From Candidatus Tayloriibacteriota bacterium (GTDB lineage: Bacteria; Patescibacteriota; Minisyncoccia; Phycocordibacterales; CAIRYW01): a DNA stretch of 64,000 bases. The notes beneath the pieces were generated by a model. The model did no database searches, had not been told where the DNA came from, and saw only the letters and a program-made list of their open reading frames with translations. Positions within the stretch are counted from its first letter, which is position 1. Each line of letters begins with the position of its first letter. The DNA lies in assembly GCA_028286725.1 (NCBI GenBank), contig JAQBQZ010000009.1:1408-65407 (forward strand), in the 5' to 3' direction. Positions 1 to 64,000 of the stretch are shown piece after piece. Made by a program: the position numbers and the translations under genes.

Positions 1-146
1 TATCGGGATAGTTGTTCTACTTAATTATCGACGCATCTCGTGCGGGATAACCTTTGTTTCCAAAACTGCTTGTTTAAGACTCGAACCGATTTCGAGCGAA
101 GTTATCAGGCTCGAGACCCTTGACAAACTCGTGCGCACGTGTTGAC

Positions 147-215
147 TGGGGAACTAGGACTCGAACCTAGATACTATGCGCCAAAGGCACATGTCCTACC
201 ATTAGACGATTCCCC
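147..215 (-). tRNA. tRNA-Gln (anticodon TTG)
   Basis: Reverse complement folds as a cloverleaf with acceptor GGGGAAT/GTTCCCC, anticodon stem TGTGC/GCATA, loop CTTTGGC and T-loop GGTTCGAGTCC. No encoded CCA. Confidence 0.7.
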
Positions 216-354
216 AACGTCCATAAATACTATTTATAGTAGGCATAGAATACCTTTTTTTGATCAAAAAATCAAAGATTCATTTTAATTTTATTTCCTC
301 ACCAAAGGAATCAAAACACTTTTAGGACCATAGGGATAGCATAAAAAATGAATA

Positions 355-395
355 TAAAAAACAGACACGGAAGGATGAACCTTTCGTGTCTGTGT
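355..395 (-). terminator. intrinsic terminator hairpin downstream of the acyltransferase gene
   Basis: 9-bp stem ACAGACACG/CGTGTCTGT (361-394) followed on the minus strand by a T-rich run. Confidence 0.55.
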
Positions 396-423
396 CCTGA
401 TTTAGTGCAACCAAACAACCCAA

Positions 424-1440
424 TCAACCAATGAGCCGACCCGCAAGTTCCTCCATTCGAGCGGTACCATAGGGGCCCTTTTCTGCAACATTTGGAGCCA
501 GAGCCGCAATGAGCAGCATCATTCCATCCGCAATGATTCGATCATTATATGAACAACGATCGAGGAACGTATTCCCGCAGATCATTTGCCCAATTCGCAG
601 ATTTGCTTGACCACGCTCTACCGAGTCAAATACTTGGTTGTATTCATTGGGACCTCGCCTGACTGGCAAGAGATTGGTGGCGCCGCTCACAAAGGTGGGC
701 AGAATATAGAATGGTTTATCTGTCCTGCCGCTAATCAGTTTCGGAATGCAGGAAGTTTTTGCTTCACCTTGTTTGAGACAGCCTTCACCGCGACCACCTT
801 CAGGATAAAGAACAGTAAACTGTCCTCCCTGTTTTGTCCGCTCCACAAGAGCAGTCATGGCACGCATATTCTGCATGACCATTTCACCTTTGAGTTCGGC
901 GGTAATCTGCTCGATAACACCAGTTCCAGTTTGGTTTTTGACCGAGTAGATCTGGTAGCGGTCAAGCGATGTGCTGAACACCATCGGCGCCAAAAAGACG
1001 TTGACGATGTGGCCAGACATATAAGCCCAGCCCCGTGTTGTATCATCACCAAACGACCTCTTGATGAGCATTTCAAAAACGCCAGTGTCGGCACCCGAGC
1101 GATGGTTTTGGACAACGAGAACATTGGCTCCGGTTTTTGCAACCTCGATCGCTTCGGCCAAATACTCTTGACCAGCAATAGCACTGTCCGAACTGAGCGC
1201 CCGATCAAGAACAATCTGAACAAGTTCGCGAGCATGAGGGATATGGGTCACGAAACCCTGGGTCATCCAATGACTGAGATTTGCAATGCAAATGTCGAGT
1301 GTCAGTTTGGTAAGGTGCATGATCCTCTGAGAATCAGTGGCTTCTAGAAGAAGTCGCAGGCACATCTTGTGCATGCTCTCCATAACATACCTTCTAGTGG
1401 TTTCGTGATTTTGAAGTAGTGGGAATGCAGTGGTGTTCAT
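424..1440 (-). CDS. PlsC/GPAT-family acyltransferase (glycerol-3-phosphate / lysophospholipid acyltransferase-like)
   Basis: 338-aa ORF containing the H(X4)D acyltransferase motif (VVQNHRSGADTG) and a second PEGGRG motif (LYPEGGRGEG). Confidence 0.7.
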   Translation of the reverse strand: MNTTAFPLLQNHETTRRYVMESMHKMCLRLLLEATDSQRIMHLTKLTLDICIANLSHWMTQGFVTHIPHARELVQIVLDRALSSDSAIAGQEYLAEAIEVAKTGANVLVVQNHRSGADTGVFEMLIKRSFGDDTTRGWAYMSGHIVNVFLAPMVFSTSLDRYQIYSVKNQTGTGVIEQITAELKGEMVMQNMRAMTALVERTKQGGQFTVLYPEGGRGEGCLKQGEAKTSCIPKLISGRTDKPFYILPTFVSGATNLLPVRRGPNEYNQVFDSVERGQANLRIGQMICGNTFLDRCSYNDRIIADGMMLLIAALAPNVAEKGPYGTARMEELAGRLIG

Positions 1441-1528
1441 CTTTGAGTTTGGGTACGGTTGAGATTGTGAATTGAGATTTTGTGCACTAATTTTTGAAGA
1501 GCACTTTTGTTATTTAATAACATTTTTT

Positions 1529-1563
1529 TGACAAAAAGTCAATAATACTATTATATTTTCATG
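1529..1563 (+). promoter_or_regulatory. candidate sigma70-like promoter (TTGACA - 15-17 nt - TATTAT) upstream of the 1634 gene
   Basis: TTGACAaaaagtcaataatacTATTAT lies about 70 nt before the ATG at 1634. Confidence 0.35.
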
Positions 1564-1633
1564 ACATGTCGACATCGCGCATAATCACCACATTACCCTA
1601 CCACCCTAAAAATCAGAGTGGTATAATATAAAT

Positions 1634-2224
1634 ATGAAAAAAACATACACAATCATAGGATTATTAATCATTATTATTGGCCTTATTTTTATTTTCAAAA
1701 AAGATGACACGGTAGCCCCTGTTGTCACTGATAGCAATACTCCAGTTTATACAAATCCGACACAGTCATTCTCTGTTTCTGTACCAAAAGATTTTACAAT
1801 TGACGAGAAATATTCATACAATATCTCCCCAACTCGAAGCATAAGCGGTACAAAGTATACAATTCCCGCAAGTCTTGCTAAGGGTACAAATTTGAGCACT
1901 GATTCATATGTTTCAGTCGAATCAATTCCTGATGCGGATTCTTGTACTGCAGAAAGATTTTTTGAATCTGCTCCACAGGCACCTGACACAGTCACAGAGA
2001 ACGGTGTGACATATTCTGTAAACTCTACACAAGACGCAGGCGCTGGTAATAGATATGAGGAAACAGTATATGCAATTAAAGATTCTAAGCCTTGTATCGC
2101 AGTCAGATATTTTATCCACTATGGAGCTATCCAGAACTATCCTGAAGGAGCAGTCAAAGAGTTCGATCGATCAGCACTCCTCCAACAGTTTGATGCAATC
2201 AGAAAGAGTTTGAAAATCAAATAA
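1634..2224 (+). CDS. hypothetical membrane-anchored/secreted protein
   Basis: 196 aa with an N-terminal hydrophobic anchor (IIGLLIIIIGLIFIF) and a Thr/Ser-rich ectodomain. A terminator follows. Confidence 0.6.
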   Translation: MKKTYTIIGLLIIIIGLIFIFKKDDTVAPVVTDSNTPVYTNPTQSFSVSVPKDFTIDEKYSYNISPTRSISGTKYTIPASLAKGTNLSTDSYVSVESIPDADSCTAERFFESAPQAPDTVTENGVTYSVNSTQDAGAGNRYEETVYAIKDSKPCIAVRYFIHYGAIQNYPEGAVKEFDRSALLQQFDAIRKSLKIK

Positions 2225-2239
2225 TCTCTTATCAAAACT

Positions 2240-2265
2240 CAGCCGCAATGCGGCTGGGTTTTTTG
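2240..2265 (+). terminator. rho-independent terminator
   Basis: CAGCCGcaatGCGGCTG hairpin followed by a TTTTTT run. Confidence 0.7.
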
Positions 2266-2308
2266 TTTATCACTTTCTCCTCAATTCATTTTATGCTAAA
2301 GTGCTCAA

Positions 2309-3019
2309 ATGAAATTAATACAAATAAATATTGAAGGAGATAAACATTTTGATCTTGTTTATGACTTTATCTCTCGAGAGAATCCTGATGTTATTACTAT
2401 GCAAGAGATTTTTGAGAATGAGTTTGAAAAATTCAAGTCAAAATATTCTATATATGGAGTATATGCCCCACTCTATATCATTAATGGCCGTACCATAGGT
2501 ACCGCAATATTCTGCAAAACAGAGATTGTTGCACATAATATTGAATCTTATTTAAAATCAGTGCAAGAGGTAACTAATGCCAATAGTTTTTCTTTCCCTA
2601 TGAGCGATGCACATTGTTCCCTTTTGTCGGCAGAAATAGTACATAATGATCAAATTTTTAACTTTATGACAACTCACTTCCCTGTTAATTACCCAGGAAG
2701 TAAAGTATCAGATTTTCAAAGAGAGTGTTTCAAAAAGATGGACGCAATACTTAAGAACAAAAAAGATTTTATCCTTTCAGGAGATACTAATTGCCCTCGA
2801 GGAACAGAACTCTTTGATTCTCTTGCAAAAGATTATAAAGATAATATACCAAAGGACGCTGTAACAACGATCGACGAAAAGATACATCGTGCAGGATTTA
2901 TGCCCTATGTTATTGACTGCCTCTTTACAACTTCTGAATACAAAGTGACAAATGTAAAATTAGTAAGTGGGGTAAGTGACCATTTGGGGATTGTTGCAGA
3001 AATTGAAAAAGTAATATGA
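2309..3019 (+). CDS. endonuclease/exonuclease/phosphatase (EEP) family protein
   Basis: 236 aa with an N-terminal TMQE motif, an internal SGDTN motif and the C-terminal SDHLGIVAEI (SDH) motif typical of the DNase I-like EEP fold. Confidence 0.65.
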   Translation: MKLIQINIEGDKHFDLVYDFISRENPDVITMQEIFENEFEKFKSKYSIYGVYAPLYIINGRTIGTAIFCKTEIVAHNIESYLKSVQEVTNANSFSFPMSDAHCSLLSAEIVHNDQIFNFMTTHFPVNYPGSKVSDFQRECFKKMDAILKNKKDFILSGDTNCPRGTELFDSLAKDYKDNIPKDAVTTIDEKIHRAGFMPYVIDCLFTTSEYKVTNVKLVSGVSDHLGIVAEIEKVI

Positions 3020-3145
3020 TATAATTTATATATTATAAGTTTTAAATTCACCCGAGAAAATTTTGATTGATGAAAAACTTTGTTTTTCTGCATTAGACTT
3101 TGTCTAATGCGTCAATCAAAACTTTAGCGGGTAAAAAATAAATAT

Positions 3146-3217
3146 ATGGGAAAAGGAGATAATTCACAGAAGAAAGATAAGAAGAAGCCAAAGAAGCCTA
3201 AAGCTGAGAAGAAATAA
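3146..3217 (+). CDS. Lys-rich micro-ORF (MGKGDNSQKKDKKKPKKPKAEKK), speculative
   Basis: 23-codon ORF preceded by a nested hairpin (3058-3120) and followed by a strong terminator. No homology assignable by eye. Confidence 0.2.
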   Translation: MGKGDNSQKKDKKKPKKPKAEKK

Positions 3218-3223
3218 TAAAAA

Positions 3224-3263
3224 GAAAATGCACCGCAGCTACGCTGCGGTGCATTTTCTTTTT
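3224..3263. terminator. bidirectional intrinsic terminator
   Basis: AAAATGCACCGCAGctacGCTGCGGTGCATTTT, a perfect 14-bp stem flanked by an A-run and a T-run. It serves the minus-strand dnaX gene. Confidence 0.75.
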
Positions 3264-3278
3264 ATCCTCATTTACTTT

Positions 3279-4322
3279 CTACTCCCCACTTACAACTTGT
3301 ATGAGAGTAGCTTCTAATACTATTTCAGGTAATGAAGAGTAGCTCACCTTGTCATACACATCAAGGAGCTTCAGAAGCGCCTCAGAATTGATATTTGTAT
3401 CCTTCCCTTTTTTATCACTATGAGATTTGATAAATTCATATGTCTCTTTGGTCAAAGTCGCCTTTTGCGTATCATCAAATTCTTTTGAAATACGAACGAG
3501 CATTATGGCACGAATCTTTTCAAGCACCATCTTGAGAAATGCTTTAATATCGAGATTATCCTTTCTTATATTTGAGATGACATCAAGAGCTTTTGAAATA
3601 TCTTTGACGTTTATTGCTTGAATAAGATCGTTCACAAGCCCAGATTTTGGAACCCCTGAAATATCTTCAACACTTTGAAGTGATATTGTTTTACTTGTAA
3701 TACCAGAGATTACTTTTTGGAGCGCTCCATGCGCATCACGAAACGATCCGTCAGCAGTGAGTGCCAGGACGTCAGCAGCCTCATCTTCAATATCGTATCC
3801 TTCCTTTTTTGCTGTCCGAGAGATCACCTCTTTGAGGACACTTTGATCTGGTTTTCGGAATCGGTAGAGTTCTGATCGAGAAATGATAGTATCCGGAATC
3901 TTCTCCATTTCTGTAGTAGCGAGTATGAATATAATGTGCGCTGGCGGCTCTTCCAGAGTCTTTAGAAGCGCATTCCACGCATCTCTAGAGAGCATGTGTG
4001 CCTCATCTAAAATATATATTTTATATTTTGAATCAAATGGCATAGTGTTGACCGCCTCTTTGATCGCACGAATGTCATCAATACCTCTGTTTGACGCGGC
4101 ATCTATTTCATAGAGATCATTCCCGGTCACCCCAAGCGCATCTGCAAAGATTCTTGCGATACTAGTCTTTCCTGTTCCACGAGTACCTGCAAATATATAC
4201 GCATGAGCAATCTTGCCTGACTTCAAAGAATTTTGAAGTGCTCCTACAACTGCATCCTGTCCGATCACTTCGTCGAATTTGCTTGGACGATATTTACGAT
4301 ATAAAGTTTGATTCTGATTCAT
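3279..4322 (-). CDS. dnaX: DNA polymerase III subunit gamma/tau (short form)
   Basis: N-terminus YRKYRPSKFDEVIGQ, Walker A GTRGTGKTS, the DEAHML box and sensor motifs. 347 aa. Confidence 0.9.
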   Translation of the reverse strand: MNQNQTLYRKYRPSKFDEVIGQDAVVGALQNSLKSGKIAHAYIFAGTRGTGKTSIARIFADALGVTGNDLYEIDAASNRGIDDIRAIKEAVNTMPFDSKYKIYILDEAHMLSRDAWNALLKTLEEPPAHIIFILATTEMEKIPDTIISRSELYRFRKPDQSVLKEVISRTAKKEGYDIEDEAADVLALTADGSFRDAHGALQKVISGITSKTISLQSVEDISGVPKSGLVNDLIQAINVKDISKALDVISNIRKDNLDIKAFLKMVLEKIRAIMLVRISKEFDDTQKATLTKETYEFIKSHSDKKGKDTNINSEALLKLLDVYDKVSYSSLPEIVLEATLIQVVSGE

Positions 4323-4402
4323 TGCGATATTATAACAGAGATTCAGTATTTATAAAAAATGAGCTCGTACACCGAAGTGTATGAGCTCACACAATTCATT
4401 CA

Positions 4403-4765
4403 TCAATCACTCTCTATAAGTCGGAGTTCACCTTTTTCCATATAGAGGAGTCTTGAGCAGCTTCCAGCATGCTCTGGATCAAGAGGAATCGAAAAGGATC
4501 TTCGACGATCAGGAGATTTCACTCCTCTGACCAACTCCTGAATGATTCCTCCAGGAGTTTTAGCCTTAAACTCGACTCCATATGTTCTTGCAGATGCATA
4601 TGTTGTGAGAACCCGCACAGCGCACGCTCGTGAGACCCTTGGATTCGGATCATCATTGTGGATGGATGCGTAGGTTAAAGCCGCAAAACATGAAATAAGA
4701 CAGATGCATACAAGGAGTTCAACGCGTGTGAACCCCCGATTCTTACTACGGGATGAGAATTTCAT
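4403..4765 (-). CDS. type IV pilin / pseudopilin-like protein (prepilin N-terminal methylation motif)
   Basis: Internal Met start MKFSSRSKNR followed by GFTRVELLVCICLISCFAAL. This is a class III signal with the G-F-T-x-V-E-L cleavage/methylation motif plus a hydrophobic helix. The upstream in-frame His-rich ORF extension is judged non-coding. Confidence 0.65.
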   Translation of the reverse strand: MKFSSRSKNRGFTRVELLVCICLISCFAALTYASIHNDDPNPRVSRACAVRVLTTYASARTYGVEFKAKTPGGIIQELVRGVKSPDRRRSFSIPLDPEHAGSCSRLLYMEKGELRLIESD

Positions 4766-4947
4766 AGTCTGGTTGTTGGCTGCTGGGTGGAGTTGAACAT
4801 GAATTGTGAAGGACATGTTCTGGGATAAAATTATGGCACGAGAATGGAAGGATTGCAATAAATTTAAGCAAACGAAAACGACGCACCCCCCGAGGAAGTG
4901 CGCCGTTATTTGATGAGACCCACATAAGGTCACGTGTTTCTTCGCCT

Positions 4948-5067
4948 TTAGAAGGCAGGGGCAGGGGCGTTCGGGCGGCCGGCGTTGGTGGCGGAGAAGA
5001 TGCCAGTGAGTGCGTTGCCAGCCATTTGAGCGGCGCCGATGATGCAGGTGAGGATGCGAGTTTTCAT
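4948..5067 (-). CDS. small GC-rich ORF encoding an Ala/Gly-rich 39-aa peptide (speculative)
   Basis: MKTRILTCIIGAAQMAGNALTGIFSATNAGRPNAPAPAF. It sits in a GC-rich patch and is followed by a GC hairpin. No recognisable family. Confidence 0.2.
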   Translation of the reverse strand: MKTRILTCIIGAAQMAGNALTGIFSATNAGRPNAPAPAF

Positions 5068-5274
5068 GATGAGGATGCGGATGTTTAACCAGTGTTTGTT
5101 GATGTTGTAGCGCTGCGCACACATGTTACCGAAAAGCCTTCGTGGGACGAAGAAATCAAGGAACAAGCGATTGCATTAAGATAAATAATACTCCCCACGC
5201 ACGAGAACGCAAATAGCTATCCACACCCCATCCATAGTTCACCTTAAGGTGAACTATGGGACATTTAAAGATTT

Positions 5275-5322
5275 AAAAAACTGCAACAATTTCTAAGGCT
5301 GTAGAAATTGTTGCAGTTTTTT
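5275..5322. terminator. bidirectional terminator downstream of dus
   Basis: CTGCAACAATTTCTAaggctgTAGAAATTGTTGCAG, a perfect 15-bp stem with an A-run and a T-run. Confidence 0.75.
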
Positions 5323-5324
5323 AG

Positions 5325-6305
5325 TTAAGAATTCAAACTTTTAGAATTTAATTTTAAAAATTCATTTATCAAAACCTCCACTTCCCCTGCGTTTTCTGTA
5401 TTCATGAGTGCAGCACAAAGCTCTTTTGAATCAGGGATTTGTTTTAAATAGGATTTGAAATGCTTTTTCATTATATGAAAGCTTTTTGTTCCTCCAAGTT
5501 TTTCGTTGTAGATTTTTGTGTGTTCCAAAAGCGCATTCAATCTTTCTTGTGGTGTCACATCTGCCCTTTCACTAAAAAGAAAAGGGTTACCGAATATTCC
5601 ACGGCCAATCATTACTCCATCTGCACCAGTTTCTTCGACTTTTTTTCTCGCAGCTGCAACATCTTCAACATCCCCATTTCCAAAAATAAGGGTTTCTGAT
5701 TTGAGCTCGTCTCGTATCTCTACGGCTCGCTTTATTCTCTCCCATCGAGCCGGAACTTTACTCATCTCCTTTCTAGTTCTTGCATGGATCGTGATAACTG
5801 CAGGTTCAGCAGACAAAAGTATTGGTAGCCATGCTTCTAATTCATCAGTATTGTATCCGAGACGAGTCTTCACTGACACAGGCATATCACCTGCTCCTCT
5901 TTTGGCAGCTGCGATAACTTCTTTTGCAAGTGATGGATTTTTGATCATCGCCGAGCCACACCCTTGTCGTTCGATCGATTTGTCTGGACAACCCATATTG
6001 ATATCTACTCCATCAAATCCGAGTTCTCGTACAAGCTTACATGCCTTTTCCATATTCTCAGGTTTTGAAGAGAAGAGCTGCGCCACGATCGGTCGTTCGA
6101 TCTCTGAATACAACAAGTCTTTCAGAAGCTTCTGCTTCCCCGCCTCTGGAGCGAGCACAAGCCCGTCTGCGGAGACGAATTCAGTCCACATCACAGATGG
6201 CTTGCCGTATTTTGCGATCACATATCGAAAAGACACATCCGTGACATCAGCCATAGGAGCCAAGACCATGATTGGTTTTTTGAGATTTTTCCAAAAGTTT
6301 TTCAT
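5325..6305 (-). CDS. dusB: tRNA-dihydrouridine synthase
   Basis: MVLAPMADVTD N-terminal motif and the TIM-barrel FMN-binding Dus family. 326 aa. Confidence 0.9.
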   Translation of the reverse strand: MKNFWKNLKKPIMVLAPMADVTDVSFRYVIAKYGKPSVMWTEFVSADGLVLAPEAGKQKLLKDLLYSEIERPIVAQLFSSKPENMEKACKLVRELGFDGVDINMGCPDKSIERQGCGSAMIKNPSLAKEVIAAAKRGAGDMPVSVKTRLGYNTDELEAWLPILLSAEPAVITIHARTRKEMSKVPARWERIKRAVEIRDELKSETLIFGNGDVEDVAAARKKVEETGADGVMIGRGIFGNPFLFSERADVTPQERLNALLEHTKIYNEKLGGTKSFHIMKKHFKSYLKQIPDSKELCAALMNTENAGEVEVLINEFLKLNSKSLNS

Positions 6306-6398
6306 ATTGCCATAATATACATTAAAAGTGGAAATTAAACACGTGAGGATCTTTGAAATACAAAATGCAGTGCAACCTTCGGTTGCGCTACATTTAAA

Positions 6399-9300
6399 TT
6401 ATTTCCCTTTTAGCATTGCATTTATGAACGTCTTTGTCACCGGTCCAAAATATCCTGAAGCAGGTTTGATATGATGATCCTTCTGGAATTTAATGAGAGC
6501 AACTTTGGTAGCAGGTCCAAACTTTGTCGTCTCTTTTCCTGGGGAACCTGCTCCTGTCTTTGCAACAATGTATCCTTGTGCATTAAGGAAGATTTGGAGG
6601 TTTTTGATTTCGGGAGAGGTGTTGCCGAGTATTGCAGTTTTAGTGAAAGTAAATGTAGAAGATAATGGGTTGGTTGCAGGTGTAGATGGTGGAGTAACTG
6701 TTGGAGTAGAGGTTGCTGTAGGAGTTTGAAGAATGAGGATGTTTGGAACAGGTGAACCTCCACCACTTGAGAGAATGTTAGTGAAGTTTGAGTTGTAGGT
6801 ACCTCCACCTGAACTTGGTACGGGAGTTGTGTTTGTTACAGTGACACCTGAGACGGGTTGTAAGTCATTGCCTGCAAGATCTTTTGTATGTGGGTCATTT
6901 GCATTCGCATAATTAAGAGTGATGATATCACTTGATATAACTGATTCATTGAGTGTGAAAGTGATTGTGTTGCCACTTACCACAGGACTCACCGCTTGAG
7001 GATATTCTCCTCCTGTATTTATGCCTATGAGGTAGTTGTAGAGACTTGGACTGTTTGAGAGGATGGGTTCGTTCAAGGTAACTACGAGTTTGTTACCGCT
7101 CACTGTTGCAGAAGAAATTTGGGGAGGGGTGGTGTCTGGTGTGCCACTCGCTGTTGTGGTAAATGTCTGTTCAGTTGATGTTGAGATGCTTCCCGCTGTA
7201 TCAGTTGAGACTGCGACGAAGTAGTATTGTGTGTTTGAAGAAAGTCCTGAGAGATCGATCGAGTGTGAAGTGTTAAATGATGCATCATTCACTTCGGATA
7301 TATATGTACCACTTACTGTCCCGTAGGAGACTTTCGAATTGGAGGATTCGTCAGGGGTGGACCAGGAGATATTTGCGGTTGTTGTAGTGGTTGATGATGC
7401 GATGGAGGAGATTTGGGGAGAGGTGGTGTCGATAGTCACCGTAAGTGCAGGCGATGCCCCACTTTCATTACCTACAGAATCTACCTCCTTGTATGTGACA
7501 GTATGTACTCCATCACTTAAAGTCGTGCTTGTAATTGTAAAATTACCTGCATTACATCCAATATAATTATTTAATGTTTCATCTACATACAGATTGACCT
7601 GAATATCAGTACATGTTCCAGTAAATGTCGGCGTTGTGTCGCTCGTTATATTATCGGTTGATGAAATGCCGGTATCACTTGAAGAGTCCAAGTTTGGTGC
7701 AGAAGAGGGGGTGGAGGGTGCGACACCGTCTATCACCAAATCTTTATTATAACTAAGAGACCCTTCGTCACCTGGGGCAGGAAGTGTAAGTGTTACATCA
7801 TTACCAGCCTCATCTTTTATATTACCGGAAAGTGACTCTGTTGTATCGTAATCAAAATCCGATGAACTATATCCTGGTTGTACAATATATAGATATGACA
7901 AAATGTTAGTTATAGATCCAGAACTAGCATACACATTTTGAGCGCCATCAAACCTCAATACAGAATCACCAGTCAGAATTACATTCCCGTTGAATTGAAC
8001 CTGAATATTAATCGCATCTCCAGTTTTGTAGGTTCCATCTGGAGTGTTTGATGTGACATTTGTCACAAACAAAGGCGTTGTTTGAATTGTTAGAGTCATC
8101 GAATCAGAAAGTGCACTTGAGTTCCCGGCAAGATCTGATTGTTGTGCAGTCAAATAATGAGCACCTTCTGCAAAAGAAAGATTAAACACAGCAGACGATC
8201 CATCACAAGTGGAAGTATCTAGTCCCGTACCACTGTCATACATGGAAACTGTATCACCCGCTTCATCACAAGACACCGTAAGTGTTGGATTCGTATTTGA
8301 AGTTATGTTATCAGTATTTGAAACACCAGTGTCTGAGCCAGGAGCGAGGTCTGGAATACTGGGAGTGTTTGGGGATGTGGTATCAACCGTCACAGAAAGG
8401 GCTGGAGAAAAACCAGAAGATTTGCCAGCAACAGTTGATGCCTTGTATTTAAATAAATTTACACCATCAGCTGTTGCATCACTTATTATTGAAAAAAGGC
8501 TGCCGGCACAAGTCTGGGGACTCCCAGTTACAACACCATCATTATACAAAGTAATAATATCACCGTCAGTACAAGGTCCTTCGAATGTCAGTGAACCAAA
8601 ATTGGTTATGTTATCAGTATCTGATAACCCAGTATCACTGCCGACATAAAGATCTGGTGCGGTGTCCGGAGTGTCAGGTGTATGCGCATCTATTGTTAAA
8701 TTCAAAGCTTCGCTTTCGACAGAGTCTCCATTAGCATTCGATTGTATTGCAGTAAGTGAATAATTACCATCAGATACTAGTAAAGGATGAAAAGTTGCAA
8801 TACTATCAACGCAAGTTTGGGTCACCAAAAGCGAACCATCAGCATAAAGTGTGACAGAATCATCGGACACACAACTTACCGTAACTGTCGGAGTGCTACT
8901 ACTTGTAATATTATCTCCCAAAATACCTGTATCACTTTCGTCCGTAAGGGTTGGAGTACCTGGAGTTGTTGGAAGATATAAACAAGATCCATCATCGTCT
9001 GTTGCAGAAGGGTCGTAATTTATTGCGTATAGATCTGTACATCCTGGATGAGTAGTTGTATTACTAACAGTCACCGATAGCGCATTTTCACCCAAATTGC
9101 CTGCATCATCTCGTGCAACGGCTTTGAGATAATATACACCGTCTGCATAATCCCCACTACTCCAAGATATTGTGTATGGTGAAGAAGTTATTTCGCTTCC
9201 AAGGTTTGAATAACTGTTACCACCATCAACACTGATCATAAACTGCAGACCAGCAACTGTAGCGGAATCATCAGATGCATCAGCAGCAATATCTACAGAT

Positions 9301-10430
9301 CCTGAAACAGTTGCGCTGTCTAATGGTGCTGTGATTGATACAACAGGTGCTGTCGTGTCAATAAAGTTATTTGAATCACCCACAGTCCCCGATGCTCCGG
9401 CTCCACCATTTGCACCATTTGTGCCCGATACTCCGTCTGTCCCGTCCGCACCACTTGCACCAGAATTTCCACAAACAACATTCTCTGGATCATTCGTATC
9501 GCAACAAGGAGTGCCTCCGGATCCTCCACCCCCGTGGGCACCACCAGCTCCACCGGTACCACCCGAAGCTCCACTACCAGCACTACCAGCCTCAAAATGA
9601 CTCATTCCAAAACTTGAACCATAATTTGTGCCTTGGGATAGATAAAAGTGCCCCCCATTACCAGCATTGCCTCCATTTCCTCCAGCACCACCATCTTGAC
9701 CATTACTACCGTTGCCACCAGAGTTTCCAGCACCCCCGTCACCGACAGTATTTCCTGACAGACAGCTATCTCCACCACTACCATTTTGACCATTAGTTCC
9801 TGCATCACCGTATCCACCTTGAGCACCATCTCCACCATTACCACCAGTAAGATAAATACCTACACCTAGAGCATCTGTGTGTATGAGTCTGATACTCCCC
9901 CCATTTCCTCCGTTACCTCCCGAACCTCCTGCCACACCAAGACCTGAAGAAGCTGCACCATTTGCACCGGAACCTCCACTTGCTTCAATATTATCATTCA
10001 CTGCTGAATTTTGTATTACAATATCACCACCGTCGGTACCATTTACACCGGGACTCGATGAAGTAAATCCATCAGATTCTATTGGACCATATACTAATGC
10101 ATTTTTTAGGGTAAAAGAATGTCCTCGCTCACCTTCGCTTTGTCCACCCGCATGAATACTTCCAGTAATTGAGTATCCTGCAGCATCTATAATAATTCCA
10201 TCTGCAGTTATAAGTAAACAAGTTCCTGCAGTACCAATATTTTGAGTAAGGACATATGTCGCGTTTGGAGTATTGAGAGTCAGACATGAACCAATACTAA
10301 TTGCATCTGCATCCGTAGTTTTTGGCAATATCAAAACCCCTCCAACAGAAAGGAGAGTAATCATAAAAATCATTACAGGAGAAGTGAAACTGTATATACG
10401 AGTGAGCGTTCGTGATTTATAGATCGACAT
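6399..10430 (-). CDS. giant secreted surface protein with C-terminal PG_binding_1-like anchor
   Basis: About 1343 aa; the ORF track extends to 10460, but the second Met is preferred by paralogy. It has a signal/TM N-terminus and a Gly/Asn-rich GGxGGNGG region with a DPENVVCG motif. Multiple Ig-like and fibronectin-III-like modules follow (ISWSTP...YYFVAVSTD). The C-terminus LQIFLNAQGY...FGPATKVALIKFQ...GYFGP matches the PG_binding_1 pattern. It is a paralog of the upstream 2160-aa gene. Confidence 0.8.
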   Translation of the reverse strand: MSIYKSRTLTRIYSFTSPVMIFMITLLSVGGVLILPKTTDADAISIGSCLTLNTPNATYVLTQNIGTAGTCLLITADGIIIDAAGYSITGSIHAGGQSEGERGHSFTLKNALVYGPIESDGFTSSSPGVNGTDGGDIVIQNSAVNDNIEASGGSGANGAASSGLGVAGGSGGNGGNGGSIRLIHTDALGVGIYLTGGNGGDGAQGGYGDAGTNGQNGSGGDSCLSGNTVGDGGAGNSGGNGSNGQDGGAGGNGGNAGNGGHFYLSQGTNYGSSFGMSHFEAGSAGSGASGGTGGAGGAHGGGGSGGTPCCDTNDPENVVCGNSGASGADGTDGVSGTNGANGGAGASGTVGDSNNFIDTTAPVVSITAPLDSATVSGSVDIAADASDDSATVAGLQFMISVDGGNSYSNLGSEITSSPYTISWSSGDYADGVYYLKAVARDDAGNLGENALSVTVSNTTTHPGCTDLYAINYDPSATDDDGSCLYLPTTPGTPTLTDESDTGILGDNITSSSTPTVTVSCVSDDSVTLYADGSLLVTQTCVDSIATFHPLLVSDGNYSLTAIQSNANGDSVESEALNLTIDAHTPDTPDTAPDLYVGSDTGLSDTDNITNFGSLTFEGPCTDGDIITLYNDGVVTGSPQTCAGSLFSIISDATADGVNLFKYKASTVAGKSSGFSPALSVTVDTTSPNTPSIPDLAPGSDTGVSNTDNITSNTNPTLTVSCDEAGDTVSMYDSGTGLDTSTCDGSSAVFNLSFAEGAHYLTAQQSDLAGNSSALSDSMTLTIQTTPLFVTNVTSNTPDGTYKTGDAINIQVQFNGNVILTGDSVLRFDGAQNVYASSGSITNILSYLYIVQPGYSSSDFDYDTTESLSGNIKDEAGNDVTLTLPAPGDEGSLSYNKDLVIDGVAPSTPSSAPNLDSSSDTGISSTDNITSDTTPTFTGTCTDIQVNLYVDETLNNYIGCNAGNFTITSTTLSDGVHTVTYKEVDSVGNESGASPALTVTIDTTSPQISSIASSTTTTTANISWSTPDESSNSKVSYGTVSGTYISEVNDASFNTSHSIDLSGLSSNTQYYFVAVSTDTAGSISTSTEQTFTTTASGTPDTTPPQISSATVSGNKLVVTLNEPILSNSPSLYNYLIGINTGGEYPQAVSPVVSGNTITFTLNESVISSDIITLNYANANDPHTKDLAGNDLQPVSGVTVTNTTPVPSSGGGTYNSNFTNILSSGGGSPVPNILILQTPTATSTPTVTPPSTPATNPLSSTFTFTKTAILGNTSPEIKNLQIFLNAQGYIVAKTGAGSPGKETTKFGPATKVALIKFQKDHHIKPASGYFGPVTKTFINAMLKGK

Positions 10431-10465
10431 ATGAACATTATAACTCAAAAATATTGACATGTAAC

Positions 10466-10502
10466 GAAAAAGTGCCGTAGCCTTTGGCTACGGCACTTTT
10501 TT
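10466..10502. terminator. bidirectional intrinsic terminator after the 2160-aa gene
   Basis: AGTGCCGTAGCCtttgGCTACGGCACT flanked by AAAAA and TTTTTT. Confidence 0.75.
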
Positions 10503-10518
10503 GTTTTTTCTTCTCGTA

Positions 10519-13500
10519 TTATTTTTGACTCGCTTTCAACATTGCATTTATGTATGACCTAGTGACGAGGCCGAAGTATCCAGCCGGAGGATTTATCCTG
10601 TGAGATTTTTGGAATTTTGCAAGCGCGGCTTTTGTCGCAGCACCAAATTTATTTGTTTCCTTTCCTTTTGATCCTGCTCCAGTTTTTGCGATAGTATATC
10701 CAGTTGCATTGAGGAATCTCTGAAGAGCCAGTACTTCTGTATTCGTATCCCCGAACTGTAATACTTTTGTGAAGGTAAAGCGAGATGCTTTGAGATTAAG
10801 AAGTGTTTTTGCAGGAGTTGTAGTAGTTGCCGCTGCTGTTGTTGCCACAGCTACACTTTGTGAATTATTCGCTTGCATAGTAAGGAAGTTAAATACTCCT
10901 CCACCTCCGCCGCCAGTTGAAATAATTGGTGTGTATGCAGTTCCGAAGATTGCAAAGTCTGAGAAGTTTGAAGTCTCGCAAGTAACCGTTCGCGCACCTG
11001 TATTTACAGAACAACTGGAAAGCGGATACCACGCAGATCCATCATATCTGTAGATTGAGAGTGTTGAAGGATTGATATTTATAATATCGCTTGGAGAATA
11101 TGAAAGCGTCACAGTGATTGGATGATCGAATGTTGAAATAACATCAGTATCGTTCACAAGCGCCTTGAGGTTGTAAACTGTTCCAACAAAATTCTGACCG
11201 CTCGGAGTTCCTGCACTTCCCACAAAACTTAATGTGTTTAATTTCTTTATTTGGAATGTTGCAGACGTTGTTGCGGATGTGAAATTATTTGGAACACTAA
11301 TATTCATGCTATCAACACTGAAGCTACCGCCTGATCCAACATTAATAGAATTAGAATCACTTGCGACCACAGCCGCGTTGCCCGTACATCCAGTCGTTGT
11401 GAAGGTACTGTCATTCGACTCCCCAGTGTGCGACAACTCATCAGTTGAAGCTACTTTATAATGGTAGATACTACAAGCGACTAATCCTGAAATATTTATA
11501 CTGTGACTTGTCACACGAGTTACTACATCTGTTTCTGCTGTTGTTCGAGAATAATTATAAGTTGGTCCGAAAGAAACTTGGGATGACGCATCGACGTTTG
11601 TTGTCCAACTGATTGTTGCAGCATTGCTTGCTGGAGTTGCCGATAGTCCACTTATTTGTGGTACAGAAACACCGTTACCATTTCCAATGAGTGTGACACA
11701 ACTTCCATCATCTACATTTGCAGACGGATCGTATTCTTCATAACCAGCGTCTGTACAGCCAAGTACATCATATGTACAAGAACTATCATCAACGTTTGCA
11801 GATGAATTGTAGTTTCTTGCAGAAGGGTCTGTGCAACCAGGAACCTTTGGTGTCACGCAACTTCCATCATCAGTATTAGCGGCCCCACTGTACTCCAGAT
11901 ACGCTTCATTCATACACCCAAGAATCACAAGAGTTGAACAACTTCCATCATCAACAGTCGCCGCTGAATTATATTCAGTGTAACCAGAATCTGTACAACC
12001 TAGAATATCTGGGGGGATATAATTGAACGTTTGCTGTGTCGTCTGTGGTGTTCCAGATTCAAAATCTGGCGAAGAAGATCTAAGATAGATAGTTACTGCA
12101 CCGTTTGAATCTGGCTGTGGTATATCACTACCATTAACCGCACAATTTGCAGAATGCCAAGTGTTATTATCGTAACTATACTCACAAGTATCTGGAGAGA
12201 AATTACCCCAATTTACTGTTGCCCCCGTCCAATTAACTATATTTTGATTGTGAGTCGGAGCAGTAATATCCATATAAACACAGAATCCATCATCTATATT
12301 TGCACTAGAGTTATAATTTATCGCCACAGGATCAGTACATCCATACACATCATAAGTACAAGAGCCGTCGTCTGTTGTTGCTGATGGGTTGTAATTATTG
12401 GCAAAACTATCAGTACAACCAGAAACTACGAACTCACAAGAAGCATCGTCAGTATTTGCAGATGAATCATAGTTGTTTGCAGAAGAATCAGTACAACCAA
12501 ATACTTTTAATGTCAAACAAGTTGCATTATCTATTGTTGCTGCAGCATTATATTCAACATATGAACTATCAGTACAACCAGAAATATCATAAGTACAAGA
12601 AGCATCATTCGTATTAGCCATATTATTGTAATTGTTTGCAGTTGAATCTGTGCAACCTAAAATATACCCAAGATAATCCACATTACCGGACACTGTCCCT
12701 CCTATAGGATTTGGTGTGGGATAGTAGACATTAACATTTCCATTAATATCACCATGATTTTGAGCAGAATTATTAAACTCTACAACCGATGCGGTCACTG
12801 ATCCTAAATTTTGACTGTCGTCATTGAATATTACAGAGTTTGTCGCAATAATACTTACTCTAATGACCGCCCCATTTGAGAATGTAGCTTGATTCACAGT
12901 TGGTGTTGCCCCGCTATTAGAATTTACGGCCGCAGATATGTAGACTGTGCTTGAATTGTTTGGCAAGACCGTCGCAGGAATAACAAAACTTGCATCTCCC
13001 CACCAGTTACCTAGATTATTCCAATCGTTATCCACCGCTCCATTAAAATACAACCCAACAACATCGTAAGTACAGGAACCATCATCTGTATTTGCGGAAG
13101 AGTTATAGTTATTTGCGGTACCGTCTATACAACCAAAAGCCACTGCGACACAAGAACCGTCATCTCTATTGGCAAGTGCATCGTAGTTGAATGCGGTCGA
13201 ATCTGTACATCCCATATTATACAGACAGCTTCCATCATCTATGGTTGCAGCAGGATCGTAGCTAGTAGAAACCGGATCAGTACATCCTAGAACATCGTTT
13301 GAACATGACCCATCGTCAACAGTTGCACTTGAATTATAATTTAAGTAAGCAGAATCAGTACACCCGAGCACATCATAAGTACATGATCCATCATCTACAG
13401 TAGCAGTAGAATCGTAATTACTTGCAGAGCTATCGGTACAGCCAGAAATATCATATGTAAAATTTACACTCGCGCTTGTTTTGTTAAAAGCACCTGCGAA

Positions 13501-16500
13501 TGATTGATCTGTTGATCTTATATAAAGAGTGATATTGCCGGTCGTGTCTGGCGCTCCAATATCGGATCCCCCCAAACTACAGTCTGTTGCAATCCAGCTT
13601 GAATTGTCATAACTGTAAGCGCATTCAGTAGGCCCATAAATACCCCAGTCTACAATTGCACCTGCCCAAGTTGCGGACGTAAGGGCATAATCAGTTACAG
13701 GTTGAGTTATATTTACAAAATAGCAAGATCCGTCATCTATATTTGCAGCTCCGTTGTAGTTTAATGCACGCCCATCTGTACATCCAGAAACATCATAAGT
13801 ACAAGAACCATCATCTGTATTTGCAGAAGAATCATAGTTGTTTGCAGAAGAATCCATACATCCCAAAACAACAGCCACACATGATCCATCATCTACATTC
13901 GCAGCAGAGTTGTAATTAAATGCTGAAGGATCTGTACAGCCAAGTACATCATAAGTACAAGAACCATCATCAGAGTTTGCAGAAGAGTTGTAATTATTAG
14001 CAGTAGTATCTGTACAGCCAGATGTTCCCTGACAACTATAATCGCAGCCTGAATCCACATTTGCACTTGGGTCATAATTACAAGCATTAGAATCTGTACA
14101 TCCGACTACATCATATGAACACGATGCATCATCTACAGTAGCGCTCGGATCATAGTTAGTAGCGGCACTATCAGTACATCCGTAAACAGGTGAGTAAGAG
14201 AAATTAACCTGCGCAAAGTAATTATTTGAGGCTCTTATATAGAGAGTATTAGATCCTATTTGAGGCTCAACAAAATCAGATCCATTAGAACCACAATTCG
14301 ATGTATACCAACTTGTATTATCATAACTATATTCACATACACCAGGTCCACCAGATACATATACACCCCAATTAACTGTTGCGCCGCCTCCCCAAGTGCT
14401 CATTATAGTATCACCCTCTAATGGATTATTGATTTGAACACGGTAACAACTTCCATCATCATTATTTGCAGAAGAGTTGTAGTTTATTGCATTACCATCT
14501 GTACACCCTGATACAGTATATGTACAAGAACCGTCGTCAGAGTTTGCCGAAGAATTGTAGTTGTTTGCCATATTGTCTGTACATCCTGTAACGGTGTAAG
14601 TACAAGAACCGTCGTCGGTATTTGCTGAAGAATTATAGTTATTGGCAGACGGATCAGTACAACCAGAGACATTATAGGTACATGATCCGTTGTCATGCGT
14701 AGCATTTGAATCATAATTGCTTGCAGATGAATCCATACAGCCTTCATTATATGTACAACCACCACTGTCTACGTTTGCTGATATATTATAATTGTTGGCT
14801 TGGTTGTCAGTACATCCAGAAATATTAAAATCACAACTTCCATCATCGTAGTTTGCTGATGAGTTGTAATTATTTGCACCTTGAGTAGTGCATCCATAAA
14901 AGAGGCATGAACCATCATCAGAGTTTGCAGATGGATTATAATTATTCGCACTCGAATTCGTACATCCAGGAACAGTATACGCACAACTTCCGTCGTTATA
15001 ATTTGCTCCCGAATTGTAATTGTTTGCAGTGGTGTCAGTACATCCATAGAAGAGACAAGACCCGTCATCTGTATTTGCAGATGAATTGTAGTTATTAGCA
15101 CTTCCATTCATACATCCATTAACAGTATATGTACAAGAACCATCATCAGTATTCGCTGATGCGTTGTAGTTATTAGCACTTCCATTTGTACAACCAAATG
15201 ATTTTGCTACGCAAGAACCGTCATCATTAGTTGCAGATGAATTATAATTATACGCGTTAGAATCTGTACAACCATTTACGTTATGGCAACTGTAATCACA
15301 ACTACCAGAAGATCCGTAATTACATGCTGTACCGTCAGTACATGTAGTATTATTTTGGCAACTGTAGTCACAGCCTGAATTTATATTTGCACTCGAATTA
15401 TAATTACATGCACCAGAATCCATACAACCGTAAGTATCATAAGTACAAGAACCATCACTTATGGTCGCGGATGAATTATAGTTGTTTGCAGAATTATCTG
15501 TACACCCATATGTATCATAAGTACAAGAACCGTCGTCTTGAGTTGCTCCCGAGTTGTAGTTGTTTGCAGAACCTGTTGTACAGCCATATATAGTATTAGA
15601 AACATTTACACTTATAGCATCAGAAACTGATGAATTCCCTGCAACATCTCTTGCCACCACATCTATATAATAGACTCCATTTGAGACAGTAGTAGAATCC
15701 CAATTCAAATCGTAAGGTTCAGAAGTTATCTCTGAGCCTAAATCACTAAAATTACTGCCATCTGTACTCACTCGAAATTGTACACCTGCAATAATTCCAT
15801 TATCGGTCACATCTGCACTCAGATATACCGAAGATCCGTTCACACCCGAACCATTTGTTGGAGACGAAATAGTGGCACTTGGAGCAGACATATCTGTCGG
15901 TTGATAAAATGTTCCATCTGTACCATAGGATCCTGATGATCCCGTACCACCTGTCGATCCTGGATTACCAGGAGTTCCCGATGATCCATTCTGACCAGTT
16001 GCACCTTGAGCACCATCAATTCCACAGACAACATTTTCAGGATCACTATAATCACATCCATGTACACCCCCTCGTCCACCTTGTCCGCCTGGACCACCAT
16101 TAGCACTTCCTCCAGCGCCTCCTTGTCCACCTGCTCCTGGAGCACCTGCGTAACCTCCAGTTAAATTTTGACCGCCGATAGTTGAACCTTCATCAAGATT
16201 AATATTTCCTGAGTTTCCTCCAGCTCCGCCATTGCCTCCATTACCACCTGCTCCTCCATCACCAGCAGGGCTTCCACTAGTACCGTCTTGCCCAGGACTT
16301 CCATCACCACCATTACAATTTGTATTTGGATCACAATCAGTTCCAGGAGCTCCATCGCTACCCGCCACCCCATCTGCACTTGTCGCATCAGAACCATTTG
16401 CCCCCATTCCACCATTTCCTCCCGCACCCCCATATGTAGAAACGGTACCTGTAACTTTTGAATGATTTGCCAAAGTAACATTACCTCCATTTCCTCCGTA

Positions 16501-17001
16501 ATCTCCGGAAGCACCGTCGCCACTTGTTGCATTAGGTGCTGATGAACCAGTACCACCAGTAGCCACGATATTTCCATTAACTGTAGTATTCGAAATAGAG
16601 ACACTGCCAGCAGATCCCGCTCGAGTCGCTATGCCATCTGCACCACTCGCAATAATATCTCCGTTCAACGTAAGATTCGTTATTTGAACAGCGAGACCAT
16701 CGTCTCCATCACCCCTTAACACCCCTGAAGCATTTATATTTCCAGTTATTGTATGCCCCCCGCCATTTATAGTTATTCCAGAAGCAGTAATAATAAGACA
16801 ATCACCTCCGCCTCCAAAATCGCCAGTTATTTCATATGTTTCATTTGGCGTAGCAAGAGACTGACAGCCTCCAACAGTCGTATCTGCAAAAGTAGATTTC
16901 GGAAAAAGAAATGCCCCACCTAGAGAGAGAAAAGTGACAAGAAATATAAGCAAGGGCGAAGTAAAACTATATATTTTTTTGATCGTCCGTGACTTATACA
17001 T
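10519..17001 (-). CDS. giant surface protein carrying at least 45 tandem 28-aa Cys-pair repeats and a C-terminal PG_binding_1-like anchor
   Basis: 2160 aa with a signal/TM N-terminus (MYKSRTIKKIYSFTSPLLIF) and a Gly-rich region with DPENVVCG. Long arrays of G-C-T-D-x-x-A-x-N-Y-N-x-x-A-x-x-D-D-G-S-C-x-Y units are interrupted by three roughly 90-aa CEYSYDN modules. An FN3-like module and a C-terminal LQRFLNATGY...FGAATKAALAKFQ...GYFGL PG-binding-like domain follow. Confidence 0.85.
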   Translation of the reverse strand: MYKSRTIKKIYSFTSPLLIFLVTFLSLGGAFLFPKSTFADTTVGGCQSLATPNETYEITGDFGGGGDCLIITASGITINGGGHTITGNINASGVLRGDGDDGLAVQITNLTLNGDIIASGADGIATRAGSAGSVSISNTTVNGNIVATGGTGSSAPNATSGDGASGDYGGNGGNVTLANHSKVTGTVSTYGGAGGNGGMGANGSDATSADGVAGSDGAPGTDCDPNTNCNGGDGSPGQDGTSGSPAGDGGAGGNGGNGGAGGNSGNINLDEGSTIGGQNLTGGYAGAPGAGGQGGAGGSANGGPGGQGGRGGVHGCDYSDPENVVCGIDGAQGATGQNGSSGTPGNPGSTGGTGSSGSYGTDGTFYQPTDMSAPSATISSPTNGSGVNGSSVYLSADVTDNGIIAGVQFRVSTDGSNFSDLGSEITSEPYDLNWDSTTVSNGVYYIDVVARDVAGNSSVSDAISVNVSNTIYGCTTGSANNYNSGATQDDGSCTYDTYGCTDNSANNYNSSATISDGSCTYDTYGCMDSGACNYNSSANINSGCDYSCQNNTTCTDGTACNYGSSGSCDYSCHNVNGCTDSNAYNYNSSATNDDGSCVAKSFGCTNGSANNYNASANTDDGSCTYTVNGCMNGSANNYNSSANTDDGSCLFYGCTDTTANNYNSGANYNDGSCAYTVPGCTNSSANNYNPSANSDDGSCLFYGCTTQGANNYNSSANYDDGSCDFNISGCTDNQANNYNISANVDSGGCTYNEGCMDSSASNYDSNATHDNGSCTYNVSGCTDPSANNYNSSANTDDGSCTYTVTGCTDNMANNYNSSANSDDGSCTYTVSGCTDGNAINYNSSANNDDGSCYRVQINNPLEGDTIMSTWGGGATVNWGVYVSGGPGVCEYSYDNTSWYTSNCGSNGSDFVEPQIGSNTLYIRASNNYFAQVNFSYSPVYGCTDSAATNYDPSATVDDASCSYDVVGCTDSNACNYDPSANVDSGCDYSCQGTSGCTDTTANNYNSSANSDDGSCTYDVLGCTDPSAFNYNSAANVDDGSCVAVVLGCMDSSANNYDSSANTDDGSCTYDVSGCTDGRALNYNGAANIDDGSCYFVNITQPVTDYALTSATWAGAIVDWGIYGPTECAYSYDNSSWIATDCSLGGSDIGAPDTTGNITLYIRSTDQSFAGAFNKTSASVNFTYDISGCTDSSASNYDSTATVDDGSCTYDVLGCTDSAYLNYNSSATVDDGSCSNDVLGCTDPVSTSYDPAATIDDGSCLYNMGCTDSTAFNYDALANRDDGSCVAVAFGCIDGTANNYNSSANTDDGSCTYDVVGLYFNGAVDNDWNNLGNWWGDASFVIPATVLPNNSSTVYISAAVNSNSGATPTVNQATFSNGAVIRVSIIATNSVIFNDDSQNLGSVTASVVEFNNSAQNHGDINGNVNVYYPTPNPIGGTVSGNVDYLGYILGCTDSTANNYNNMANTNDASCTYDISGCTDSSYVEYNAAATIDNATCLTLKVFGCTDSSANNYDSSANTDDASCEFVVSGCTDSFANNYNPSATTDDGSCTYDVYGCTDPVAINYNSSANIDDGFCVYMDITAPTHNQNIVNWTGATVNWGNFSPDTCEYSYDNNTWHSANCAVNGSDIPQPDSNGAVTIYLRSSSPDFESGTPQTTQQTFNYIPPDILGCTDSGYTEYNSAATVDDGSCSTLVILGCMNEAYLEYSGAANTDDGSCVTPKVPGCTDPSARNYNSSANVDDSSCTYDVLGCTDAGYEEYDPSANVDDGSCVTLIGNGNGVSVPQISGLSATPASNAATISWTTNVDASSQVSFGPTYNYSRTTAETDVVTRVTSHSINISGLVACSIYHYKVASTDELSHTGESNDSTFTTTGCTGNAAVVASDSNSINVGSGGSFSVDSMNISVPNNFTSATTSATFQIKKLNTLSFVGSAGTPSGQNFVGTVYNLKALVNDTDVISTFDHPITVTLSYSPSDIININPSTLSIYRYDGSAWYPLSSCSVNTGARTVTCETSNFSDFAIFGTAYTPIISTGGGGGGVFNFLTMQANNSQSVAVATTAAATTTTPAKTLLNLKASRFTFTKVLQFGDTNTEVLALQRFLNATGYTIAKTGAGSKGKETNKFGAATKAALAKFQKSHRINPPAGYFGLVTRSYINAMLKASQK

Positions 17002-17085
17002 ATAATTAGTACTATTGTACCTTAAAAAGACAGATTTCTTAAGTGGATAACCGAAATAAGAATGGAAATATGTCAGACCGATCTT

Positions 17086-17904
17086 CTAGAGTGTCTCGCG
17101 AGCTTTCCAAAAAGCTTTTTTACCGTATCGAAGGTCAATATAATCTATTTTGTCGATTCCTCCAGACTTATCTAAAAAATCTTTAGATTCGAGCAGAGTT
17201 TTTATATTTATATAAGTATCACTCAAACTCCTATCAATACCGACGATTAATTTTGTTCCTGAGCTCAAAGTAAGCGTCACCCCTTCTTCTGTTTTGACAT
17301 CAACCGATCTCACTTCAATGCCGAGCTCTTTTAATTTGGAATTGAAATCCAGGATATTTTTCATTTTTTCTTCTGTCAGAAAATATTTGCCGAGCACATC
17401 ACCATTCATCTGTCCGCTAAAAGTTGTAAAAATATTTCCTTCGTATTTTGGAGCACTCGCAAATATGTATCCAGTTTCTGTCATATAAAAACAATCACCG
17501 TTGTCATTGCACCAGAGGAACTTATTGTTTTTCTCTCTCACATCGATATGCAAAGTATCAGATTTGTCCAAATAAATACTTGCCCCCAATATTGATGGCA
17601 GTGTTTTTATTTGAACGAGCATTTTTTGTTTTGGATAGAGCCAGATATTTGATTGTGGAACAATATAAAAATAAGTATACGAAAGATATTCATCTGCAAT
17701 AGCTTTGATATCTTGTTCAGGAGTGAGTACAGCATTCTCAACAACAATATTTTCAATCTGATATTCTGGAAGTCTCAAAATATAAATAACACCAACAATA
17801 CAGAAGATAATCAAAACGAGATAAAGCCAGTATCTTTTTGGAATTTTGAATTCTTTTTTATCCTTATCTGGTTTTGTGTGCCATTTTTTCTTTTGGGAAA
17901 ACAT
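17086..17904 (-). CDS. ftsQ: cell division protein FtsQ/DivIB-like
   Basis: Basic N-terminus, a single TM, then a POTRA-like region. The C-terminal beta domain ends in KLIVGIDRS...IDYIDLRYGKKAFWK, typical of FtsQ. Confidence 0.55.
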   Translation of the reverse strand: MFSQKKKWHTKPDKDKKEFKIPKRYWLYLVLIIFCIVGVIYILRLPEYQIENIVVENAVLTPEQDIKAIADEYLSYTYFYIVPQSNIWLYPKQKMLVQIKTLPSILGASIYLDKSDTLHIDVREKNNKFLWCNDNGDCFYMTETGYIFASAPKYEGNIFTTFSGQMNGDVLGKYFLTEEKMKNILDFNSKLKELGIEVRSVDVKTEEGVTLTLSSGTKLIVGIDRSLSDTYINIKTLLESKDFLDKSGGIDKIDYIDLRYGKKAFWKARETL

Positions 17905-17936
17905 ATAGAGTAGTATAAAGGATTATTCACAAATAT

Positions 17937-17972
17937 AAAATGCACCGCCCCGAAGGGGCGGTGCATTTTATT
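17937..17972. terminator. bidirectional intrinsic terminator between ftsQ-like and serS
   Basis: AAAATGCACCGCCCCgaaGGGGCGGTGCATTTT. Confidence 0.75.
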
Positions 17973-17979
17973 TAAAAAT

Positions 17980-19281
17980 TTAAACCAGTGTTGGAAGTTT
18001 CTCAATATGAGTTTTTCCTAACATATATTTCTTCAAGACTTCTGGAATTCGCACTCGCCCATCTTCTTCTTGATAATTTTCTATTATTGCAACAAGTGTT
18101 CGTCCAGCAGAAGCGGTCGCATCATTCATATGCACAGGTTCAATCTTTTGATCAGTCCGTCTTACTCGTGTCCCAAGTCTTCGAGCCTGATATCCTGTCA
18201 TATTGTCAGCACTATGTGTCTCTCGATATTTGTCCTGTCCTGGCATCCATGTCTCAATATCTAAGTGTCGGTAATCAGGATCACCCATATCTCCCGTACA
18301 ACAAATGATAACTTGATAAGGAAGATTCAAAGACTTAGTGATGTGTTCCTGGATCGCAACAAGAAAATCTTGTTCTTGCATTGATGTTTCAGGAAGACAG
18401 AATGTTTCCATCTCCACTTTCTCAAACTGATGAAGCCTGATGATACCTTTCATATCCCTTCCATAAGATCCCGCCTCTCGTCTAAATGAAGATGAGTAAC
18501 CAACATATCGTATCGGCAATTCTTTTTCGTCAAACACTTCATCCATATGCATTGCACCGAGAGTATGTTCTGCACTTCCAATGAGATATAAATCATCAGA
18601 GTCGATATGATACCTTTCCTCACGAGGTTCAAGTCGTGCCATTTTATTCATGACATTAGGCTTGATCATAAGTGGAGGAATAACAGGAATGAATGGTTTC
18701 GGATTTATTGTGAGTCCAGCCTCTTTAGCGATCTGCTCCAAAGTTGCCTTATTGGTTAAAGTTTCCAAAATAAAATTAATGAGAGCGAAATGCATAAGCA
18801 CCAAGTCTCCCTTGAGATATGAAAATCTTGGACCAGAAACTTCTGTTGCAGTTTCTGTATCGATCACTCCCAAGTCCGCACCAATCTCATAATGCTCTCG
18901 AGGTTTGAATGAGAACGTTGGCTTCACTCCCCACTGTCTCACTACTTTATTTTCAGAATCATCTTTTCCAATTGGAGTATCCGCAGATGGAATGTTTGGA
19001 ACTTGGAGCATTGCTGTAAGAAACTGCTTATCAGCTTCTTTGTATTTTGTTTCCACTTCTTCAAGGAGCCCCTTAAGCTTTTGACCCTCTTCAATATTTC
19101 GATCCTTTTGAGCAACATTTCGCTTTGTATTGATCTCATCGATCTCACGCTTCAAAGTAGTTCGAGTATCGTACGCAGAAATAAGAGACTCAAGATCAAT
19201 CACCTTGTTCTTGTTTTTACAGGCGTTCTCTACAATGTCTTTATTTTCCTTTATGAATTTTATATCTAACATAATGCCCAT
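17980..19281 (-). CDS. serS: seryl-tRNA synthetase
   Basis: N-terminal coiled-coil (MLDIKFIKEN...), class II motifs and the FRREAGSYGRDMKGIIRLHQFEKVE region. The true start is probably the MLDIK Met at 19272. Confidence 0.9.
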   Translation of the reverse strand: MGIMLDIKFIKENKDIVENACKNKNKVIDLESLISAYDTRTTLKREIDEINTKRNVAQKDRNIEEGQKLKGLLEEVETKYKEADKQFLTAMLQVPNIPSADTPIGKDDSENKVVRQWGVKPTFSFKPREHYEIGADLGVIDTETATEVSGPRFSYLKGDLVLMHFALINFILETLTNKATLEQIAKEAGLTINPKPFIPVIPPLMIKPNVMNKMARLEPREERYHIDSDDLYLIGSAEHTLGAMHMDEVFDEKELPIRYVGYSSSFRREAGSYGRDMKGIIRLHQFEKVEMETFCLPETSMQEQDFLVAIQEHITKSLNLPYQVIICCTGDMGDPDYRHLDIETWMPGQDKYRETHSADNMTGYQARRLGTRVRRTDQKIEPVHMNDATASAGRTLVAIIENYQEEDGRVRIPEVLKKYMLGKTHIEKLPTLV

Positions 19282-19290
19282 AATAGCATT

Positions 19291-20199
19291 TTGTTTTTAA
19301 TTACAAAAGAGCTACAATTTATACAAATGTTTAAAGACTTTCCTTTAAAACAACTAGATACAAAAGATTTTCCTCGTCCACTTCGGGAGATTCCTCAGCC
19401 ACCAAAATCACTCTATATAAGAGGCCAGCTTCCCCACCCAGACTTCAAAAGACTTTGTGTTGTCGGCAGCCGCAAATACACCCCCTATGGCAAACAAGTC
19501 TGCGAGAAATTAATTGAGGGTCTCCGCGGTTATCCAGTCGCAATCGTCTCAGGTCTTGCGCTCGGTATTGATAGCATTGCACACGAGTCTGCACTCAAGG
19601 CGGGACTCCCGACAATTGCAGTCCCAGGTTCTGGACTCGGCGAGAATGTGTTGTATCCTCGATCAAATAGTGGCCTCGCATTCGATATTCTACGACATGA
19701 CGGATGTTTGTTTTCTGAATTTGAAGAACATTTCAAAGCGACCAATTATTCGTTTCCCCAAAGAAACAGAATCATGGCGGGACTTTCTGACGCGGTTCTT
19801 ATCATTGAAGCCGAGATCAAATCAGGGACACTCATCACTGCCAAACTCGCAACAGATTATAATCGCGATGTTCTCACGGTGCCTCAAAATATTTTCTCTT
19901 CGACCTCCGAGGGTCCAGTGATGCTCATGCGACTCGGGGCAACACTTATCGCAACAAGTGAGGATATTTTAGAAGCACTCCACATAGAAATCAAAGACAA
20001 AGAATTCAAAACCAAATCATTATTTCTCGATCTAAACGATGATGAAAAACTATTAGTCGAGACTCTCCGAATACCTCTTTCAAGAGATGAGATAATTTTA
20101 GAAACGAATTGGGATGCATCGAAGCTCGCACAGATCATGACACTACTTGAGATAAAAGGAGTCATAAAAGAAAATGGAGGTAGAGTGTATTTGTCATAA
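19291..20199 (+). CDS. dprA: DNA processing protein DprA/Smf
   Basis: Rossmann-like core VSGLALGIDSIAHESAL...GTLITA and a C-terminal winged-helix-like tail. The start is probably an internal Met near 19327. Confidence 0.85.
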   Translation: MFLITKELQFIQMFKDFPLKQLDTKDFPRPLREIPQPPKSLYIRGQLPHPDFKRLCVVGSRKYTPYGKQVCEKLIEGLRGYPVAIVSGLALGIDSIAHESALKAGLPTIAVPGSGLGENVLYPRSNSGLAFDILRHDGCLFSEFEEHFKATNYSFPQRNRIMAGLSDAVLIIEAEIKSGTLITAKLATDYNRDVLTVPQNIFSSTSEGPVMLMRLGATLIATSEDILEALHIEIKDKEFKTKSLFLDLNDDEKLLVETLRIPLSRDEIILETNWDASKLAQIMTLLEIKGVIKENGGRVYLS

Positions 20200-20490
20200 T
20201 TGTGTGATATATTGCCTTTGAAGGCACATTCCAGCCCAACACAACCTATGAAGATGCAAGCACAACCCAAGGTCAAAAAGGCAAAAACCACACTCTCCGC
20301 CAAATGCTCTGTCGAAGCCATCTGTGACATCAATTATCCAGGTGGCTCCCTCATCAAGCAAGGGACGAAAGGGACCATCAAAACAGCACATCCTACCCAA
20401 AAAAGGTACTGGCTGGTTCGCTGGAGCTCGTTACCTGGCCAGCCGCTTTCCACTGCGGAAAGCAATCTCGAAAAGAGTAAAAAAGCCTAG
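20200..20490 (+). CDS. hypothetical small basic protein
   Basis: 96-aa ORF (possible internal start MKMQAQ at 20248) immediately after dprA. It is GC-richer than its neighbours and has a weak downstream hairpin. Confidence 0.35.
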   Translation: MCDILPLKAHSSPTQPMKMQAQPKVKKAKTTLSAKCSVEAICDINYPGGSLIKQGTKGTIKTAHPTQKRYWLVRWSSLPGQPLSTAESNLEKSKKA

Positions 20491-20635
20491 GTACACTCAA
20501 CAGAACTCCGATTTAATCGGGGTTCTTTTTTATTTGAAATTTGCCATTTTGTAACTTTTGTTCTACCTTATAGATTATCCTTACTGAATTATATTGTTCT
20601 TCAATCCATAACAACAACTTAAATTCAATTTAAAA

Positions 20636-22921
20636 ATGAAACTACTAATCGTTGAGTCCCCAGCCAAAGCAAAGACAATCGAGAAATATCTCGACGGAGA
20701 ATACACAGTGCGCGCATCTGTGGGGCATGTTCGCGATCTCCCAAAAAGCAACAAGCTTGCAATAGATATTCCTGGAGGCTATGTCCCTCACTATGAGATC
20801 AGTGCCGGTAAAGAAAAAGTAATTGCGGAAATCAAAGCTCTTGCAAAAGATGCAACTGAAATAATACTCGCAACTGACCCCGACCGAGAAGGAGAAGCAA
20901 TCGCATGGCATATCGCTGAGCTCCTCAAAGGCAAAGATAAAGGGGCAAGAATAAAACGAGCAACATATACAGAGATCACAAAAGAAGCGATTGTCGCCGC
21001 TCTCAAACATCCACGAGAGATTGATCAAAATCTCCGAAAGGCTCAAGAGGCACGACGAGTACTTGATAGACTTGTGGGATACGATCTTTCGGGAATCATC
21101 TGGAAAAAAGTTCGTTACGGGCTTTCTGCTGGACGAGTACAATCCCCTGCATTACGTATCATAATGGAAAGAGAACGAGAGATTCGGGCTTTCAATCCTG
21201 AAGATTATTTCGTCATCACTGCAAACTTTGAAGATAAAGAAAATAAAGAGAAGCTTCTTTTGACTTGTGAAGAGGAGCCGAAAACAAAAGTTGATGCTGA
21301 AAAAATAGTTTCAAAATCAGAAAATGGAAACTGGTCTATCATTGATATCGAAAAAACAAATGTAAAGAGATCTCCAAAGGCGCCATTTTCGACTTCAACA
21401 ATCCAACAAACAGCGAGTACACGGCTTGGATTCTCTCCATCAAACACAATGCGTATTGCGCAGAAACTCTACGAAGCTGGACACATTACTTATATGCGAA
21501 CAGATAGTACAAACCTAAGTGAGACAGCACTCACAGCAATTGAATCGACGGTCAAAAAAGAATTTGGCGCAAGCTATTACGAAAAAAGAATCTTCGCGAC
21601 AAAATCAAAGAACGCTCAAGAAGCTCACGAAGCGATCCGTCCTGCTCACTTTGAAAAAGAAGTTGCAGGAAACAATGATGATGAAAAGAGACTCTACTCT
21701 CTCATTTGGACACGCGCAGTTGCAAGTCAGATGAAGGATGCTCAACTCAGTCGAACAAAGATAATTGCGAATATTGGAACTATGGATATTCCCAACTTCT
21801 CTACCGTAGGCTCTGTTATATCTTTCGACGGATGGCTGAAGTGTGATCCAAAAAGCGCAGGAGAAGACAATATTCTTCCCGAGGTTTCAAAAGATGACGC
21901 GCTCAAACTTCTCGACATCAATACGGAAGCAAAACAAACAACTCCTCCAAATAGATTTACCGAAGCAGGTCTCGTCAAAGAACTCGAAAAAAGAGGTATT
22001 GGACGACCTTCAACTTACGCGTCTATTATCAAGACTCTCGAAGATCGAGAATATGTGACCAAAGAAAACAAAGCGCTGAAGCCGACAGATACTGGAGACG
22101 TGGTTTCATCATTCCTTGAAGATAACTTTGGCGAATACATCAACGATACATTTACTGCAGGAATGGAAGACAAGCTCGATGATATTGCAAATGGGGATGC
22201 AGAATACGTAGCGACACTCAAATCTTTTTATGAACCACTCCATGAAGAAATAAAAATAAAAGAAAAACTCGACAAGGCAACCAATCTTGGAGACGCAGAT
22301 CCAAAATACAAATGTCCAAAATGTGGAGGCCCGATGACGATCAAGCTCTCTCGAGGAGGAAAATTCCTAAGCTGTGCCCGATATCCAGACTGTGATGGAG
22401 CACTCTCTATAGATGGACAAGAGATCAAAAAAGATGAGCCGATCGGAATTGATCCAGAGACGAAGCTTCCGATCTTTGTAAAAACAGGACGATATGGACC
22501 ATATGTTCAGCTCGGTGAGATGGTCAAAAAAGAAAAGGTAACTCCTAGGCCTAAAGATGCGAAAGGCAAAACAATCAAAAGAACCAAAGAAGAAATCGCT
22601 CTAGCCAAAGAAGCAAAAGCTAAAGCCGCACTTCTTCCAAAACCTCGAATGGCTAGTATTCCAAAAGAATATGACCCGACAAACATCACTCTCGATAACG
22701 CACTCAAATTCCTGACACTTCCTCGAATACTCGGAACGCACCCAGATACAGGAAAGAATATTATTGCGAACCGTGGAATGTTCGGGCCATATGTCATGCA
22801 TGATGGAGATTTTCGATCACTCAAAAAAGATGACGTTTATGAAGTAACATTTGATCGTGCACTCGAAATAATTCGTGAGCCAAAAGTGGTTGGCAGAAGA
22901 GGAAGGTTTAAGAAGAAATAA
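20636..22921 (+). CDS. topA: DNA topoisomerase I
   Basis: Toprim N-terminus MKLLIVESPAKAKTIEKYL, active-site region and a C-terminal Zn-ribbon CPKCGG...CARYPDCDG. 761 aa. Confidence 0.92.
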   Translation: MKLLIVESPAKAKTIEKYLDGEYTVRASVGHVRDLPKSNKLAIDIPGGYVPHYEISAGKEKVIAEIKALAKDATEIILATDPDREGEAIAWHIAELLKGKDKGARIKRATYTEITKEAIVAALKHPREIDQNLRKAQEARRVLDRLVGYDLSGIIWKKVRYGLSAGRVQSPALRIIMEREREIRAFNPEDYFVITANFEDKENKEKLLLTCEEEPKTKVDAEKIVSKSENGNWSIIDIEKTNVKRSPKAPFSTSTIQQTASTRLGFSPSNTMRIAQKLYEAGHITYMRTDSTNLSETALTAIESTVKKEFGASYYEKRIFATKSKNAQEAHEAIRPAHFEKEVAGNNDDEKRLYSLIWTRAVASQMKDAQLSRTKIIANIGTMDIPNFSTVGSVISFDGWLKCDPKSAGEDNILPEVSKDDALKLLDINTEAKQTTPPNRFTEAGLVKELEKRGIGRPSTYASIIKTLEDREYVTKENKALKPTDTGDVVSSFLEDNFGEYINDTFTAGMEDKLDDIANGDAEYVATLKSFYEPLHEEIKIKEKLDKATNLGDADPKYKCPKCGGPMTIKLSRGGKFLSCARYPDCDGALSIDGQEIKKDEPIGIDPETKLPIFVKTGRYGPYVQLGEMVKKEKVTPRPKDAKGKTIKRTKEEIALAKEAKAKAALLPKPRMASIPKEYDPTNITLDNALKFLTLPRILGTHPDTGKNIIANRGMFGPYVMHDGDFRSLKKDDVYEVTFDRALEIIREPKVVGRRGRFKKK

Positions 22922-22932
22922 AATGGGAAAAT

Positions 22933-22970
22933 AGTCCTCAAAATTCCAAAAGAATTTTGAGGACTATTTT
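22933..22970 (+). terminator. rho-independent terminator of topA
   Basis: AGTCCTCAAAATTCcaaaaGAATTTTGAGGACT followed by a T-run. Confidence 0.7.
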
Positions 22971-23442
22971 AAAAATGAAGTCGCTCCCTGGATATGAAGT
23001 CCGGGAGCAACGCAGGCACTGATGTTTCGCATCAGATTTTTGGTGAACAGTCAGGCTTCAAAGCCTCACGAAAGCAGAGCCCCATGAGAATAGCAGCAAC
23101 TGACACGGCACCAATGAGAAACCAAGGATCGGTGTTCATGGCTAATACAATAATATCCCTAAAATCTAAACTGTAAAGTTAAATTATAAATAACCGCCTC
23201 GGCTTCCGAGGCGGTTATTCAGATTCAATCAAACTCGATATTTTGCAGCCAACAAAACTAGGCTGAAAAAACCAAAGATGACTAATTGGACATACATTGG
23301 CACAATGCTTTCTCCTTGAGCAAATGCCAACAGAAGGTGCGAGAGTTTCATATTCTCGATTCTACTCCAACTTACAAATATGTAAAGCAGCACGGAGCCT
23401 ATGGCTCCGTGCTGCTTTCATTTTCCCATCACTCACACTTCC

Positions 23443-24471
23443 CTATACCGTAAAATTATTCAAATCGAACGATTCTTCTTCATCATTCTTGTCCTCTTTT
23501 GGCATATCATCGGTGAGCACTTTTTGTTCTTCTTCGGAAATATTTACATCATTTAGATTCGCCACAGGAAGCATCGAGCTATCAGTTATCGGCTCTAGTG
23601 TCACTGGAGCTACTGGAACTGCTTCAACACCTCCAACTTTTTGCTCCAAATTTTTCTTCAAGAGTTCAAGAATATTTCGAAGATCAACATCTGAGAAATA
23701 ATCAATATGAATCTTTCCACCGTCTTGAATTGATTCGATCTGCACACGAGTACCGAGCGCTTCTGTAAGTTTTTCTTCCATCTCAATGATCTCAGGTTTG
23801 ATCAAATATTCTTTCTTTCGAACTTTGTCTACTGCGATTCTTCGAGCAACACTTTCCGCTTCTCGCACCGTCATCTTACGCTGCATGATTTCACGGAAAA
23901 GCACCATCTGTTCCTGAGGTCTGTCATTAAGCATCATCAAAGGTCGAGTATGACCTTCGGAAATTTTCCCTACCGCGAGTGCTTGCTGAATCTCTTCTGG
24001 CATCTGAAGTAATCGCAAACTGTTAGAGACGTATTCACGACTCTTGCCGATCTTTTCTGCAATCTCGGTGTGCTTCAAATTAAATGTATCAACAAGCTGC
24101 TTGAATGATTTTGCACGATCGATAGCATTTAGATCTTCTCGCTGAAGATTCTCAATGATCGCAAGCTCGAGCTTTACTCGATCTGTCTGCTCGCCTGTTC
24201 GAATGATTGCTGGTACTTGAGTCAGTCCCGCGATCTTTGATGCCCGAAGTCGTCGCTCTCCAGAAATGAGTTCGTAGTCTACATACATGCTTCCATCTTC
24301 TCGAAATATTTCTTTTCGCGTCACTACCATTGGCTGAAGAATTCCATACTGGCGAATAGATGATGCGAGGTCTTTAAGCCGCGCTTCATCAAATTCCTTT
24401 CGTGGCTGAAATGGGTTAGGTTTGATCTTATCTGTCTCTATCCAAAAAATCGAGTTGTTGTAAAATTCCAT
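23443..24471 (-). CDS. parB: chromosome partitioning protein ParB/Spo0J with an acidic C-terminal extension
   Basis: ParB N-terminal box (IKPNPFQPRKEFDE...GILQPMVV...ISGERRLRA) and an HTH region. 342 aa. Confidence 0.88.
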   Translation of the reverse strand: MEFYNNSIFWIETDKIKPNPFQPRKEFDEARLKDLASSIRQYGILQPMVVTRKEIFREDGSMYVDYELISGERRLRASKIAGLTQVPAIIRTGEQTDRVKLELAIIENLQREDLNAIDRAKSFKQLVDTFNLKHTEIAEKIGKSREYVSNSLRLLQMPEEIQQALAVGKISEGHTRPLMMLNDRPQEQMVLFREIMQRKMTVREAESVARRIAVDKVRKKEYLIKPEIIEMEEKLTEALGTRVQIESIQDGGKIHIDYFSDVDLRNILELLKKNLEQKVGGVEAVPVAPVTLEPITDSSMLPVANLNDVNISEEEQKVLTDDMPKEDKNDEEESFDLNNFTV

Positions 24472-24593
24472 TCCGTTAAAAATTAATTAATAATATTTTA
24501 TTTCTATAAACATCATCATATCAGAAATTGCCACAAACCCGAAAGACAAATGGGATTGAAATAATCTAACTTTTGTAGTACTTTGTAGTCTCT

Positions 24594-24674
24594 GCCCGGG
24601 TGACGAAATGGTAAACGTACTCGACTCAAAATCGAGCGCCGCAAGGCTTGGGAGTTCAAGTCTCCCCCCGGGCA
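24594..24674 (+). tRNA. tRNA-Leu (anticodon CAA), long variable arm
   Basis: Acceptor GCCCGGG/CCCGGGC, anticodon stem-loop CTCGA-CTCAAAA-TCGAG, variable arm CGCCGCAAGGCTTG and T-loop GGAGTTCAAGTCTCC. Confidence 0.8.
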
Positions 24675-24729
24675 CAAAATACAAAAAACAGAGAAATAAT
24701 TTCTCTGTTTTTTGTATTTTGTGCCCGGG
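24667..24729. repeat. 63-bp perfect palindrome overlapping the tRNA-Leu(CAA) 3' end
   Basis: CCCGGGCACAAAATACAAAAAACAGAGAAAT / ATTTCTCTGTTTTTTGTATTTTGTGCCCGGG. It is followed by the short hairpin GAAAGTGCtaaacGCACTTTC and an inverted T-arm copy TGGGAGACTTGAA. Confidence 0.85.
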
Positions 24730-25099
24730 AGAAAGTGCTAAACGCACTTTCGTGGGAGACTTGAAAGGCGCAGGTATATTTCTTGTAGAAACAAGAAATA
24801 CCGAGCCGGGGTCGAGGAAATTTTGATTCGACGGAATCAAAATTATCCGTGACCAAGTCCCTCTCCACCTCTACCTCTACCTGTAAGTCTTAAATCCTAA
24901 ATGATACAATACAACCCTTTCCCCCCCACCCTCGCTATATCCCCCATCTGTGCTACACTTGCTACCTTATCCACTAATCACAAAAAACATGGACGAAACA
25001 ACTACAACAACAGCTACTCCAGTAGTAGCAGAAGAAGAAACTACAGTTCCTACAGAACCTACAACACCTGCACCAGCAGCTGATGAAGTAACTGCATAA

Positions 25100-26020
25100 T
25101 TGTATCTAAACTCTTTTACTCATATGCCAAAGGCAAAACCAAAGATAATATCGATAGTAGGCCCTACAGCGTCGGGTAAAAGTGATTTGGCCGTAATGCT
25201 CGCAAAGCAGTTCAAAGGTGAAGTAATCTCCGCCGATTCAAGACAAGTCTATACTGGACTCAATATTGGTTCAGGCAAGATAACAAAAAAAGAGATGATG
25301 GGTATTCCTCATCATCTTCTTGATGTTGTGAGTCCTAAGAAGGTCTTCACTGTCGCAAATTTCAAAAAACTAGCGAATGAAAAAATAAATGAGATTGTTG
25401 ATCACGGTCATATTCCCATACTTTGTGGCGGTACAGGATTCTATATCGACACAGTCACAAAAAATATTCTTCTCCCCGAAGTCCCACCAAACCAAGCCTT
25501 AAGAAAAAAGCTCGAGGTTTTGAGTCTCGAAAAACTCCAAAAGATGTTAATGAAGCTTGATCAAAAAAGATTCATATCAATTGATCTCAATAATAAAGTC
25601 CGACTCATTCGAGCGATCGAAATAACCAAAGCGCTCGGCAGCGTTCCAAAGATCAAAAGCAAACCTCTCTATGATGTACTCACGATCGGGATACTCTGGA
25701 ATCCAGAAAGTTTAAGAAAAAGAATCAATCTTCGATTACAAAAAAGAATAAAAATTGGAATGATAAATGAAGTAAAGAAACTCAAAAAAAGCGGAGTGTC
25801 TTGGAAGCGACTTGAATCTCTCGGACTCGAGTACAGATATGTTGCGCAATTCTTACAAAAGAAAATATCAAAAATAGAAATGATCGAAAAACTCCAATTT
25901 GAGATCTGGCACTATGCAAAACGACAAATGACATGGTTTCAGAAAGATATGGGTATCAAATGGATGCGACCGACCGAGAAAACAAAAATTAAAAAAGAAG
26001 TAAAAGAGTTTCTAAAATAG
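25100..26020 (+). CDS. miaA: tRNA dimethylallyltransferase
   Basis: P-loop IVGPTASGKS, then DSRQVY and CGGTGFY motifs. The probable start is MPKAK at 25124. Confidence 0.9.
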   Translation: MYLNSFTHMPKAKPKIISIVGPTASGKSDLAVMLAKQFKGEVISADSRQVYTGLNIGSGKITKKEMMGIPHHLLDVVSPKKVFTVANFKKLANEKINEIVDHGHIPILCGGTGFYIDTVTKNILLPEVPPNQALRKKLEVLSLEKLQKMLMKLDQKRFISIDLNNKVRLIRAIEITKALGSVPKIKSKPLYDVLTIGILWNPESLRKRINLRLQKRIKIGMINEVKKLKKSGVSWKRLESLGLEYRYVAQFLQKKISKIEMIEKLQFEIWHYAKRQMTWFQKDMGIKWMRPTEKTKIKKEVKEFLK

Positions 26021-26088
26021 AGGATCGGAACAGAACTGCAACATATTGACCTATAGTCCAACTGCGACTCGGACGATATGTACCCACA

Positions 26089-26245
26089 CTTTCCTTACAG
26101 GAACTGATCATGCATAAATTTCTACTGAAATTTTGCTCGACCCCGACTCGCGTCTTCGCGCTCTGCCTCTGAATTCTTCTAAGTATTCAGAATTCAGCAC
26201 CTTTTGGATCGAGTACTATCTCAAAAGATCTTGCAAAGCTCCACG
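26089..26245. repeat. copy R4 of a dispersed hairpin repeat family (inverted orientation, with about 95-nt nested insertion)
   Basis: Shares TTCCTTACAGGAAC...CACCTTTTGGATCGAGTACTATCTCAAAAGATCTTGCAAAGCTCC with copies at 28417, 39611 and 45988. The insertion itself carries GAATTCAG inverted repeats. Confidence 0.7.
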
Positions 26246-26949
26246 TATTCGCTTTTCACCTCGCTTGTTGGAATAACAACAACGCAGGTCCCCCGAAGGA
26301 AAACTGCGTTGCAGGCTGCTGGTGCTAACAAAACATTTTTTTCATGCCATTTTCGACTCAAAGAGCGAATGGTGGGCAGGATCAAAATGATCAATCAGAT
26401 CAGCGAGGGTGACACCGTATTTTGACAGGTGAAGCTTATCAAGCAAATCGACGAGCAAGAGCTCGCCAAGAGACTTCACAAGGCTTGGCCTGTTTTCGGA
26501 CGTTAAGAGCGATTCCATGTGTTGTTGGTAGCAGTCTGTAATTATTCACACTATTTGAATAATGTCAATAGTATATAAATGACAATGGCGCAGGTCCCCT
26601 GGTTGGAGGAGCCTGCGCCATATTTATCCATGACCTTTTACCACCGTGGTTTGTACTTCTGGGACCCAGGGCGTGCCTGTGGGCTACAGTGTCTCGCAGT
26701 GCGATCCACTTTAGGATTGGTGGCACCGATTGCCGCCAAAGATTGGGGGCATTTCAGTAAGCCTCGCTCATGCAGCCATTGCGCGGCTGCTTGAAAACCA
26801 GGTGATTTAAGATGATTGATGGGAGGAGCAGTGTTCATGTCAGGTGTTGTTGGTAACCGATATATATTATACATATTTATGTACAAATGTCAATATCAGA
26901 CCATTATTACCTAGATTAAATAGCCATATTCTGCTAGAATGCACTGCAT

Positions 26950-27020
26950 TGGGCGATTAGTTTAGTGGTAGAACAAGGCACTCCAAACGCCTAGGTGTAG
27001 GTTCGATTCCTACATCGCCC
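26950..27020 (+). tRNA. tRNA-Trp (anticodon CCA)
   Basis: Acceptor GGGCGAT/ATCGCCC, anticodon loop CTCCAAA and T-loop GGTTCGATTCC. Confidence 0.75.
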
Positions 27021-27204
27021 GCAGAAGGAGCGAAGCGACGACAAGGTTGATAGCAAGCAAACTGCTTTGCTTGCGTGTAGGAATCGAAAGGCTTTTTATT
27101 ATTTAATCGACTGCAAGGAGATTAAATTAAAAAGCACCCGCGACGGTAGTCGAGATTTCCTACATCGCCCGCAAATAATTTTTCAATTTTGATATAACGT
27201 ATCT

Positions 27205-27759
27205 ATGTCTGAACAATTAGAAATGTTAGAGGTGGTAGATGGGCTGGATAACATGATCGGTCTTGAAACTCGTAAAAAAATTCACAAGGACGGACTTCTT
27301 CATCGTGAAATACACATATTTTTTATAACTCCAAAAGGAGAAATCATCTTTCAACATAGAGCAAAAGACAAGGATACTTACCCTGATAAACTGGATGCGA
27401 CTGTGGCAGGACACGTTGAACCAAATATGTCTTACGAAGAAACTGCTATTAAAGAAACAAAAGAAGAGACTGGACTTGATATAAATTCAAAGGATTTAAT
27501 TGTGCTAGAAAAAATGAACCTTCGAGAAGTGGATGAGGCAACTGGACTAATCAACAATACCGTCCGTGTACAATATGCTTATTTATACAAGGGATTGGTT
27601 GAGGATCTAATTGTGGAAGAAGGTAAAGCTATTGGGTTTGAGCCATGGAATATGGATACTCTTTTTACACTTTCTAACAAGGATAAGAATAGATTTAAAC
27701 CCATCGTCATATCCAATAGATTTCTTCTTTTGTTTAAAAAGGCAAAGGACTTAATTTAA
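27205..27759 (+). CDS. NUDIX hydrolase, isopentenyl-diphosphate isomerase (type 1)-like
   Basis: DGLLHREIHIFF...QHRAKDK...PDKLDATVAGHVEPNMSYEETAIKETKEETG. This is a Nudix box arranged like IDI (HRAFS...CGHP...E...RR...EElG). Confidence 0.5.
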   Translation: MSEQLEMLEVVDGLDNMIGLETRKKIHKDGLLHREIHIFFITPKGEIIFQHRAKDKDTYPDKLDATVAGHVEPNMSYEETAIKETKEETGLDINSKDLIVLEKMNLREVDEATGLINNTVRVQYAYLYKGLVEDLIVEEGKAIGFEPWNMDTLFTLSNKDKNRFKPIVISNRFLLLFKKAKDLI

Positions 27760-27765
27760 CCCAAA

Positions 27766-27798
27766 AGAAAAAACCACCAAAAGGTGGTTTTTTCTTTT
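27766..27798. terminator. bidirectional terminator (NUDIX gene and rpmG)
   Basis: AAAAAACCACCaaaaGGTGGTTTTTT. Confidence 0.75.
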
Positions 27799-27802
27799 GA
27801 AA

Positions 27803-27958
27803 TTATTTCTTCGCTTCTTTGAAAGTGATGTGCTTTCGGAGTTTCTTTGAGAATTTCTTGAGCTCAATCTTTCTCTGGACACCCTTTTTGTTCTTTCGAG
27901 AGTAGTATACCTCGCCTGTTTCTTTGTTTTTTAATATAAGTAGATTATCCTGTGACAT
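27803..27958 (-). CDS. rpmG: 50S ribosomal protein L33
   Basis: 51-aa ORF MSQDNLLILKNKETGEVYYSRKNKKGVQRKIELKKFSKKLRKHITFKEAKK. It matches the L33 pattern (Y-T-KNK-N...LELKKY...LRKH...KE-K). It is absent from the ORF track because it is under 60 aa. Confidence 0.8.
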   Translation of the reverse strand: MSQDNLLILKNKETGEVYYSRKNKKGVQRKIELKKFSKKLRKHITFKEAKK

Positions 27959-28067
27959 ATATGTATTTATTTAATGTCTGATGATTATAGCTCAATATAT
28001 CCAAAAAAGCAATTCGAGCCTTAATTGTTTACTCACCCCCCTTTTTGTGATATTCTCTATCGATAAT

Positions 28068-28150
28068 GCGTAGGTGGTAGAGCGGTCAATTACAAGAGAC
28101 TGTAAATCTCTCGCCTTCGGGCTACACAGGTTCGAATCCTGTCCTACGCA
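28068..28150 (+). tRNA. tRNA-Tyr (anticodon GTA), long variable arm
   Basis: Acceptor GCGTAGG/CCTACGC, anticodon stem-loop AGAGA-CTGTAAA-TCTCT and T-loop GGTTCGAATCC. Confidence 0.75.
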
Positions 28151-28209
28151 CAAAATATGAAAAAACCTGAAGCAAGTTTGCTTCAGGTTTTTTCATATTT
28201 TGTGCGTAG
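28144..28209. repeat. 66-bp perfect palindrome overlapping the tRNA-Tyr 3' end
   Basis: CTACGCACAAAATATGAAAAAACCTGAAGCAAG / TTGCTTCAGGTTTTTTCATATTTTGTGCGTAG. Followed by GAAAGTGCtaaatGCACTTTT and GGACAGGATTTGAAGCC (inverted T-arm-like). Two more degenerate direct copies of the tRNA 3' half lie at 28311-28330 and 28380-28399. Confidence 0.85.
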
Positions 28210-28416
28210 AGAAAGTGCTAAATGCACTTTTGGACAGGATTTGAAGCCCGATTGAGCATAATTTGTGAGGTATCGAAACAAATTATCCAATCGGGATATT
28301 GACCCTGTAAGGGTCGAATATCCTGTCTGATCGAACGGAGAGTAAGATATTTGTGATCAAATACTATCAATCTAGTCGAGGTCGAAACTCCTGTCCTGAT
28401 TTTTACTTCTTCTCTT

Positions 28417-28470
28417 CCTTACAGGAACAGTACACCTTTTGGATTGACTACAATCTCAAAAGGTCTTGCG
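28417..28470. repeat. copy R1 of the dispersed hairpin repeat family (abuts/overlaps the clpB 3' end)
   Basis: CCTTACAGGAACAGTACACCTTTTGGATTGACTACAATCTCAAAAGGTCTTGCGC is the reverse complement of the core seen at 45988-46057 and 39611-39675. Confidence 0.75.
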
Positions 28471-31170
28471 CTCGGGTCCCGATCCCGAGCTCACCTTCCC
28501 ATTCCTTGAGAAAAATTCCTCTCCAATAATATTCCCCTTTCTCCCCTTCTTCACATCAAAAACGAGTTCTTTGTTTTTGAGATCTACATTTACAACCCCT
28601 CCTTTTATAACACTCTGAGCAATGATCATATTCGCTACAGGGTTTAGAATCTTGTTTTGAATAAGTCGCTTTAATGGTCGCGCACCATACTGTGGGTTAT
28701 ACCCTTCCTTTGCAAGATAGTCGAGGGCTGCCACAGAGAGCGTCAGTCCAATCTCTTTTGCCGCAAGTCTTTCTTTGATAAGTCCCACTTGAATATCTAC
28801 GATCTTTCGAATGTTTTCGTTTGAAAGAATATCAAAGAGGATAATATCATCGAGTCGGTTCAAGAATTCTGGTCGGAAATAATCCTTGAGAGATTCCATC
28901 ACCTTCGCTTTTGCATCGTCATAGTTTTGCTTGTCAGTTTCATCCATTGCAAATCCAATCTTCTGCATTCGATCAATATATTGCGATCCAATGTTTGAAG
29001 TCAAAATGATCACAGTATTTTTGAAGTTCACTGTTCGCCCTTTTGAATCTGTAAGTCGCCCATTGTCCAAGACCTGAAGAAGCACATTGAACACTTCTGG
29101 ATGTGCCTTCTCGATCTCATCAAAAAGAATGACTGAGTAAGGTCTGTGTCGGACGATCTCTGTAATACTTCCCCCTTCATCATGGCCCACATAACCCGGT
29201 GGCGCACCAAGAATTTTTGACACTGCATGCTTCTCCATATATTCAGACATATCTACGCGCACGAGCGCTTTGTCATCATCAAACATAAATTCAGCGAGTG
29301 CTTTTGTGAGCTCTGTCTTTCCAACTCCAGTTGGTCCCAAAAAGAGGAACGATCCTATTGGTTTATTCGGATCAGAAATACCCGCTCGATTTCTTTTGAT
29401 TGTATCAGAAATACTTTTGACCGCCTTGTTCTGTCCGATAATTCTCTTCTCAAGATCCTCTTCCATTCGCTGAAGCTTCTCCGCTTCTGCTTCAAGCATT
29501 CTGTCTACTGGGATACCCGTCCACTTTGCAACGATCTCTGCAACATCAGATGCAGTCACTTCTTCTTTGAGAATTCTTCGTGAGCTCTGGAGCTTCTTTA
29601 GTTTTTTACTTTTGATATCAAGTTCTTTTTCAAGAGTTGGGATCTTTCCATATCTAATCTCTGCAGCCTTTGTGAGGTCTGCTCTAATCTCGGCGCTTTC
29701 AGCTTCAACACGAAGATCATCAAGTTCTTTTTTGACCTCTTTTATTTCTCCCAAAATTTCCTTTTCATTTTTCCATTTGAGTTCGAGTTCATTTGTCGAT
29801 TCTTTAAGATTTCCAATTTCTTCATCGATCTTTAATACTCGAGCCTTAACATTCTTGTCAGTTTCAATATCTTTTTTGAGTGCTTCTCGTTCAATCTCAA
29901 GCCGCATGATCTGTCGGTGTGCAATATCGAGCGCTTCTGGCTTGTTTTCAAGTGCGATCTTCAAATGCGATGCAGACTCATCAATGAGGTCCACCGCTTT
30001 GTCAGGAAGGAATCTGTCAGTAATATATCGGCTTGAGAGATTCACCGCAGAGACGATTGCATCATCAGTGATCCGTACACCATGATAGAGTTCATATCGA
30101 TCTCGAAGTCCTCGAAGGATTGCGATCGCATCTTCGATAGTCGGCTCTGAAACGAACACTGGCTGGAATCGTCGTGTCAGCGCTGGATCTTTTTCAATAT
30201 GCTTTTGGTATTCACGAAGCGTTGTTGCTCCCACAGCTCGAAGCTCTCCACGCGCAAGCGCAGGCTTCAGCATATTTGATGCATCGAGCGATCCTTCTGC
30301 AGCTCCTGCTCCAACAATAGTGTGGATCTCATCGATAAAAAGAATTACCTTTCCATCACTTTTTTCAATATCTTTCAAAATGTTTTTGAGTCGTTCTTCG
30401 AATTCTCCTCGGTATTTTGTTCCTGCAACAAGTGAGCCCAAATCGAGTGACACGAGCTCCTTATCTTTGAGACTTTCTGGCACATCACCCTGAGCGATTC
30501 GTCCTGCGAGACCTTCGATGATCGCAGTCTTTCCTACTCCCGCCTCTCCAATAAGGATTGGATTGTTCTTTGTTCGTCTTGAGAGAATTTGCACAACTCG
30601 TGCGATCTCAGTATCTCGTCCGATCACTGGATCAAGCTTGTTTTCTTTTGCGAGCTTTGTGAGATTACGAGTGTACTTTGTGAGTGCTTTCATTTTCTTT
30701 GGATGCTGAACATCTGTGACAGTACCGAGCTTTAATTCCTGAACAACACGAAGAACAGATTCTTTTGTGATCTTGAATCTTTGAAGCATTTCTTTTGAAG
30801 ATGATGGGACTTCAGTAGATGCAATAAAGAGGTGCTCTGTTCCGATGAATTCGTCTTTGAGAGACGCTGCGATTTTGCCTGATACTTCGATGATCTGCGC
30901 GAGTTCTGGAGTGAGGTAGATCTGGTATGAAGGAGAAAGCACCTGAGCAGACTCAGGACCTTCGAGAGAATCAAGGAGTGAATCGGTGAGAAGGATAGTA
31001 TCAATCTCGAGTCGTTCGAGGATCGACAAAACCATACTCTCGTCCTGAAGGATGAGAGATGCGAGCAGGTGAAGAGGACTTACATGATTCTGTCCTCGCT
31101 CAATAGCAAGCTCGTGAGCTTTTCGGATGGCTTCTTTTGCTTTTGTGGTGAAATTTCCAAATGGAGGCAT
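28456..31170 (-). CDS. clpB: ATP-dependent chaperone ClpB
   Basis: 904 aa with a Clp N-domain, two AAA+ modules (GEAGVGKTA and GPTGVGKTE Walker A motifs) and a long middle coiled-coil domain. Confidence 0.92.
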
Positions 31171-31380
31171 ATTTTAAATAGTATTTAGTTTATTATTTGT
31201 AGTTTTATAGTATAAAAGACGGAAACCCGAGAACTATCTTAATAATACGATCATTATAGCACAAAATGTGCATTTTCTAAATGACAAAGTCCTGGATTTT
31301 GCTTCGCAAAATCCAGGACTTCTAATTAAAAATCCCACGCAACAGCAAGCTGTCGCGCGGGATCAATGTGTAAGCTTTCG

Positions 31381-31569
31381 TCAGCGAAATTTCGGGTGGC
31401 CGAATGGTTCCCAAAGCGGCTGCTGGTAGTAGCCACCGTAGGGGTAAATCATATAAGTGCCAAGTGGCCCCGACATGAAATTCTGCCCCGGTGTGAACGG
31501 TGCATTCCCGTTCGGGTACACACAGGACACGAGACTCAGAGCAGCAAACAAAAGAATAAAGGTCTTCAT
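31381..31569 (-). CDS. small secreted lipoprotein (62 aa) in GC-rich island
   Basis: MKTFILLFAALSLVSC lipobox-like signal, then a Pro/Gly/Tyr-rich tail. The start is at the internal Met of ORF 31381..31596. Confidence 0.45.
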   Translation of the reverse strand: MKTFILLFAALSLVSCVYPNGNAPFTPGQNFMSGPLGTYMIYPYGGYYQQPLWEPFGHPKFR

Positions 31570-31583
31570 CGTGTTTGTCTGAG

Positions 31584-31955
31584 TTAGTTGCTCCATCCTC
31601 CCGTTTGAGGATTGAATCCTGCGGAGTAACCTCCGCCCACCATGCCGTTTCCAACCGGGTAGATTGGCGACGGCTGGCGACGGACTTGCTGCTGGTTGTA
31701 GAAGTTGCCAAATCCGTTGAAACCATTGTTTCCAGAGTTCACAGGCATGCTGTTATTGCTGGGATAGTAGCCACGATTGGAGCCTGTGTTCACTGGGATG
31801 CGGGGAGCGTTATTGCCGGGATAGTAGCCACGATTGGAGCTTGTGACCACAGAACCACCTTGGCCGTAGCCGTAGTAGCGGTTGACGGTGCAGTTGCTGA
31901 AACCAGTGGCAACGAGGACAGCGAAGACGAGGCGGATGATGAGAGATGTTTTCAT
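31584..31955 (-). CDS. small secreted Gly/Tyr/Asn-rich repeat protein (123 aa)
   Basis: MKTSLIIRLVFAVLVATGFSNC signal, then internal repeats SNRGYYPGNNAPRIPVN / SNRGYYPSNNSMPVN. GC-rich codon usage. Confidence 0.45.
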   Translation of the reverse strand: MKTSLIIRLVFAVLVATGFSNCTVNRYYGYGQGGSVVTSSNRGYYPGNNAPRIPVNTGSNRGYYPSNNSMPVNSGNNGFNGFGNFYNQQQVRRQPSPIYPVGNGMVGGGYSAGFNPQTGGWSN

Positions 31956-31996
31956 GAGCTTGAGTTGGGTGGAGTTGTTGGAGTTACGCAAGCAGT

Positions 31997-32130
31997 TTGT
32001 TTCTGCGAGCGTGAAAATGAACCACATAAATGGACCATTTTCACGCTCGCTTTTCTCATTTTATCCTTATTTTGTTTGACGAATAGCTTTCAAAGAACCT
32101 TACTTAACTAGGATAAGTATACACCATATT
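31997..32130. repeat. about 130-bp module (copy 1) containing a perfect 14-bp inverted repeat. It is repeated at 33431-33535 upstream of a second secreted-protein gene.
   Basis: The hairpin is GCGAGCGTGAAAATgaaccacataaatggaccATTTTCACGCTCGC. The shared block GCTTTCAAAGAACCTTACTTAACTAGGATAAGTATACACCAT follows, then an AAAGTCAATACCCC... GC hairpin. Confidence 0.85.
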
Positions 32131-32237
32131 TAGGTAAAAGTCAATACCCCTGAATTTCATTGAAATTCAGGGGTATATAAAAAAAGAGACTCGCTAGGTG
32201 GGTACCATGCGAGTCTCTTCGTAGTTGAAGCCAGATG

Positions 32238-33368
32238 TTAGTTCGGACGGATGTTGAACCGGGATGACCCAGACGACGCAGACTGGCGTTTCGCTCCTGC
32301 CTGTGCTGCAAGTGCTGCTTGGATGTCTGTCCGATCCTGAGCCTTGAGCTTACCATTTGCGGCGAACCGCGTAAGGTATTCCCGCTGAGGATCAGTCAGA
32401 TTTCCATCCAAAGTGGCCTGGAAGGCAGCAATGCTGTTTTCGACAGCCTTGATGTCTTGAGGGCTTGCACCCCCTGCAGCACGTGCTGCGTCCAAATCAT
32501 TCTGACCCTTCTGAACGAAACTCCGCATAGCTGTGCGCCATTGAGACTCATTGCCGTTGTCGGCAACAGCAAGACCTTCGGGCTGGCGGCTAAAGATAGA
32601 GCTTCCCGGATATTGCTTCCGTTCTGCTGCATCAGTAACGGCTTGGATTGAAGGCACTGCGACAGCGACTGGAACTGGCTGTTGTTGGCGAAGCACAAGA
32701 GCTTTTTCGAGCTCAAGAACTTTTGCTTCAGAAGCTTCCAGCTTGCCCTTGGCTTCATCACGCTCCTTGCGGGCGGAATCGGCTTGGGAACTGTAGAGAT
32801 CAGCATTTTTCGCTTTGTCGGCGAGAGACTCCAGCTGTTTCGCATGAGTCTCAGCTTCACTCAGCTTCTTAGCAGTGTCAACCTTCTCCTTGATGGCGTC
32901 GGTTGTGGACTTGTCGGCAAGCGTGAGCTTGCTTTCCAATTCCTGCTTCTTGCTCTCGGCAGCCTTGATATCAGCCTCGAGCTTCTGCATCTTCTTTCCG
33001 TCCTCGATGCGGCCCTCGTTGAGAGAGGCCACAGTCTGCTGATACCCCAAATTTTCTTTGGAGAGCTTCTCCATCTTGGAGTTGCCGTTGCCGCCGAAGA
33101 TGAGGCAGAACAGGAGGATAAGGAGTGCAGCAGCTTCGGCCAAGATGATGATGCCCTTGGTGCGACCTCTTTGGGCCGCGTTCCGAGTGGCACAGTCTTT
33201 GCCTTCAGTGCGAGCTTCTTCCACCTCATCGAGGTGAATCTGGATCACATTCTCCGGATCCTTGCTGACCGCTTCGATGAGCAGCGTACTGCTGTCGAAC
33301 GGACCGGGAGCCGGTGGTGGTGTGTTGGTTGGAGCTGGAGTGCGTGTTGGTGGGGTGTGTGTGTTCAT
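32238..33368 (-). CDS. membrane-anchored coiled-coil protein (376 aa) in GC-rich island
   Basis: Pro-rich N-terminus and one TM (GIIILAEAAALLILLFCLIFGG). A long Lys/Glu/Ala-rich coiled-coil follows (KLEADIKAAESKKQELESKL...). GC-rich codons. Plus-strand ORFs overlapping it are judged spurious. Confidence 0.5.
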   Translation of the reverse strand: MNTHTPPTRTPAPTNTPPPAPGPFDSSTLLIEAVSKDPENVIQIHLDEVEEARTEGKDCATRNAAQRGRTKGIIILAEAAALLILLFCLIFGGNGNSKMEKLSKENLGYQQTVASLNEGRIEDGKKMQKLEADIKAAESKKQELESKLTLADKSTTDAIKEKVDTAKKLSEAETHAKQLESLADKAKNADLYSSQADSARKERDEAKGKLEASEAKVLELEKALVLRQQQPVPVAVAVPSIQAVTDAAERKQYPGSSIFSRQPEGLAVADNGNESQWRTAMRSFVQKGQNDLDAARAAGGASPQDIKAVENSIAAFQATLDGNLTDPQREYLTRFAANGKLKAQDRTDIQAALAAQAGAKRQSASSGSSRFNIRPN

Positions 33369-33430
33369 ACGGGTGGGATGTGTTGCATTTTGACGGAATT
33401 GACATCACGGATCACAAAGGGGTTTTGTCC

Positions 33431-33535
33431 TTGCGAGCGTGAAAATGAACCACATAAATGGACCATTTTCACGCTCGCAGTACTAACATTTGGCTTTCAA
33501 AGAACCTTACTTAACTAGGATAAGTATACACCATT
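33431..33535. repeat. second copy of the 14-bp-IR leader/promoter module
   Basis: The 46-nt hairpin and the GCTTTCAAAGAACCTTACTTAACTAGGATAAGTATACACCAT block are identical to those at 31997-32130. The AAAGTCAATACCCCTCCTACCGcacGGTAGGAGGGGT hairpin follows. Confidence 0.85.
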
Positions 33536-33606
33536 TTATCACAAAAGTCAATACCCCTCCTACCGCACGGTAGGAGGGGTATTTTGACCTATTTTATCTC
33601 TATTTC

Positions 33607-34995
33607 TTAAGCTATAATCCCCTTTCGAGCAAGATTATCTCTCTTGAACTTTGCGATCATTTCTCGCTGGGTCATACCGAGCTTGGCTGCTTTCTTCTTC
33701 AAGAATACCCACGCCATAAATGCTGACCAAAGTGTCATACCGAGTACGAAAAGGATCATTTTGAGGTTCTCTCCTACTCCTGTATATGGAATATCACTAA
33801 GATATACTCCAGAGGCAAGTGTTCCGTTGTTTGGTGTATTACCACCGTTACTTACGAGAGTAATATTGCCGTTGTTTCCACCTACATATACATTACATGT
33901 CTGTGTGACTGACTGACCACCTCCATCAGTTATTCGTACTGTCGCAGACTTTGTTCCACTCGTGCTAAACGATTGAGTTACAACTGATCCGTTACCATAT
34001 ACATCTCCTGACCACTGATAGTTATAGTTACTACCATTTCCGCCGTTTGCATTAGCTGTGAATGTAGCAACATTATTACCAGATACACTTGCAGAACAGT
34101 ATCCAGAAAGTGATTGGTTGTAGTTGTTGTTAACCTGAGTACTACAATTTCGTGTGATTGACTGACCGTTTGAAGTGATAGTTACAGTTGCAGATTTTGT
34201 TCCTCCGTTGTAGTAAGTATTTGAAACACTAGAACCATTACCATATGCATCTCCTGACCAACTATATGTATATCCTCCATTTCCACCTGTAGCATTAGCT
34301 GTCCAAGTAACAGTCTGGTTTGTCCCATATGATCCACTTGCAGTACATGAACCCTCCAAAGTATTTGTATTTTGCGCTACCTGGTTTGTAACTACGTTAC
34401 AGTTTCCCTGTCCTGCACAAGTGTTGTTCGTATTAGTGACCGTACTTGTATAGTTATAGTTAGTATTAGTTTTATTGCTTAAGAATGAGAGTGAAGAATT
34501 TCCTCCGTAACCACCACCGTTATTGTATCCACTATATCCACCTCCAATTCCTCCATATGAGTATGGCATTACGTAACCAGAAGAGTATCCGTATGATGAT
34601 GACTGAGGATATCCATATGAAGAGTATCCGTATGAAGGAGATGAGTAACCAGTCGAATAAGGTTGACTGTAAGAATCAGAATATCCATAGTTACTTGAAG
34701 GATAGTAGTCGTAACCAGTATCGTACCCATAATTACTTGAAGGGTAATAGTCGTAAGACGAATCAGCCGCATAGTTACTTGATGGATAGTAGTCGTATGA
34801 TGAACCACTTGAGTAATTACTTGAAGGGTAATAGTCGTAAGACGAATCAGCCGCATAGTTACTTGATGGATAGTAGTCGTATGAACTTCCTTCATCTGCC
34901 ATTACAGCAGTCGGAACTACCAAGATCGCCATAGAAGCAACAACAAAAAGTGCTGTTATTACCCTATATTTGATTGTGTTTATAATGTTTTGCAT
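33607..34995 (-). CDS. secreted low-complexity surface protein with PKD-like domains and a conserved C-terminal IPYTG-TM-basic tail module
   Basis: Signal peptide, then 5x SSYDYYPSSNY tandem repeats. There are two YxYxWSGDxYGNGS...GTKSATVxIT PKD-like modules. The C-terminus SGVYLSDIPYTGVGENLKMILFVLGMTLWSAFMAWVFLKKKAAK...AKFKRDNLARKGIIA is paralogous to that of 44439..45653. Confidence 0.7.
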   Translation of the reverse strand: MQNIINTIKYRVITALFVVASMAILVVPTAVMADEGSSYDYYPSSNYAADSSYDYYPSSNYSSGSSYDYYPSSNYAADSSYDYYPSSNYGYDTGYDYYPSSNYGYSDSYSQPYSTGYSSPSYGYSSYGYPQSSSYGYSSGYVMPYSYGGIGGGYSGYNNGGGYGGNSSLSFLSNKTNTNYNYTSTVTNTNNTCAGQGNCNVVTNQVAQNTNTLEGSCTASGSYGTNQTVTWTANATGGNGGYTYSWSGDAYGNGSSVSNTYYNGGTKSATVTITSNGQSITRNCSTQVNNNYNQSLSGYCSASVSGNNVATFTANANGGNGSNYNYQWSGDVYGNGSVVTQSFSTSGTKSATVRITDGGGQSVTQTCNVYVGGNNGNITLVSNGGNTPNNGTLASGVYLSDIPYTGVGENLKMILFVLGMTLWSAFMAWVFLKKKAAKLGMTQREMIAKFKRDNLARKGIIA

Positions 34996-35130
34996 AAATT
35001 TGTTTATTTATTTTTATAGGGTAATTATACACCCTTAGATTCATATTGTCAAGTGTTCTATTTACATAATAAAAATAGTGTTGTTTTAAAAGGATGCGGG
35101 CGGTACAAAGTACCGCCCGCGAAGGATGAC

Positions 35131-35511
35131 TCAAGGTCGATGTGCGTAAAGCACTTGCACCTCATCTCCCACGAGTCTCAGGACAAAGTGGCCCGATTCT
35201 GTGGCTTCTTCCACCGTCATTCCCCTGCTTTCAGGGATACGAATGCGTCCAGGGATCATATCTAATCCCGTTTTTGGTTCAGCGAGAATCAGATTGCCGG
35301 AGCGGTTGCGTGCAAAGACGAGTTTGCCCTCCTGGAGTGCCTGACGATAGGTTATTTGATGACCACCATAGGTCCGATCGAGTGGAAAGATTTCTCCATC
35401 GAGGATTTTGGGGTTGATTTGAGGCCGGGATTGAGGTTGAGGTTGAAGAGAGTTGCACGATGACAGGAAGCCTGCCACCACCAATAGAGCGATGCGAATG
35501 AGCGAGTTCAT
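35131..35511 (-). CDS. small lipoprotein (GC-rich), function unknown
   Basis: MNSLIRIALLVVAGFLSSC lipobox signal and a 126-aa mature product. The start is taken at the internal Met of ORF 35131..35550. Confidence 0.45.
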   Translation of the reverse strand: MNSLIRIALLVVAGFLSSCNSLQPQPQSRPQINPKILDGEIFPLDRTYGGHQITYRQALQEGKLVFARNRSGNLILAEPKTGLDMIPGRIRIPESRGMTVEEATESGHFVLRLVGDEVQVLYAHRP

Positions 35512-35601
35512 AACGACCTCCATAAAACCACAAAATGGAGTAAAAAGCAAGGCATCGCGGCTACGCCGCGATGCCTTTTGAAATATTCAATATTCTTTGC
35601 T

Positions 35602-36417
35602 TTATAGATAGTCCTTCACCTCATCAACCAAAAGCTTCGCATTCACAAACACTGGAGATGATTCTGTCTCGCTCGCCTTCTTTTCAAATGCGATAAGATT
35701 GCCTCCTGTATCAAAGAGAAGCCATCCTGATATTGGAGTTGTGAGAATCATATCAGTCACGAGAATGTTTTTTGTGCTTGATGCATTTTCGTCTGCAGAT
35801 TTTATTTCTGTCACGATTCCTGTTGAGACCACATCACCACTTTCTTTGCCTCCGAGTGCGACGATGTTGCTGCCAAGCTTGATGCCCGTAATACTTTTCA
35901 AAACAAGTGTTGGTATTTTGTTCTTCTCGCCTTGGGCATACTGCAGAGTAAAGACTGCAAAATTATTTGAAAGCCCCGACTTTTCAAACTTGAGAGGGAT
36001 CTCCTTGCCTGCAGAAGTCACAGCTGTGAATTGATGTTCCGGAAGTACTGACTCTGGGAGAGACGATGCGAGTACAGCATTCTTGCTTCCGATGGCAAGT
36101 CCGAGCGCGATGAATTGTTTTGTCTCACCAATAGTCTCATAGATTCGAACAAGACTATCAGACTTTTGGTCTGCAATATCAGCAGGTGAAAGCTCAGTCA
36201 CAGTCGGAGTCTTCACTTCTGGAGTACCAACAATATTTTTGACAGTTGGAATATCTGCAACTCTATCAATCGTCTTTTCGATCACCTGATAGATAGTCTG
36301 ATCTGGCCCAGAGCTGTTGTCTGTGAGTGACACTGTTGCGACACTCGTTGTCACCGCAGTCACGATCGCGACAAGAAGACAGACGAGGATGAGTTGTTGT
36401 TTAGTTATTTGTTCCAT
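35602..36417 (-). CDS. membrane-anchored trypsin-like (S1C/Do-like) domain protein, possibly catalytically degenerate
   Basis: N-terminal TM, then a C-terminal region VALGGKESGDVVSTGIVTEI...TDMILTTPISGWLLFDTGGNLIAF. It resembles the GNSGGPL C-terminal beta-barrel of the S1C fold, but no clear His/Asp triad is seen. Confidence 0.35.
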   Translation of the reverse strand: MEQITKQQLILVCLLVAIVTAVTTSVATVSLTDNSSGPDQTIYQVIEKTIDRVADIPTVKNIVGTPEVKTPTVTELSPADIADQKSDSLVRIYETIGETKQFIALGLAIGSKNAVLASSLPESVLPEHQFTAVTSAGKEIPLKFEKSGLSNNFAVFTLQYAQGEKNKIPTLVLKSITGIKLGSNIVALGGKESGDVVSTGIVTEIKSADENASSTKNILVTDMILTTPISGWLLFDTGGNLIAFEKKASETESSPVFVNAKLLVDEVKDYL

Positions 36418-37613
36418 TGGAGTAATAATACCTTTTTCAAAATTTTAAGACAATCATCGATTTCACTCTTTGTAGTATATCGTCCGAGTGAAAATCGAAG
36501 AGACGAGGCTGCGCAAGAGCGGTCACCATAGATTCGTTCGAGTACATATGAGTATGATTCCTCGCTTGTATTCATACAAGTTGATGCGGATGAACATGCT
36601 ACCCCATTTTCATCAAGACCGATCACTGCAAACTCTGCATCGATATCTGGAATACAGACATTCACATTATTTGGCAGTCGACTAATGAGTGCTCCATTTA
36701 TTTTTGCATTTGGAATCATCTTAGTGATTTCTTTAAAGAAATAGTCTCGAAGCTTTGTGAGCCTCACCACCTCTTTATTCATTTCCTTTTTTGCGATTGT
36801 GAAGCTTTCCGCAAATCCATGCGCAAGGATCGGAAGCTCTCGTCCTGAACGGAGCCCTTCTTCTTGTCCTCCGCCAAAAATAATCGGACTTATATTTACT
36901 CCTCTTCTTTTATATAGAAGCCCAATACCTGCTGGTCCATATATCTTTGGACTATGAAGCGTCAGGAGATCCACTCCAACCTTTTCCATATCGATAGGTA
37001 CATACGTCACTGACTGCGCAGCATCGGTGTGAAAATAGGGTGTGCCAGGTATTGCCATTCCAAGTTTTCTCCGCGCGTGCCGAACCTCTCGAGCAATCTC
37101 CTCAATATCATTTATTGTTCCGATCTCGTTGTTTGCATGCATAATCGTCACAAGCATTGTTTCTGACGTTAAGGATTTGCGAATTATTTTGTAAGGCAAG
37201 GTTCCATCTTTTTCTGGATCAATGTATGTTACCTTCACTCCTTTAGATTCAAGGTGTTTCAATACTTCAAGCACCGATTTATGTTCGATCGATGAAGAAA
37301 TAATATGCGGAGTCTTCCCTTTCTTTTTGTATTCATCCTTAAGAGATTCATAGAGACCGAGTATCGCAAGATTGTTTGACTCTGTCGCACCTGAAGTAAA
37401 TATGATCTCATCGGATTTTGCGCCGAGATTATTTGCAAGACTTTTTCTTGCATTCTCGTAGACCTTTTTTGCATTTCTTCCCTCTTCATGAAGCGCGTTT
37501 GGATTACCAATACAAAGCTTTTCAATCTTTTTCATCGAGAGAGACACCTTTGGATCAACAGGAGTCGACGAGGTGTAGTCGAGATAGATCCGTTTTTTTG
37601 CTCTTTTATTCAT
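36405..37613 (-). CDS. iscS: cysteine desulfurase (class V aminotransferase, IscS/NifS family)
   Basis: IYLDYTSSTPVD N-terminus, PLP-lysine region SPHKIYGP and C-terminal active-site Cys region. 402 aa. Confidence 0.85.
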   Translation of the reverse strand: MNKRAKKRIYLDYTSSTPVDPKVSLSMKKIEKLCIGNPNALHEEGRNAKKVYENARKSLANNLGAKSDEIIFTSGATESNNLAILGLYESLKDEYKKKGKTPHIISSSIEHKSVLEVLKHLESKGVKVTYIDPEKDGTLPYKIIRKSLTSETMLVTIMHANNEIGTINDIEEIAREVRHARRKLGMAIPGTPYFHTDAAQSVTYVPIDMEKVGVDLLTLHSPKIYGPAGIGLLYKRRGVNISPIIFGGGQEEGLRSGRELPILAHGFAESFTIAKKEMNKEVVRLTKLRDYFFKEITKMIPNAKINGALISRLPNNVNVCIPDIDAEFAVIGLDENGVACSSASTCMNTSEESYSYVLERIYGDRSCAASSLRFSLGRYTTKSEIDDCLKILKKVLLLQWNK

Positions 37614-37661
37614 AATTATATATATACCACATACTCCACACTATTCAAGCAACTTTGAAAA

Positions 37662-39200
37662 ATGTCAATTTGGTGCTATTATGTTGCCTTATATATGTCA
37701 AAGGATCAATCTCAAAAAAATAGACCTCCAGTAGTCGCCGTCATGGGTCATATTGACCATGGGAAGTCTACTCTTCTCGACCATATTCGAAAGACCAATA
37801 CAACAGATCGTGAGGCCGGAGGTATTACACAGAGAATGAGTGCCTACAAAGTAAGTCGTAAAAATGCAGAAGGAAGTGATGTTACAATCACATTCCTTGA
37901 TACTCCAGGACACGAAGCGTTTGGTGCGCTCAGATCACGAGGCGCGAAAGTCGCAGATATTGCGATCCTTGTTGTTGCAGCTGATGAAGGCGCAAAGCCA
38001 CAAACAATCGAAGCATACAAATGTATCAAAGAAGCAGGACTCCCATTCATCATCGCGATGAATAAGATAGACAAGCCGAACGCAAATATTGATCGAACAA
38101 AACAAATGCTCGGAGATGCAGAAATATTCGTTGAAGGCTGGGGAGGAGATATTCCAGCGATCGGTGTATCAGCTATTACAGGCGCAGGTGTTCCTGAGCT
38201 TCTTGATATGGTACTTCTCCTTGCTGATATTACGGATCTCAAAGCAGATATGGACGGAGCATCTGACGGCGTTATCATCGAAGCTCAAAACAGCAAACTC
38301 AAAGGTATCGGCGCGACAATTATCATCAAAAACGGAATCCTCAAATCAGGATCATTTGTTGTTGCAGGTGACGCAATCGCTCCAACACGAATCTTTGAAG
38401 ATTTCCAAGGCAAACCGATAAAAGAAGGTCATCCAAGCGATCCTGTTCGGATCACTGGATTCGACAAACTCCCTCCTGTAGGAGAAATCTGTGTAAGTGT
38501 TGAAACCAAAAAAGATGCGGAAGCTCTTGCAATGCAAAATAGAGAATTTATGGCAAAGATCGAAGGAGCCGTAACTATTGGAAGTGAAAATGCGACTGTT
38601 GCAATTCCTATCATCATCAAAGCCTCATCAACCGATGTTATTGAAGCAATCATGCACGAGATGAAGAAGATCAAAAATGAACGAGTATGTCTCAAAGTAG
38701 TTTCAACTGGCATTGGTTTTGTTTCAGAGAACGATGTAAAGATCGCAACAACAAAACCTGACAGTGTGATCCTCGGATTTGATACAAAGATCGATAACGG
38801 CGCAAAGACGCTTGCAGAGAGAGATAAAATAAATATCCAGACATTTGATATTATCTACAAGCTTACAGAATGGCTAGAAGTTTATATGAAGGAGAAGACT
38901 CCGAAGATGAAAGAAGAAGAAATTCATGGAAAAGCGAAGATCCTCAAATGTTTTAGTGTAAACAAAGATAAGCAAGTGTTGGGAGCAAGAGTTGAAGAAG
39001 GAATGATCTCTCTTAATGATGAGGTCAAGATCATAAGACGAGATGTTGAGCTTGGTCGTGGACGAATCAGACAGCTCCAGCAATCAAAGACAGAAGCCAA
39101 GGAAGTGAAAGAGGGGCTTGAATGCGGAACAATGATCGAATCAAAGATCGAGATCGCTCCAGGAGACAAAATTGAAAGTTTTAAAATAGTAGAAAGATAA
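37662..39200 (+). CDS. infB: translation initiation factor IF-2 (short N-terminus)
   Basis: G-domain VAVMGHIDHGKSTLLD...DTPGHEAF...NKID, followed by beta-barrel domains. The likely start is MSKDQ at 37698. Confidence 0.9.
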   Translation: MSIWCYYVALYMSKDQSQKNRPPVVAVMGHIDHGKSTLLDHIRKTNTTDREAGGITQRMSAYKVSRKNAEGSDVTITFLDTPGHEAFGALRSRGAKVADIAILVVAADEGAKPQTIEAYKCIKEAGLPFIIAMNKIDKPNANIDRTKQMLGDAEIFVEGWGGDIPAIGVSAITGAGVPELLDMVLLLADITDLKADMDGASDGVIIEAQNSKLKGIGATIIIKNGILKSGSFVVAGDAIAPTRIFEDFQGKPIKEGHPSDPVRITGFDKLPPVGEICVSVETKKDAEALAMQNREFMAKIEGAVTIGSENATVAIPIIIKASSTDVIEAIMHEMKKIKNERVCLKVVSTGIGFVSENDVKIATTKPDSVILGFDTKIDNGAKTLAERDKINIQTFDIIYKLTEWLEVYMKEKTPKMKEEEIHGKAKILKCFSVNKDKQVLGARVEEGMISLNDEVKIIRRDVELGRGRIRQLQQSKTEAKEVKEGLECGTMIESKIEIAPGDKIESFKIVER

Positions 39201-39201
39201 T

Positions 39202-39537
39202 ATGATCCCCAAAGACCCAAATAGAGACAAAAAAATAGAAGAAGTGATCAAAAAATGCGCTACCAAGTTTCTCTTGGAAGAAGGTTCTAACGCTTCCCTT
39301 CTTACCGTTACTAATGTGATCGTGTCAGCAAAGTTTGAGCAAGCAACGATCTTTTTTACCGCATTCCCAGAAAACAAAGAAAAGACTGCACTTGAATTTT
39401 TGAAGCGAAAGCGAGGAGAATTCAAAGAGATCCTAAAAAATGAAACAAGACTACAAAGAATTCCGTTTATAGACTTTGAGATTGATATAGGTGAAAAGAA
39501 CAGACAGAATATCGAAAGACTTTCAAATCAAATATAA
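39202..39537 (+). CDS. rbfA: ribosome-binding factor A
   Basis: LLTVTNVIVSAKFEQATIFFT...LQRIPFIDFEID matches the RbfA KH-like fold consensus. Conserved infB-rbfA order. Confidence 0.8.
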   Translation: MIPKDPNRDKKIEEVIKKCATKFLLEEGSNASLLTVTNVIVSAKFEQATIFFTAFPENKEKTALEFLKRKRGEFKEILKNETRLQRIPFIDFEIDIGEKNRQNIERLSNQI

Positions 39538-39610
39538 TTTAAAATCTCTACGAATTCAGGCTTCGCGGGGATTTTTTATTTCCAACAAGCGAGGTGAAAA
39601 GCGAATACAT

Positions 39611-39675
39611 GGAGCTTTGCAAGACCTTTTGAGATCGTACTCGATCCAAAAGGTGTACAGTTCCTGTAAGGAAAG
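39611..39675. repeat. copy R3 of the dispersed hairpin repeat family
   Basis: GGAGCTTTGCAAGACCTTTTGAGATCGTACTCGATCCAAAAGGTGTACAGTTCCTGTAAGGAAAG. Confidence 0.7.
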
Positions 39676-39880
39676 CGTGGACGAGTACTCTCGTACACAG
39701 CGTCCGAGTCGCACTACAAGAGTACTTCTTATTTTCTAACTCACTTCGTTCATAAGAAAATAATGTCGAGTTGGAATATAGGGTTAATACCCGAAGCGAT
39801 GCCGAAGGTCAAAAGTATGAGCGGAGCGAATTTACCTCGTGAGCTCTGCTCCGAGGTCCTTTATATGATATAATTTTGAA

Positions 39881-40774
39881 ATGAAACAATCTAAAACAAA
39901 TTTTACAATCGCAATATTATTAGCGCTTATTTTTATTGGAATTAATGCAAATATTACGAAAGGTGCGGCTGCCGCAATCCTGACACTTGAAAGTGTTGGA
40001 TCGATCGATAGCCAAATCACTGTATATGGTGATCCTTATGGTGCCGTTGAACTTCACTATGGTAATGGTGGAGTAGTGACTCTCGGTAGTACAGATCAAA
40101 ATGGTTATCTTCGAATGGCGGTAAATACAGCAAGCTACAATATTGCCTGCGATCAGACTGCGTACGCGCTCGTAAATGGTCAAAGAACTGCAACAATCCG
40201 ATGGTCAAAGCCAGACGCACTTACTTGTGACAAAACCGCAAGCACAAATGGAATCTCTTTCAGTCAGAACAATATCGTGATGACGATCGGTCAAAGCAAA
40301 TCGATAACAATAAATGGAACAGGAGGATACTCTGTAACCAATAACTCAAGTCCGGTCATAAGCAGCACAATTACAAGCAGCACCTTGAATCTCATCGCGA
40401 ATGGATTTGGAGGAACGAGTATCACAGTCTGTGACAATAGCTCAAGATGCGGAACATTGTACGTGGTCGCAGTGAATGCAAGCGATATTCAAAACGTGAG
40501 CATTAATCAATGTGTGACACCAACGACAAATACCACAACTTCAACTACACCGACTAAATTTGTATTTACAAAACTTCTAGAGATGGATTCAATAGGAACC
40601 GAAGTGACAGAACTTCAGAAAAAACTAACAAACCTTGGATTCTATGCCGGCCCTGTGACTGGAAAGTTTGGACCACTTACAGAGACCGCTGTTAAAAAGT
40701 TTCAAAAAGAATATAAGATCACTCAAGCTGGATATGTTGGTCCGTCTACAAGAGCGAAGCTGAATCAACTCTAA
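39881..40774 (+). CDS. secreted protein with C-terminal PG_binding_1-like domain
   Basis: Signal peptide and a Thr/Ser-rich beta-rich ectodomain. The C-terminus LQKKLTNLGFYAGPVTGKFGPLTETAVKKFQKEYKITQAGYVGPSTRAKL matches the peptidoglycan-binding domain pattern. Confidence 0.7.
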   Translation: MKQSKTNFTIAILLALIFIGINANITKGAAAAILTLESVGSIDSQITVYGDPYGAVELHYGNGGVVTLGSTDQNGYLRMAVNTASYNIACDQTAYALVNGQRTATIRWSKPDALTCDKTASTNGISFSQNNIVMTIGQSKSITINGTGGYSVTNNSSPVISSTITSSTLNLIANGFGGTSITVCDNSSRCGTLYVVAVNASDIQNVSINQCVTPTTNTTTSTTPTKFVFTKLLEMDSIGTEVTELQKKLTNLGFYAGPVTGKFGPLTETAVKKFQKEYKITQAGYVGPSTRAKLNQL

Positions 40775-40826
40775 AGCTGGTAAAAAGTCTCAAAAAAATG
40801 TAAACTGTCACCAGTCCTAAAATATT

Positions 40827-40899
40827 GGTGTAGTGGCGAAGTGGTTAACGCGGCAGTTTGCAAAACTGTTATGCGCCGGTTCGATCCCGGCCTACACCT
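40827..40899 (+). tRNA. tRNA-Cys (anticodon GCA)
   Basis: Acceptor GGTGTAG/CTACACC, anticodon stem-loop GCAGT-TTGCAAA-ACTGT and T-loop GGTTCGATCCC. Confidence 0.75.
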
Positions 40900-40952
40900 C
40901 AATAAAAAGCAGCGCTTTTTAGGTATAGATTCCCGGTCGTATATATAAAATT

Positions 40953-41035
40953 GCCCGGGTGATGTAATGGTAGCCATAGGGGACTTAAAATCCCCAGGTC
41001 GCAAGACCGTGCGGGTTCGAGTCCCGCCCCGGGCA
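40953..41035 (+). tRNA. tRNA-Leu (anticodon TAA), long variable arm
   Basis: Acceptor GCCCGGG/CCCGGGC, anticodon stem-loop GGGGA-CTTAAAA-TCCCC, variable arm GGTCGCAAGACC and T-loop GGTTCGAGTCCCGC. Confidence 0.8.
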
Positions 41036-41090
41036 CAAAATACAAAAGACTTCAGAAATTTTTCTGAAGTCTTTTGTATTTTGTGCCCGG
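41029..41090. repeat. 62-bp perfect palindrome overlapping the tRNA-Leu(TAA) 3' end
   Basis: CCGGGCACAAAATACAAAAGACTTCAGAAA / TTTCTGAAGTCTTTTGTATTTTGTGCCCGG. Followed by GAAAGTGCtaaacaCACTTTC and GAGGCGGGACTCGAA (inverted T-arm copy). The arms share GGGCACAAAATACAAAA with the locus at 24667. Confidence 0.85.
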
Positions 41091-41286
41091 AGAAAGTGCT
41101 AAACACACTTTCGAGGCGGGACTCGAAAAGGTTCTCCCATATTTTTGAGAATGTAATCATTTGAGAAAATGGGAAACCTATACGACATTGTTTTCTTATG
41201 ACTGAAAGGAATTAGAAAACAAGAAGTACTCTTGTGGTGCTGCGGCTGTAAGCCGAGAGTTCCGGTAAGGACCGAGTTCCCGTCCC

Positions 41287-41694
41287 TTACTTAAACCCCT
41301 CCACAACCAACCCCTTTATCTGATCTCTCACAACCGCACTTACTTCATAGCCCATTTTGTAAGGATCAACAATATCCCAAAAAATGAGTTTCTTATTTGC
41401 TTTAATATAATCTGGAATTTTTGATTCTTTTTCCAAGATAACAACGACATCAAAATCAGCTAGCATGCTCGGATCAAAAACAGTTCTTGTATTATCACTC
41501 ATATCGACACCCTCTTCTCTCATCGCCCGAATAACATCTTTAGCTTCTTCTTTATCTCCAATTCTTTGTCCAGGAATACTTACATTAAATCCAGCAGAGG
41601 AAACTTCATATTCAGGATGAAGTTTTTTTAAAAACATTTGAGCCATCTGGCTTCGTCCCACATTTCCACCGCATACAAAGAGAACTTTTTTCAT
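41287..41694 (-). CDS. low-molecular-weight phosphotyrosine phosphatase / ArsC-like family protein
   Basis: N-terminal CX5R P-loop VLFVCGGNVGRSQMAQ. 135 aa. Confidence 0.7.
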   Translation of the reverse strand: MKKVLFVCGGNVGRSQMAQMFLKKLHPEYEVSSAGFNVSIPGQRIGDKEEAKDVIRAMREEGVDMSDNTRTVFDPSMLADFDVVVILEKESKIPDYIKANKKLIFWDIVDPYKMGYEVSAVVRDQIKGLVVEGFK

Positions 41695-43001
41695 TAATTT
41701 AATATTTTTTTCAATTCCTCCCTCACCACATTCCGATCATCCCAAGGAATTGATATGCCACCAATAATCATTGACTGCTCTGCACCTTTGCCAGTGACCA
41801 TCACTACATCGCCCTCCTTGGCGATCTCAAAGCACTTTCGAATACCCTCTCGCCTATCTTCAATCACAAAAAGATTTTGCCCTCGAACTTTACCTACTTG
41901 TAGCGATGCTTTGGCAATATCCTCAACAATAGGTGTTGGATCATCCTCATACGGATCTACATTGGACACCACAACCACATCAGCAAGCCTGCCTACGATT
42001 TCACCCATAATCGCTCGCTTACCCTTGTCCCGTCCTCCACCCTCGGCGCCAAGAAGCATAATTGATTTTCCATTTTCACCTTTAAGTGTATTCGCCGTTT
42101 CTGTTGCATAAGTCATACTCTCCTTTTCGTGAGCATAATCTACAAACACTCTAAAGTTCTGTCCTTCTTTTATTTCTTCCATTCGTCCCGGAATAATACT
42201 CAAGTGCTCGATCGCTTTTTTTGCTCGCTCGTGACCAATACCAAAGAGTTTGCCGACAACGATCGCAGGCAATGCATTATAGACATTAAATGTTCCCGGG
42301 ATTGAAATTGAATATTTATGATTATGTAATTCAAAATCAACACCGTTTTTGCTCGGAGTAATATTCTCTGCTTTGTTTTGGCTTTGAAGATTAATACTGA
42401 ACGATTCTTTATTATCTGCATCAAACGATAAATAGTATGATGAATGTTCACTGTCAGTATTTACAATAATTGTTTTTGGAAACTCCTTTCCTTTAAACAT
42501 TTTTTTCTGTGATTTACTTAAACGCTCAAAAAGCTTACCTTTCATATTTTTATAATTATCAAATGTCTTATGGGCATCAATATGCTCTGGAGTAAGGTTC
42601 GTAAATATTGCAATATCATAATCAATCCCGATATGACGATATTGAGCAATACCTTGTGATGTTGTTTCAACGATCGCACATTCACAATCCTCAGATACCA
42701 TTCGTCGAAGGAATTTTTGGATAACAAATCTTCCAGGCATTGTCATATGAAAAGGATTCAATAATTCTTCATTACCGATTCGGACATTTGCAGTGGTAAT
42801 GATCCCTGTTTTTATACCGCTTTGATTCAACACTGACCAAATAAAGTTAATGGCGGAAGTCTTGCCTTTTGTTCCAGTCACCCCAATCACAATCATTTTC
42901 TTTGAAGGGAATCCGTATACAAAAGATGCAAAAAGTGCAGTCAGATAATGATAGTAAGAGAAAAATTTCTGTGGAACTATTTTTCTAATTAAAGATTTCA
43001 T
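41694..43001 (-). CDS. Mur ligase family protein (MurE-like UDP-N-acetylmuramoyl-peptide ligase), N-terminal TM
   Basis: ATP-binding P-loop VIGVTGTKGKTS and the Mur_ligase middle and C-terminal domains (TFNVYNALPAIVVG). Which amino acid is added cannot be told from sequence alone. Confidence 0.7.
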   Translation of the reverse strand: MKSLIRKIVPQKFFSYYHYLTALFASFVYGFPSKKMIVIGVTGTKGKTSAINFIWSVLNQSGIKTGIITTANVRIGNEELLNPFHMTMPGRFVIQKFLRRMVSEDCECAIVETTSQGIAQYRHIGIDYDIAIFTNLTPEHIDAHKTFDNYKNMKGKLFERLSKSQKKMFKGKEFPKTIIVNTDSEHSSYYLSFDADNKESFSINLQSQNKAENITPSKNGVDFELHNHKYSISIPGTFNVYNALPAIVVGKLFGIGHERAKKAIEHLSIIPGRMEEIKEGQNFRVFVDYAHEKESMTYATETANTLKGENGKSIMLLGAEGGGRDKGKRAIMGEIVGRLADVVVVSNVDPYEDDPTPIVEDIAKASLQVGKVRGQNLFVIEDRREGIRKCFEIAKEGDVVMVTGKGAEQSMIIGGISIPWDDRNVVREELKKILN

Positions 43002-43002
43002 A

Positions 43003-44025
43003 TTAAATATATTTTTTAATTAATTTTCTTGTTATATAAACATAATACCAAAATGGCTTCAATACGAGATCATAGAGTGCCAGATGGTGAACTACTTCCC
43101 CTCCAAACTTCTGTTTAAAGGAACTCAAGCCCTGCCATTTTTTGTTTTCTTCTCCGACCGACACTGCGCCAAAATTATAATATTTTGCACCCATATCTTT
43201 TGCCTTGAGCATCGCATTAAAATGCGCAAGATATGGAGCACAAAGATCTTTATGCAAATCAGAAGATGCTCCAAATACATAGTGCGCTACATCACCTACA
43301 ACAAACACAACATGTGAGGCGAGACGTTCATTTTCATAAAAAGCTTCGATCAAAAATCCTTTGCCTGTCTTTTCAAGTTCTTCAAAATATTATTTGAAGT
43401 AATCATTATTATGTAGTGCGAATCCTTTTAGAACAGAGGTCTGCTTCATAAGTTCCAAAAAAGCTGGGAGTTTTTTTGCAAGATCCTTATCTATAAGAAC
43501 CGTTTTTATTCCTTTCTTTTCTGCAAGACGAACTGAGTAGCGAGTCTTTGAATGCATTGCACTCAGGATCTCTTCAGGGGTACCACTTATCGCTGTATAC
43601 CACTCGTCACGAGGCTGGAAATACGCACCAACAATTGAAGGGGGTAAGGACTCTGTAAAATATTTTTTGAGTGGAATAGAATTATTTGAATCAATAAAAG
43701 TAAAATCCAGTCTTACAAATGCCACATTATTTTTCTTCGCCCACATTGTGAGCCCACTTTTAATAGATAAAATAATTTCTTCTGATACATTAGAGAGAAT
43801 CGGGCCGTAGGGAGCATACCAGTATGTGAGACTTCTGAAGAGCGGATATTCAACAATAAGAACAGAACCAATAACACTTTTGTCATTTAAGATTTGAAAG
43901 TTCTTTATATTCCTACTCATTCTTTTCTGGATCAGGCCATAGGCAAAAGTCTGAGTTAAAGGAATATTTTGACCATTTACTTCCACAAAATCTTTTTCGT
44001 TTGTAATCTCTTTGAGGTGTATCAT
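43003..44025 (-). pseudogene. FemAB-family (FemX/MurM-like) peptidoglycan bridge aminoacyltransferase interrupted by an in-frame TAA
   Basis: ORFs 43390..44025 (N part, ...MHSKTRYSVRLAEKKGIKT) and 43003..43353 (C part, ...GLSSFKQKFGGEVV) are in the same frame. They are separated by a single TAA at 43390-43392, and translation continues sensibly across it (YFEELEKTGKGFLIEAFYENE...). Confidence 0.6.
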
Positions 44026-44114
44026 CGATCCTATTATACTATATTTTTCTGAGTGATCCGATTAGACATTTCTCTATTTTCTGGTATATTTCTAAGATAC
44101 CAAATATACGGCAT

Positions 44115-44188
44115 GCGTCCATAGCTCAGCTGGTAGAGCAGCTCCCTCTTAAGGAGACGGTCGTAGGTTCGACTCCTACTGGACGCAC
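44115..44188 (+). tRNA. tRNA-Lys (anticodon CTT)
   Basis: Acceptor GCGTCCA/TGGACGC, D-arm GCTCAGCTGGTAGAGC, anticodon loop CTCTTAA and T-loop GGTTCGACTCC. The anticodon identity is less certain (G-A at the top of the anticodon stem). Confidence 0.6.
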
Positions 44189-44245
44189 AAATAAAGAAAA
44201 ACCTCAGCAGATATCTGCTGAGGTTTTTCTTTATTTGTGCGTCCA
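44182..44245. repeat. 64-bp perfect palindrome overlapping the tRNA-Lys 3' end
   Basis: GGACGCACAAATAAAGAAAAACCTCAGCAGAT / ATCTGCTGAGGTTTTTCTTTATTTGTGCGTCC. Followed by the hairpin CAAGCgcggggcactTGCTTG and TAGGAGTCGAAC, an exact inverted copy of the tRNA T-arm GTTCGACTCCTAC. Confidence 0.85.
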
Positions 44246-44438
44246 AGCAAGCGCGGGGCACTTGCTTGTAGGAGTCGAACGGTTTGCATTGAGCTTGTAG
44301 TAACAAGCGAAGCGAAAACCGGTGACCAGAAAACTTCTGCGGGTAGCAGAAGTTTTCGAGGTCGACAAGCGTACTCACGGTCCAATTGGAATTAAAAATC
44401 CAGGAGTTCGGCTCCTGGATTTTTATTTTTTACGTTCG

Positions 44439-45653
44439 CTATCTAACTCCTTTTCTCCTCAAATTCTCCTTCTTAAACTCTTCAATTCTTTCTTTCATAG
44501 ACATCTTAGGATGTCCCGCAGGCTGTAGCATTCCTCTTTTAAGCATAAGAGCATATGCCATGAATGCACTCCAAATCATCATTCCAAGAATAAAGAAAAT
44601 CATCTTAAGATTCTCCTCTACTCCAGTGTAAGGAATTTGACTGAGATATACTCCCGATGCGCTTGTACCAATACTTGGAGTGTTGTAGTAAGTCGTATTA
44701 GTATTATTTCCATAATAGTAGTTACCATTACCTACAGTCACATAAAGATTGGCGCAGCTGCTGTAGTTGTAATTATTGCCAGATGAAACATTTGAAGAGC
44801 AGACAGTTATTGTTGCTGACCCAGGATTACGAGCGTACAAGTTAATCGTGTTACCATTTATGCTTGCATTCACAACATAAGAATCAGTACCGTTAGATGT
44901 ATAGTACACATTGTTTCCTCCGTAGATACTGACATTCGCACTCTGCCCCACAGTAAGTGAAATACTGCTTGGATTTATAGTGATCGGATTTGAGTTGTAA
45001 TTGTTGTTACCATTTCCATTTATTGTGACATAGAGAGTCGCACATCCATATCCAGATGAGTTTGCACAGACAGTTATCGTAGATGATCCTCCAGAACTAT
45101 TTGCAGAGAGATTGATTGTATTACCACTTACATATGCAGAGACAGCTCCTGAATTTGAGTTTGATGAAATATAGTATCCGTTACCGTTGCCTCCATTTAC
45201 GTTAACTGTTGCACTACCAAGCGAATTGATGTTGATGTTGTTTTGACTGAGATACACATTTCCACCATTGCTGTTTCCATTATTGCTGTAGTTTGGCCAA
45301 GTTTTTGCCTGAGATTGCTGACCATTTACTATCACATAAACTGATGATCCAGAAGGGATACTATAGTTGTAACTATTGAGAGTAGTATTTAGATTTCCTG
45401 AACTATCAGTTGTTCCAATGTTTGTCGATGAAGGATTTGATGCATTGTTCGGGTAGTAATAAAGCAAAACCTGCGCATTCGGGTCCGCATTAAGACTTAT
45501 TGATACGATGCTATTGTTACCGTTTGCAAGTGCAAAAGTAGGCGTAACAGCCGCTTTTACGCTCAAAAATGGCAAAAATAGAGCTATAATGGCAAAAACA
45601 CTGATAATTAAGGGGTATTTGTATGTATGTTTCATGATAAAACTAATTATCAA
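44439..45653 (-). CDS. secreted Asn/Gly/Ser-rich surface protein with conserved C-terminal IPYTG-TM-basic tail module
   Basis: Signal/TM N-terminus and a long low-complexity N/G/S/Y-rich region. The C-terminus SGVYLSQIPYTGVEENLKMIFFILGMMIWSAFMAYALMLKRG...EEFKKENLRRKGVR is paralogous to that of 33607..34995. A terminator hairpin lies at 44392-44425. Confidence 0.7.
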   Translation of the reverse strand: MIISFIMKHTYKYPLIISVFAIIALFLPFLSVKAAVTPTFALANGNNSIVSISLNADPNAQVLLYYYPNNASNPSSTNIGTTDSSGNLNTTLNSYNYSIPSGSSVYVIVNGQQSQAKTWPNYSNNGNSNGGNVYLSQNNININSLGSATVNVNGGNGNGYYISSNSNSGAVSAYVSGNTINLSANSSGGSSTITVCANSSGYGCATLYVTINGNGNNNYNSNPITINPSSISLTVGQSANVSIYGGNNVYYTSNGTDSYVVNASINGNTINLYARNPGSATITVCSSNVSSGNNYNYSSCANLYVTVGNGNYYYGNNTNTTYYNTPSIGTSASGVYLSQIPYTGVEENLKMIFFILGMMIWSAFMAYALMLKRGMLQPAGHPKMSMKERIEEFKKENLRRKGVR

Positions 45654-45764
45654 TATTGTAAGAGGTTTGTCAATATCAATAAGAAATTTGATCGATCGAT
45701 TAAAAATCGAAAAAACTTAGTAAAATATTGATAAAATCGAAAAATAATATATTATGTATGGATT

Positions 45765-45846
45765 GCTGGAGTGGCGGAATTGGTATACGCGCTAGTCTTA
45801 GGAACTAGTCCCGTAAGGGTTAGGAGTTCGAGTCTCCTCTCCAGCA
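45765..45846 (+). tRNA. tRNA-Leu (anticodon TAG), long variable arm
   Basis: Acceptor GCTGGAG/CTCCAGC, anticodon stem-loop CTAGT-CTTAGGA-ACTAG, variable arm CCCGTAAGGG and T-loop GGAGTTCGAGTCTCC. Confidence 0.8.
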
Positions 45847-45987
45847 CAAAAAATGACCCCGAAAGGGGTCTATTTTTATGTCTGCTGGAGAGGAGACTCG
45901 AAGGGCGCAGCACACCGAAGTTTACGAGGTCTGAATTCAGCAGAATTCAGAAGCGAGGAGGGGTGAGCTCGGGATTGGGACCCGAGT

Positions 45988-46057
45988 GCAAGACCTTTTG
46001 AGATACAATCGAGCTTGCGAGATTTTATCCAAAAGGTGTACTGCTCCTGTATGGAGG
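45988..46057. repeat. copy R2 of the dispersed hairpin repeat family (includes a duplicate of the clpB 3' end)
   Basis: GGTGAGCTCGGGATTGGGACCCGAGTGCAAGACCTTTTGAGAT...ATCCAAAAGGTGTACTGCTCCTGTATGGAGG. The first part is the reverse complement of the last clpB codons at 28456-28495. Confidence 0.75.
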
Positions 46058-46169
46058 CGATTTGCGACGGCGAGTAAAATATTCGTGACCGAGTCTCCTC
46101 TCCAGTCTACGGACCTACACCCATCCCCCCCCCAAAAAAAAATAACACCTCTCGGTGTTATTTTTTTCT

Positions 46170-46487
46170 TTATCTTGTAGGTTTCAGAACTTTCTTCATA
46201 TCTTCCTTAGTTTGTGTATCCTGACCGAGTCCGAAAGTATTGATAGAAATCTTGACTATCGTAAATGCCATAAACATAAGCGCCATTCCAATAATTCCCC
46301 AAAGTATTCCGTTAGCCCCTTTTGCTCTAACCTCTGGATTATCAGCCCCAGTTATATAAGCTCGCACTCCCCACAAAAATGCAACGAGTGCAAACGTAAA
46401 CATAAGAACAATAAGCGGGTTCACAATGACCCCGCTTATGTTCTCAATTAATTTATCTGCGGCGGCTGATGCTGCAATATTGTTCAT
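46170..46487 (-). CDS. two-TM small membrane protein, member 1 of a 7-gene paralog array (VirB2/TrbC-type T4SS pilin-like)
   Basis: 105 aa with two hydrophobic helices separated by a short charged loop (ITGADNPEVRAKGANGILWGIIGMALMFMAF). A terminator hairpin follows at 46139-46165. Confidence 0.55.
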   Translation of the reverse strand: MNNIAASAAADKLIENISGVIVNPLIVLMFTFALVAFLWGVRAYITGADNPEVRAKGANGILWGIIGMALMFMAFTIVKISINTFGLGQDTQTKEDMKKVLKPTR

Positions 46488-46489
46488 AG

Positions 46490-46819
46490 TTATCTAGTGA
46501 CCGCACCTGAAGCTGGACCTATTGCCTTAGGAATATAGTCTGGAGCAATTGTACTTGTTCCACCGCTCTGGAAGAATGTCTTTGAGAGAATGTTTACAAA
46601 TCCCCAAACTGAAACCATCACGAAAAGCGCAATGATACCGAAAATGATCATACCTCGCGCAGCCGCTCGCTTCTCTTCGTCTCCTCCTGCAGTCACGAAC
46701 TGTACGATACCAATGAGAAACAAAATGAGTCCGATTGAAATGATCAAAGGGATCAAACCGTTCATGAAGTTAGTAATAGATGTGAGACTAGAACCGATAC
46801 TTGAAAAATCCAGATTCAT
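46490..46819 (-). CDS. two-TM pilin-like protein, array member 2
   Basis: 109 aa. Core motif FVTAGGDEEKRAAARGMIIFGIIALFVMVSVWGFVNILSKTFF is shared with members 3-5. Confidence 0.6.
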   Translation of the reverse strand: MNLDFSSIGSSLTSITNFMNGLIPLIISIGLILFLIGIVQFVTAGGDEEKRAAARGMIIFGIIALFVMVSVWGFVNILSKTFFQSGGTSTIAPDYIPKAIGPASGAVTR

Positions 46820-46925
46820 AAATTAATTTATTAATTATTAATATTAAACGTAGAACTAATTATACCCTCGAAGCGTTACGGATTGCAATAGCAAGGTGGA
46901 AAACCTCATTAAAATTTCAAATCAA

Positions 46926-47495
46926 TTATCGCGAAATCTCATTACCCGAATTCGCAGAAAACTGGATTGATTGCTGCTGAGCTGGGGCACTAATGCTACC
47001 AGTACTTATTGATTGTGTTGGAGCTGCACTAATAGGAGTATTTACACCTCCAGCATCTTGAGCGCCAGAACAAGTTGTTGAAAAAACTTTATCATCACTA
47101 CTATTGAATTGAGGTATCACAAGCTGCAACCCAAAACTATTTGTAAATAATCCCAATATTCCCCAGATCGAGACCATAAAGAAAAATCCGAGTATCCCAT
47201 AGATCATCATCTTGCGCCCTTCACTCATCTTTTCACTATCATCTCCATGACTTACATATTTGATGAGTCCTTGAATAAAAGCACCGAGCGCAATAACAAC
47301 AAGATAAGGTATGAAATCGAGAGCAAGCTTTACAACAATACAGACAAGCTGGCTAAAATTCTGGGGCGCTGACGGTATCGTGCTCGAAAACATTGAATTA
47401 TCATCAGCATAAACAAAAACTGCATTTATAAGAACAAGAACCGCTACAAGTAGAAGATAATATGGTTTTTTCATCCCGTTAGAAAAGATTAGCAA
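46926..47495 (-). CDS. two-TM pilin-like protein, array member 3
   Basis: 189 aa with signal/TM and core YVSHGDDSEKMSEGRKMMIYGILGFFFMVSIWGILGLFTNSFG. Confidence 0.6.
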   Translation of the reverse strand: MLIFSNGMKKPYYLLLVAVLVLINAVFVYADDNSMFSSTIPSAPQNFSQLVCIVVKLALDFIPYLVVIALGAFIQGLIKYVSHGDDSEKMSEGRKMMIYGILGFFFMVSIWGILGLFTNSFGLQLVIPQFNSSDDKVFSTTCSGAQDAGGVNTPISAAPTQSISTGSISAPAQQQSIQFSANSGNEISR

Positions 47496-47583
47496 TTGCC
47501 TCTAATAAATTTTTATACTTTACATTCATGTGTTTTTGCAGATTTAGATTTTGTAAATAGTCTGCTTTTCTAACGGGACAGGC

Positions 47584-47937
47584 TTATTGTTGTAGTTTTG
47601 GTAAATAATTAGGTATTCCAAAATTCTGTCCAAAGAATGACTGAGTAAGAATGTTTACAAATCCCCAGATTGAGACCATCACAAAAAGAATAATAATTCC
47701 GTAGACCATGATCTTTCTTCCTGCCGACCTCTTCTCCGCATCATCTCCTGCACCGAGAAATCGAAGCACACCCGTCATAAATGTAATGACGGCAATGAGG
47801 ATGAGGGTTGGAATAAGCCCCATAAGATTCCCTACAGAAAAGTTTGTGAATATCTGATTAGCAGTATCAGGTGTTGTATTATCTGCCAACACAAGTGCCG
47901 GGGCGAAAGTGATGATAAATAAAAGAGCTTTTTTCAT
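47584..47937 (-). CDS. two-TM pilin-like protein, array member 4
   Basis: 117 aa with a signal peptide and core FLGAGDDAEKRSAGRKIMVYGIIILFVMVSIWGFVNILTQSFFG. Confidence 0.6.
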   Translation of the reverse strand: MKKALLFIITFAPALVLADNTTPDTANQIFTNFSVGNLMGLIPTLILIAVITFMTGVLRFLGAGDDAEKRSAGRKIMVYGIIILFVMVSIWGFVNILTQSFFGQNFGIPNYLPKLQQ

Positions 47938-47938
47938 A

Positions 47939-48505
47939 TTATTGTTTGAAGACAGTTGCTGATTTTTTTGGAAGGCTTTGAATCTCAGAATCAGTTCCGA
48001 AGAAAGATTTAGAAAGAATGTTTACAAATCCCCAGATTGAGACCATCACGAAAAGAGAAATGATACCGAAGAGCATCATATTTCGCCCTCCCTGTCTCGC
48101 CTCTTCATTATCTCCAGAGCTTACAAACTTGATCACTCCCGCCAAGAATAGTATGAGACCGAGACCGATCAAAAATGGTACTACGGCACTGTCGAGAAGG
48201 CAAAGCGCGTATGTGAACAATGATCCGATGTCGGTTGGAATATGACAGCTTCCAGATGCCGCAGCTCTTGCAGTAGCGTCAGTGACAGTAACCTGATTAG
48301 CTGAAGTCTGGCTAATTCCTGGTTGTACTTGAATACTAGTATTTATTGCAGAATTAACTTGTGAAGGACCTGAACCTCCTAGATTAGAACCTGGTATTGG
48401 GTTATTAGAGAAGCTTCCATCAAATGGACTTGCATAAGCGACTGTTAAAGATAGACCGAGTACAAAAACAGATAATGCTATTAAATATATTTTTTTCATA
48501 ATCAT
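47939..48505 (-). CDS. two-TM pilin-like protein, array member 5
   Basis: 188 aa with a signal peptide and core FVSSGDNEEARQGGRNMMLFGIISLFVMVSIWGFVNILSKSFFG. Confidence 0.6.
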   Translation of the reverse strand: MIMKKIYLIALSVFVLGLSLTVAYASPFDGSFSNNPIPGSNLGGSGPSQVNSAINTSIQVQPGISQTSANQVTVTDATARAAASGSCHIPTDIGSLFTYALCLLDSAVVPFLIGLGLILFLAGVIKFVSSGDNEEARQGGRNMMLFGIISLFVMVSIWGFVNILSKSFFGTDSEIQSLPKKSATVFKQ

Positions 48506-48530
48506 TTATTAATATTAAATATTTATACAA

Positions 48531-48908
48531 TTAATTAACCCCCGTACTCAAATCCTTGACCGTACTTGTCACTGCGAGCATTATCGTTCGCGCACCAAGA
48601 AGTATTGCAGTGCCAACAAGCGCCCAAGTAATAGTCTTATATGCCTTGCTGATCGCCTCTGGGTCACCTTGCGCAGTAACATACATAAATCCGCCGTACA
48701 TAATAGCAAGTACAGAAATAATTGTTCCAAGTTCAATACATACACCTACAATAGAATTAAAAAAATCGGTAAGACTCTTGTTTTGTCCAAGCGGATTAGG
48801 AATGTGACCAGCATCGCTTGCTCCATATACATATGATGTTGCTGATACGAATACAATAAACAAAAATACGCTAAGGTTAATAATTATTTTTTTAAGATTA
48901 ATTTTCAT
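48531..48908 (-). CDS. two-TM pilin-like protein, array member 6 (divergent)
   Basis: 125 aa, signal plus two hydrophobic segments (YVTAQGDPEAISKAYKTITWALVGTAILLGARTIMLAV). Confidence 0.5.
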   Translation of the reverse strand: MKINLKKIIINLSVFLFIVFVSATSYVYGASDAGHIPNPLGQNKSLTDFFNSIVGVCIELGTIISVLAIMYGGFMYVTAQGDPEAISKAYKTITWALVGTAILLGARTIMLAVTSTVKDLSTGVN

Positions 48909-48935
48909 AGTTTAATTATACGATAATTACACTGA

Positions 48936-49439
48936 TTATGCATTAGGTAAACTGCTGCCATCACTAGGAAGAACAGGTGGCGTTCTATCACTTGTATTAT
49001 TTTCCAAAATAGTAAACTCAGGCGAAATCTCAAGCACATTAAGTACAGTTGCAACAATAAGCCATGCAAGCATTATAATGATCACCCCCATTATAGTAGT
49101 ACTAAAAATTTTGTGAGCTTGCTCAACCTTACCCATTTCTCCAAATGCAGTGAGGTACAAAAATCCCGCGTACACAAACATCATTACCGCAATGGTTGCT
49201 GAGATAAAGATAATATATTTTAAAATTCTATTTAAAAGTACAATAAGATCACCCCATCCACATTCCCGGTTGATTGTACCTGAGCCTGTAGTCTGCCCAC
49301 AATCAGTCGATACCAATTGAAAATTAGGATCTGTTGCTGGGTCCCCTGTTGCAGCATTTGCTAACAAAGGAACAGAAAAAGAAAGAAACATTATCCCCAA
49401 AGAAAGAAAACCTATTTTTAATGCATTTTTAATTTTCAT
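48936..49439 (-). CDS. two-TM pilin-like protein, array member 7 (divergent, Cys-containing loop)
   Basis: 167 aa with a signal peptide and two hydrophobic segments (FISATIAVMMFVYAGFLYLTAFGEMGKVEQAHKIFSTTIMGVIIIMLAWLIVATV). Confidence 0.5.
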   Translation of the reverse strand: MKIKNALKIGFLSLGIMFLSFSVPLLANAATGDPATDPNFQLVSTDCGQTTGSGTINRECGWGDLIVLLNRILKYIIFISATIAVMMFVYAGFLYLTAFGEMGKVEQAHKIFSTTIMGVIIIMLAWLIVATVLNVLEISPEFTILENNTSDRTPPVLPSDGSSLPNA

Positions 49440-50788
49440 TATTTTAAGAGTTCATCTACTTGCTGGCTAATAAGCTTCGCTGAATCTGCAGGTTTTGATT
49501 TGCCTGTGACAATATCATCAACACCTTGAGCAAATGCTATGCTGGTTTGAATCGGATCTGGGTCAAGCCATGTTTTTGTCCAAAGCGCACTCTCCCAAAA
49601 TACATCTCCAAAAGAGGTGCCGGGTGAAGCACTCAAAAGATCTCTTCGTGCTGGCGGAAGTCCTGTGGCACTTGAAATCAAACTCGCGATCGGTGCGCTC
49701 GTGAGTACTGAAATATTATTGAAAGCGGCCTGCTGATTCTTTGATGTTGCAAGAATAGAGAAGCTGTACATTGTTCCCGAAGTAACTTTGACTGCTGAAT
49801 CTTTTGGTTGAGGCAATGGTGCAATATCAAAATTGAGGTTTGGATTTTTGGCTCGAATATCTCCCGCATCGCTTGCATGTCCAAAATAAAACGCCAAGTC
49901 GCCATTTATAAATGATTTTTCTGAATCAGGAAGGGACCGGTTCCAAGAATAAACAGACTTCAAAGGATCAGAGAATTGTGTAAAGAACGTAAGTGAAGCA
50001 CTAAATGGTGACAAACTGTCTATGGCAGAATCAGCGTTAAGCAAATTAACAGCTCTATCATTTGAATCTCGACCCACAAATACTCCCCCCGCCTGCATTG
50101 TGAGAGCAAGAAGAATATCTTTTGAATACGCAACATTACTATAATCTCCCATCGCAACAGTGCTTTTAAGAATGCTTCTGTCGTCTCTTCTCTCAGTCAA
50201 TAAATTGGTCAATGACAATACTTCTTCCCAAGTTTGAGGAGGTCTCGCAACATTTTTAGAAGTAAGAATGTTTCTGTTCCAATACATCACTAGTGGATCA
50301 ACAAGAAGCGGTACCCCGTAAGTACCCTTTGAAGTCATGAGAGGCTCTGCCCCTTCGACAAAAGTATCTTGAAATGTTCGCGCTGATAGAGCGTCAGTAC
50401 TGATAACGGTAAATTTTCTTTGGTTTTTGAGAAGGAGTGTGTTTGGCAAAAGTACTGCGTCTGGACCGTAGCCATCAGCAAGGGATTCAATAAGAGTCTG
50501 TTCAAAATTATTTGCAGGAATTTCTTTATATGCAATATTTATACTTGCCATCTTTTGACCGCTTACTACATCAAGCACATTAGCAATAGCACCCTCAGGT
50601 ACTGTGCCCCAAATCACTACTTGAGTAGCATCTGCATTAGTGTTTGAGCTAGTGCTGAATTTTGCAAAGACAATAACACCCGTAACAAGAAAAAGAATAA
50701 AAATTCCAAGAATAATTATTTGAGTAGCGTTCGTTTTCACATTTATAATTATATAGAGAGAAAGATACAAAGACAAGGGAAAATTCAA
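49439..50788 (-). CDS. membrane-anchored extracellular solute-binding protein (SBP family 1-like), orphan
   Basis: 449 aa with an N-terminal TM anchor and a periplasmic-binding-protein-like two-lobe sequence (QVVIWGTVPEG...). No adjacent permease or ATPase genes. It overlaps the start of array member 7 by 1 nt. Confidence 0.5.
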   Translation of the reverse strand: MNFPLSLYLSLYIIINVKTNATQIIILGIFILFLVTGVIVFAKFSTSSNTNADATQVVIWGTVPEGAIANVLDVVSGQKMASINIAYKEIPANNFEQTLIESLADGYGPDAVLLPNTLLLKNQRKFTVISTDALSARTFQDTFVEGAEPLMTSKGTYGVPLLVDPLVMYWNRNILTSKNVARPPQTWEEVLSLTNLLTERRDDRSILKSTVAMGDYSNVAYSKDILLALTMQAGGVFVGRDSNDRAVNLLNADSAIDSLSPFSASLTFFTQFSDPLKSVYSWNRSLPDSEKSFINGDLAFYFGHASDAGDIRAKNPNLNFDIAPLPQPKDSAVKVTSGTMYSFSILATSKNQQAAFNNISVLTSAPIASLISSATGLPPARRDLLSASPGTSFGDVFWESALWTKTWLDPDPIQTSIAFAQGVDDIVTGKSKPADSAKLISQQVDELLK

Positions 50789-50820
50789 AATGCACGGAAG
50801 CGAAGCTTCCGTGCATTTTG
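50787..50820. terminator. bidirectional intrinsic terminator
   Basis: AAAATGCACGGAAGCgaaGCTTCCGTGCATTTT. Confidence 0.75.
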
Positions 50821-50831
50821 AATTAAATAGA

Positions 50832-51356
50832 TTATTTACGAAACACTAATCCATAATGATGCTCCCCCGCATCAATCTCATGATCAAGTACAAGCCCTGC
50901 ATCAGTAAATATTTTCAAAGCGTCTTCTTTTTTAACAAGATGATCCTTGTGTGGCCCCATTCCAGCAAATGAATCCGCCCACTCAATGACGAGCACTCGT
51001 CCTTTTACACGAAGGATTCGCAAAGCTTCTTTTGCAACAGCGTGTTTGTCATCATTTTGAAAAAGAGTGTTCGCAATCAGTACCACATCAACAGAATCTT
51101 TGGTCAAAGTTGAACCTTTTTCTTTCTCAATATCACTCGTTATTATTTCAATATTTTGAATATTCTCCGTTTCTGCTTCTTTTGCGATTTTTTGAAGCAT
51201 ATCACTTTGTACATCAATACAATACACTCGTCCTGTCTCACCCACTTTTCGCGCCAAAAGAAATGCATAATATCCATTACCTGATCCGAAGTCTGCTATC
51301 TGCATACCAACTGATATTCCAAACTGTATTAAATTTTTTTCTGGGTTTGAGAACAT
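50832..51356 (-). CDS. class I SAM-dependent methyltransferase
   Basis: Motif I IADFGSGNGYYAF and the Rossmann-fold methyltransferase layout. 174 aa. Confidence 0.75.
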   Translation of the reverse strand: MFSNPEKNLIQFGISVGMQIADFGSGNGYYAFLLARKVGETGRVYCIDVQSDMLQKIAKEAETENIQNIEIITSDIEKEKGSTLTKDSVDVVLIANTLFQNDDKHAVAKEALRILRVKGRVLVIEWADSFAGMGPHKDHLVKKEDALKIFTDAGLVLDHEIDAGEHHYGLVFRK

Positions 51357-51404
51357 ATTTTAAAAAGTATTATATATTAAGTATAAGGTATAAAGAATTA
51401 ATTT

Positions 51405-51450
51405 GAAAGAACCGCATAACAAACTTTGTTTGTTATGCGGTTCTTTATTC
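51405..51450. terminator. bidirectional terminator downstream of gyrA
   Basis: AAAGAACCGCATAACAAACtttgTTTGTTATGCGGTTCTTT, a perfect 19-bp stem. Confidence 0.75.
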
Positions 51451-51476
51451 TTAATTCCAAATACTTAATTCTATTT

Positions 51477-53957
51477 CTAGAGTGCAATCACTGATGCAAG
51501 TGAATCCCCTTCTCGAAGCTTCATGATTCGTACTCCTTGAGTGTCTCGTCCGAGTGTCGGGATCTCTTTGAGTTCACAACGGATTACCTGGCTTTTCTTT
51601 GAGATTGCCACAAGTTCTTCTGTCTCTGATGTTACCACTCGTGCTGAAATAAGATTACCCGTCTTTGTAGTAACTTTGATTGCTTTTACTCCTGATCCTC
51701 CTCGTCCTTGAGTTTTGAATTCTTTGATCTGTGTTTTCTTTCCATATCCGTTTGAAGAAATAACAAGAATCTCTGCATCTTTAACACCTTTCTTGATCGT
51801 ATCTGCGCCAACAACTACTTCACCTTTATCAATCTTCATTGCTCGCACTCCTCCTGCAGATCGTCCCATTTCTCGAACTTCACTTTCTTCAAATCGGATT
51901 GACTGACCGTCAGATGAAACACAGACGACTTCGTCTCCTTTTTCTACAAAGAGTGCGGATGTGAGCTCGTCACCCTTGTCTAAGGTGATTGCAATGATTC
52001 CACTTCGTCTTACATCTTTGAAATTCTCAGCAGAAACTTTCTTTCCTGTTCCCTGTTTTGTAATAAGGAAGAGAGACAGCCCATCACCTTTTCTTACGTC
52101 TTTTGGCATTGGAAGAATAGATGTCACCTTCTCGTCATTTTGTAGCGAGAGGAAGTTCATGATTGATTTACCTTTTGTTGCACGCTTTCCTTCTGGAATA
52201 TCATACATCTTGATCTGGTATGCCTTACCCTTGTCAGTAAAGAACAAAAGGTCGCTGTGTGTATTTGTTGTGATGAGATGAGAAATGAAGTCCTCTTCTT
52301 TTGTATCAAGATCTACGACTCCAACTCCCCCTCGTTTTTGTTTTCGGTATTCTTCAGGATCTGTTCGTTTGATATATCCTCCTCCCGTGTACACAAGAAC
52401 GCTCTCTTCATCTGGGATTAGATCTTCAACTGAAAATGTCTTTGCATTGTGAGCGACCACTTTTGTTTTTCGCGGATCTGCAAACTTATCTTTAATATTA
52501 CCAAGCTCATCTTTGATGATTTTTGGAATTCGTTTTGGGTTTTCGAGAATGTCTTTCAAATCTTTGATTAAGTCACGAATAGCATCAAGCTCTTCTTGGA
52601 TCTTCAATCTCTCAAGACTTGCGAGTTTCTGAAGTCGAAGTTCAAGGATCGCCACAGCCTGTCGTTCAGAGAACTTGAACTGATCCATAAGACCCTTTCT
52701 CGCATCATCAACAGTTTTTGACGCACGGATAAGTTTAATGATGGCATCAATTGCATCGAGCGCTTTTTTGAGACCTTCAAGAATGTGTTCACGATCAAGA
52801 GCCTTGTTCAAATCGAATTGTGTTCGACGTGTGATAACAATCTTTCGATGTTTTACGAATTCTTCAAGAATTGTTTTAAGTGACAAAGTTTGAGGTACTC
52901 CATCAAGAAGTGCCACCATGTTCATGTGGAATGTTTCTTCGAGTCGTGTGTGTTTGTAGAGGAAGTTTAAGACTTGTTCTGGATAGCTTCCTTTTTTAAG
53001 TTCGATAACGATTCGAACATCCTGAGTAGATTCGTCTCTAAGATCTTTGATGCCTTCAAGTTTTTTCTCACGAACCAAATCAGCAATAGCCATGATGAAT
53101 TCAGATTTGTTCACTCGATATGGAATACTTGTGATGATGATTATCGGATATCCCGCTTTGTCTTCTATGATCTCAGCTTCTCCACGACACAGGATTCCAC
53201 CTCGTCCTTGAGTATATGCGTGAAGCATTTCTTTCTTTCCAAAAATTATTCCACTAGTTGGAAAGTCAGGACCTTTTACGAATTGCAAAAGATCTTCAGT
53301 CGTCGCGTCTTTGTTGTCAATCAAATAATTTATTGCATCAACAATTTCACCGAGATTGTGCGGAGGAATGTTTGTTGCCATACCAACCGCAATACCGAGT
53401 GTTCCATTGAGGATTAGGTTTGGCACCGCAGCAGGTAAAACCACAGGCTCTCGACGAGTGTTTTCGTAGTTTGGTCGGAAATCCACTGAATCCTTTTCAA
53501 TATCACGAAGCATTTCAACCGTGATCTTTGACATCTTTGCCTCTGTGTATCTGTCCGCAGCTGGCGGATCTCCATCAACAGATCCCCAGTTTCCTTGTCC
53601 GATCGCGAGAGGATATCTCATTGTAAAATCCTGCACAAGAGTTACAAGTGCGCCATAAGCAGATGCAGTACCGTGTGGGTGATAATTACCCGTCACGTCT
53701 CCAATGATCTTTGCACTCTTTCGAGTTTTGCCTCCAGGATTAAGACCAAGCTCATGCATTGTATAAAGAATTCGTCTCTGTACCGGCTTCATACCATCAC
53801 GAACATCAGGGAGCGCACGATCTGTAATCACAGACATCGCGTAGTCCAAGTAACTTTCTCGCATTTCAGTAACGAGGGATCGTGGAACAATAGAGAGCGC
53901 TATCGCTTCTGCTTTCTCAGCGTCCGTTCGTTCCTGTTTTGGTTTTTCTTTGGCCAT
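51477..53957 (-). CDS. gyrA: DNA gyrase subunit A
   Basis: [12 protein letters not shown], the active-site Tyr region, the QRDR-like region and C-terminal beta-pinwheel repeats. 826 aa. Confidence 0.93.
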
Positions 53958-53972
53958 AAATTTTTGTTGTTG

Positions 53973-54278
53973 TTAATTTACCACACTGCCCGTCGTTGTC
54001 GTAGATGTTTGTGTCTCCATATCTGTGTTCCCATTATTAATATTTGAAATATCCTTTGGAATTATTTTTGTCACCGTATTATATACTTTTTCTATACTTT
54101 GTTCAAAAGCGCTGTAAGCACTTGCTCCTTTTGTCGCAGCACCATCTATAGTGGTTACAAAAATTCCAAAAAAATTAAATATCCAGAATACAAAAACAAA
54201 AAAAGTGAGCATCGAGGCAAGCGTTAATACCACTTTTCTTTTTGACTCGGGCGATAAGCTTCGAAGTCTTCGTAACAT
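53973..54278 (-). CDS. hypothetical small membrane protein
   Basis: 101 aa with one TM (LTLASMLTFFVFVFWIFNFFGIFV), immediately downstream of gyrA. Confidence 0.45.
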   Translation of the reverse strand: MLRRLRSLSPESKRKVVLTLASMLTFFVFVFWIFNFFGIFVTTIDGAATKGASAYSAFEQSIEKVYNTVTKIIPKDISNINNGNTDMETQTSTTTTGSVVN

Positions 54279-54284
54279 AATTGG

Positions 54285-54896
54285 TTATGAATTTAGAATT
54301 ACAATCTCACCCTCTTTTCCATCCAAATCCTTTCTTTTGAGAGTAAGCTTATCGAGCTTTTCTGGCACTCCTGAACCTTCTTTTACAAAGAGCTTGATGT
54401 CTGCCTCATCACCTAAGGGAATTATGAGTTTTGACTCGAGCTTTACTGCAAGCTTGTATGCTTTTGCAGGCGGGAGCATATCACCACCAACAGGCACAAA
54501 GAGAATATCAATATCTGTGAGTGATTCTGTCGCCTCATCACTTATTTCTCCATTTGAAAGTGCCCCAAGAAAACAAAGATTCATTCCGTCAAAAAAGATA
54601 GAGTATATAGTATTAATCTTTCTCTCCTTTCCATCTACTCCTTCACTCTCAAATCCTTTTATAAATACATTCTTCACTTCATATTCTCCAGGACCAACAG
54701 CAACGAAAGGTTTTTTCTCTCCAAAAGAGATCTCATCAACACCATTGAAGTCTGCTGAGTTCATAGAAATGAGTCCGATGTCTGCTCCAAATTTTGAAGT
54801 CTTGAGTTTTGACGCTTTTGAAATAGGGTTCACCGCAACAATCGTATCGCCTGATTGAGCCTTGATAAATTGTCCGCCGTGGTAAGTAAGGATCAT
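54285..54896 (-). CDS. MBL-fold metallo-hydrolase (UPF0173-like)
   Basis: MILTYHGGQFIKAQSGDTIVAVNP N-terminus typical of UPF0173 metal-dependent hydrolases. 203 aa. Confidence 0.6.
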   Translation of the reverse strand: MILTYHGGQFIKAQSGDTIVAVNPISKASKLKTSKFGADIGLISMNSADFNGVDEISFGEKKPFVAVGPGEYEVKNVFIKGFESEGVDGKERKINTIYSIFFDGMNLCFLGALSNGEISDEATESLTDIDILFVPVGGDMLPPAKAYKLAVKLESKLIIPLGDEADIKLFVKEGSGVPEKLDKLTLKRKDLDGKEGEIVILNS

Positions 54897-55058
54897 GAAT
54901 GTAGAATTAAGTATTATGTATTAAGAATGATGAATAAATGCAAATACAAGAAGTGCAAAATTCGATGTGGTCATTGTAGCATATTTAAAAAAGGAGGAAA
55001 ATAAAAACCGCACAAGCTTGGGAGCTGTGAGGTTCTGCAGATAATCTTCAGAGCAATT

Positions 55059-55241
55059 TTACTCTTCAGTGTACAAAATCAAGCAGCTGAAGACGCATTT
55101 GACCACAACACTCTCTTTGGTTGCTCCAGCGTACTTGACCTCCAAGTAACTGAAGCTCTTACCCTTTAGCCAGGAATTAATCCTCTCTTCAAAATCACCT
55201 TCGTCATCAGATGTAAAGATCTTAGCTTTTATATTCTTCAT
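55059..55241 (-). CDS. hypothetical small protein (60 aa)
   Basis: ORF with no recognisable motif. Retained only because it has a clean intergenic position. Confidence 0.3.
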   Translation of the reverse strand: MKNIKAKIFTSDDEGDFEERINSWLKGKSFSYLEVKYAGATKESVVVKCVFSCLILYTEE

Positions 55242-55292
55242 ATTATTAAAATGATGGTTTCGTTTTCCCTTTCATTCAAGCACCGTTTGTTC

Positions 55293-55340
55293 GTTAGGGT
55301 AGAAAAAAACTGCAAAAGGTTCTTTCTACCCTAACGAAAC
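55293..55340. promoter_or_regulatory. large perfect hairpin (14-bp stem, 17-nt loop) in the rpsA upstream region
   Basis: CGTTAGGGTAGAAAaaaactgcaaaaggttcTTTCTACCCTAACG. Possible operator or leader structure. Confidence 0.4.
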
Positions 55341-55506
55341 TATTACTAGTTATTATAATAATATAAAAATATAAAAAGTCAATACTTCACAAAGCTCAAA
55401 AATCAAGTACTATAAGGCGATTATTAGTTAATTGTAGAGGTAATCTCGCTATTGTTAAATTGCTACGAGCGACGCAAGCGAAACCCTACTTACACATTAA
55501 AATTAT

Positions 55507-56622
55507 ATGGCAAAGGTATCAAAAGAAGAGACAGCCCTGATCCTCGAAGCGAAAAAGGAAAATCCTGTTCACTTGAAGATCATCGCTGACTCTATGACTC
55601 CACCAGGAATCGGAGATCTAGTGGAAGGTCCAGTTATTACTATCGGTAAAGGTGTTGTATACATTGACCTCTTCCCTTACGGAACAGGTATCATCTACGG
55701 ACGAGAATTCATCGCAGTGCGAGACGTTCTCCGAAAGATCAATGTTGGCGACACAGTCGCTGCGAAAGTTGTTGACCTCTCAAATGATGAGGGCTATGTT
55801 GAACTTTCTCTCAAGGAAGCAAAACAAGCAGCTATCTGGTCTGATGCTGAAAAGGCAATGAAGGAAAAGAAGATCTTTGAAGTAACTGTACTTGAAGCAA
55901 ACAAAGGTGGACTTCTCATCAATTGGCAAGGTGTTCAAGGATTCCTTCCAGCATCCCAGCTTAAGAGCGAGCACTACCCACGAGTATCTGATGGAGACAA
56001 AGATCGAATCCTCGAAGAGCTTAAGAAGCTCGTTGGAGGCAAGCTTTCTGTTGCGATCATCGGAGCTACTCCAAAGGATGGCAAGCTCATCTTCTCTGAA
56101 AAAGTTCAAGGATCAGAAAACCGAGAAAAGATCGTTGGCAAATATGTTGTTGGCGATGTTGTAGACGGTGAAGTGACTGGAATCGTAGACTTCGGAGCAT
56201 TCGTGAAGATCGAAGACGGTCTCGAAGGATTGATTCACATCTCAGAAATTGACTGGGGACTAGTAGAAGACCCGCGAGCATTCTTCAAAGTTGGAGACAA
56301 GATCAAGGTAAAAGTGATCGAAGTTAAAGACGGAAAAGTATCTCTCTCAGTAAAAGCACTCAAGGACAATCCTTGGACTGAAGCTGCAAAGAAATACAAG
56401 AAGGATGACACAGTACAGGGTGTTGTAATCAAATTCAATCGACACGGTGCGCTGGCATCTATCGAAGAAGGTGTTGCAGGACTCGTACACATCTCAGAAT
56501 TCGGTAGTGAAGAAAAGCTTCGAGAGAAACTCGAGCTTGGAAAGAGCTACTCATTCAAGATTTCACTCTTTGATCCAAAGGAACAGAAAATGGCTTTGGT
56601 ATTCGGAGCGAAGAAAGAATAA
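55507..56622 (+). CDS. rpsA: 30S ribosomal protein S1 (four S1 domains)
   Basis: Repeated S1 OB-fold modules (GDxVxGxVxxIxxxGAFVxI-like). 371 aa. Confidence 0.85.
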   Translation: MAKVSKEETALILEAKKENPVHLKIIADSMTPPGIGDLVEGPVITIGKGVVYIDLFPYGTGIIYGREFIAVRDVLRKINVGDTVAAKVVDLSNDEGYVELSLKEAKQAAIWSDAEKAMKEKKIFEVTVLEANKGGLLINWQGVQGFLPASQLKSEHYPRVSDGDKDRILEELKKLVGGKLSVAIIGATPKDGKLIFSEKVQGSENREKIVGKYVVGDVVDGEVTGIVDFGAFVKIEDGLEGLIHISEIDWGLVEDPRAFFKVGDKIKVKVIEVKDGKVSLSVKALKDNPWTEAAKKYKKDDTVQGVVIKFNRHGALASIEEGVAGLVHISEFGSEEKLREKLELGKSYSFKISLFDPKEQKMALVFGAKKE

Positions 56623-56627
56623 GAAAA

Positions 56628-56670
56628 ATAAAATCAGCCGCGGCCCAAAGGGCCGTGGCTGATTTTATTT
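56628..56670. terminator. bidirectional terminator after rpsA
   Basis: AAAATCAGCCGCGGCCCaaaGGGCCGTGGCTGATTTT. Confidence 0.75.
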
Positions 56671-57003
56671 TTACTTTAATAATTCCAATCCCCTCTTCTT
56701 CATTTCATCTTGAACAAAGTCCCGAGTCTGTTTCATCGAAGCCAATATAGCTTGTTCCAATTGCTTCGATCCTCGACCTTCTTGAGTATCAGGATACCAG
56801 TTTGGGTCAGCTAACTTTGCCTCCAAATCAGCAATCGAACCGTGCGACCCGCCCTCACGACTACCATTAGTTTCATCTGCTAGCATAAGATCCTCATACT
56901 GTTGTTTTAAGTAATCATCCTCCCATCCCACTATAACTTCTCTCCGTTCCTCAGGTGAAATAACATGAGCGCTAGTTTCTGATTGTGGAAATTCTTCATT
57001 CAT
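56671..57003 (-). CDS. hypothetical acidic protein (110 aa)
   Basis: Asp/Glu-rich ORF lying inside a segment bounded by duplicated rpsA 3' ends. Confidence 0.45.
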   Translation of the reverse strand: MNEEFPQSETSAHVISPEERREVIVGWEDDYLKQQYEDLMLADETNGSREGGSHGSIADLEAKLADPNWYPDTQEGRGSKQLEQAILASMKQTRDFVQDEMKKRGLELLK

Positions 57004-57167
57004 ATAAATTCATTTTAATATTAATCTTTAATATTAAAATTATATAACGATAAATTGATTTGTACAATAGTACATAAATTTGACCATCTTTCTCGTTTGA
57101 ACATTTCTCCACCAGACTCTATCTAAACTTCTTTTGTTTCTTTCGTAGTTCATATCCTTAATTAAAA

Positions 57168-57262
57168 TTAGTCATTCCTTTTTTGTAAACTGTCCTTCAT
57201 AATAACTTCAAGTGCTTCATATACTTTCTTCCCCACTTTTTCTATAATATCAAGAAAAAAAT
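57168..57262 (-). pseudogene. degenerate duplicate of the pth 3' end (peptidyl-tRNA hydrolase C-terminal fragment)
   Basis: The reverse complement translates to LDIIEKVGKKVYEALEVIMKDSLQKRND*, against the intact Pth C-terminus LDIIKKVGKKVCGALEVIVTDSLQKGMTDFN at 57727-57830. Nucleotide similarity is about 75%. Confidence 0.7.
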
Positions 57263-57297
57263 ACACAAGGGGAGGGATAGTTCTGTGTATTTTTGAA

Positions 57298-57334
57298 TAA
57301 AATGGCTTTGGTATTCGGAGCGAAGAAAGAATAA
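57298..57334 (+). repeat. 37-bp perfect direct duplicate of the rpsA 3' end (AAAATGGCTTTGGTATTCGGAGCGAAGAAAGAATAA)
   Basis: Identical to 56586-56622 including the stop codon. It encodes MALVFGAKKE*. Confidence 0.9.
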
Positions 57335-57344
57335 TTCAAAAGTA

Positions 57345-57388
57345 AAAATAAAAAGCACGACACCTACGGTGTCGTGCTTTTTATTTTT
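57345..57388. terminator. intrinsic terminator after the duplicated rpsA end
   Basis: AAAAAGCACGACACCtacgGTGTCGTGCTTTTT. Confidence 0.7.
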
Positions 57389-57408
57389 AAAACAACAATC
57401 TTAATTAT

Positions 57409-57702
57409 TTACCCAGCTAAAGAAGAGTCTAATAGCGACATTTTTACTTCCAAATCTAAGACTATTCTAGATAACTCTTGCACATCTGCTTTAGAAGATT
57501 TGAGTGCCTGTGCAAGCTCATGTATATATTCTATTTCTTTATCACTAATTTCATTTGAATCTAATTGAGAATATTGAGTCACTGTTTCTCTACAATTCAC
57601 AATGAATTGAGATAGTGCGCCCAATTCATTTAGAATTAGACCGTATTGTTGTTTTAATTGCTCCCTTGTAATTGGTTTTTCGATCTCTTCTGGACTGCTC
57701 AT
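57409..57702 (-). CDS. hypothetical protein (97 aa)
   Basis: Helical/acidic ORF between the duplicated rpsA end and pth. No assignable family. Confidence 0.4.
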   Translation of the reverse strand: MSSPEEIEKPITREQLKQQYGLILNELGALSQFIVNCRETVTQYSQLDSNEISDKEIEYIHELAQALKSSKADVQELSRIVLDLEVKMSLLDSSLAG

Positions 57703-57726
57703 TTTTTGTATTTATTTTTAATTTAT

Positions 57727-58314
57727 CTAATTAAAATCCGTCATCCCCTTCTGCAAACTATCAGTAACAATTACTTCGAGAGCTCCGCACACCTTCTTTC
57801 CTACCTTCTTTATAATATCTAATTCTGGTTTTTTGAAATCTCCTACAATAAAATCGAGCATCTTTTCGTGATCTGGTTTTTTGAGCTTTCCTGTTGGAGT
57901 TGTAGGACAGATCCCAATTCTAACTCGAGCAAATGCTTCACTTTTGACACTTCGAACGATCGATTCAATACCTTTATGTCCTCCGCTCCCTCGATTAAAT
58001 ACAATCTTCATACTTCCCAAAGGTAGATCGAGATCATCCTGAATAACAATTAATTTCTCAAGTTTCTTTGGACTACCGGCTAAATCTTTAACCGAAATTC
58101 CAGACTTGTTCATAAATGTTTGAGGCTTCACAAGCAACACTTTTTCACCACTCACTTCAGCTTTTGAGATAAGTGAATCTCTCGTATTATCTCTTTTCCA
58201 ATCGCTTCCTTCATTTTTCTTTGCGAACTGGTCGAGAATAATCATTCCCGCATTATGTCGAGTATTTTCGTATTCTTTTTCTGGATTTCCGAGTCCAACA
58301 ATTATATAGCCCAT
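57727..58314 (-). CDS. pth: peptidyl-tRNA hydrolase
   Basis: MGYIIVGLGNPEKEYENTRHNAGM N-terminus with the catalytic His. 195 aa. Confidence 0.9.
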   Translation of the reverse strand: MGYIIVGLGNPEKEYENTRHNAGMIILDQFAKKNEGSDWKRDNTRDSLISKAEVSGEKVLLVKPQTFMNKSGISVKDLAGSPKKLEKLIVIQDDLDLPLGSMKIVFNRGSGGHKGIESIVRSVKSEAFARVRIGICPTTPTGKLKKPDHEKMLDFIVGDFKKPELDIIKKVGKKVCGALEVIVTDSLQKGMTDFN

Positions 58315-58316
58315 AA

Positions 58317-58973
58317 ATGTATATTAAAATAATATTTTGTATTTACAAAATTAGTATTAGGATGTTAATTTTGCCTTGCGTCAATAAGCACTTATATAAT
58401 ATCATTGTGTTACCAATGGAACAACAAAAGAAAAAAGGTATCGTGAGAGATTTTTTTGAAGCGTTCATTATCGCACTTTTGATAGCGTTACCTATCAAAT
58501 ATTTTGTTGCATCCCCCTTTATAGTTCGACAAACTTCGATGTTCCCAACATTTAAAGATGGCAACTACTTAATCGTTGACAAACTCTCATACAAATTTGA
58601 AGCACCGAAAAGAGGTGAAGTGATTGTTTTCAAGCCGCCTTTTGATAACACAACATATTTCATTAAGAGAATTGTCGGGCTTCCAGGAGAAACAGTGATC
58701 GTCGATAACGAAGGCGTCACAATCAAAAATACTGAGCATCCAGAGGGATTCAAACTCAATGAGCCATACGTATCTTCTTCAAGAGACAATGCAGTCACGA
58801 CAGTTCTCGACAACGATCATTATTTTGTTATGGGTGACAACCGCTCTGTCAGTTCTGATTCTCGAAACTGGGGACCTCTCCCAAAAGAAAACATCAGCGG
58901 ACGAGCACTCCTTCGACTCTTCCCTTTGAGCAGTCTCGATTATATGCCAGGCAAATCAACAGATAACGAATAG
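58317..58973 (+). CDS. lepB: signal peptidase I
   Basis: S26 motifs: box B with the SMFPTF Ser, box D GDNRSVSSDSR and box E. The likely start is MEQQKKK at 58413. Confidence 0.85.
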   Translation: MYIKIIFCIYKISIRMLILPCVNKHLYNIIVLPMEQQKKKGIVRDFFEAFIIALLIALPIKYFVASPFIVRQTSMFPTFKDGNYLIVDKLSYKFEAPKRGEVIVFKPPFDNTTYFIKRIVGLPGETVIVDNEGVTIKNTEHPEGFKLNEPYVSSSRDNAVTTVLDNDHYFVMGDNRSVSSDSRNWGPLPKENISGRALLRLFPLSSLDYMPGKSTDNE

Positions 58974-59001
58974 AATCAATGAGGTTTAGTATTCAAAGAC
59001 A

Positions 59002-60276
59002 ATGCCGAAAATAAAACCTAAATCTAAAATAAAAATGCAGAAGAAAAAAACTAACGAGAAGTTAGCAGATAAAAAAGTTATTGAAAAAGAACCAGCCCAG
59101 ATATCTCCTGAATTTGAAATGGCAGAATGTGCCGCAAAGCACTTTGGATTCATAAAGCTCCCTGAAGTCGAAATTGAAAAGAATGATCTTCTCGGTGCAA
59201 AGAAATTCAGCGAATCACATCTCGCCATTGTAAAGCCATGGACTGAAGACTGCGACAGATACCAAGGATTTCTCGAAGAAAAAATCTCAATAATGCGAAA
59301 CTACATCGATAAGAAATGGTCTAACATTGCACTCCCTCTTTTGGGTTATTATATAGGACCCATAAAAGGCAATCCCCATCTCAAACGAAATACAGATAAC
59401 AAGACGTTCAATCTTGAGATCATCGGTGCGCAAAAAGCTATTGCTGAAGCGATGATTATCGAGACTGCATTTGTGATCCTTAAGGAAAGATACCCTGGAG
59501 AAGAAATGTTTGTTGAGATCAACTCGATCGGAGACAAAGAATCAATGGCAAGATTTGCAAAAGAACTTCAAAACTATGTCAAAAAAGAAATCAATAAGCT
59601 CCCTCTCGAATTCCGATCTGAAATAAAAAAGGATGTATTCAATCTATTCAATTTAAAGAATCCAAAAGCATTTGAGTTTGTTGAGAATGCGCCAAAACCA
59701 ATGTCATTCCTCTCTGATACAAGCAGAACTCATTTTAAAGAAGTGCTGGAATTCCTCGAATCGCTCAATATCCCTTATGAAATAAATCACAAGCTCATTG
59801 GTAGTCGAAGCTACTGTTCAGAAACGATCTTTGAGATCAGAAGCCAAAAGGAAGTCTTTGCGATCGGAGAAAGATATAACGGTCTTGCAAAAAAAGTTTG
59901 GGGCAAAAAAGATGTTCCTGCAATCGGTGTCACCTTACATATCCATCCTCACTATGTTCAAAACCTCAAAAAGAAGGCTGCGAAAGAAGAGTCGCCTAAG
60001 TTCTATTTCATTCAGTTTGGAGACACTGCAAAAAAAAGAAGCCTGACTATCATCGAATCACTCCGTAAGGCCAAGATCCCAGTACATCAATCCCTCTCAA
60101 AAGATAAGCTTTCAGTCCAGCTCACTCAGGCAGAAAAGATGAACATTCCCTACATTATTATGATGGGTCAAAAAGAAGCGATCGAGAACACTGTTGTCGT
60201 TCGACATATGATGACTCGCGCTCAAGATACGGTAGAAATAGACCTTTTGGTAAGCCATATAAAGGGACTGAGATAA
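59002..60276 (+). CDS. divergent histidyl-tRNA synthetase-like protein (HisRS/HisZ-like class II core plus anticodon-binding domain)
   Basis: Class II-like core (FNLEIIGAQKAIAEAMII resembling HisRS motif 2) but lacking a clear RYERPQ signature. The C-terminus IPYIIMMGQKEAIENTVVVRHMMTRAQDTVEID matches the HisRS anticodon-binding domain. Lys-rich N-terminal extension. Confidence 0.5.
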   Translation: MPKIKPKSKIKMQKKKTNEKLADKKVIEKEPAQISPEFEMAECAAKHFGFIKLPEVEIEKNDLLGAKKFSESHLAIVKPWTEDCDRYQGFLEEKISIMRNYIDKKWSNIALPLLGYYIGPIKGNPHLKRNTDNKTFNLEIIGAQKAIAEAMIIETAFVILKERYPGEEMFVEINSIGDKESMARFAKELQNYVKKEINKLPLEFRSEIKKDVFNLFNLKNPKAFEFVENAPKPMSFLSDTSRTHFKEVLEFLESLNIPYEINHKLIGSRSYCSETIFEIRSQKEVFAIGERYNGLAKKVWGKKDVPAIGVTLHIHPHYVQNLKKKAAKEESPKFYFIQFGDTAKKRSLTIIESLRKAKIPVHQSLSKDKLSVQLTQAEKMNIPYIIMMGQKEAIENTVVVRHMMTRAQDTVEIDLLVSHIKGLR

Positions 60277-60296
60277 GTATTCAAGTAACAAGTACA

Positions 60297-60333
60297 AACA
60301 AAGTGCATCGCGGCTAGGCTGCGATGCACTTTG
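60297..60333. terminator. bidirectional terminator
   Basis: CAAAGTGCATCGCGGCtagGCTGCGATGCACTTTG. Confidence 0.7.
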
Positions 60334-60454
60334 AATCTTTTTGAGACTTGCCCACTTGGGAACTTGCCACCTTCCACATAATTAATCCAATCCAAAACCT
60401 CAGAAAAACCTATACTGTATAACATTTGCAGAGTTCAGGGACTTATGTTAATAT

Positions 60455-60709
60455 GTGGGAATGTCAACAAACGTAGCAGTAGAAAAAAACGCAACAGAAA
60501 ACAACGTAAATCTTATTAGACGATTCACTAAGCGAGTCCAGGAATCTGGTATCGTTAAGCGAGTACGAGGTATCCGATACGAAGAACGAGCTCGTTCACA
60601 CTATGTGAGCAAGAAGAAGACTCTCGAAGTCATCAAAAGACGAGCAGAACGAGAAAGACTTCTCAAACTCGGAAAGATCTCACTTCTTCCAAAGAAACGA
60701 AAGAAATAA
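60455..60709 (+). CDS. rpsU: 30S ribosomal protein S21
   Basis: LIRRFTKRVQESGIVKRVRGIRYEERARSHYVSKKK matches the S21 core ([33 protein letters not shown]). The likely ATG start is at 60461. A candidate promoter TTGCAG-16-TTAATA lies at 60426-60453. Confidence 0.65.
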   Translation: MGMSTNVAVEKNATENNVNLIRRFTKRVQESGIVKRVRGIRYEERARSHYVSKKKTLEVIKRRAERERLLKLGKISLLPKKRKK

Positions 60710-60714
60710 TACTA

Positions 60715-61107
60715 ATGGAAAGTAACATAACAATTACTTACAAATCAAAAAGCAATTCATTCAAAATCGATGAATTGCTTTTTGGTAATATAAAAAGTGC
60801 AGCCTTGGGCAAAAAGTACGAACTCTCGGTGGTATTCATTGGTCCCAAAGAGATGCAAAAGATTAATCTTACCTATCGAAACAAAGATTACGCAACTGAC
60901 ATATTGAGCTTCCCTCTTTCCGAAACCTCAGGTGAAATATTTATTTGTCGCCAAAAGGCAGACCAAAAATCAAAAGAATACGATCGAGAAAAACTGAATT
61001 TTCTCTATTTTCTCTTTATACACGGACTTGTGCATTTGAAAGGATTCGAACATGGTAGTAGAATGGATAAAGAAGAAGAAAAATTCCGCAAAAAATTCAA
61101 GATCTAA
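60715..61107 (+). CDS. ybeY: rRNA maturation endoribonuclease YbeY
   Basis: TDILSFP and HGLVHLKGFEH (the H..LHL.G.DH zinc motif). 130 aa. Confidence 0.85.
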   Translation: MESNITITYKSKSNSFKIDELLFGNIKSAALGKKYELSVVFIGPKEMQKINLTYRNKDYATDILSFPLSETSGEIFICRQKADQKSKEYDREKLNFLYFLFIHGLVHLKGFEHGSRMDKEEEKFRKKFKI

Positions 61108-61188
61108 ATTTTGAATTTTAGGAAATTTCTTTTTAATCTTAATTTATAATTCTATTTATCCTCGCCCTCTAAAGTTTTATTTATCGTT

Positions 61189-61443
61189 ATGCAATATGTT
61201 TACATTTTGCAAAGTAAAACAGATCTCAATTTATATATTGGTTGTACAAATGATATAAAAGGACGCCTCATATTGCATAACAACAAAAAAGTTGGTTCGA
61301 CAAAGGAACGTGCACCGTTTATACTTATACATTATGAAGCGTTTTTAGATCCTGTAGATGCTTACAATAGAGAAAAGTATCTAAAAACGCGTTGGGGTAG
61401 AAATTTTATAATAAAGAATCTCACCAACTTTTTTAATAGATAA
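61189..61443 (+). CDS. GIY-YIG nuclease domain protein (UPF0213-like)
   Basis: YVYILQS...LYIGCTNDIKGRLILHN, i.e. the GIY and YIG elements plus a conserved Arg. 84 aa. Confidence 0.7.
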   Translation: MQYVYILQSKTDLNLYIGCTNDIKGRLILHNNKKVGSTKERAPFILIHYEAFLDPVDAYNREKYLKTRWGRNFIIKNLTNFFNR

Positions 61444-61458
61444 AATTTTCTAGGGTAA

Positions 61459-62667
61459 ATGTCTCAAAAAATCTCAGTCGGTATAGATATTGGAAGCTCA
61501 ACTATTAAAGTAATAGTTGTTGAATCTCTACGCGAAGACAAATCAAAGCCTCGCGTTATTGGCGTGGGCTATGCTGAGTCTGATGGTCTTCGACACGGAT
61601 ACATCACGAGTCCTGAAGATGCGGCCAAAGCTCTTCGCCGTGCGATACACGAAGCACAGAAAACTTCTGGATACAAAATCGAGAAGGCATACTTTGGTAT
61701 TGGATGCGCAGGACTCGAAGGAGTTGTAGGCAGTTCAATCCTCGAACTCGGCACAAAAGAAACCGTCGTTACTACAAGTGACATCGAGCAAGCTCTTGAA
61801 CTCTGCCAGAATGAACTGAATGCGACAGTCACCCGAAACCGAGAAGTCCTTCACGCGATCCCTCTTAGCTTCAAAATTGACGGTAAGCAAATATTTGGAA
61901 AGCCTCAAGGAATGTCAGGACTGAATCTTGAAGTTAAAGCAATCTTCATCACAGCGCTCTCACAACACTTAAATAGTCTTCTTGAAACTGCACGACTCGC
62001 TGGTATTGGAATTGAGGATATTGTCGCTTCTCCTATCGCCGCAAGCATCACCCTCCTTTCAAAATCTCAGCAGGTTGCAGGATGCGGACTCCTCATTGTT
62101 GGAAGCGAATCAGTGTCACTTAGTATCTTTGAAAACGGAGTACCAATCTCTGTTGAAGTCTCACCCCTTGGAAGCCGCGATATCACAAATGATCTTGCGC
62201 TCGGATTTAAAGTGTCTCTCGAAGAAGCGGAGCGCATCAAAATGTCTCGTCCTGAAAGTCTTCCTTATCCCCGAAGAAAATTAGAAGAGATCGTCAAAGC
62301 AAGACTCGAAGATACTTGCGATTTTGTTCACACAACTTTAAAGAAAATTGGAAAGAACGGACTCTTGCCTGCTGGAATTTTAATTACCGGCGGAGGAGCG
62401 ATGAGTGTATACATTGAGGAACTCGTAAAGGAAAAATTAAAACTTCCAGCAAAAAAAATTGGAATAAAATTTGACGGTGAAACAAAATTTCCATTAAATG
62501 ACGCAACTTGGTCTATCGCATACGGACTTGGCATGATCGGAATAGAAAGAGGTGGAGAATCTGGTGGTGATTTTAACTTTGGTGGCACATTTATCAAGTC
62601 AGCAAGAAGTGGATTTATGCGATCCCTCAAAAAACTAGGTAAGCTCATAAAACGGATACTTCCGTAG
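61459..62667 (+). CDS. ftsA: cell division protein FtsA (actin-like ATPase)
   Basis: VGIDIGSSTIKVIV phosphate-1 motif, actin-fold motifs, and a position immediately upstream of ftsZ. Confidence 0.85.
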   Translation: MSQKISVGIDIGSSTIKVIVVESLREDKSKPRVIGVGYAESDGLRHGYITSPEDAAKALRRAIHEAQKTSGYKIEKAYFGIGCAGLEGVVGSSILELGTKETVVTTSDIEQALELCQNELNATVTRNREVLHAIPLSFKIDGKQIFGKPQGMSGLNLEVKAIFITALSQHLNSLLETARLAGIGIEDIVASPIAASITLLSKSQQVAGCGLLIVGSESVSLSIFENGVPISVEVSPLGSRDITNDLALGFKVSLEEAERIKMSRPESLPYPRRKLEEIVKARLEDTCDFVHTTLKKIGKNGLLPAGILITGGGAMSVYIEELVKEKLKLPAKKIGIKFDGETKFPLNDATWSIAYGLGMIGIERGGESGGDFNFGGTFIKSARSGFMRSLKKLGKLIKRILP

Positions 62668-62807
62668 AAAAATCCTCTAATATCCTTGTAAAATAAGGAT
62701 TGATTCGGAAACAAGAGCAGAATAGTGTCAACACTATTGTTTTTAGCCTTTGTTTGCTATGATAACGCCATAGGAGGAAAGATAAGAAATAATCCATAAA
62801 CCCATAT

Positions 62808-63959
62808 ATGCCACAAATAAAACCAGAAGTAGAGACATTCGCACGAATAAAAGTAATCGGTATTGGAGGTTCAGGAAAGAACGCGCTCAACCACATGATT
62901 AATGCCAAAGTAAAAGGTGTTGATTTTATTTCTGTAAACACTGATGCGCAAGATCTCCACAACTCACTCGCAAAGAAAAAAATTCACATTGGAAAGAATC
63001 TTACAAAAGGTCTCGGAGCTGGAATGAATCCAGAAATCGGAAAGCGAGCAGCCGAAGAAACAAAAGAAGAAATTCAAGAAGCAATCAAAGGTGCTGACAT
63101 GGTATTCATCGCAGGTGGAGAAGGGGGAGGAACAGGAACAGGTGCGGCACCAGTTGTCGCAAAGACAGCAAAGGAACTTGGTACTCTCACAATCGCAGTC
63201 GTTACTCGACCATTCTCATTTGAAGGACAGCAGCGAGTGAAGCTCGCAGAAGCCGGTATCGACGAACTCCGAAAAGCAGTAGATGCGATTATCATCATCC
63301 CTAACGATCGACTTCTCGCAACAGTTTCAAAAGACACAACAGCACGACAAGCATTCACAATGTGTGATGAGATCTTGAAGCAAGCGGTTGAAGGTATTTC
63401 AGACCTCATCACAACTCCAGGGGTTATCGGTAACATCGACTTCGCTGATATTCGAGCAGTTCTCGAGAATGCAGGTAGCGCTCTCATGGGCATTGGAACA
63501 GCGACAGGAGACAACAGAGCTATTGATGCAGCACGGGCAGCGATCAACTCCCCTCTCCTTGATGTTTCGATTACAGGAGCCAAAGGAGTTCTCTTCTCAA
63601 TTGCAGGTGGTGATGATCTTACAATGTTTGAGATCCAAGATGCTGCAAAACTCATCACTGACTCAGTAGATCCAAATGCAAAGATCATCTTTGGAACAGT
63701 GCACGATGACAAGCTTAAAAAAGGCGAAGTTCGAGTAACAGTAGTTGCTGCAGGATTCCCAAGTGAAGCTCCAAAGAAATCTCTTTTTGAAGGAAAGATC
63801 TTCAACAGTGTTACACCATCACAGACAACATCAGAACCAAAGGTTGAGATGCCAAGCAAAGCAATAGAAACACCAGCCACCGCACCAAAGCCAGATGAGG
63901 AAGATGAAGATGATTGGGGTTCAGTACCAGCGTTCCTCCGACGAAGTAAGCTCAAATAA
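62808..63959 (+). CDS. ftsZ: cell division GTPase FtsZ
   Basis: IKVIGIGGSGKNALNHM, the tubulin signature GGGTGTG and T7-loop region. C-terminal acidic tail with a conserved end (DDWGSVPAFLRR). Confidence 0.93.
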   Translation: MPQIKPEVETFARIKVIGIGGSGKNALNHMINAKVKGVDFISVNTDAQDLHNSLAKKKIHIGKNLTKGLGAGMNPEIGKRAAEETKEEIQEAIKGADMVFIAGGEGGGTGTGAAPVVAKTAKELGTLTIAVVTRPFSFEGQQRVKLAEAGIDELRKAVDAIIIIPNDRLLATVSKDTTARQAFTMCDEILKQAVEGISDLITTPGVIGNIDFADIRAVLENAGSALMGIGTATGDNRAIDAARAAINSPLLDVSITGAKGVLFSIAGGDDLTMFEIQDAAKLITDSVDPNAKIIFGTVHDDKLKKGEVRVTVVAAGFPSEAPKKSLFEGKIFNSVTPSQTTSEPKVEMPSKAIETPATAPKPDEEDEDDWGSVPAFLRRSKLK

Positions 63960-64000
63960 GCAAACCAAAAACTAAAACACCAACGACGCTTGAAGCGTCG

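Follow-up and report, generated by a model that had tools for sequence, protein, structure and literature searches.

What are the structures that follow tRNA genes in this genome, in which a long palindrome leads into an inverted copy of the gene's own 3' half? A sequence-only reading of the window (the entire stretch of 64,000 nucleotides analysed here) described the pattern at five loci, and the tRNA positions that it gave (24594, 28068, 40953, 44115 and 45765) are all correct according to ARAGORN. These five loci are indeed as described, but the count is too low, tRNA-Trp (26951) being a sixth; the parts listed are also real, but a core, a direct repeat with an exact T-loop junction, and the tRNA-Trp locus had been missed. 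The six tRNA genes with an element behind them are:

24594..24675, plus strand: tRNA-Leu(CAA), host gene of element 1 (ARAGORN; Rfam tRNA model), with no encoded CCA
26951..27022, plus strand: tRNA-Trp, host gene of element 2 (ARAGORN)
28068..28151, plus strand: tRNA-Tyr, host gene of element 3 (ARAGORN)
40953..41036, plus strand: tRNA-Leu(TAA), host gene of element 4 (ARAGORN)
44115..44188, plus strand: tRNA-Lys(CTT), host gene of element 5 (ARAGORN)
45765..45847, plus strand: tRNA-Leu(TAG), host gene of element 6 (ARAGORN)

Unlike these six, tRNA-Cys has a plain terminator only, and cognate-specific antisense segments are present behind six of the seven plus-strand tRNAs of the window.

A complete unit starts behind the tRNA with a short trailer, followed by a hairpin (SL0) and an antisense segment that covers the T-stem 3' strand and T-loop and ends in UCGAA; a core of two stem-loops ending in GUGAC then separates this segment from a direct copy of the tRNA running from C56 to or past the 3' end. 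The trailer often forms an intrinsic terminator, with its 3' arm continuing as acceptor-strand antisense, and SL0 sits where the acceptor and T-stem parts of the antisense meet. Because the duplicated tRNA 3' segment flanks the element, the tRNA stays intact. We favor, with slightly better than even confidence, the interpretation that these are site-specific insertions at the 3' ends of Patescibacteria tRNA and tmRNA genes, forming a non-coding, protein-less and structured family of approximately 100-260 nt. As far as we have checked the family is so far undescribed, with no match in Rfam 15 (including its intron and ribozyme models), in viral contigs or in phage or plasmid collections, and no description in the literature searched.

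Element 1 is composed of the following parts:

24667..24729, plus strand: perfect palindrome, 31+31 nt
24731..24751, plus strand: SL0, hairpin GAAAGTGC-TAAAC-GCACTTTC
24752..24765, plus strand: antisense of the T-stem 3' strand and T-loop, GTGGGAGACTTGAA, 12 nt exact, TTGAA end
24766..24854, plus strand: type-A core, AGGCGCAG-SL1-CGAGCCGGGGTCGAG-SL2-CCGTGACC (covariance model; consensus structure)
24855..24869, plus strand: decayed direct copy of the tRNA-Leu 3' end, AAGTCCCTCTCCACC

The palindrome passes from the acceptor 3' strand through an A-rich trailer and a terminator stem with T-run into its mirror image, which ends in the acceptor antisense GTGCCCGGG (24721-24729). The covariance model matches positions 24755-24863 with 102 bits, and the decayed copy is closer to the tRNA-Leu(CAA) of relatives L001 and L002 than to the resident tRNA. 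The other elements and related modules in the window are:

27023..27156, plus strand: element 2, behind tRNA-Trp
27157..27173, plus strand: direct repeat of element 2, a perfect 17-nt copy of the tRNA-Trp 3' end, TTCCTACATCGCCCGCA, equal to 27007-27023
28144..28397, plus strand: element 3, behind tRNA-Tyr
41029..41288, plus strand: element 4, behind tRNA-Leu(TAA)
44180..44383, plus strand: element 5, behind tRNA-Lys(CTT)
45848..46089, plus strand: element 6, behind tRNA-Leu(TAG)
46090..46105, plus strand: direct repeat of element 6, a perfect 16-nt copy of the tRNA-Leu(TAG) 3' end from T-loop C56, CGAGTCTCCTCTCCAG
26040..26290, minus strand: core-family copy with no adjoining tRNA (covariance model, 41.9 bits)
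39573..39790, plus strand: related module array downstream of infB, closing stem TTCCAAC/GTTGGAA

Element 2 has a trailer with a GCGAAGC mini-hairpin, SL0 at 27053-27074 (CUGC loop), an antisense segment annotated as GTGTAGGAATCGAA (27075-27088) that contains 13 exact nucleotides, TGTAGGAATCGAA, and a variant core ending in GTCGAGAT. In element 3 a 32+32-nt palindrome (28144-28209), SL0 (28211-28231) and the antisense GGACAGGATTTGAA (28232-28245) precede a type-B module (28246-28315) of the form GCCCGATTGAG..CCAATCGGG..CTGTAAG; a first relic, GAATATCCTGTC (28316-28327), is followed by a second core-like module and then by a second relic, TCCTGTCCT (28389-28397), and the covariance model matches 28267-28367 with 17.9 bits. 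Element 4 shares 79% identity with element 1 over the left 115 nt, and has a 30+30-nt palindrome at 41029-41090, SL0 at 41092-41112 and its antisense, GAGGCGGGACTCGAA, at 41113-41127; divergent modules occupy 41128-41273, and the direct copy that follows at 41274-41288, GAGTTCCCGTCCCTT, is decayed. In element 5 a 33+33-nt palindrome (44180-44245) and SL0 (44246-44267) lead to the antisense GTAGGAGTCGAAC (44268-44280); the core, a type-C variant at 44281-44359 (25.7 bits), is 83% identical to the core behind the L003 tRNA-Tyr and is followed by a decayed copy with GCGTACTC (44360-44383). Element 6 begins with a terminator, GACCCCGAAAGGGGTC plus T-run (45855-45878), followed by an uninterrupted antisense of 20 nt, TGCTGGAGAGGAGACTCGAA (45883-45902); its core carries an inserted repeat module and ends in CGTGAC (13.2 bits). 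A downstream direct copy is thus present at all six loci, perfect at Trp and Leu-TAG and decayed at the other four. The tRNA-less copy at 26040-26290 has the closing stem TTCCAAC/GTTGGA, follows a hairpin that itself lies downstream of a small ORF on the minus strand, has orthologous matches in L001 and L002, and shares an 83-nt stretch, 94% identical, with the array downstream of infB.

The long perfect palindromes reported at four of the tRNAs are confirmed, with arms of 30-33 nt separated by 0-2 nt:

24667-24697/24699-24729: tRNA-Leu(CAA) locus, arms of 31 nt each, 100% complementary
28144-28175/28178-28209: tRNA-Tyr locus, arms of 32 nt each, 100% complementary
41029-41058/41061-41090: tRNA-Leu(TAA) locus, arms of 30 nt each, 100% complementary
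44180-44212/44213-44245: tRNA-Lys locus, arms of 33 nt each, 100% complementary

Each begins within the acceptor 3' strand, and the arms do have sequence in common, of the CACAAAATA type (repeat families D3-D5). The looped hairpin said to replace the palindrome at Leu-TAG is the GAAA-looped GACCCCGAAAGGGGTC (45855-45870), with a T-run after it, and the short hairpin noticed at three loci, GAAAGTGCTAAAYRCACTTT, occurs exactly three times in the window against an expectation of 0.03; stems of different sequence occupy the SL0 position at other loci. Long perfect palindromic terminators with arms of 16-23 nt are common elsewhere in this genome, so the palindrome alone is house style, and the tRNA-linked ones are the longest because they continue into acceptor antisense. 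The first hairpin behind the tRNA looks like a normal intrinsic terminator in this long-palindrome style. A lineage-specific tRNA 3' processing or termination structure, also suggested from the sequence, would account for the first hairpin only and leave the conserved core of 100-250 nt and the duplicated tRNA end unexplained. The abundance of palindromic terminators fits the view that the loci are ordinary terminators with chance similarity, to which we assign a negligible probability; it is refuted by shuffling, in which none of 2000 shuffles per locus reached the observed antisense match at any of the six loci, by the co-varying core, by the C56 junction, and by the occurrence of the pattern at at least 120 metagenome loci.

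The inverted T-arm/acceptor copies are specific to their own tRNA, matching the cognate over 10-20 nt and non-cognate tRNAs over 4-9 nt; their lengths are 12, 10, 13, 13 and 20 nt at Leu-CAA, Tyr, Leu-TAA, Lys and Leu-TAG. The tRNA 3' half can pair with the downstream antisense as proposed, and the pairing is retained in orthologues with differing stems: between the window and L003, four tRNA substitutions are mirrored in the antisense and the downstream copy is unchanged. At L171, L004, L016 and L245 the antisense does not match the resident tRNA and lies beside perfect repeats, and judging from their sequences these look like jumps between tRNAs.

A sense-antisense-sense arrangement might also be a replication accident, in which template switching at two quasi-palindromes (the terminator and the T-arm) yields a tandem inversion duplication where unrelated hairpin repeats land later. 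The order of the parts, the centring of the junctions on the terminator loop and T-loop, and the perfect palindromes with 0-2 nt spacers are in keeping with this; templated correction of palindromes is a known process, and such correction within the palindrome at replication, rather than selection, could maintain the match between antisense and tRNA. However, the trailers of young copies (L004, window Leu-TAG, L217 and L272) differ after the first and second tRNA ends, the second junction always carries the conserved core, whose boundaries are exact, the insertion point of SL0 does not vary, and the pattern is repeated at dozens of tRNAs, and we consider such an accident very improbable.

The direct repeat starts at T-loop C56, directly after GTGAC, in all 36 of the scorable T-loop-class elements; it is 13-34 nt long, tandem arrays having longer ones, and its end usually falls 0-5 nt beyond that of the tRNA. 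The insertion site is T55|C56 for the main core type and about G53 for the type-B core, and a second class of repeats starts at the extreme 3' end of the tRNA. Repeats that start in the T-loop or at the 3' end, together with the use of tmRNA, are reportedly classic marks of the integrase sublocations within tRNA genes, and all of these features are present here, as would be expected if the elements were scars of phages, plasmids or islands that integrated in the T-loop or 3' end and have since lost nearly all of their sequence, with attL, attR and their arm sequences left behind. This explanation is nonetheless improbable: an integrase family keeps one or a few targets, whereas one core family is found behind 34 anticodons; the architecture is constant and complete with exact ends, unlike random deletion remnants; no T-stem-like left arm is present beside the downstream repeat; att arms have no need of RNA-type covariation or G-U asymmetry; and there is no nearby integrase among the 30 window ORFs and nothing similar in phage or plasmid collections.

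The core has the properties of a folded single strand. The variable N:N' pair of the P1 helix is Watson-Crick in 83 of 88 cores, with all four pair types used, and an alignment of 26 sequences contains compensatory changes at 21 of 30 predicted pairs and one invariant G-U pair. Mean folding energies are -40.9 kcal/mol for the tRNA strand and -31.2 kcal/mol for the opposite strand, the tRNA strand folding better in 85 of 86 cores, and G-U pairs number 199 versus 39. These strand-specific G-U pairs and compensatory changes argue that the core acts as a single strand of tRNA-sense polarity, which would most simply be a read-through transcript of the tRNA gene. Its transcription is not assured, since in many copies a terminator separates the tRNA from the remainder of the element.

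Such a structure could instead be a host-encoded, cis-acting 3'-trailer RNA for tRNA transcript termination, 3' processing or quality control, spread by local duplication and gene conversion among tRNA loci rather than by transposition; for example, read-through transcripts whose tRNA 3' half is tied up by the antisense might thereby be flagged for RNase III, or RNase P or RNase Z might take the folded element for an acceptor/T minihelix. The elements always have the polarity of the tRNA and lie immediately behind it, the core is RNA-like and strand-specific, changes in the resident tRNA between orthologues are matched in the antisense, the split form of the antisense (acceptor part, SL0, T-arm part) copies the strand topology of the tRNA, and a scan of 30 window ORFs revealed no recombinase, transposase or reverse transcriptase. 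A protein-coding 'autonomous' version was likewise absent from the loci examined. However, a terminator ahead of the core speaks against its routine co-transcription, the direct repeats exceed what pairing needs and decay with age, and independent local duplications would hardly give an identical C56 junction over 34 anticodon types.

The distribution of the elements bears on the same choice. In a metagenome sample of 120 loci with 123 core matches, chosen with the core pattern, a same-strand tRNA lies within 600 nt upstream of 72 matches (median 88 nt), with 34 different anticodons among the tRNA-linked matches; about a third of the tRNA-less matches are chance matches in GC-rich coding DNA. 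In L162 and L233 the target is a tmRNA gene. Where the core played no part in choosing the sample, 9 of 11 covariance-model matches are directly behind a same-strand tRNA. Among 38 related, miaA-anchored Patescibacteria stretches the architecture is present behind approximately 20 of 66 tRNAs, and many orthologous tRNAs of relatives lack the element and work with plain terminators. Identical sequence at every orthologous tRNA, which would have pointed to a species-wide terminator, is thus not what is seen; presence is patchy, and the structure is not such a terminator. Core types also differ at the same tRNA in close relatives (type A in the window, type B in L001), and the window Tyr module resembles those at Leu-CAA of L001 and L004 and at Trp of L005. 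Whole units are stacked in tandem or serially at L221, L166, L164, L184, L179, L246, L191, L278, L010 and L016. At the same tRNA-Tyr of two related genomes, L010 has one more unit than L008, an extra block of ~175 nt adjoining the tRNA; L008 has a different 58-nt stretch at this site, and the shared downstream element is ~97% identical. Element-free orthologues, differing core types and tandem units all stand against a 3'-trailer RNA, which we regard as unlikely.

The earlier suggestion of a family of tRNA-3'-end-targeting elements is supported by these patchy orthologues, shared modules, tandem units and the extra L010 unit. The case for mobility is comparative: as judged across these genomes, units are gained and lost at orthologous sites and pile up in tandem arrays in which the newest adjoins the tRNA, and a single core type is used with dozens of different tRNAs. 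We propose that the insertions arise by a site-specific process that would recognise the universal T-loop/T-arm, leaving the target 3' segment on both sides of the unit, either copied at insertion or brought by the element. The displaced downstream tRNA copy would be functionless and decay, and the antisense segment would remain complementary to the live tRNA, whose 3' half it could zip up in a read-through transcript. Candidate schemes are target-primed copying of RNA, or nick-and-strand-transfer at a hairpin loop, both of which we prefer to a classical transposase or integrase because there is one exact end and a duplication of 13-34 nt.

The elements share with tyrosine-integrase elements of tRNA and tmRNA genes the use of the gene's 3' side, a direct repeat that begins within the T-loop and restores the tRNA, the use of tmRNA, and serial stacking; they differ in being only 100-260 nt long with no integrase or genes, in the use of at least 34 tRNA species by one family, in holding an antisense target copy and a co-varying single-strand fold, and in a downstream junction that has no T-stem-like core arm. 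Like REP/BIME, ERIC, Correia, RPE and MITE families they are small, non-coding, hairpin-rich mosaics of modules with many copies per lineage and a patchy distribution, but the inverted repeats on either side of the core are copies of sequence in the adjoining tRNA rather than being constant in the family, the target is a specific T-loop nucleotide, and the flanking duplication is 13-34 nt rather than 2-10 nt. Non-LTR retroelements and SINEs (R2 in rDNA and the tRNA-gene-targeted elements of Dictyostelium) are similar in that one end is joined exactly to a defined target nucleotide, the second junction and the target duplication vary in length, some copies lack 5' parts, and co-transcription with a host RNA gene is possible; the present host, however, is a bacterium, no partner reverse transcriptase was identified, and the elements have an antisense guide to the target and no A-rich or repeat tail. 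Group I introns (internal guide sequence, P1-P10) and group II introns (EBS-IBS) also contain an internal segment complementary to the host sequence immediately upstream that can pair alternatively with host-like sequence directly downstream, although the elements described here match no Rfam intron or ribozyme, are far smaller, and leave a complete, unspliced host gene. Finally, although their target is a tRNA gene and no Xer- or IntI-type sites were recognised in them, they resemble CTX phage attP(+) and integron attC in that the sense and antisense segments of a single strand could fold into a duplex imitating the double-stranded target site.

Six tRNA genes in the window, all on the plus strand (Leu(CAA), Trp, Tyr, Leu(TAA), Lys(CTT) and Leu(TAG)), are followed by a unit consisting of a trailer or terminator, a small hairpin (SL0), an antisense copy of the T-arm, a core of two stem-loops (SL1 and SL2) and a direct copy of the tRNA 3' end. 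The sequence-only reading counted five such loci and overlooked tRNA-Trp; tRNA-Cys has a plain terminator only. The four long perfect palindromes it described are confirmed, with arms of 30-33 nt, spacers of 0-2 nt and starts inside the acceptor 3' strand, as are the reduced form at Leu(TAG), where a GAAA-looped terminator takes the place of the palindrome, and the conserved hairpin GAAAGTGCTAAAYRCACTTT, of which there are exactly three copies (0.03 expected). On its own the palindrome is a house style, because palindromic terminators that are long and perfect (16-23-nt arms) are also common at other genes of the genome. Unusually long intergenic examples (A-run, stem, T-run; 17-23-nt arms) lie at 3217-3265, 10463-10505, 17935-17971, 50782-50824 and 57343-57389, and many intergenic palindromic terminators contain TGCAC..GTGCA, the stem sequence of the small SL0 hairpin. 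The proposal that the layout is not that of a standard terminator holds beyond the first hairpin, but at five loci that hairpin is itself a stem-loop with a T-run like an intrinsic terminator, a reading that covers just the initial 40-70 nt of the elements.

An inverted copy of the tRNA's own 3' half is present and tRNA-specific, although its length is 10-20 nt and not the 12-20 nt first given, compared with matches of 4-9 nt to non-cognate tRNAs. The observed lengths were reached by none of 2000 shuffles, and antisense-bearing regions fold much more strongly than shuffled sequence (z = -8.1, -5.6 and -16.8); chance similarity is excluded. The antisense is often split, the acceptor antisense being followed by SL0 and then by T-arm antisense ending in TCGAA, so that SL0, whose stem sequence varies between loci, sits at the acceptor/T-stem boundary. 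In these lineages CUGC-tetraloop hairpins (..CCTGCG.., ..AACTGCTT..) turn up very often in trailers and in SL0, as at window 27053-27074 and in the trailers of loci L163, L175, L211, L222, L269, L271 and L279; kissing of the SL0 CUGC loop with CAGCAG loops of the core was considered and dropped, the two showing no co-occurrence.

The direct copy of the tRNA 3' end, which the earlier reading did not see, lies 135-245 nt downstream of each host tRNA, and is perfect at Trp (17 nt) and Leu(TAG) (16 nt) and decayed at the other window loci. Because the tRNA 3' segment is duplicated, the gene stays whole. In all 36 scorable elements of the T-loop class the repeat starts at T-loop nucleotide C56, immediately after GTGAC, whatever the tRNA. 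Its length in single units is 13-34 nt, and it usually ends 0-5 nt past the tRNA end (range -8 to +15 nt). A second site, C72/A73, is used by three elements, all in the tandem array of locus L221, and cores of a second type (type B, as opposed to the main type A) have their junction at about G53 (CTGTAAG|GTTCGA). Not every copy has both SL0 and the terminator (L197, L243). On the minus strand, tRNA-Gln (144-217) has a partial direct T-arm copy, GGTTCGAGTC, 57 nt downstream within window 1-217, with no clear antisense; its downstream sequence ends at the window edge, 143 nt past the gene.

Between antisense and direct copy lie the conserved hairpins of the core, also missed in the earlier reading. 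The window contains the following core features.

Core features in the window
24766-24854, plus strand: type-A core, AGNCNNAG-SL1-CGAGNCGGGGTCGMG-SL2-YYGTGACC
Behind tRNA-Leu(CAA), plus strand: covariance-model match, 102 bits
Behind tRNA-Lys, plus strand: covariance-model match, 25.7 bits
Behind tRNA-Tyr, plus strand: covariance-model match, 17.9 bits
Behind tRNA-Leu(TAG), plus strand: covariance-model match, 13.2 bits
26097-26179, minus strand: core copy without a tRNA, covariance-model match, 41.9 bits

The covariance model was built from an alignment of 26 type-A cores and quickly calibrated, so that its E-values are rough. Compensatory changes occur at 21 of 30 predicted pairs in that alignment, which also has one invariant G-U pair, and the variable pair of the P1 helix is Watson-Crick in 83 of 88 cores, with all four pair types used. 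The core has a conserved single-strand fold of tRNA polarity: the tRNA strand gives the better fold in 85 of 86 cores (mean -40.9 kcal/mol versus -31.2 for the other strand), with 199 G-U pairs against 39, a wobble asymmetry that would fit either an RNA or a single-stranded DNA form. At the gathering score Rfam 15 finds only tRNAs in the window, and at E<=1 nothing consistent over 24000-47000; on 20 further loci no match is consistent across elements, relaxed thresholds included, the sub-threshold matches being mostly hairpin-like microRNA models on palindromes and antisense-tRNA matches, with a few others. Whether or not the element is mobile, the core is a well-supported new RNA motif that belongs in the family catalogues. 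A fluoride riboswitch (46.7 bits) at 795-880 of locus L258, about 200 nt downstream of a tRNA-Val element, is probably unrelated.

Two copies of this module family without a tRNA, at 26040-26290 (minus) and 39573-39790 (plus), are both bracketed by TTCCAAC...GTTGGA(A) and have an 83-nt stretch in common at 94% identity; the former follows a hairpin behind a small minus-strand ORF and has orthologues in L001 and L002, two stretches of related genomes around miaA, and the latter is downstream of infB. A further module, ..CACCTTTTGGAT..ATCTCAAAAGGTCTTGC..GCTCGGGTCCC.., occurs in both orientations at 26198-26234, 28411-28495, 39619-39673 and 45962-46060, one copy lying within the Leu(TAG) element and another overlapping the clpB 3' end (stop at 28456). 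A short conserved insert, (A)AGCGTACTCRCGGT, lies between core end and T-stem copy at window 44360-44383 and in L162, L192, L205, L249 and L278.

The sense-antisense-sense order is what a simple tandem inversion duplication would produce. However, in young copies the two tRNA ends have different trailers behind them, and we therefore reject this very improbable explanation, with which a conserved core at the second junction is also at odds.

Among 37 miaA-anchored stretches of related genomes and the window, the architecture is present at about 20 of 66 tRNAs, with plain terminators or none at orthologues elsewhere. In the miaA-anchored stretches, which were not selected by core, 9 of 11 covariance-model matches immediately follow a tRNA on the same strand. 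Scanning metagenomes for the type-A core pattern gave at least 120 loci, a sample selected by that pattern. Among the 123 matches listed, a tRNA on the same strand lies no more than 600 nt upstream in 72 cases (median distance 88 nt), with at least 34 anticodons represented, and 15 matches are at contig edges; the remaining 36 include tmRNA-linked copies (confirmed at L162 and L233) and chance matches in GC-rich coding DNA. Occurrence of the same elements at every orthologous tRNA had been set beforehand as a refuting test, and the result is otherwise, many Leu(CAA), Trp and Tyr orthologues having plain trailers or none.

The elements turn over, stack, and share cores between different tRNAs. 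Tandem or serial units are present in L221 (three units of 134 bp), L166, L164, L184, L179, L246, L191, L278, L010 and L016. The window Lys core is 83% identical to that of Tyr in L003, the window Tyr element resembles those behind Leu(CAA) in L001 and L004 and behind Trp in L005, and the closest relative, L001, has a type-B core at Leu(CAA) where the window has type A. Stretches L008 and L010 have identical tRNA-Tyr 3' ends and an older element about 97% identical, but beside tRNA-Tyr the L010 sequence carries about 175 nt more, made up of a terminator, the acceptor antisense, SL0, the antisense of the T-arm, a core of the variant type C and a tRNA-end copy, where L008 has a different 58 nt; a unit has been gained or lost here. 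At Leu(CAA) the antisense mirrors four substitutions that separate the window and L003 tRNAs, whereas the relic CCAAGTCCCTCTCC in both matches the tRNA of L001 and L002 and not the resident one. In L171, L004, L016 and L245 the repeat is perfect but the antisense fits another tRNA rather than the resident one, and these units are possible jumps between tRNAs.

A host cis-acting trailer RNA would account for the tRNA polarity, for the fold and for an antisense that changes along with the tRNA, but we consider it unlikely given the patchiness, stacking, decaying repeats and invariant junction, none of which fits. More doubtful still is that these are scars of integrase-mediated insertion: the repeats and the use of tmRNA are as expected, and the breadth of targets, the complete and constant architecture and the RNA-like fold are not. 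From the comparative patterns we lean instead towards a family of site-specific insertion elements at tRNA and tmRNA 3' ends, and infer that the units are or recently were mobile and recognise the universal T-arm.

No partner protein is apparent nearby. The window has eight tRNA genes (ARAGORN, Rfam), seven of them on the plus strand at 24.5-45.9 kb, and 30 ORFs scanned with Pfam match only housekeeping families (topA, parB, miaA, a NUDIX protein, clpB, a short infB, Mur ligase, FemAB, gyrA, serS, dprA, dus and others), with no recombinase, transposase or reverse transcriptase among them. BLAST of phage and plasmid collections gave no similarity to the core; in viral contigs more than 120 matches to the SL0 pattern were judged to be chance, this pattern being too generic, and three to the type-B pattern were chance matches without structure. 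A search for larger elements, as distant tRNA-end repeats after GTGAC, gave only two cases enclosing ORFs, in L208 and L223, and by eye these ORFs do not resemble recombinases or mobility genes: one looks indole-3-glycerol-phosphate-synthase-like (183 aa, L208) and the other, of 271 aa, is of unknown function. In L208 (2985-4060) the ORF stands behind tRNA-Ser between two nearly identical units, both with the same tRNA-end copy after them, and could be a gene trapped between two elements.

MiaA relatives in species-representative genomes are nearly all labelled Patescibacteria/CPR (Parcubacteria, Paceibacterota, 'Saccharibacteria' bins) and share the gene neighbourhood Leu(CAA)-miaA-Trp-Tyr; exact-protein look-up for strain variants of the window returned just one 1-kb contig. 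Promoter-like TAnnTTTG sequences had suggested a Bacteroidota origin, which we reject in view of these MiaA relatives. Five tandem 42-nt repeats (34646-34884) lie inside a 462-aa minus-strand ORF without Pfam match (33607-34995), with related sequence in another such ORF (44439-45653), and two stretches of about 55 and 66 nt, adjoining ORFs of unknown function, are duplicated at 91-95% identity 1.4 kb apart (31996-32151 and 33424-33558), each with a 20-nt inverted repeat.

If the elements insert, the downstream copy would be a by-product of insertion. DDE transposases make short fixed duplications, and integrases have one target per family and gene-sized elements; one exact end together with a long, variable duplication therefore favours RNA-copying or nick-transfer schemes over either. 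Candidate routes are target-primed RNA copying, or nicking of the loop of the T-arm hairpin with subsequent strand transfer, and our confidence in any particular enzymology is much less than in the insertion family itself. The antisense may be a target-recognition guide, and either selection or templated correction inside the palindrome might preserve its complementarity to the live tRNA; alternatively, processing may be affected by its pairing with the 3' half of the tRNA in read-through transcripts.

A bolder and rather unlikely possibility is that these are protein-less, guide-carrying RNA elements, or a new ribozyme, of a kind undescribed in bacteria: a mobile RNA or RNA-templated element with a re-writable antisense guide around a structured core. 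The core would possibly be a new self-cleaving or ligating ribozyme cutting at GUGAC|C, and the invariant junction nucleotides, exact 3' boundary and tandem unit arrays are indirect hints of such cleavage. The guide would pair, in any tRNA or tmRNA, with the half that runs from the T-loop to the acceptor, giving homing to position 55/56 of tRNA genes; alternatively, unit-length and perhaps circular RNAs would be released from tandem arrays.

Mobile DNA classically lands at tRNA and tmRNA genes, and in every well-understood case known to us it relies on an integrase that a large element brings along; RNA processing in the reduced CPR genomes is poorly known. The present unit is non-coding, measures 100-260 nt, has a conserved fold and is found at one exact T-loop nucleotide in dozens of tRNAs, together with antisense of its target. 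If mobile, it would reveal either a novel means of targeting the universal T-arm or an unknown host enzyme with that ability; if a host device, it would be a new type of tRNA trailer in reduced CPR genomes. The duplicated tRNA ends also bear on how tRNAs are annotated, and on tools that locate prophages and islands by repeated tRNA fragments. Neither Rfam 15 nor the full-text literature searched yielded a description of such elements, and since the latter search was incomplete they may be described elsewhere.

Each known system with which we compared the element appears to have at least one defining, testable feature that the element lacks. Integrase-type integrative elements are alike in their place, in what is duplicated, and in the flanking direct repeat of the tRNA 3' segment, from the T-loop (36/36) or from the 3' end (three elements); however, the elements here are 100-260 nt with no recombinase in the 30 window ORFs, and one core pattern stands behind at least 34 anticodons and tmRNA rather than one or a few targets. 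REP, BIME and MITE repeats are similar in size and mosaicism, but unlike the conserved terminal inverted repeats of MITEs the bracketing inverted repeats vary by locus and match the adjoining tRNA, and the duplication is 13-34 nt and variable, not short and fixed. Non-LTR retroelements and SINEs share the exact 3' junction (here the invariant GTGAC|C56), variable 5' junction and variable target duplication; a Pfam search for a reverse transcriptase or endonuclease partner, which covered 30 window ORFs, found none. Introns share an internal guide to their own flanks; of the known RNA families in Rfam 15, ribozymes and introns included, no curated covariance model matched. We rate the elements as a new variety of a known broad kind, that of small structured repeats or insertions directed at tRNA genes.

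Follow-up and report, generated by a model that had tools for sequence, protein, structure and literature searches.

Repeated tRNA 3′ ends in a Paceibacteria genome are the arms of small folded non-coding modules

Genomic islands and prophages that integrate at tRNA genes do so by means of a tyrosine integrase, duplicate the att site from the T-loop onward, supply the tRNA with a new 3′ end and accrete in tandem. In the window analyzed here (the whole stretch of 64,000 nucleotides), the 3′ ends of tRNA-Trp, tRNA-Tyr and tRNA-Leu(TAG) are repeated shortly downstream of each gene, and a first-pass annotation tentatively attributed these att-like footprints to decayed integrative elements or to tRNA-targeting miniature elements. 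The locus raises the question of what the repeated ends are. We find that they are two arms of small folded non-coding modules and not scars of large integrated elements. These modules form a family that is widespread in Paceibacteria (ultra-small CPR bacteria) and lies 10–80 nt 3′ of tRNA genes, on the strand of the tRNA.

Examination of the sequence confirmed that the tRNA-end repeats are real and far above chance expectation. The end of tRNA-Trp(CCA) (26951–27022, + strand; ARAGORN and Rfam), TTCCTACATCGCCCGCA, has two exact copies in the whole window, as compared with a mean of 0.01 matches in shuffles; this 17-nt direct repeat had been annotated before, with its first copy placed one base off its actual position (27007–27023), and the second copy lies at 27157–27173. 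The inverted T-arm copy reported at this gene is also present (27076–27088 against 27002–27014, complementary at 13 of 13 positions). Similarly, the direct repeat claimed for tRNA-Leu(TAG), GAGTCTCCTCTCCAG, occurs within the tRNA at 45830–45844 and again at 46091–46105, and the segment bounded by these copies does contain a copy of the window's R repeat (45962–46060), as had been stated. A further inverted copy of this end at 45885–45899 had been overlooked, and 3 matches to GAGTCTCCTCTCCAG were found versus 0.08 expected. At tRNA-Tyr the direct copies (28314–28330 and 28382–28399) are degenerate and contain indels, in agreement with the annotation, which missed an inverted copy with 2 mismatches at 28232–28247. 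It also missed that the same layout is found 3′ of tRNA-Leu(CAA), tRNA-Leu(TAA) and tRNA-Lys. Perfect palindromes of 30–33 nt, running from the last 8–9 nt of the tRNA through the terminator, are present at tRNA-Leu(CAA), Tyr, Leu(TAA) and Lys; these too had escaped notice. Every perfect palindrome of at least 30 nt in the window adjoins a tRNA, and terminators of protein genes show no such extension. Finally, among 246 tRNAs of relatives with 300 nt of sequence on both sides, an inverted 13-mer matching at 12 or more of 13 positions was found downstream in 39 cases versus 0 upstream, and a direct 16-mer matching at 14 or more of 16 positions in 29 versus 0.

A module of 130–260 nt trails six of the eight tRNA genes in the window on the same strand; of the remaining two, tRNA-Cys is followed by the next tRNA 52 nt on and tRNA-Gln lies at the window edge. 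If the tRNA's own 3′ part, from T54 in the T-loop to the discriminator, is termed A, the order of elements is A (in the tRNA), usually a bidirectional terminator hairpin (T), an inverted acceptor 3′ strand, a small junction hairpin, A′ (the T-stem and T-loop in inverted copy), a core of two hairpins and A2 (A in direct copy), after which the trailer and terminator are in some cases copied as well. The cores belong to a few interchangeable types (A to E), and type C modules follow their tRNA without an intervening terminator. As the first-pass annotation held, the repeat-bounded segments (100–260 nt) carry no integrase, and they contain no ORF. The arms close a three-way junction on the tRNA-sense strand and thereby re-create the acceptor and T-stem helix of the tRNA, in which the acceptor stem is stacked on the T stem and the junction hairpin branches off exactly at the point from which the D and anticodon arms of a genuine tRNA depart. 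The modules reproduce neither the T-loop nor the elbow, the T-loop bases being paired or replaced by the core, and neither ARAGORN nor Rfam calls them as tRNAs. The arms match the local tRNA except for the A2 of Leu(CAA) in the window and some tRNA-Lys type A modules in relatives, and within the window A′ is closer to the tRNA than A2 is.

The two loci at the center of the question illustrate this layout. The Trp module (27024–27173, + strand), delimited by sequence, folding and the type C alignment, has a type C core and no terminator hairpin; it comprises a leader with a degenerate acceptor-5′ copy (27024–27051), a junction hairpin with the loop AACUGCUU (27052–27075), A′ (27076–27088), core hairpin P2 (27089–27136), CCCGCGACGGUAGUCGAGA plus the mini-hairpin P3 (27137–27155) and A2 (27156–27173), and its folding yields z = −4.3 as RNA and z = −5.1 as DNA. 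Behind tRNA-Tyr(GTA) (28068–28151, + strand; ARAGORN and Rfam), the module identified from the repeats and the type B alignment (28144–28399, + strand) opens with a perfect palindrome of 32+32 nt (28144–28209) made up of the tRNA end, trailer, bidirectional terminator, trailer complement and acceptor complement. It continues with a junction hairpin (28210–28231), A′ (28232–28245), a type B core (28246–28315), a degenerate A2a (28314–28330), a truncated second unit with a type E core (28331–28381) and a degenerate A2b (28382–28399). Next to it, in clpB sense orientation, an R copy composed of a type-B-like core and an extra hairpin (28415–28495, − strand) runs over the end of clpB and replaces the ClpB C-terminus, providing the stop codon and the last 12 codons.

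The other four modules are likewise on the + strand. That of tRNA-Leu(CAA) (24594–24869, tRNA 24594–24675) contains a palindrome (24667–24729), a junction hairpin (24730–24751), A′ (24752–24765), a type A core (24766–24853) and an A2 (24854–24869) that is nearer to the Leu(TAG)-type arm than to the local tRNA; the covariance model R1 matches it at 24753–24869 with 85.6 bits. At tRNA-Leu(TAA) (40953–41286, tRNA 40953–41036) the palindrome (41029–41090), junction hairpin (41091–41112) and A′ (41113–41127) precede a composite core (41128–41272) and A2 (41273–41286), and at tRNA-Lys(CTT) (44115–44380, tRNA 44115–44188) the corresponding elements are a palindrome (44180–44245), a junction hairpin (44246–44267), A′ (44268–44279), a type E core (44280–44361) and a degenerate A2 (44362–44380). 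The tRNA-Leu(TAG) module (45765–46105, tRNA 45765–45847; R1 match 45890–46105) has a terminator (45847–45881), an uninterrupted inverted tRNA-end copy of 21 nt (45882–45902), a type A core with an R copy nested within it (45903–46089) and A2 (46090–46105). Two further copies are orphans. The first, a composite with no nearby tRNA (26091–26273, − strand; R1 match 62.5 bits), has a type A core (26091–26181) nested within an R/type-B copy and follows two small minus-strand ORFs in sense orientation; the second, an R/type-B copy (39580–39768, + strand), lies in sense orientation behind rbfA and has an extra repeat unit in common with the Leu(TAA) module.

The cores show extensive structural conservation. 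For type A, RNAalifold predicts a three-way junction with covariation in 20 of 30 pairs, and a covariance model of this type gave 53 matches in 1.0 Mb from 81 sources; among the 50 best matches, 46 sit 9–300 nt behind a same-strand tRNA. In this type 92.6% of pair cells are paired, versus 64% in shuffles and 35–48% with partners slid, and one near-invariant G·U pair is present in 39 of 47 sequences. On the tRNA-sense strand, G·U exceeds A·C by 55 to 17 in type A and by 24 to 7 in type C. Covariation was also found for 16 of 23 pairs in an alignment of 29 type C modules, where all 29 have A-U or G-C at the R..Y pair of the P3 hairpin, and for 17 of 29 pairs in the type B alignment. Type C, to which the Trp module belongs, occurs in metagenomes behind 13 or more tRNA species; 31 metagenome modules behind Lys, Arg, Pro, Ile, Asp, Val, Asn, Gly, Tyr and Gln tRNAs have arms that agree with each local tRNA. 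The arms behave as fresh tRNA copies, each decaying independently. When arm and tRNA cells were compared, 424 of 511 were unchanged and both sides had changed in only 4, a count biased towards tRNA-like arms by the arm filter, and in the closing stem no compensatory change departing from the tRNA sequence was observed. Behind tRNA-Lys, some type A cores carry arms that bear no relation to the T-loop. The family is kept across species whose ClpB proteins are only 68–85% identical, and the cores are throughout sense-oriented relative to the upstream gene, even with convergent neighbors within 400 bp, for example tRNA-Tyr (+) and clpB (−).

Only about one quarter of the tRNAs in relatives are occupied by a module. 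The presence/absence variation that the first-pass annotation had proposed as a check exists between species, since the tRNA-Trp locus is filled in L079 and empty in L071. The direct repeats of the filled allele span ~75 bp (6 nt in addition to the tRNA 3′ end and the terminator), and its terminators are identical to that of the empty allele at 39 of 46 and 40 of 46 positions. At the strain level, exact-protein look-ups returned only same-sample contigs that are 100% identical to the window. Cores also appear to be exchanged: within one contig, cores that are 100% identical have different arms (Pro and Gly in L199, Lys and Leu in L033), and the identity ends inside TCGA(A) at both sides. TCGA(A) flanks the core on both sides, yet is itself part of the T-loop copies. 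The same tRNA-Tyr has different core types in different species, and cores are nested at 26091–26273 and 45962–46060. Two full tandem units are present in L125, in which the farthest A copy is the most degenerate, whereas the middle A copy of L074 is more decayed than the distal one and therefore contradicts a simple order with the newest copy nearest the tRNA. The long direct repeats are between 14 and 75 bp in length, and short-read assemblies break at the module repeats. No A′-A2 or X-X′ pair (X being a tRNA 3′ end) without a core was found, and the smallest credible gap between arms is ~49 nt.

Judging from this anatomy, we favor, at slightly less than an even chance, small recombining modules that are centered on the T-loop box and fold on the tRNA-sense strand. 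The modules would then be non-autonomous recombining units rather than remnants of large islands. A unit with its own copy of a tRNA 3′ end, and usually its own terminator, would insert at the T-loop by a homologous or site-specific crossover, which would keep the tRNA intact and displace the earlier 3′ end downstream as A2, where it would decay; repeated rounds of insertion would give tandem and truncated arrays. Both core boundaries would fall within the near-universal palindromic T-loop box (TTCGA/TCGAA), so that a core could pass from one tRNA locus to another and leave the local outer arms in place. The A-T-A′ hairpin and the core presumably fold single-stranded, either in a transcript or in exposed sense-strand DNA, and selection would preserve this fold. 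The layout itself is what an insertion would leave if it duplicated the tRNA 3′ end starting at the T-loop; tandem arrays and a filled/empty pair exist as well, and the first-pass annotation's label of tRNA-targeting miniature elements remains fair. For the modules we observed neither a recombinase nor a circular junction or excision product. A transcribed functional RNA would account for the strong covariation and the sense orientation no less well than recombining units do.

Such an RNA, transcribed with or just after the tRNA and folding as a mimic of the acceptor/T-stem top half in the service of the host, is the main rival explanation, though a somewhat unlikely one. For example, it could provide a handle for 3′-end processing or stability, give RNase P, RNase Z or RNase III a point of entry, or act on pre-tRNA maturation as a sponge or regulator, with arms that equal the tRNA because of local duplication followed by gene conversion or selection. 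In addition to the covariation and orientation of the cores, the one-strand G·U bias with its near-invariant G·U pair, the position of the junction hairpin at the exact acceptor/T-stem junction, the type C modules that lack an intervening terminator and the retention of the family despite ClpB divergence are all consistent with this role. However, a canonical bidirectional terminator precedes most modules of types A, B and E, so that their transcription would need read-through, and neither the patchy presence nor the truncated, nested and tandem copies, one of which overruns coding sequence, are expected of it. Moreover, the closing stem lacks compensatory change away from the tRNA sequence, the elbow used by RNase P, RNase Z and the CCA-adding enzyme is missing because the T-loop is paired or replaced, and no Rfam family matches.

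A quite improbable alternative is that the arms are functionless by-products of template switching during replication, in which the palindromic terminator and the T-loop hexamer TTCGAA promote an X, X′, X arrangement of the tRNA 3′ end, and the center of the new palindrome is then settled by generic REP-type hairpin repeats. The observed order of X, spacer, X′, cargo and X, with junctions at two palindromes, would follow, as would the same cores behind protein genes without tRNA arms and the type A cores whose arms are unrelated to the T-loop. Yet the coreless intermediates are not found, the conserved junction hairpin occurs at one fixed site and on the inverted arm only, palindromes of at least 30 nt are confined to tRNAs in the window while protein-gene terminators are not extended, and the best type A matches are overwhelmingly tRNA-linked (46 of 50).

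Decayed islands or prophages, in which deletion would have left attL, attR and 120–250 bp of junk, are disfavored and highly improbable: direct repeats that begin in the T-loop and restore an intact tRNA, accretion-like tandem arrays and the filled/empty pair do resemble such scars, but the size of the segments is tightly constrained, an inverted tRNA-end copy is invariably there, and the enclosed segments are not decayed cargo but conserved, covarying, strand-specific motifs common to unrelated tRNAs and genomes. The larger, integrase-bearing relatives at the same tRNAs that the first-pass annotation suggested seeking were not found within 6 kb on either side of clpB (81 sources, ~280 tRNAs), where no direct copy is more than 350 nt away from its tRNA and none encloses an integrase-sized insert. 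Pfam detected no integrase among 36 of the longer ORFs of the window, no transposase-encoding autonomous partner was present among the window ORFs scanned, and a motif scan of 1.3 Mb of Paceibacteria loci gave only two housekeeping-like Xer recombinases, neither within a repeat-bounded segment. An att scar leaves the inverted tRNA-end copy and the junction hairpin unexplained.

The modules share traits with several known systems. Like tRNA-integrating islands, they have a direct tRNA 3′-end repeat that starts in the T-loop, the incoming unit brings a new 3′ end and often a terminator such that the tRNA stays intact, and they accrete in tandem and vary in presence between relatives; unlike islands, they lack an integrase, measure 0.1–0.26 kb rather than kilobases, have an obligatory inverted tRNA-end copy and junction hairpin, carry a covarying, strand-specific structure as cargo and have direct repeats of variable length (14 to ~75 bp). 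REP/BIME sequences and bacterial MITEs (Correia, RUP, BOX, ERIC) are small non-coding multi-copy hairpin elements that are modular and mosaic. The modules resemble them in all these respects, as well as in nesting, in their location in 3′ flanks and intergenic regions and in the breakage of short-read assemblies, but their terminal repeats are copies of the neighboring tRNA instead of a fixed family sequence (the arms vary per tRNA, only TCGA(A) being universal, and common terminal inverted repeats are absent), they are tied near-exclusively to tRNA 3′ flanks in a consistent sense orientation to the upstream gene, and no partner transposase or RAYT was seen.

Folded single-strand or Xer recombination sites include the CTX-phage attP hairpin, integron attC and the pdif modules of Acinetobacter. 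Here the order of site, spacer, inverted site, cargo and site recurs in the modules, as do inversely oriented bounding sites, a fold preserved on one strand and an element that encodes no recombinase. However, the module site is the tRNA T-loop and 3′ end and apparently not a dif or attC box (by eye, GTTCGAA does not fit the attC motif GTTRRRY), and the cargo is non-coding. Finally, tRNA-like or tRNA-linked RNAs are exemplified by the 3′ETS-leuZ sponge, bacterial Y RNA (YrlA), the tRNA-like domain of tmRNA, viral tRNA-like structures and the box C/D guide in the archaeal tRNA-Trp intron. The modules are similarly encoded in or beside a tRNA transcript, have a helix that reproduces the acceptor and T stems and are partly complementary to their own tRNA, but they differ in having no T-loop or elbow, no ARAGORN or Rfam tRNA call and no Rfam 15 family match, and box C/D or H/ACA motifs were not recognized by eye.

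Other identities were considered and set aside. A retrocopy of mature tRNA or a primer-binding site does not fit, as the copies lack CCA and those of L079 and L040 include an untranscribed-looking trailer and terminator; an inverted tRNA pseudogene (convergent duplicate) does not fit the order of the T-stem 3′ and acceptor 3′ strands in A2, which is that of a direct copy, and A′ is recognized as a true reverse complement solely by the asymmetry of the T-loop. Derivation of the junction hairpin from the local anticodon or D arm was rejected, given that the same hairpin, with the loop AACUGCUU or AGAAAGUGCUAAAYRCACUUU, serves different tRNAs. Hammerhead or other small ribozymes, group II intron domain V and box C/D were dismissed since the junction strands misfit by eye and Rfam gave no match at E up to 10. 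As for phage origin, three scans of viral contigs turned up chance matches to coding sequence and a single type A copy, whose contig (L217) is of uncertain nature. At gathering threshold, Rfam 15 matches in the window are tRNAs only, and at E up to 10 it adds only generic long-hairpin (miRNA-like) matches on the palindromes. TIGR-Tas guide arrays of CPR bacteria are regular 36-nt arrays accompanied by a Tas gene, with no tRNA link shown (PMC12045711), and were not retained as an identity for that reason. No description of the module architecture was found in the literature searched, and the modules appear to be undescribed so far.

We put forward, as a doubtful proposition, a candidate new class of element in which a structured core is re-armed with the local tRNA 3′ end as copy and anti-copy. 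Its members would be either recombinase-less modules that move via folded single-strand T-loop sites or tRNA-specific RNAs that pair with or mimic the tRNA 3′ half for control of maturation or for protection. CPR genomes are tiny, yet the modules take up ~1.5 kb of the 64-kb window and recur over dozens of Paceibacteria species, behind at least 18 tRNA species. If the modules are mobile, non-coding elements could colonize every tRNA gene, leaving it undamaged and needing no recombinase of their own, and would in addition provide insertion sites that are natural and addressed to tRNAs. Should the modules instead be RNAs, they would represent a large unrecognized family of tRNA-linked structured RNAs in an unculturable lineage. 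Either way, the modules disrupt short-read assembly and can be mistaken for the att scars of islands, and one copy has rewritten the C-terminus of ClpB.

Behind six of the eight tRNA genes in the window (Leu-CAA, Trp, Tyr, Leu-TAA, Lys and Leu-TAG), the 3' flanks share one architecture, a folded non-coding module on the same strand as the tRNA; of the other two, Cys has the next tRNA 52 nt on and Gln sits at the edge of the window. The module begins with A, the tRNA 3' end from T54 to the discriminator, and continues with a bidirectional terminator hairpin (missing at Trp), a stretch complementary to the acceptor 3' strand, a junction hairpin of ~22 nt (near-identical among Leu-CAA, Tyr and Leu-TAA), A' (T-stem 3' strand and T-loop, reverse-complemented), a core of hairpins and A2, which copies the T-loop, T-stem 3' strand and acceptor 3' strand in direct orientation. 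At four tRNAs the acceptor complement, trailer and terminator form a perfect palindrome with arms of 30-33 nt. The tRNA-end repeats that a first-pass annotation had described as att-like footprints are present at all three genes named: an exact 17-mer at Trp (27007-27023 and 27157-27173; 0.01 matches expected) with the inverted 13-mer at 27076-27088, an exact 15-mer at Leu-TAG (45830-45844 and 46091-46105) with an overlooked inverted copy at 45885-45899, and two indel-bearing direct copies at Tyr (28314-28330 and 28382-28399) with an inverted copy at 28232-28247.

The window lies in the core chromosome of a Paceibacteria (Parcubacteria, CPR) bacterium and encodes ParB, MiaA, ClpB, IF2, RbfA, a Mur ligase, GyrA, FtsA, FtsZ, DprA and T4SS-type pilins; its ClpB is 68-85% identical to those of 80 metagenome-assembled Paceibacteria genomes. 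It also encodes two giant proteins predicted to be at the surface (1353 aa, 6399-10460; 2160 aa, 10519-17001; both minus strand), each with Ig-like, collagen-like and peptidoglycan-binding domains in its predicted make-up or that of its partner; the larger contains more than 20 diverged 78-nt (26-aa) repeats. Two blocks of 55 and 66 nt (31996-32151 and 33424-33558; 91-95% identity, spaced ~1.4 kb), each holding a hairpin with a 20-bp stem, flank two ORFs without a Pfam match (32238-33368 and 33607-34995), the second of which, on the minus strand, includes five 42-nt tandem repeats at 34646-34884, two of them identical. Directly upstream of tRNA-Lys and divergent from it is a FemAB-family gene (43390-44025, minus strand); members of this family are aminoacyl-tRNA-dependent peptidoglycan transferases. 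Divergent from tRNA-Trp is a tandem pair of small ORFs of ~66 and ~58 aa (26500-26900, minus strand), each preceded by a promoter close to consensus (TTGACA-16-TATAAT at 26893-26866; the second at 26568-26541) that is followed by the motif TACCAACAACAC; a Pfam search with the longer ORF gave no match.

Among 246 tRNAs with 300 nt on both sides, drawn from 81 sources, an inverted 13-mer (at least 12/13) occurred 39 times downstream and not once upstream, and a direct 16-mer (at least 14/16) 29 times downstream and not once upstream; across these sources all direct copies lay within 350 nt of the tRNA. Occupancy was patchy (23/61 for tRNA-Tyr, 9/35 for tRNA-Trp). A covariance model of the type A core, a three-way junction found in the window at Leu-CAA and Leu-TAG, identified 53 copies, and 46 of the 50 best matches lay 9-300 nt downstream of a tRNA on the same strand (Tyr, Lys, Trp, three Leu species and Cys). 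Type C, the core of the Trp module, was followed through metagenomes with the 18-mer CCCGCGRCGGTAGYCGAG; matches in high-GC contigs are due to chance, and of the 42 retained in contigs below 56% GC, 31 were preceded within 300 nt by a tRNA on the same strand (Lys, four Arg species, Pro, Ile, Asp, two Val species, Asn, two Gly species, Tyr and Gln), with arms that agree with each local tRNA.

Selection for structure acts on the enclosed DNA. Covariation was found at 20/30 pairs of type A (13-sequence seed), 16/23 of type C, in which R..Y positions are A-U or G-C in 29/29, and 17/29 of type B, the Tyr core (ten sequences). Type A pair cells were paired in 92.6% of cases versus 64% when shuffled and 35-48% with partners slid, and one pair is G.U in 39/47 sequences. 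The fold of the Trp module has z = -4.3 as RNA and -5.1 as DNA, and an Rfam search returned no matching family for the modules. Since G.U exceeds A.C on the tRNA-sense strand (55 versus 17 and 24 versus 7), this is the folding strand. Type A cores behind tRNA-Lys (L041, L076, L022, L058, L010 and L020, all related or metagenomic contigs) often have closing arms unrelated to the T-loop, e.g., UGUG...CACA, so this core can do without arms derived from the tRNA.

Different tRNAs on one contig (Pro and Gly in L199, Lys and Leu-TAA in L033) can have cores that are 100% identical between unlike arms, the identity stopping on either side within TCGA(A), the conserved part of the T-loop, and tRNA-Tyr is followed by different core types in different species. 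Over 73 modules (511 cells), arms were unchanged in 424, altered in A2 only in 49, in A' only in 34 and in both in 4, as if they were tRNA copies decaying independently, a weak test given that the arm-finding filter favors tRNA-like arms. Longer partial tRNA copies, comprising the whole T arm and acceptor 3' strand, lie between tRNA and module at tRNA-Pro in L199 and tRNA-Ile in L198, the latter preceded by an element like R, the window repeat with a type-B-like core; they suggest that insertions took place earlier at a site upstream of the T arm.

One tRNA-Trp locus with common flanks is filled in L079 and empty in L071, the filled allele having direct repeats of ~75 bp made up of the tRNA end, terminator and 6 nt. 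Tandem and truncated units occur at Tyr in the window and in L020, L074 and L125, and cores are nested in one another at 26091-26273 and 45962-46060. Downstream of rbfA, of clpB and of two small ORFs lie copies without tRNA arms, which always run in the same sense as the gene ahead of them; an R/type-B copy at 28456-28495 (minus strand) encodes the last 12 clpB codons and the TGA stop, and the ClpB C-terminus differs in relatives (...SRKVAEEVK* in the closest). Two Logan contigs of SRR13312974 (L001 and L218), 100% identical to the window, end in the tRNA-Tyr palindrome, the Trp module and an R copy; short-read assembly thus breaks at the modules.

We favor small recombining modules, with a mechanism that we infer as follows. 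A module would enter at the T-loop, bringing its own tRNA 3' end and pushing the old one downstream, and cores would be exchanged via the shared palindromic T-loop box. This would explain the order X, terminator, X', core, X, the identical cores with local arms, and the arrays, nesting and patchiness; no recombinase, junction or excision product was seen. In its order of parts the module appears similar to the folded attP sites of CTX phage, integron attC sites and pdif modules. The main rival, a functional tRNA-trailer RNA mimicking the acceptor and T-stem helix, draws support from the covariation, the G.U bias and an orientation that follows transcription, but the terminator usually lies ahead of the module and the modules behave like mobile elements. 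By-products of template switching are a lesser rival, given that no coreless intermediate was found. Classical integrase scars are unlikely, since no integrase was found among the scanned window ORFs, no integrase or kb-scale insert was seen in the flanks of ~280 tRNAs (81 sources), a recombinase motif scan of 1.3 Mb detected no integrase in repeat-bounded segments, and the enclosed DNA is selected for structure; of the two interpretations in the first-pass annotation, the miniature element stands and the decayed integrative element falls. The only two Xer-like tyrosine recombinases in the 1.3 Mb (L133, ~4965; L155, ~6858) each lie ~3.5 kb from a type C module, which may be coincidence.

No account of this architecture was found in the literature searches made. 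The tRNA-trailing modules are real and widespread in this lineage, and apparently previously undescribed.

Follow-up and report, generated by a model that had tools for sequence, protein, structure and literature searches.

A boxA-like box and a long hairpin in the predicted leaders of secreted-protein genes of Patescibacteria

Two predicted minus-strand transcription units in a GC-rich island of a Patescibacteria genome each begin with the same module, which from its layout is best explained as a complete 5′ control region rather than as a single regulatory site. On the gene strand, the preceding gene's terminator comes first, then a TTGACT-17-TATACT promoter, a 12-nt box (GTTCTTTGAAAG), a hairpin, a C-rich leader and the ATG. 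The box resembles boxA of rRNA operons, and we give a probability of roughly 55% to the reading that the module is a nut- or rrn-like leader that would recruit Nus factors for Rho-resistant transcription, with the hairpin, which has the length of a dsRNA substrate, as a possible processing site. The analysis covered a 64,000-nt stretch of contig JAQBQZ010000009.1 from a Candidatus Tayloriibacteriota bacterium (GCA_028286725.1), hereafter the window. Sixteen modules from 8 genomes were compared, two from the window and 14 from seven related Patescibacteria loci (sources: L022, CAZKPS01; L026, GCA_040384245.1; L028, GCA_034680565.1; L030, GCA_964555825.1).

Table 1. Positions in the window of the elements of the two modules (A and B), the genes they precede and the neighbouring terminators.
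Feature	Position	Strand	Remarks
Terminator of upstream 462-aa PKD/Tyr-Ser-repeat gene	33550..33583	-	Intrinsic; 15-bp stem; 3′ arm and T-tract enter module B -35
Module B promoter, TTGACT-17 nt-TATACT	33523..33551	-	10/12 to consensus; predicted transcription start near 33516
Module B boxA-like box, GTTCTTTGAAAG	33494..33505	-	About 10-20 nt into the predicted transcript
Module B hairpin	33432..33479	-	48 nt, 21 pairs, -32.4 kcal/mol; GC-rich base, AU-rich top
Module B leader segment	33369..33431	-	C 0.32, G 0.16; no Shine-Dalgarno site; up to ATG
376-aa orphan protein gene	32238..33368	-	GC 0.547, GC3 0.57
376-aa gene terminator	32184..32219	-	Intrinsic; 16-nt arms, then T7 run
Second terminator-type hairpin	32144..32176	-	3′ end overlaps module A -35, as in module B
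Module A promoter, TTGACT-17 nt-TATACT	32116..32144	-	Predicted transcription start near 32109
Module A boxA-like box, GTTCTTTGAAAG	32087..32098	-	boxA match
Module A hairpin	32005..32050	-	Identical to module B hairpin
Module A leader segment	31956..32004	-	C 0.37, G 0.10; no Shine-Dalgarno site
123-aa Gly/Tyr/Asn-rich lipoprotein-like protein gene	31584..31955	-	Signal peptide ends ...GFSNC; GC3 0.64
62-aa lipoprotein-like protein gene	31381..31569	-	Signal ...LVSC; GC3 0.62
Island-closing terminator	31331..31364	-	Just ahead of clpB promoter region

An earlier note on this DNA, made from the sequence without database searches, had described a duplicated module before each unit, and the comparison confirmed it. 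The duplicated blocks measure 55 nt at 95% identity and 66 nt at 91% identity, including a 42-nt identical stretch that contains the -10 hexamer and the boxA-like motif, and a 46-nt block is identical at 32005-32050 and 33433-33478; the two hairpins of the window are identical because of local duplication or gene conversion. In both modules the upstream terminator overlaps the -35 hexamer. The GC hairpin (AAAGTCAATACCCC...) that the note had placed after each gene lies, on the minus strand, upstream of each module and is the terminator of the preceding gene. The island also holds three ORFs instead of the two first reported, the addition being the 62-aa lipoprotein-like gene, which starts 14 nt past the stop of the 123-aa gene, has no module of its own and is therefore probably co-transcribed with it. 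The 376-aa protein has a Pro/Thr-rich N-terminus, a single TM helix and then a long coiled coil. No family was found for the island ORFs in Pfam, NCBIfam, PDB sequences, a word search of 5.8 billion proteins or a HMMER scan of 1.84 billion. Among the 1.84 billion representative proteins the 376-aa protein had four matches, none indicating a donor lineage; the two that could be traced are the protein itself and its L022 homologue.

A 12-nt box of the form [T/A]G[T/A/C][T/A]C[T/C]TTGA[A/G]A is kept near the 5′ end of the leader in every one of the 16 modules, and in each the boxA consensus is present in the sense orientation. The gamma-proteobacterial consensus is GYTCTTTAANA, in which joint C4T/T6C mutation abolished function or SuhB association (PMC5725501); C4 and T6 are invariant across the 16 island boxes. 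The island box also agrees with the boxA of cyanobacterial spacers, GAACCTTGAAAA (PMC8461337). Since the literature search gave no direct citation for the Gram-positive boxA string, which it found only as a Mycoplasma spacer PCR primer, the Firmicutes boxA was read directly from four plasmid-borne rRNA operons. A loose regular expression for the box matched each operon exactly twice, in the 16S leader and in the 16S-23S spacer (TGAACTTTGAAAACT, TGTTCTTTGAAAACT, TGACCTTTGAAAACT, AGAACTTTGAAAATT, AGCACTTTGAAAACT, TGAACCTTGAAAACT). The core of the box is short and the same expression gave 45 matches over both strands of the window, so the assignment to boxA draws on position and conservation and not on the motif alone. 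A predicted TTGAC/TT-16-18-TATAMT promoter precedes the start of the box by 11-19 nt in 13 modules; the L022-1 box lies ~115 nt past its predicted promoter, and no σ70 promoter was recognised between the upstream terminator and the box in L027-1 and L028-1. The distance from box to ATG is 90-170 nt. Neither the window nor 116 kb of related loci contain an rRNA gene, so that the island box has no rrn boxA of its own lineage for comparison there. The box, the most informative element of the module, was absent from the earlier description.

The perfect 14-bp inverted repeat reported before both units was found as described (GCGAGCGTGAAAAT-18 nt-ATTTTCACGCTCGC, 46 nt), with arms that in fact extend to 20-21 nt around a 6-nt loop. 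Over all modules there are 15 distinct hairpins of 19-24 pairs, spanning about 48-61 nt and folding at -27.8 to -33.5 kcal/mol. They lie 1-47 nt past the box, 13-116 nt from the ATG and about 40-190 nt from the -10 hexamer, and these distances vary. In the CGTG-type hairpin family 99% of cells are paired and 6 of 13 pairs have changed on both sides; the covariation score was reached by none of 500 shuffles, and slid controls were 27-50% paired. A DNA cruciform, too, would be expected to show compensatory changes where the palindrome is perfect. Because the shape is kept with compensatory changes while the sequence drifts or is exchanged for another, the hairpin is most probably a structured leader RNA and not a shared operator. 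The earlier note had suggested both, and the former was upheld by the position between predicted promoter and start codon, the folding energy of ~-32 kcal/mol and the compensatory changes in relatives. The leader is better conserved than the proteins encoded behind it: the window and L022-1 hairpins share 42 of 48 nt (proteins 39% identical), and those of L026-2 and L031-2 share 50 of 53 nt (proteins 42% identical).

At 19-24 pairs, the helix of the 15 distinct hairpins has the ~20-bp (two-turn) size of an RNase III substrate and may be cleaved. It does not look like an intrinsic terminator or attenuator, with no U-tract after the hairpin, a T-run inside the 3′ arm and 3′ flanks that are mostly A-rich (AAGGACAAAA, AGAAACAAAC and others), and the terminator scan made no call there. 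In Rfam 15 only tRNAs reached the gathering score in the window, and a permissive scan of 31200-33700 gave sub-threshold generic hairpins only. An exact or near-exact search for the inverted repeat in a genome collection returned 23 loci, of which L022 was the sole relative and the others were hairpins with no relation to it, among them a Polyangiales repeat family; one unrelated match came from the viral collection and one chance match, in a high-GC actinobacterial contig, from the metagenome collection. The hairpin sequence thus appears confined to a narrow clade. Elsewhere in the window, pairs of box and hairpin were limited to coincidences of coding ends with terminators: those at 51521, 50923 and 41119 each consist of a match in coding sequence followed by the terminator of that gene or by a tRNA palindrome. 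The single box match at 27814 is likewise due to chance, since it falls within the gene for ribosomal protein L33, on the other strand.

Downstream of the hairpin the leaders are rich in C and poor in G (0.33 and 0.14 over the modules). An SD-like motif was absent upstream of 33 of the 37 genes checked, and in at least 8 of the 37 the -10 hexamer lies 6-8 nt before the ATG. The predicted leader of ~150 nt would therefore be exceptional in what appears to be a genome of mostly leaderless or short-leadered genes.

The order box, hairpin, C-rich leader, ATG holds in 16 of 16 modules, with the fusion of terminator and promoter upstream in 14, and the same promoter type occupies the same place in L022, L026, L029 and L031. 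In six relatives, with ClpB identities of 84-98%, the slot between a PKD-type surface-protein gene and clpB is occupied, in every case by GC3-rich secreted-protein genes; in the seventh, L030, the module stands in another context. The gene content of the slot differs even between genomes with 98% identical ClpB. No box-plus-hairpin pair occurred in 40 kb of more distant relatives.

The sharp rise in GC described earlier is genuine and synonymous. Within the island ORFs GC peaks at 0.51-0.565 (200-nt windows) against a window mean of 0.407, and the two minus-strand gene units have 51-55% GC and GC3 of 0.57-0.64, compared with 41% for the window and 0.25-0.40 for core GC3. The modules, at 0.345-0.41, are AT-rich and host-like, unlike the adjoining ORFs. 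Since GC3 itself is raised, amino-acid composition was rejected as the source of the high GC. The expression-linked codon bias of the genome was a partial fit: NNC use equals that of the S1 and L33 genes, but the four-fold sites of the island genes are C/G-rich and differ from those of ribosomal-protein genes. The GC3 enrichment falls outside what a boxA/Nus leader would account for.

The layout of the modules, its conservation, the stem covariation, the match to real boxA and the odd leader and composition are observed; the rest we infer, namely that Nus factors bind, that antitermination follows, that the transcript is sensitive to Rho and that RNase III cuts the hairpin. Each unit would start at a near-consensus σ70 promoter fused to the previous terminator, and NusB-S10 would bind the nascent boxA RNA. 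With NusA and NusG, this complex would turn RNA polymerase into an rRNA-type, Rho-resistant elongation complex, able to pass rapidly through a leader that is long, untranslated and rut-like and through an ORF of odd composition. The two-turn hairpin, of RNase III substrate size, might be cleaved to give the mature mRNA, a step known from rRNA precursors and from the leader of lambda N, or might alternatively be an accessory site of the boxB kind. The window contains none of the genes nusB, nusE, rho and rnc, and we assume that the genome has them. More speculatively, the clade might express hypervariable orphan surface proteins from “rRNA-mimic” cassettes with a genuine Nus-binding boxA and a hairpin processed by RNase III or read by a different dsRNA-binding factor, the conserved leader, rut-like spacer and GC3-rich ORFs forming one system. 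Such a system would keep Rho off transcripts that are long, free of ribosomes and foreign in appearance, in a genome that is otherwise leaderless, and its conserved leaders could double as homology anchors for rapid allele replacement.

Box and hairpin might instead be leader-RNA elements without a Nus role, acting in mRNA stabilisation or SD-less translation, the hairpin for example as a 5′ exonuclease barrier or a standby or pause site and the box as a lineage-specific motif that resembles boxA and is bound by a protein or the ribosome. We regard this as possible but doubtful. It would suit a hairpin conserved by structure and followed by a CA-rich unstructured stretch and then the ATG, a genome devoid of SD-based initiation, a short box, and an order of box before hairpin that is unlike that of rRNA leaders. 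It fits poorly with a box that matches real rRNA boxA over 11-12 positions, essential ones included, and that always lies 5′ of the hairpin in the sense orientation. The hairpin, moreover, never covers the ATG, so the start site is not occluded, and it is away from the extreme 5′ end, where protective stem-loops are found. That the inverted repeat is the DNA operator of a dimeric regulator common to both genes is highly improbable, even though the palindrome is perfect, identical before both window units and just past their promoters. The 20-21-nt arms are only 6 nt apart and the entire stem pairs; the three modules of L026 have three mutually unrelated hairpin sequences, orthologous palindromes differ by paired compensatory substitutions, and the spacing to promoter and ATG is variable. 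The 14-mer occurs four times exactly in the window, all in the two modules, and is absent from the rest of it and from all public genomes scanned bar the one syntenic relative. One recognition sequence per genome with conserved half-sites, as expected of a palindromic operator, was thus not found among the modules. The box is no palindromic operator either, because it is asymmetric, with an invariant first C and a variable mirror position in the 16 modules.

Recent horizontal transfer of the gene pair together with its own regulatory module, which the earlier note had drawn from the compositional shift, is unlikely. The GC3 and four-fold sites do have the atypical composition of a genomic island, the proteins are orphans and the gene content of the slot varies between close relatives, but other marks of an island, namely patchy presence, mobility genes or scars and a donor, were not found at the locus. 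Neither integrase, transposase, flanking direct repeats nor a tRNA junction was seen at the island, and 50,697 phage records yielded nothing similar at the level of either DNA or protein; the modules have the base composition of the host, with host-type promoters and terminators. Because the GC shift is conserved at this locus across relatives, the island does not appear to be a recent acquisition of this pair, and repeated ORF replacement inside a long-standing hypervariable locus is possible. It would be surprising indeed if the hairpins were DNA recombination sites of the attC or REP kind that shuffle gene cassettes. In favour of this, the sets of genes vary in the manner of cassettes and each unit has one hairpin, duplication or conversion of the module has taken place inside the window, and structure is kept rather than sequence, as in attC. 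Yet no integrase or other recombinase lies nearby, and the perfect stems lack what marks attC, namely extrahelical bases and RYYYAAC/GTTRRRY cores. The hairpins stand between promoter/boxA and ORF, 5′ of ORFs with promoters of their own, rather than at cassette ends, and a unit that has two ORFs still has only one hairpin.

Patescibacteria (CPR) are for the most part epibionts that have minimal genomes and have not been cultured, and their gene regulation is almost wholly uncharted. No description of a boxA-hairpin layout before surface-protein genes was found in the literature, and “boxA” did not appear in the best-ranked papers on boxA combined with Patescibacteria or CPR. The cassette is compact, conserved and testable, and it is attached to genes of the type expected to mediate host contact; their products are secreted and lipid- or membrane-anchored and evolve far faster than the core genome. 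A working boxA would mean that Nus antitermination, beyond its use on rRNA and in phage, also serves a class of cellular mRNAs for surface proteins, and this in a lineage deep among bacteria; it would also bear on how long untranslated leaders survive in a leaderless, SD-less genome. Box and ~21-bp hairpin together would then offer a sequence handle by which metagenome-assembled genomes could be searched for those surface genes whose expression is strongest or special. The conserved GC3 excess is a separate puzzle and bears on the upkeep of composition against AT-biased mutation.

Several known systems share parts of this design. CIRCE and other heat-shock leader repeats are likewise perfect inverted repeats that recur ahead of several operons, between the promoter and the start codon, but CIRCE is a fixed TTAGCACTC-N9-GAGTGCTAA recognised by HrcA, whereas the sequence of the island hairpin is free and pairing alone is kept. 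In gamma-proteobacteria, boxA in mRNA 5′ UTRs (suhB, rpsJ and others) involves Nus factors and interacts with Rho-dependent termination (PMC5725501). There, as in the island, boxA stands in the leader of a protein-coding gene; unlike the island box, at 90-170 nt from the ATG, it lies ≤50 nt from the start codon without a long hairpin, and the genes are mostly related to translation, with a repressing effect in suhB, in contrast to orphan secreted proteins. With the rrn antitermination leader (boxB-boxA-boxC, Nus/SuhB complex) the modules share a boxA of the class seen in Firmicutes and cyanobacterial leaders and spacers, a strong promoter ahead and a boxA shortly upstream of a long double-stranded helix. 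In rrn, however, a small boxB hairpin precedes boxA, whereas the much longer hairpin of the island comes after it. The rrn processing helix joins strands that flank the 16S or 23S gene and are separated by some 1.5-3 kb, while that of the island is a local 50-nt hairpin and its product is mRNA. In the pL and pR leaders of lambda a promoter-proximal RNA signal is likewise ordered boxA, short spacer, stem-loop before the first gene, and in the lambda N leader nutL is followed, ahead of the start codon, by a long RNase III hairpin. The nut site itself is composed of boxA, spacer and boxB (PMC2724277). Lambda boxB is a 5-bp stem with a conserved purine pentaloop read by N, whereas the island stems have 19-24 bp and an unconserved loop and stand in the chromosome before Patescibacteria surface-protein genes; neither a ~15-nt boxB with a purine-rich pentaloop nor an N-like gene was seen there. 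The region may work like a nut site while not being a member of the nut family.

The inverted repeat described in the earlier note, GCGAGCGTGAAAAT-18 nt-ATTTTCACGCTCGC, is exact at both 32005-32050 and 33433-33478, and a search with the 14-mer found no further exact copy within the window. In total, the duplicated blocks comprise 55 nt (95% identity) and 66 nt (91%). Read on the gene strand, each copy of this 5′ control region (the module) starts with the 15-bp terminator hairpin of the preceding gene, whose 3′ arm and T-tract merge into the −35 hexamer of a predicted promoter. The GC hairpin once said to follow each gene is this upstream terminator fused to the promoter, seen from the plus strand. 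A 42-nt block reported as identical is so, its content being the −10 hexamer and a 12-nt box. A spacer of 14 or 36 nt separates the box from a hairpin of 46-48 nt (21 pairs, −32.4 kcal/mol), which is followed up to the ATG by a C-rich, G-poor stretch of 63 or 49 nt with no Shine-Dalgarno motif. Folding z-scores of the entire leaders were −4.3 and −4.0. That the two hairpin copies are identical reflects a recent duplication or conversion of parts of the module inside this locus.

Modules and gene units of the island and the preceding gene (window numbering)
Feature	Position	Strand	Remark
Predicted promoter TTGACT-17 nt-TATACT, module B	33551..33523	-	10/12 to consensus
Predicted promoter TTGACT-17 nt-TATACT, module A	32144..32116	-	10/12 to consensus
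Box GTTCTTTGAAAG	33505..33494 (B), 32098..32087 (A)	-	eighteen nt downstream of −10 hexamer
Island region, two gene units	33620-31240	-	downstream of 462-aa PKD-like gene
462-aa Tyr/Ser-repeat, PKD-like surface-protein gene	34995..33607	-	precedes unit B
Unit B, 376-aa protein	33368..32238	-	Pro/Thr-rich N-terminus, one transmembrane helix, long coiled coil
Unit A, gene 1, 123-aa Gly/Tyr/Asn-rich lipoprotein-like protein	31955..31584	-	
Unit A, gene 2, 62-aa lipoprotein-like protein	31569..31381	-	14 nt after 123-aa gene

Two minus-strand units are present, but the earlier note's count of two genes does not stand, the 62-aa lipoprotein-like gene having been overlooked. The reported rise in GC was also confirmed: ORF interiors lie at 0.51-0.565 against 0.407 for the window, and the modules themselves at 0.345-0.41. 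At two-fold pyrimidine codons the NNC fraction is 0.68 in the island, 0.73 in the S1 gene, 0.67 in the L33 gene and 0.37 in housekeeping genes; such ribosomal-protein-like codon use would be compatible with very high expression. Four-fold sites hold C 0.34 and G 0.19 in the island versus C 0.13 and G 0.07 in S1. The GC3 excess may have arisen by recurrent replacement from donors richer in GC, by GC-biased gene conversion in a recombination-prone locus, or by selection on the mRNA. The 376-aa protein has no relative in Pfam, NCBIfam or PDB and just four matches among 1.84 billion representative proteins. The 462-aa protein combines SSYDYYPSSNY-type repeats with two PKD-like domains, and its C-terminus (IPYTG, a hydrophobic helix and KKK, then an extra 27-aa tail) resembles a sortase sorting signal. 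An orphan lipoprotein-like gene at 35131-35511 (minus strand) is also GC-rich (0.51, GC3 0.50); in contrast to the neighbouring genes it carries a GGAGG Shine-Dalgarno motif, and it is flanked by two terminators, without promoter or boxA module.

The rest of the window is unremarkable core chromosome from a Patescibacteria (CPR) bacterium, encoding a short IF2, topA, gyrA, serS, parB, ftsA/ftsZ, ribosomal protein S1, clpB and eight tRNAs, with no rRNA gene. Of 37 gene starts checked along the window (e.g. 1634, 4322, 6305, 37613, 39881, 48908), 33 lack a Shine-Dalgarno-like motif upstream. In at least eight, a TATAAT-like hexamer stands 6-8 nt ahead of the ATG, implying that leaderless mRNAs are widespread, so that a leader of ~150 nt is an exception here.

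Several other features were recorded in the window. Behind four of the eight tRNA genes lie perfect palindromes whose arms measure 30-33 nt (24667-24729, 28144-28209, 41029-41090, 44180-44245), each of the form ...GCACAAAATA...(hairpin)...TATTTTGTGC; they start inside the tRNA 3′ end, so that the trailer can pair with the acceptor 3′ strand, and may be oversized bidirectional terminators or tRNA 3′-processing signals. The clpB promoter (TTTAGA-17-TATAAT, region 31253-31321) has a small inverted repeat, GCACAnnnnGTGC, between its hexamers (31259-31271) and is preceded by a perfect 16-bp hairpin (31287-31321). The related loci L022 and L026 keep both elements, and most other relatives still show the promoter repeat, so this may be a heat-shock operator. 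On the minus strand, four tandem genes with T4SS-pilin/TrbC-VirB2-like domains (46926-49439) lie downstream of a solute-binding-protein gene (49439-50788), which the last of them directly follows, and two giant ORFs of 1353 and 2160 aa (6399-17001) have very low GC3 (0.25-0.27), with local GC peaks at 9-10 kb and 16-17 kb where the GC skew is strongly negative, probably owing to repeat domains. A FemAB-like ORF directly upstream of tRNA-Lys (43390-44025, minus strand) matches just profile positions 148-221 of 406 and may be truncated, split or mis-started, and the intergenic region separating gyrA from a methyltransferase gene contains an imperfect inverted repeat (51380-51472) whose 45-nt arms are 78% complementary.

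A scan for the inverted-repeat pattern identified one related locus, L022, syntenic with the window in a MAG labelled Ca. Saccharibacteria. Chance matches in the same scan belonged to a ~90-nt multi-copy repeat family, built around AGCGTGAAAATCG...CGATTTTCACGCT, in one myxobacterial genome (Polyangiales MAG DATEOF01; L004, L007, L009, L012, L013, L019), unrelated to the island modules. Six further module loci (L026-L031) were reached via homologues of the PKD protein. As far as the contigs extend, L026-L029 and L031 share the order aminotransferase gene, 270-aa gene, PKD gene, island, clpB; L030 has a module in a different context. The slot after the PKD gene holds, in every module locus, 1-4 genes whose products are signal-peptide, lipoprotein-like or TM-plus-coiled-coil proteins. 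GC3 of island genes in the PKD-clpB loci is 0.51-0.63 versus 0.20-0.48 in neighbouring core genes, with one exception among thirteen (a 137-aa L026 ORF, 0.41); the L030 island gene has 0.41 versus 0.23-0.27. ClpB of the window is 98% identical to that of L026 and 84-91% to the others, whereas island proteins of different loci reach 32-42% identity at best and are otherwise not recognisable as related. In three relatives further away (L036-L038), the PKD gene adjoins a sortase gene, and both island and module are missing.

All 16 intergenic regions before island units, from 8 genomes, contain the box, a near-perfect hairpin 1-47 nt later and then a leader of 13-116 nt; these post-hairpin leaders have C 0.33 and G 0.14 overall, with C/G above 1.5 in 15 of 16. 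A predicted TTGAC/TT-16-18-TATAMT promoter is fused to the upstream terminator in 14 modules and was not recognisable in the modules L027-1 and L028-1. The box begins 11-19 nt past the −10 hexamer in 13 of the 14 promoter-bearing modules (~115 nt in L022-1). The form of the hairpins is strikingly uniform: they have 19-24 pairs in 48-61 nt (−27.8 to −33.5 kcal/mol), in most of them the base is richer in GC and the top is AU-rich, and a 1x1 mismatch often lies beneath a short apical stem. Their sequences differ, three unrelated ones occurring in L026 alone, and orthologous hairpins are separated by compensatory substitutions. The hairpins of the window and L022-1, for instance, differ by two double changes and one GU-to-AU change in the stem and by one change at an unpaired base. 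When the eight CGTG-type hairpins are aligned, pairing holds in 99% of cells, and both sides have changed in 6 of 13 pairs; the covariation score was reached by 0 of 500 shuffles, and slid controls gave 27-50% pairing. Conservation is higher in the hairpins than in the proteins encoded downstream (42/48 nt versus 39% identity for window/L022-1; 50/53 nt versus 42% for L026-2/L031-2), and the lipoprotein unit of L022 and L026 has a variant promoter, TTGATT...TATAAT, yet the same hairpin family.

The consensus of the box over all modules, [T/A]G[T/A/C][T/A]C[T/C]TTGA[A/G]A, matches boxA, the signal at which Nus factors are loaded in rRNA operons. In the gamma-proteobacterial consensus, GYTCTTTAANA, joint mutation of C4 and T6 abolishes function (PMC5725501); both positions are invariant in the 16 island boxes. 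Published comparators include a cyanobacterial spacer boxA, GAACCTTGAAAA (PMC8461337), and a Mycoplasma spacer PCR primer, GTTCTTTGAAAACTGAAT (PMC3019172). When four plasmid-borne Firmicutes rRNA operons were searched with the regex used for the island, each gave exactly two matches, in the 16S leader and the 16S-23S spacer (TGAACTTTGAAAACT, TGTTCTTTGAAAACT, TGACCTTTGAAAACT, AGAACTTTGAAAATT, AGCACTTTGAAAACT, TGAACCTTGAAAACT). The loose regex alone is unspecific, giving 45 matches when both strands of the window are counted; once a strong hairpin was required downstream, it returned only the island modules and a few coincidences of a coding match before a gene's terminator in the window, and nothing in 40 kb of distant relatives. 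On balance, the box is probably a true boxA.

The earlier note proposed that the shared repeat is either a common operator or a structured leader RNA. The second proposal is favoured: stems are kept by compensatory changes while their sequence is free across relatives, and the repeat is very probably a leader-RNA hairpin. The same compensatory evolution, and the diversity of hairpin sequences within one genome, contradict a palindromic operator, which we regard as quite improbable; the asymmetry of the box (first C invariant, mirror position variable) shows that it is not a palindromic site either. A DNA recombination site of attC or REP type is hardly credible, as no recombinase lies nearby, the stems are perfect and the hairpins sit in the wrong place for such a site. 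A terminator or attenuator was rejected, the U-tract being absent after every module hairpin and the genome's true terminators being oppositely built (A/T tracts outside, GC inside). A leader-RNA element unrelated to Nus factors, acting as stabiliser, pause or standby site, is a tentative alternative of rather low likelihood. As for the horizontal acquisition suggested for the gene pair, the compositional shift is real, but recent arrival is unlikely: the slot is conserved and occupied in relatives, the modules are AT-rich and host-like, and there are no mobility genes and no donor or phage similarity. ORFs may have been replaced repeatedly within a locus that is itself old and hypervariable.

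The comparison establishes a conserved cassette of predicted elements, in which a strong promoter, a boxA-class motif, a structure-conserved two-turn hairpin and a rut-like spacer precede fast-evolving secreted-protein genes. We favour, with a probability of roughly 0.55, a package of Nus-binding boxA leader and RNA hairpin. In a long leader with a C-rich, G-poor spacer, the boxA-class motif sits close to the 5′ end; once transcribed, the motif would bind NusB-S10, which with NusA/NusG would render RNA polymerase Rho-resistant. Such resistance would be needed because ~150 nt of ribosome-free, C-rich RNA is a Rho target, and a role of boxA against Rho is established in rrn operons and suhB (PMC5725501). 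The hairpin would act as an RNA element and, because its length is constant at ~21 bp, may be a substrate of an RNase III-type enzyme or another dsRNA-binding factor.

BoxA in mRNA leaders and nut-like sites are already known. No Rfam family was found for the module, and the papers ranked highest when boxA and Patescibacteria/CPR terms were searched together do not mention boxA. What appears new is the combination, in a CPR clade, of a boxA-class box, a ~21-bp structure-only hairpin and a terminator-promoter fusion with GC3-rich, hypervariable orphan surface-protein genes. The order of box then hairpin resembles lambda nut, where boxA is followed by boxB, and the hairpin after the box recalls the RNase III hairpin of the lambda N leader.
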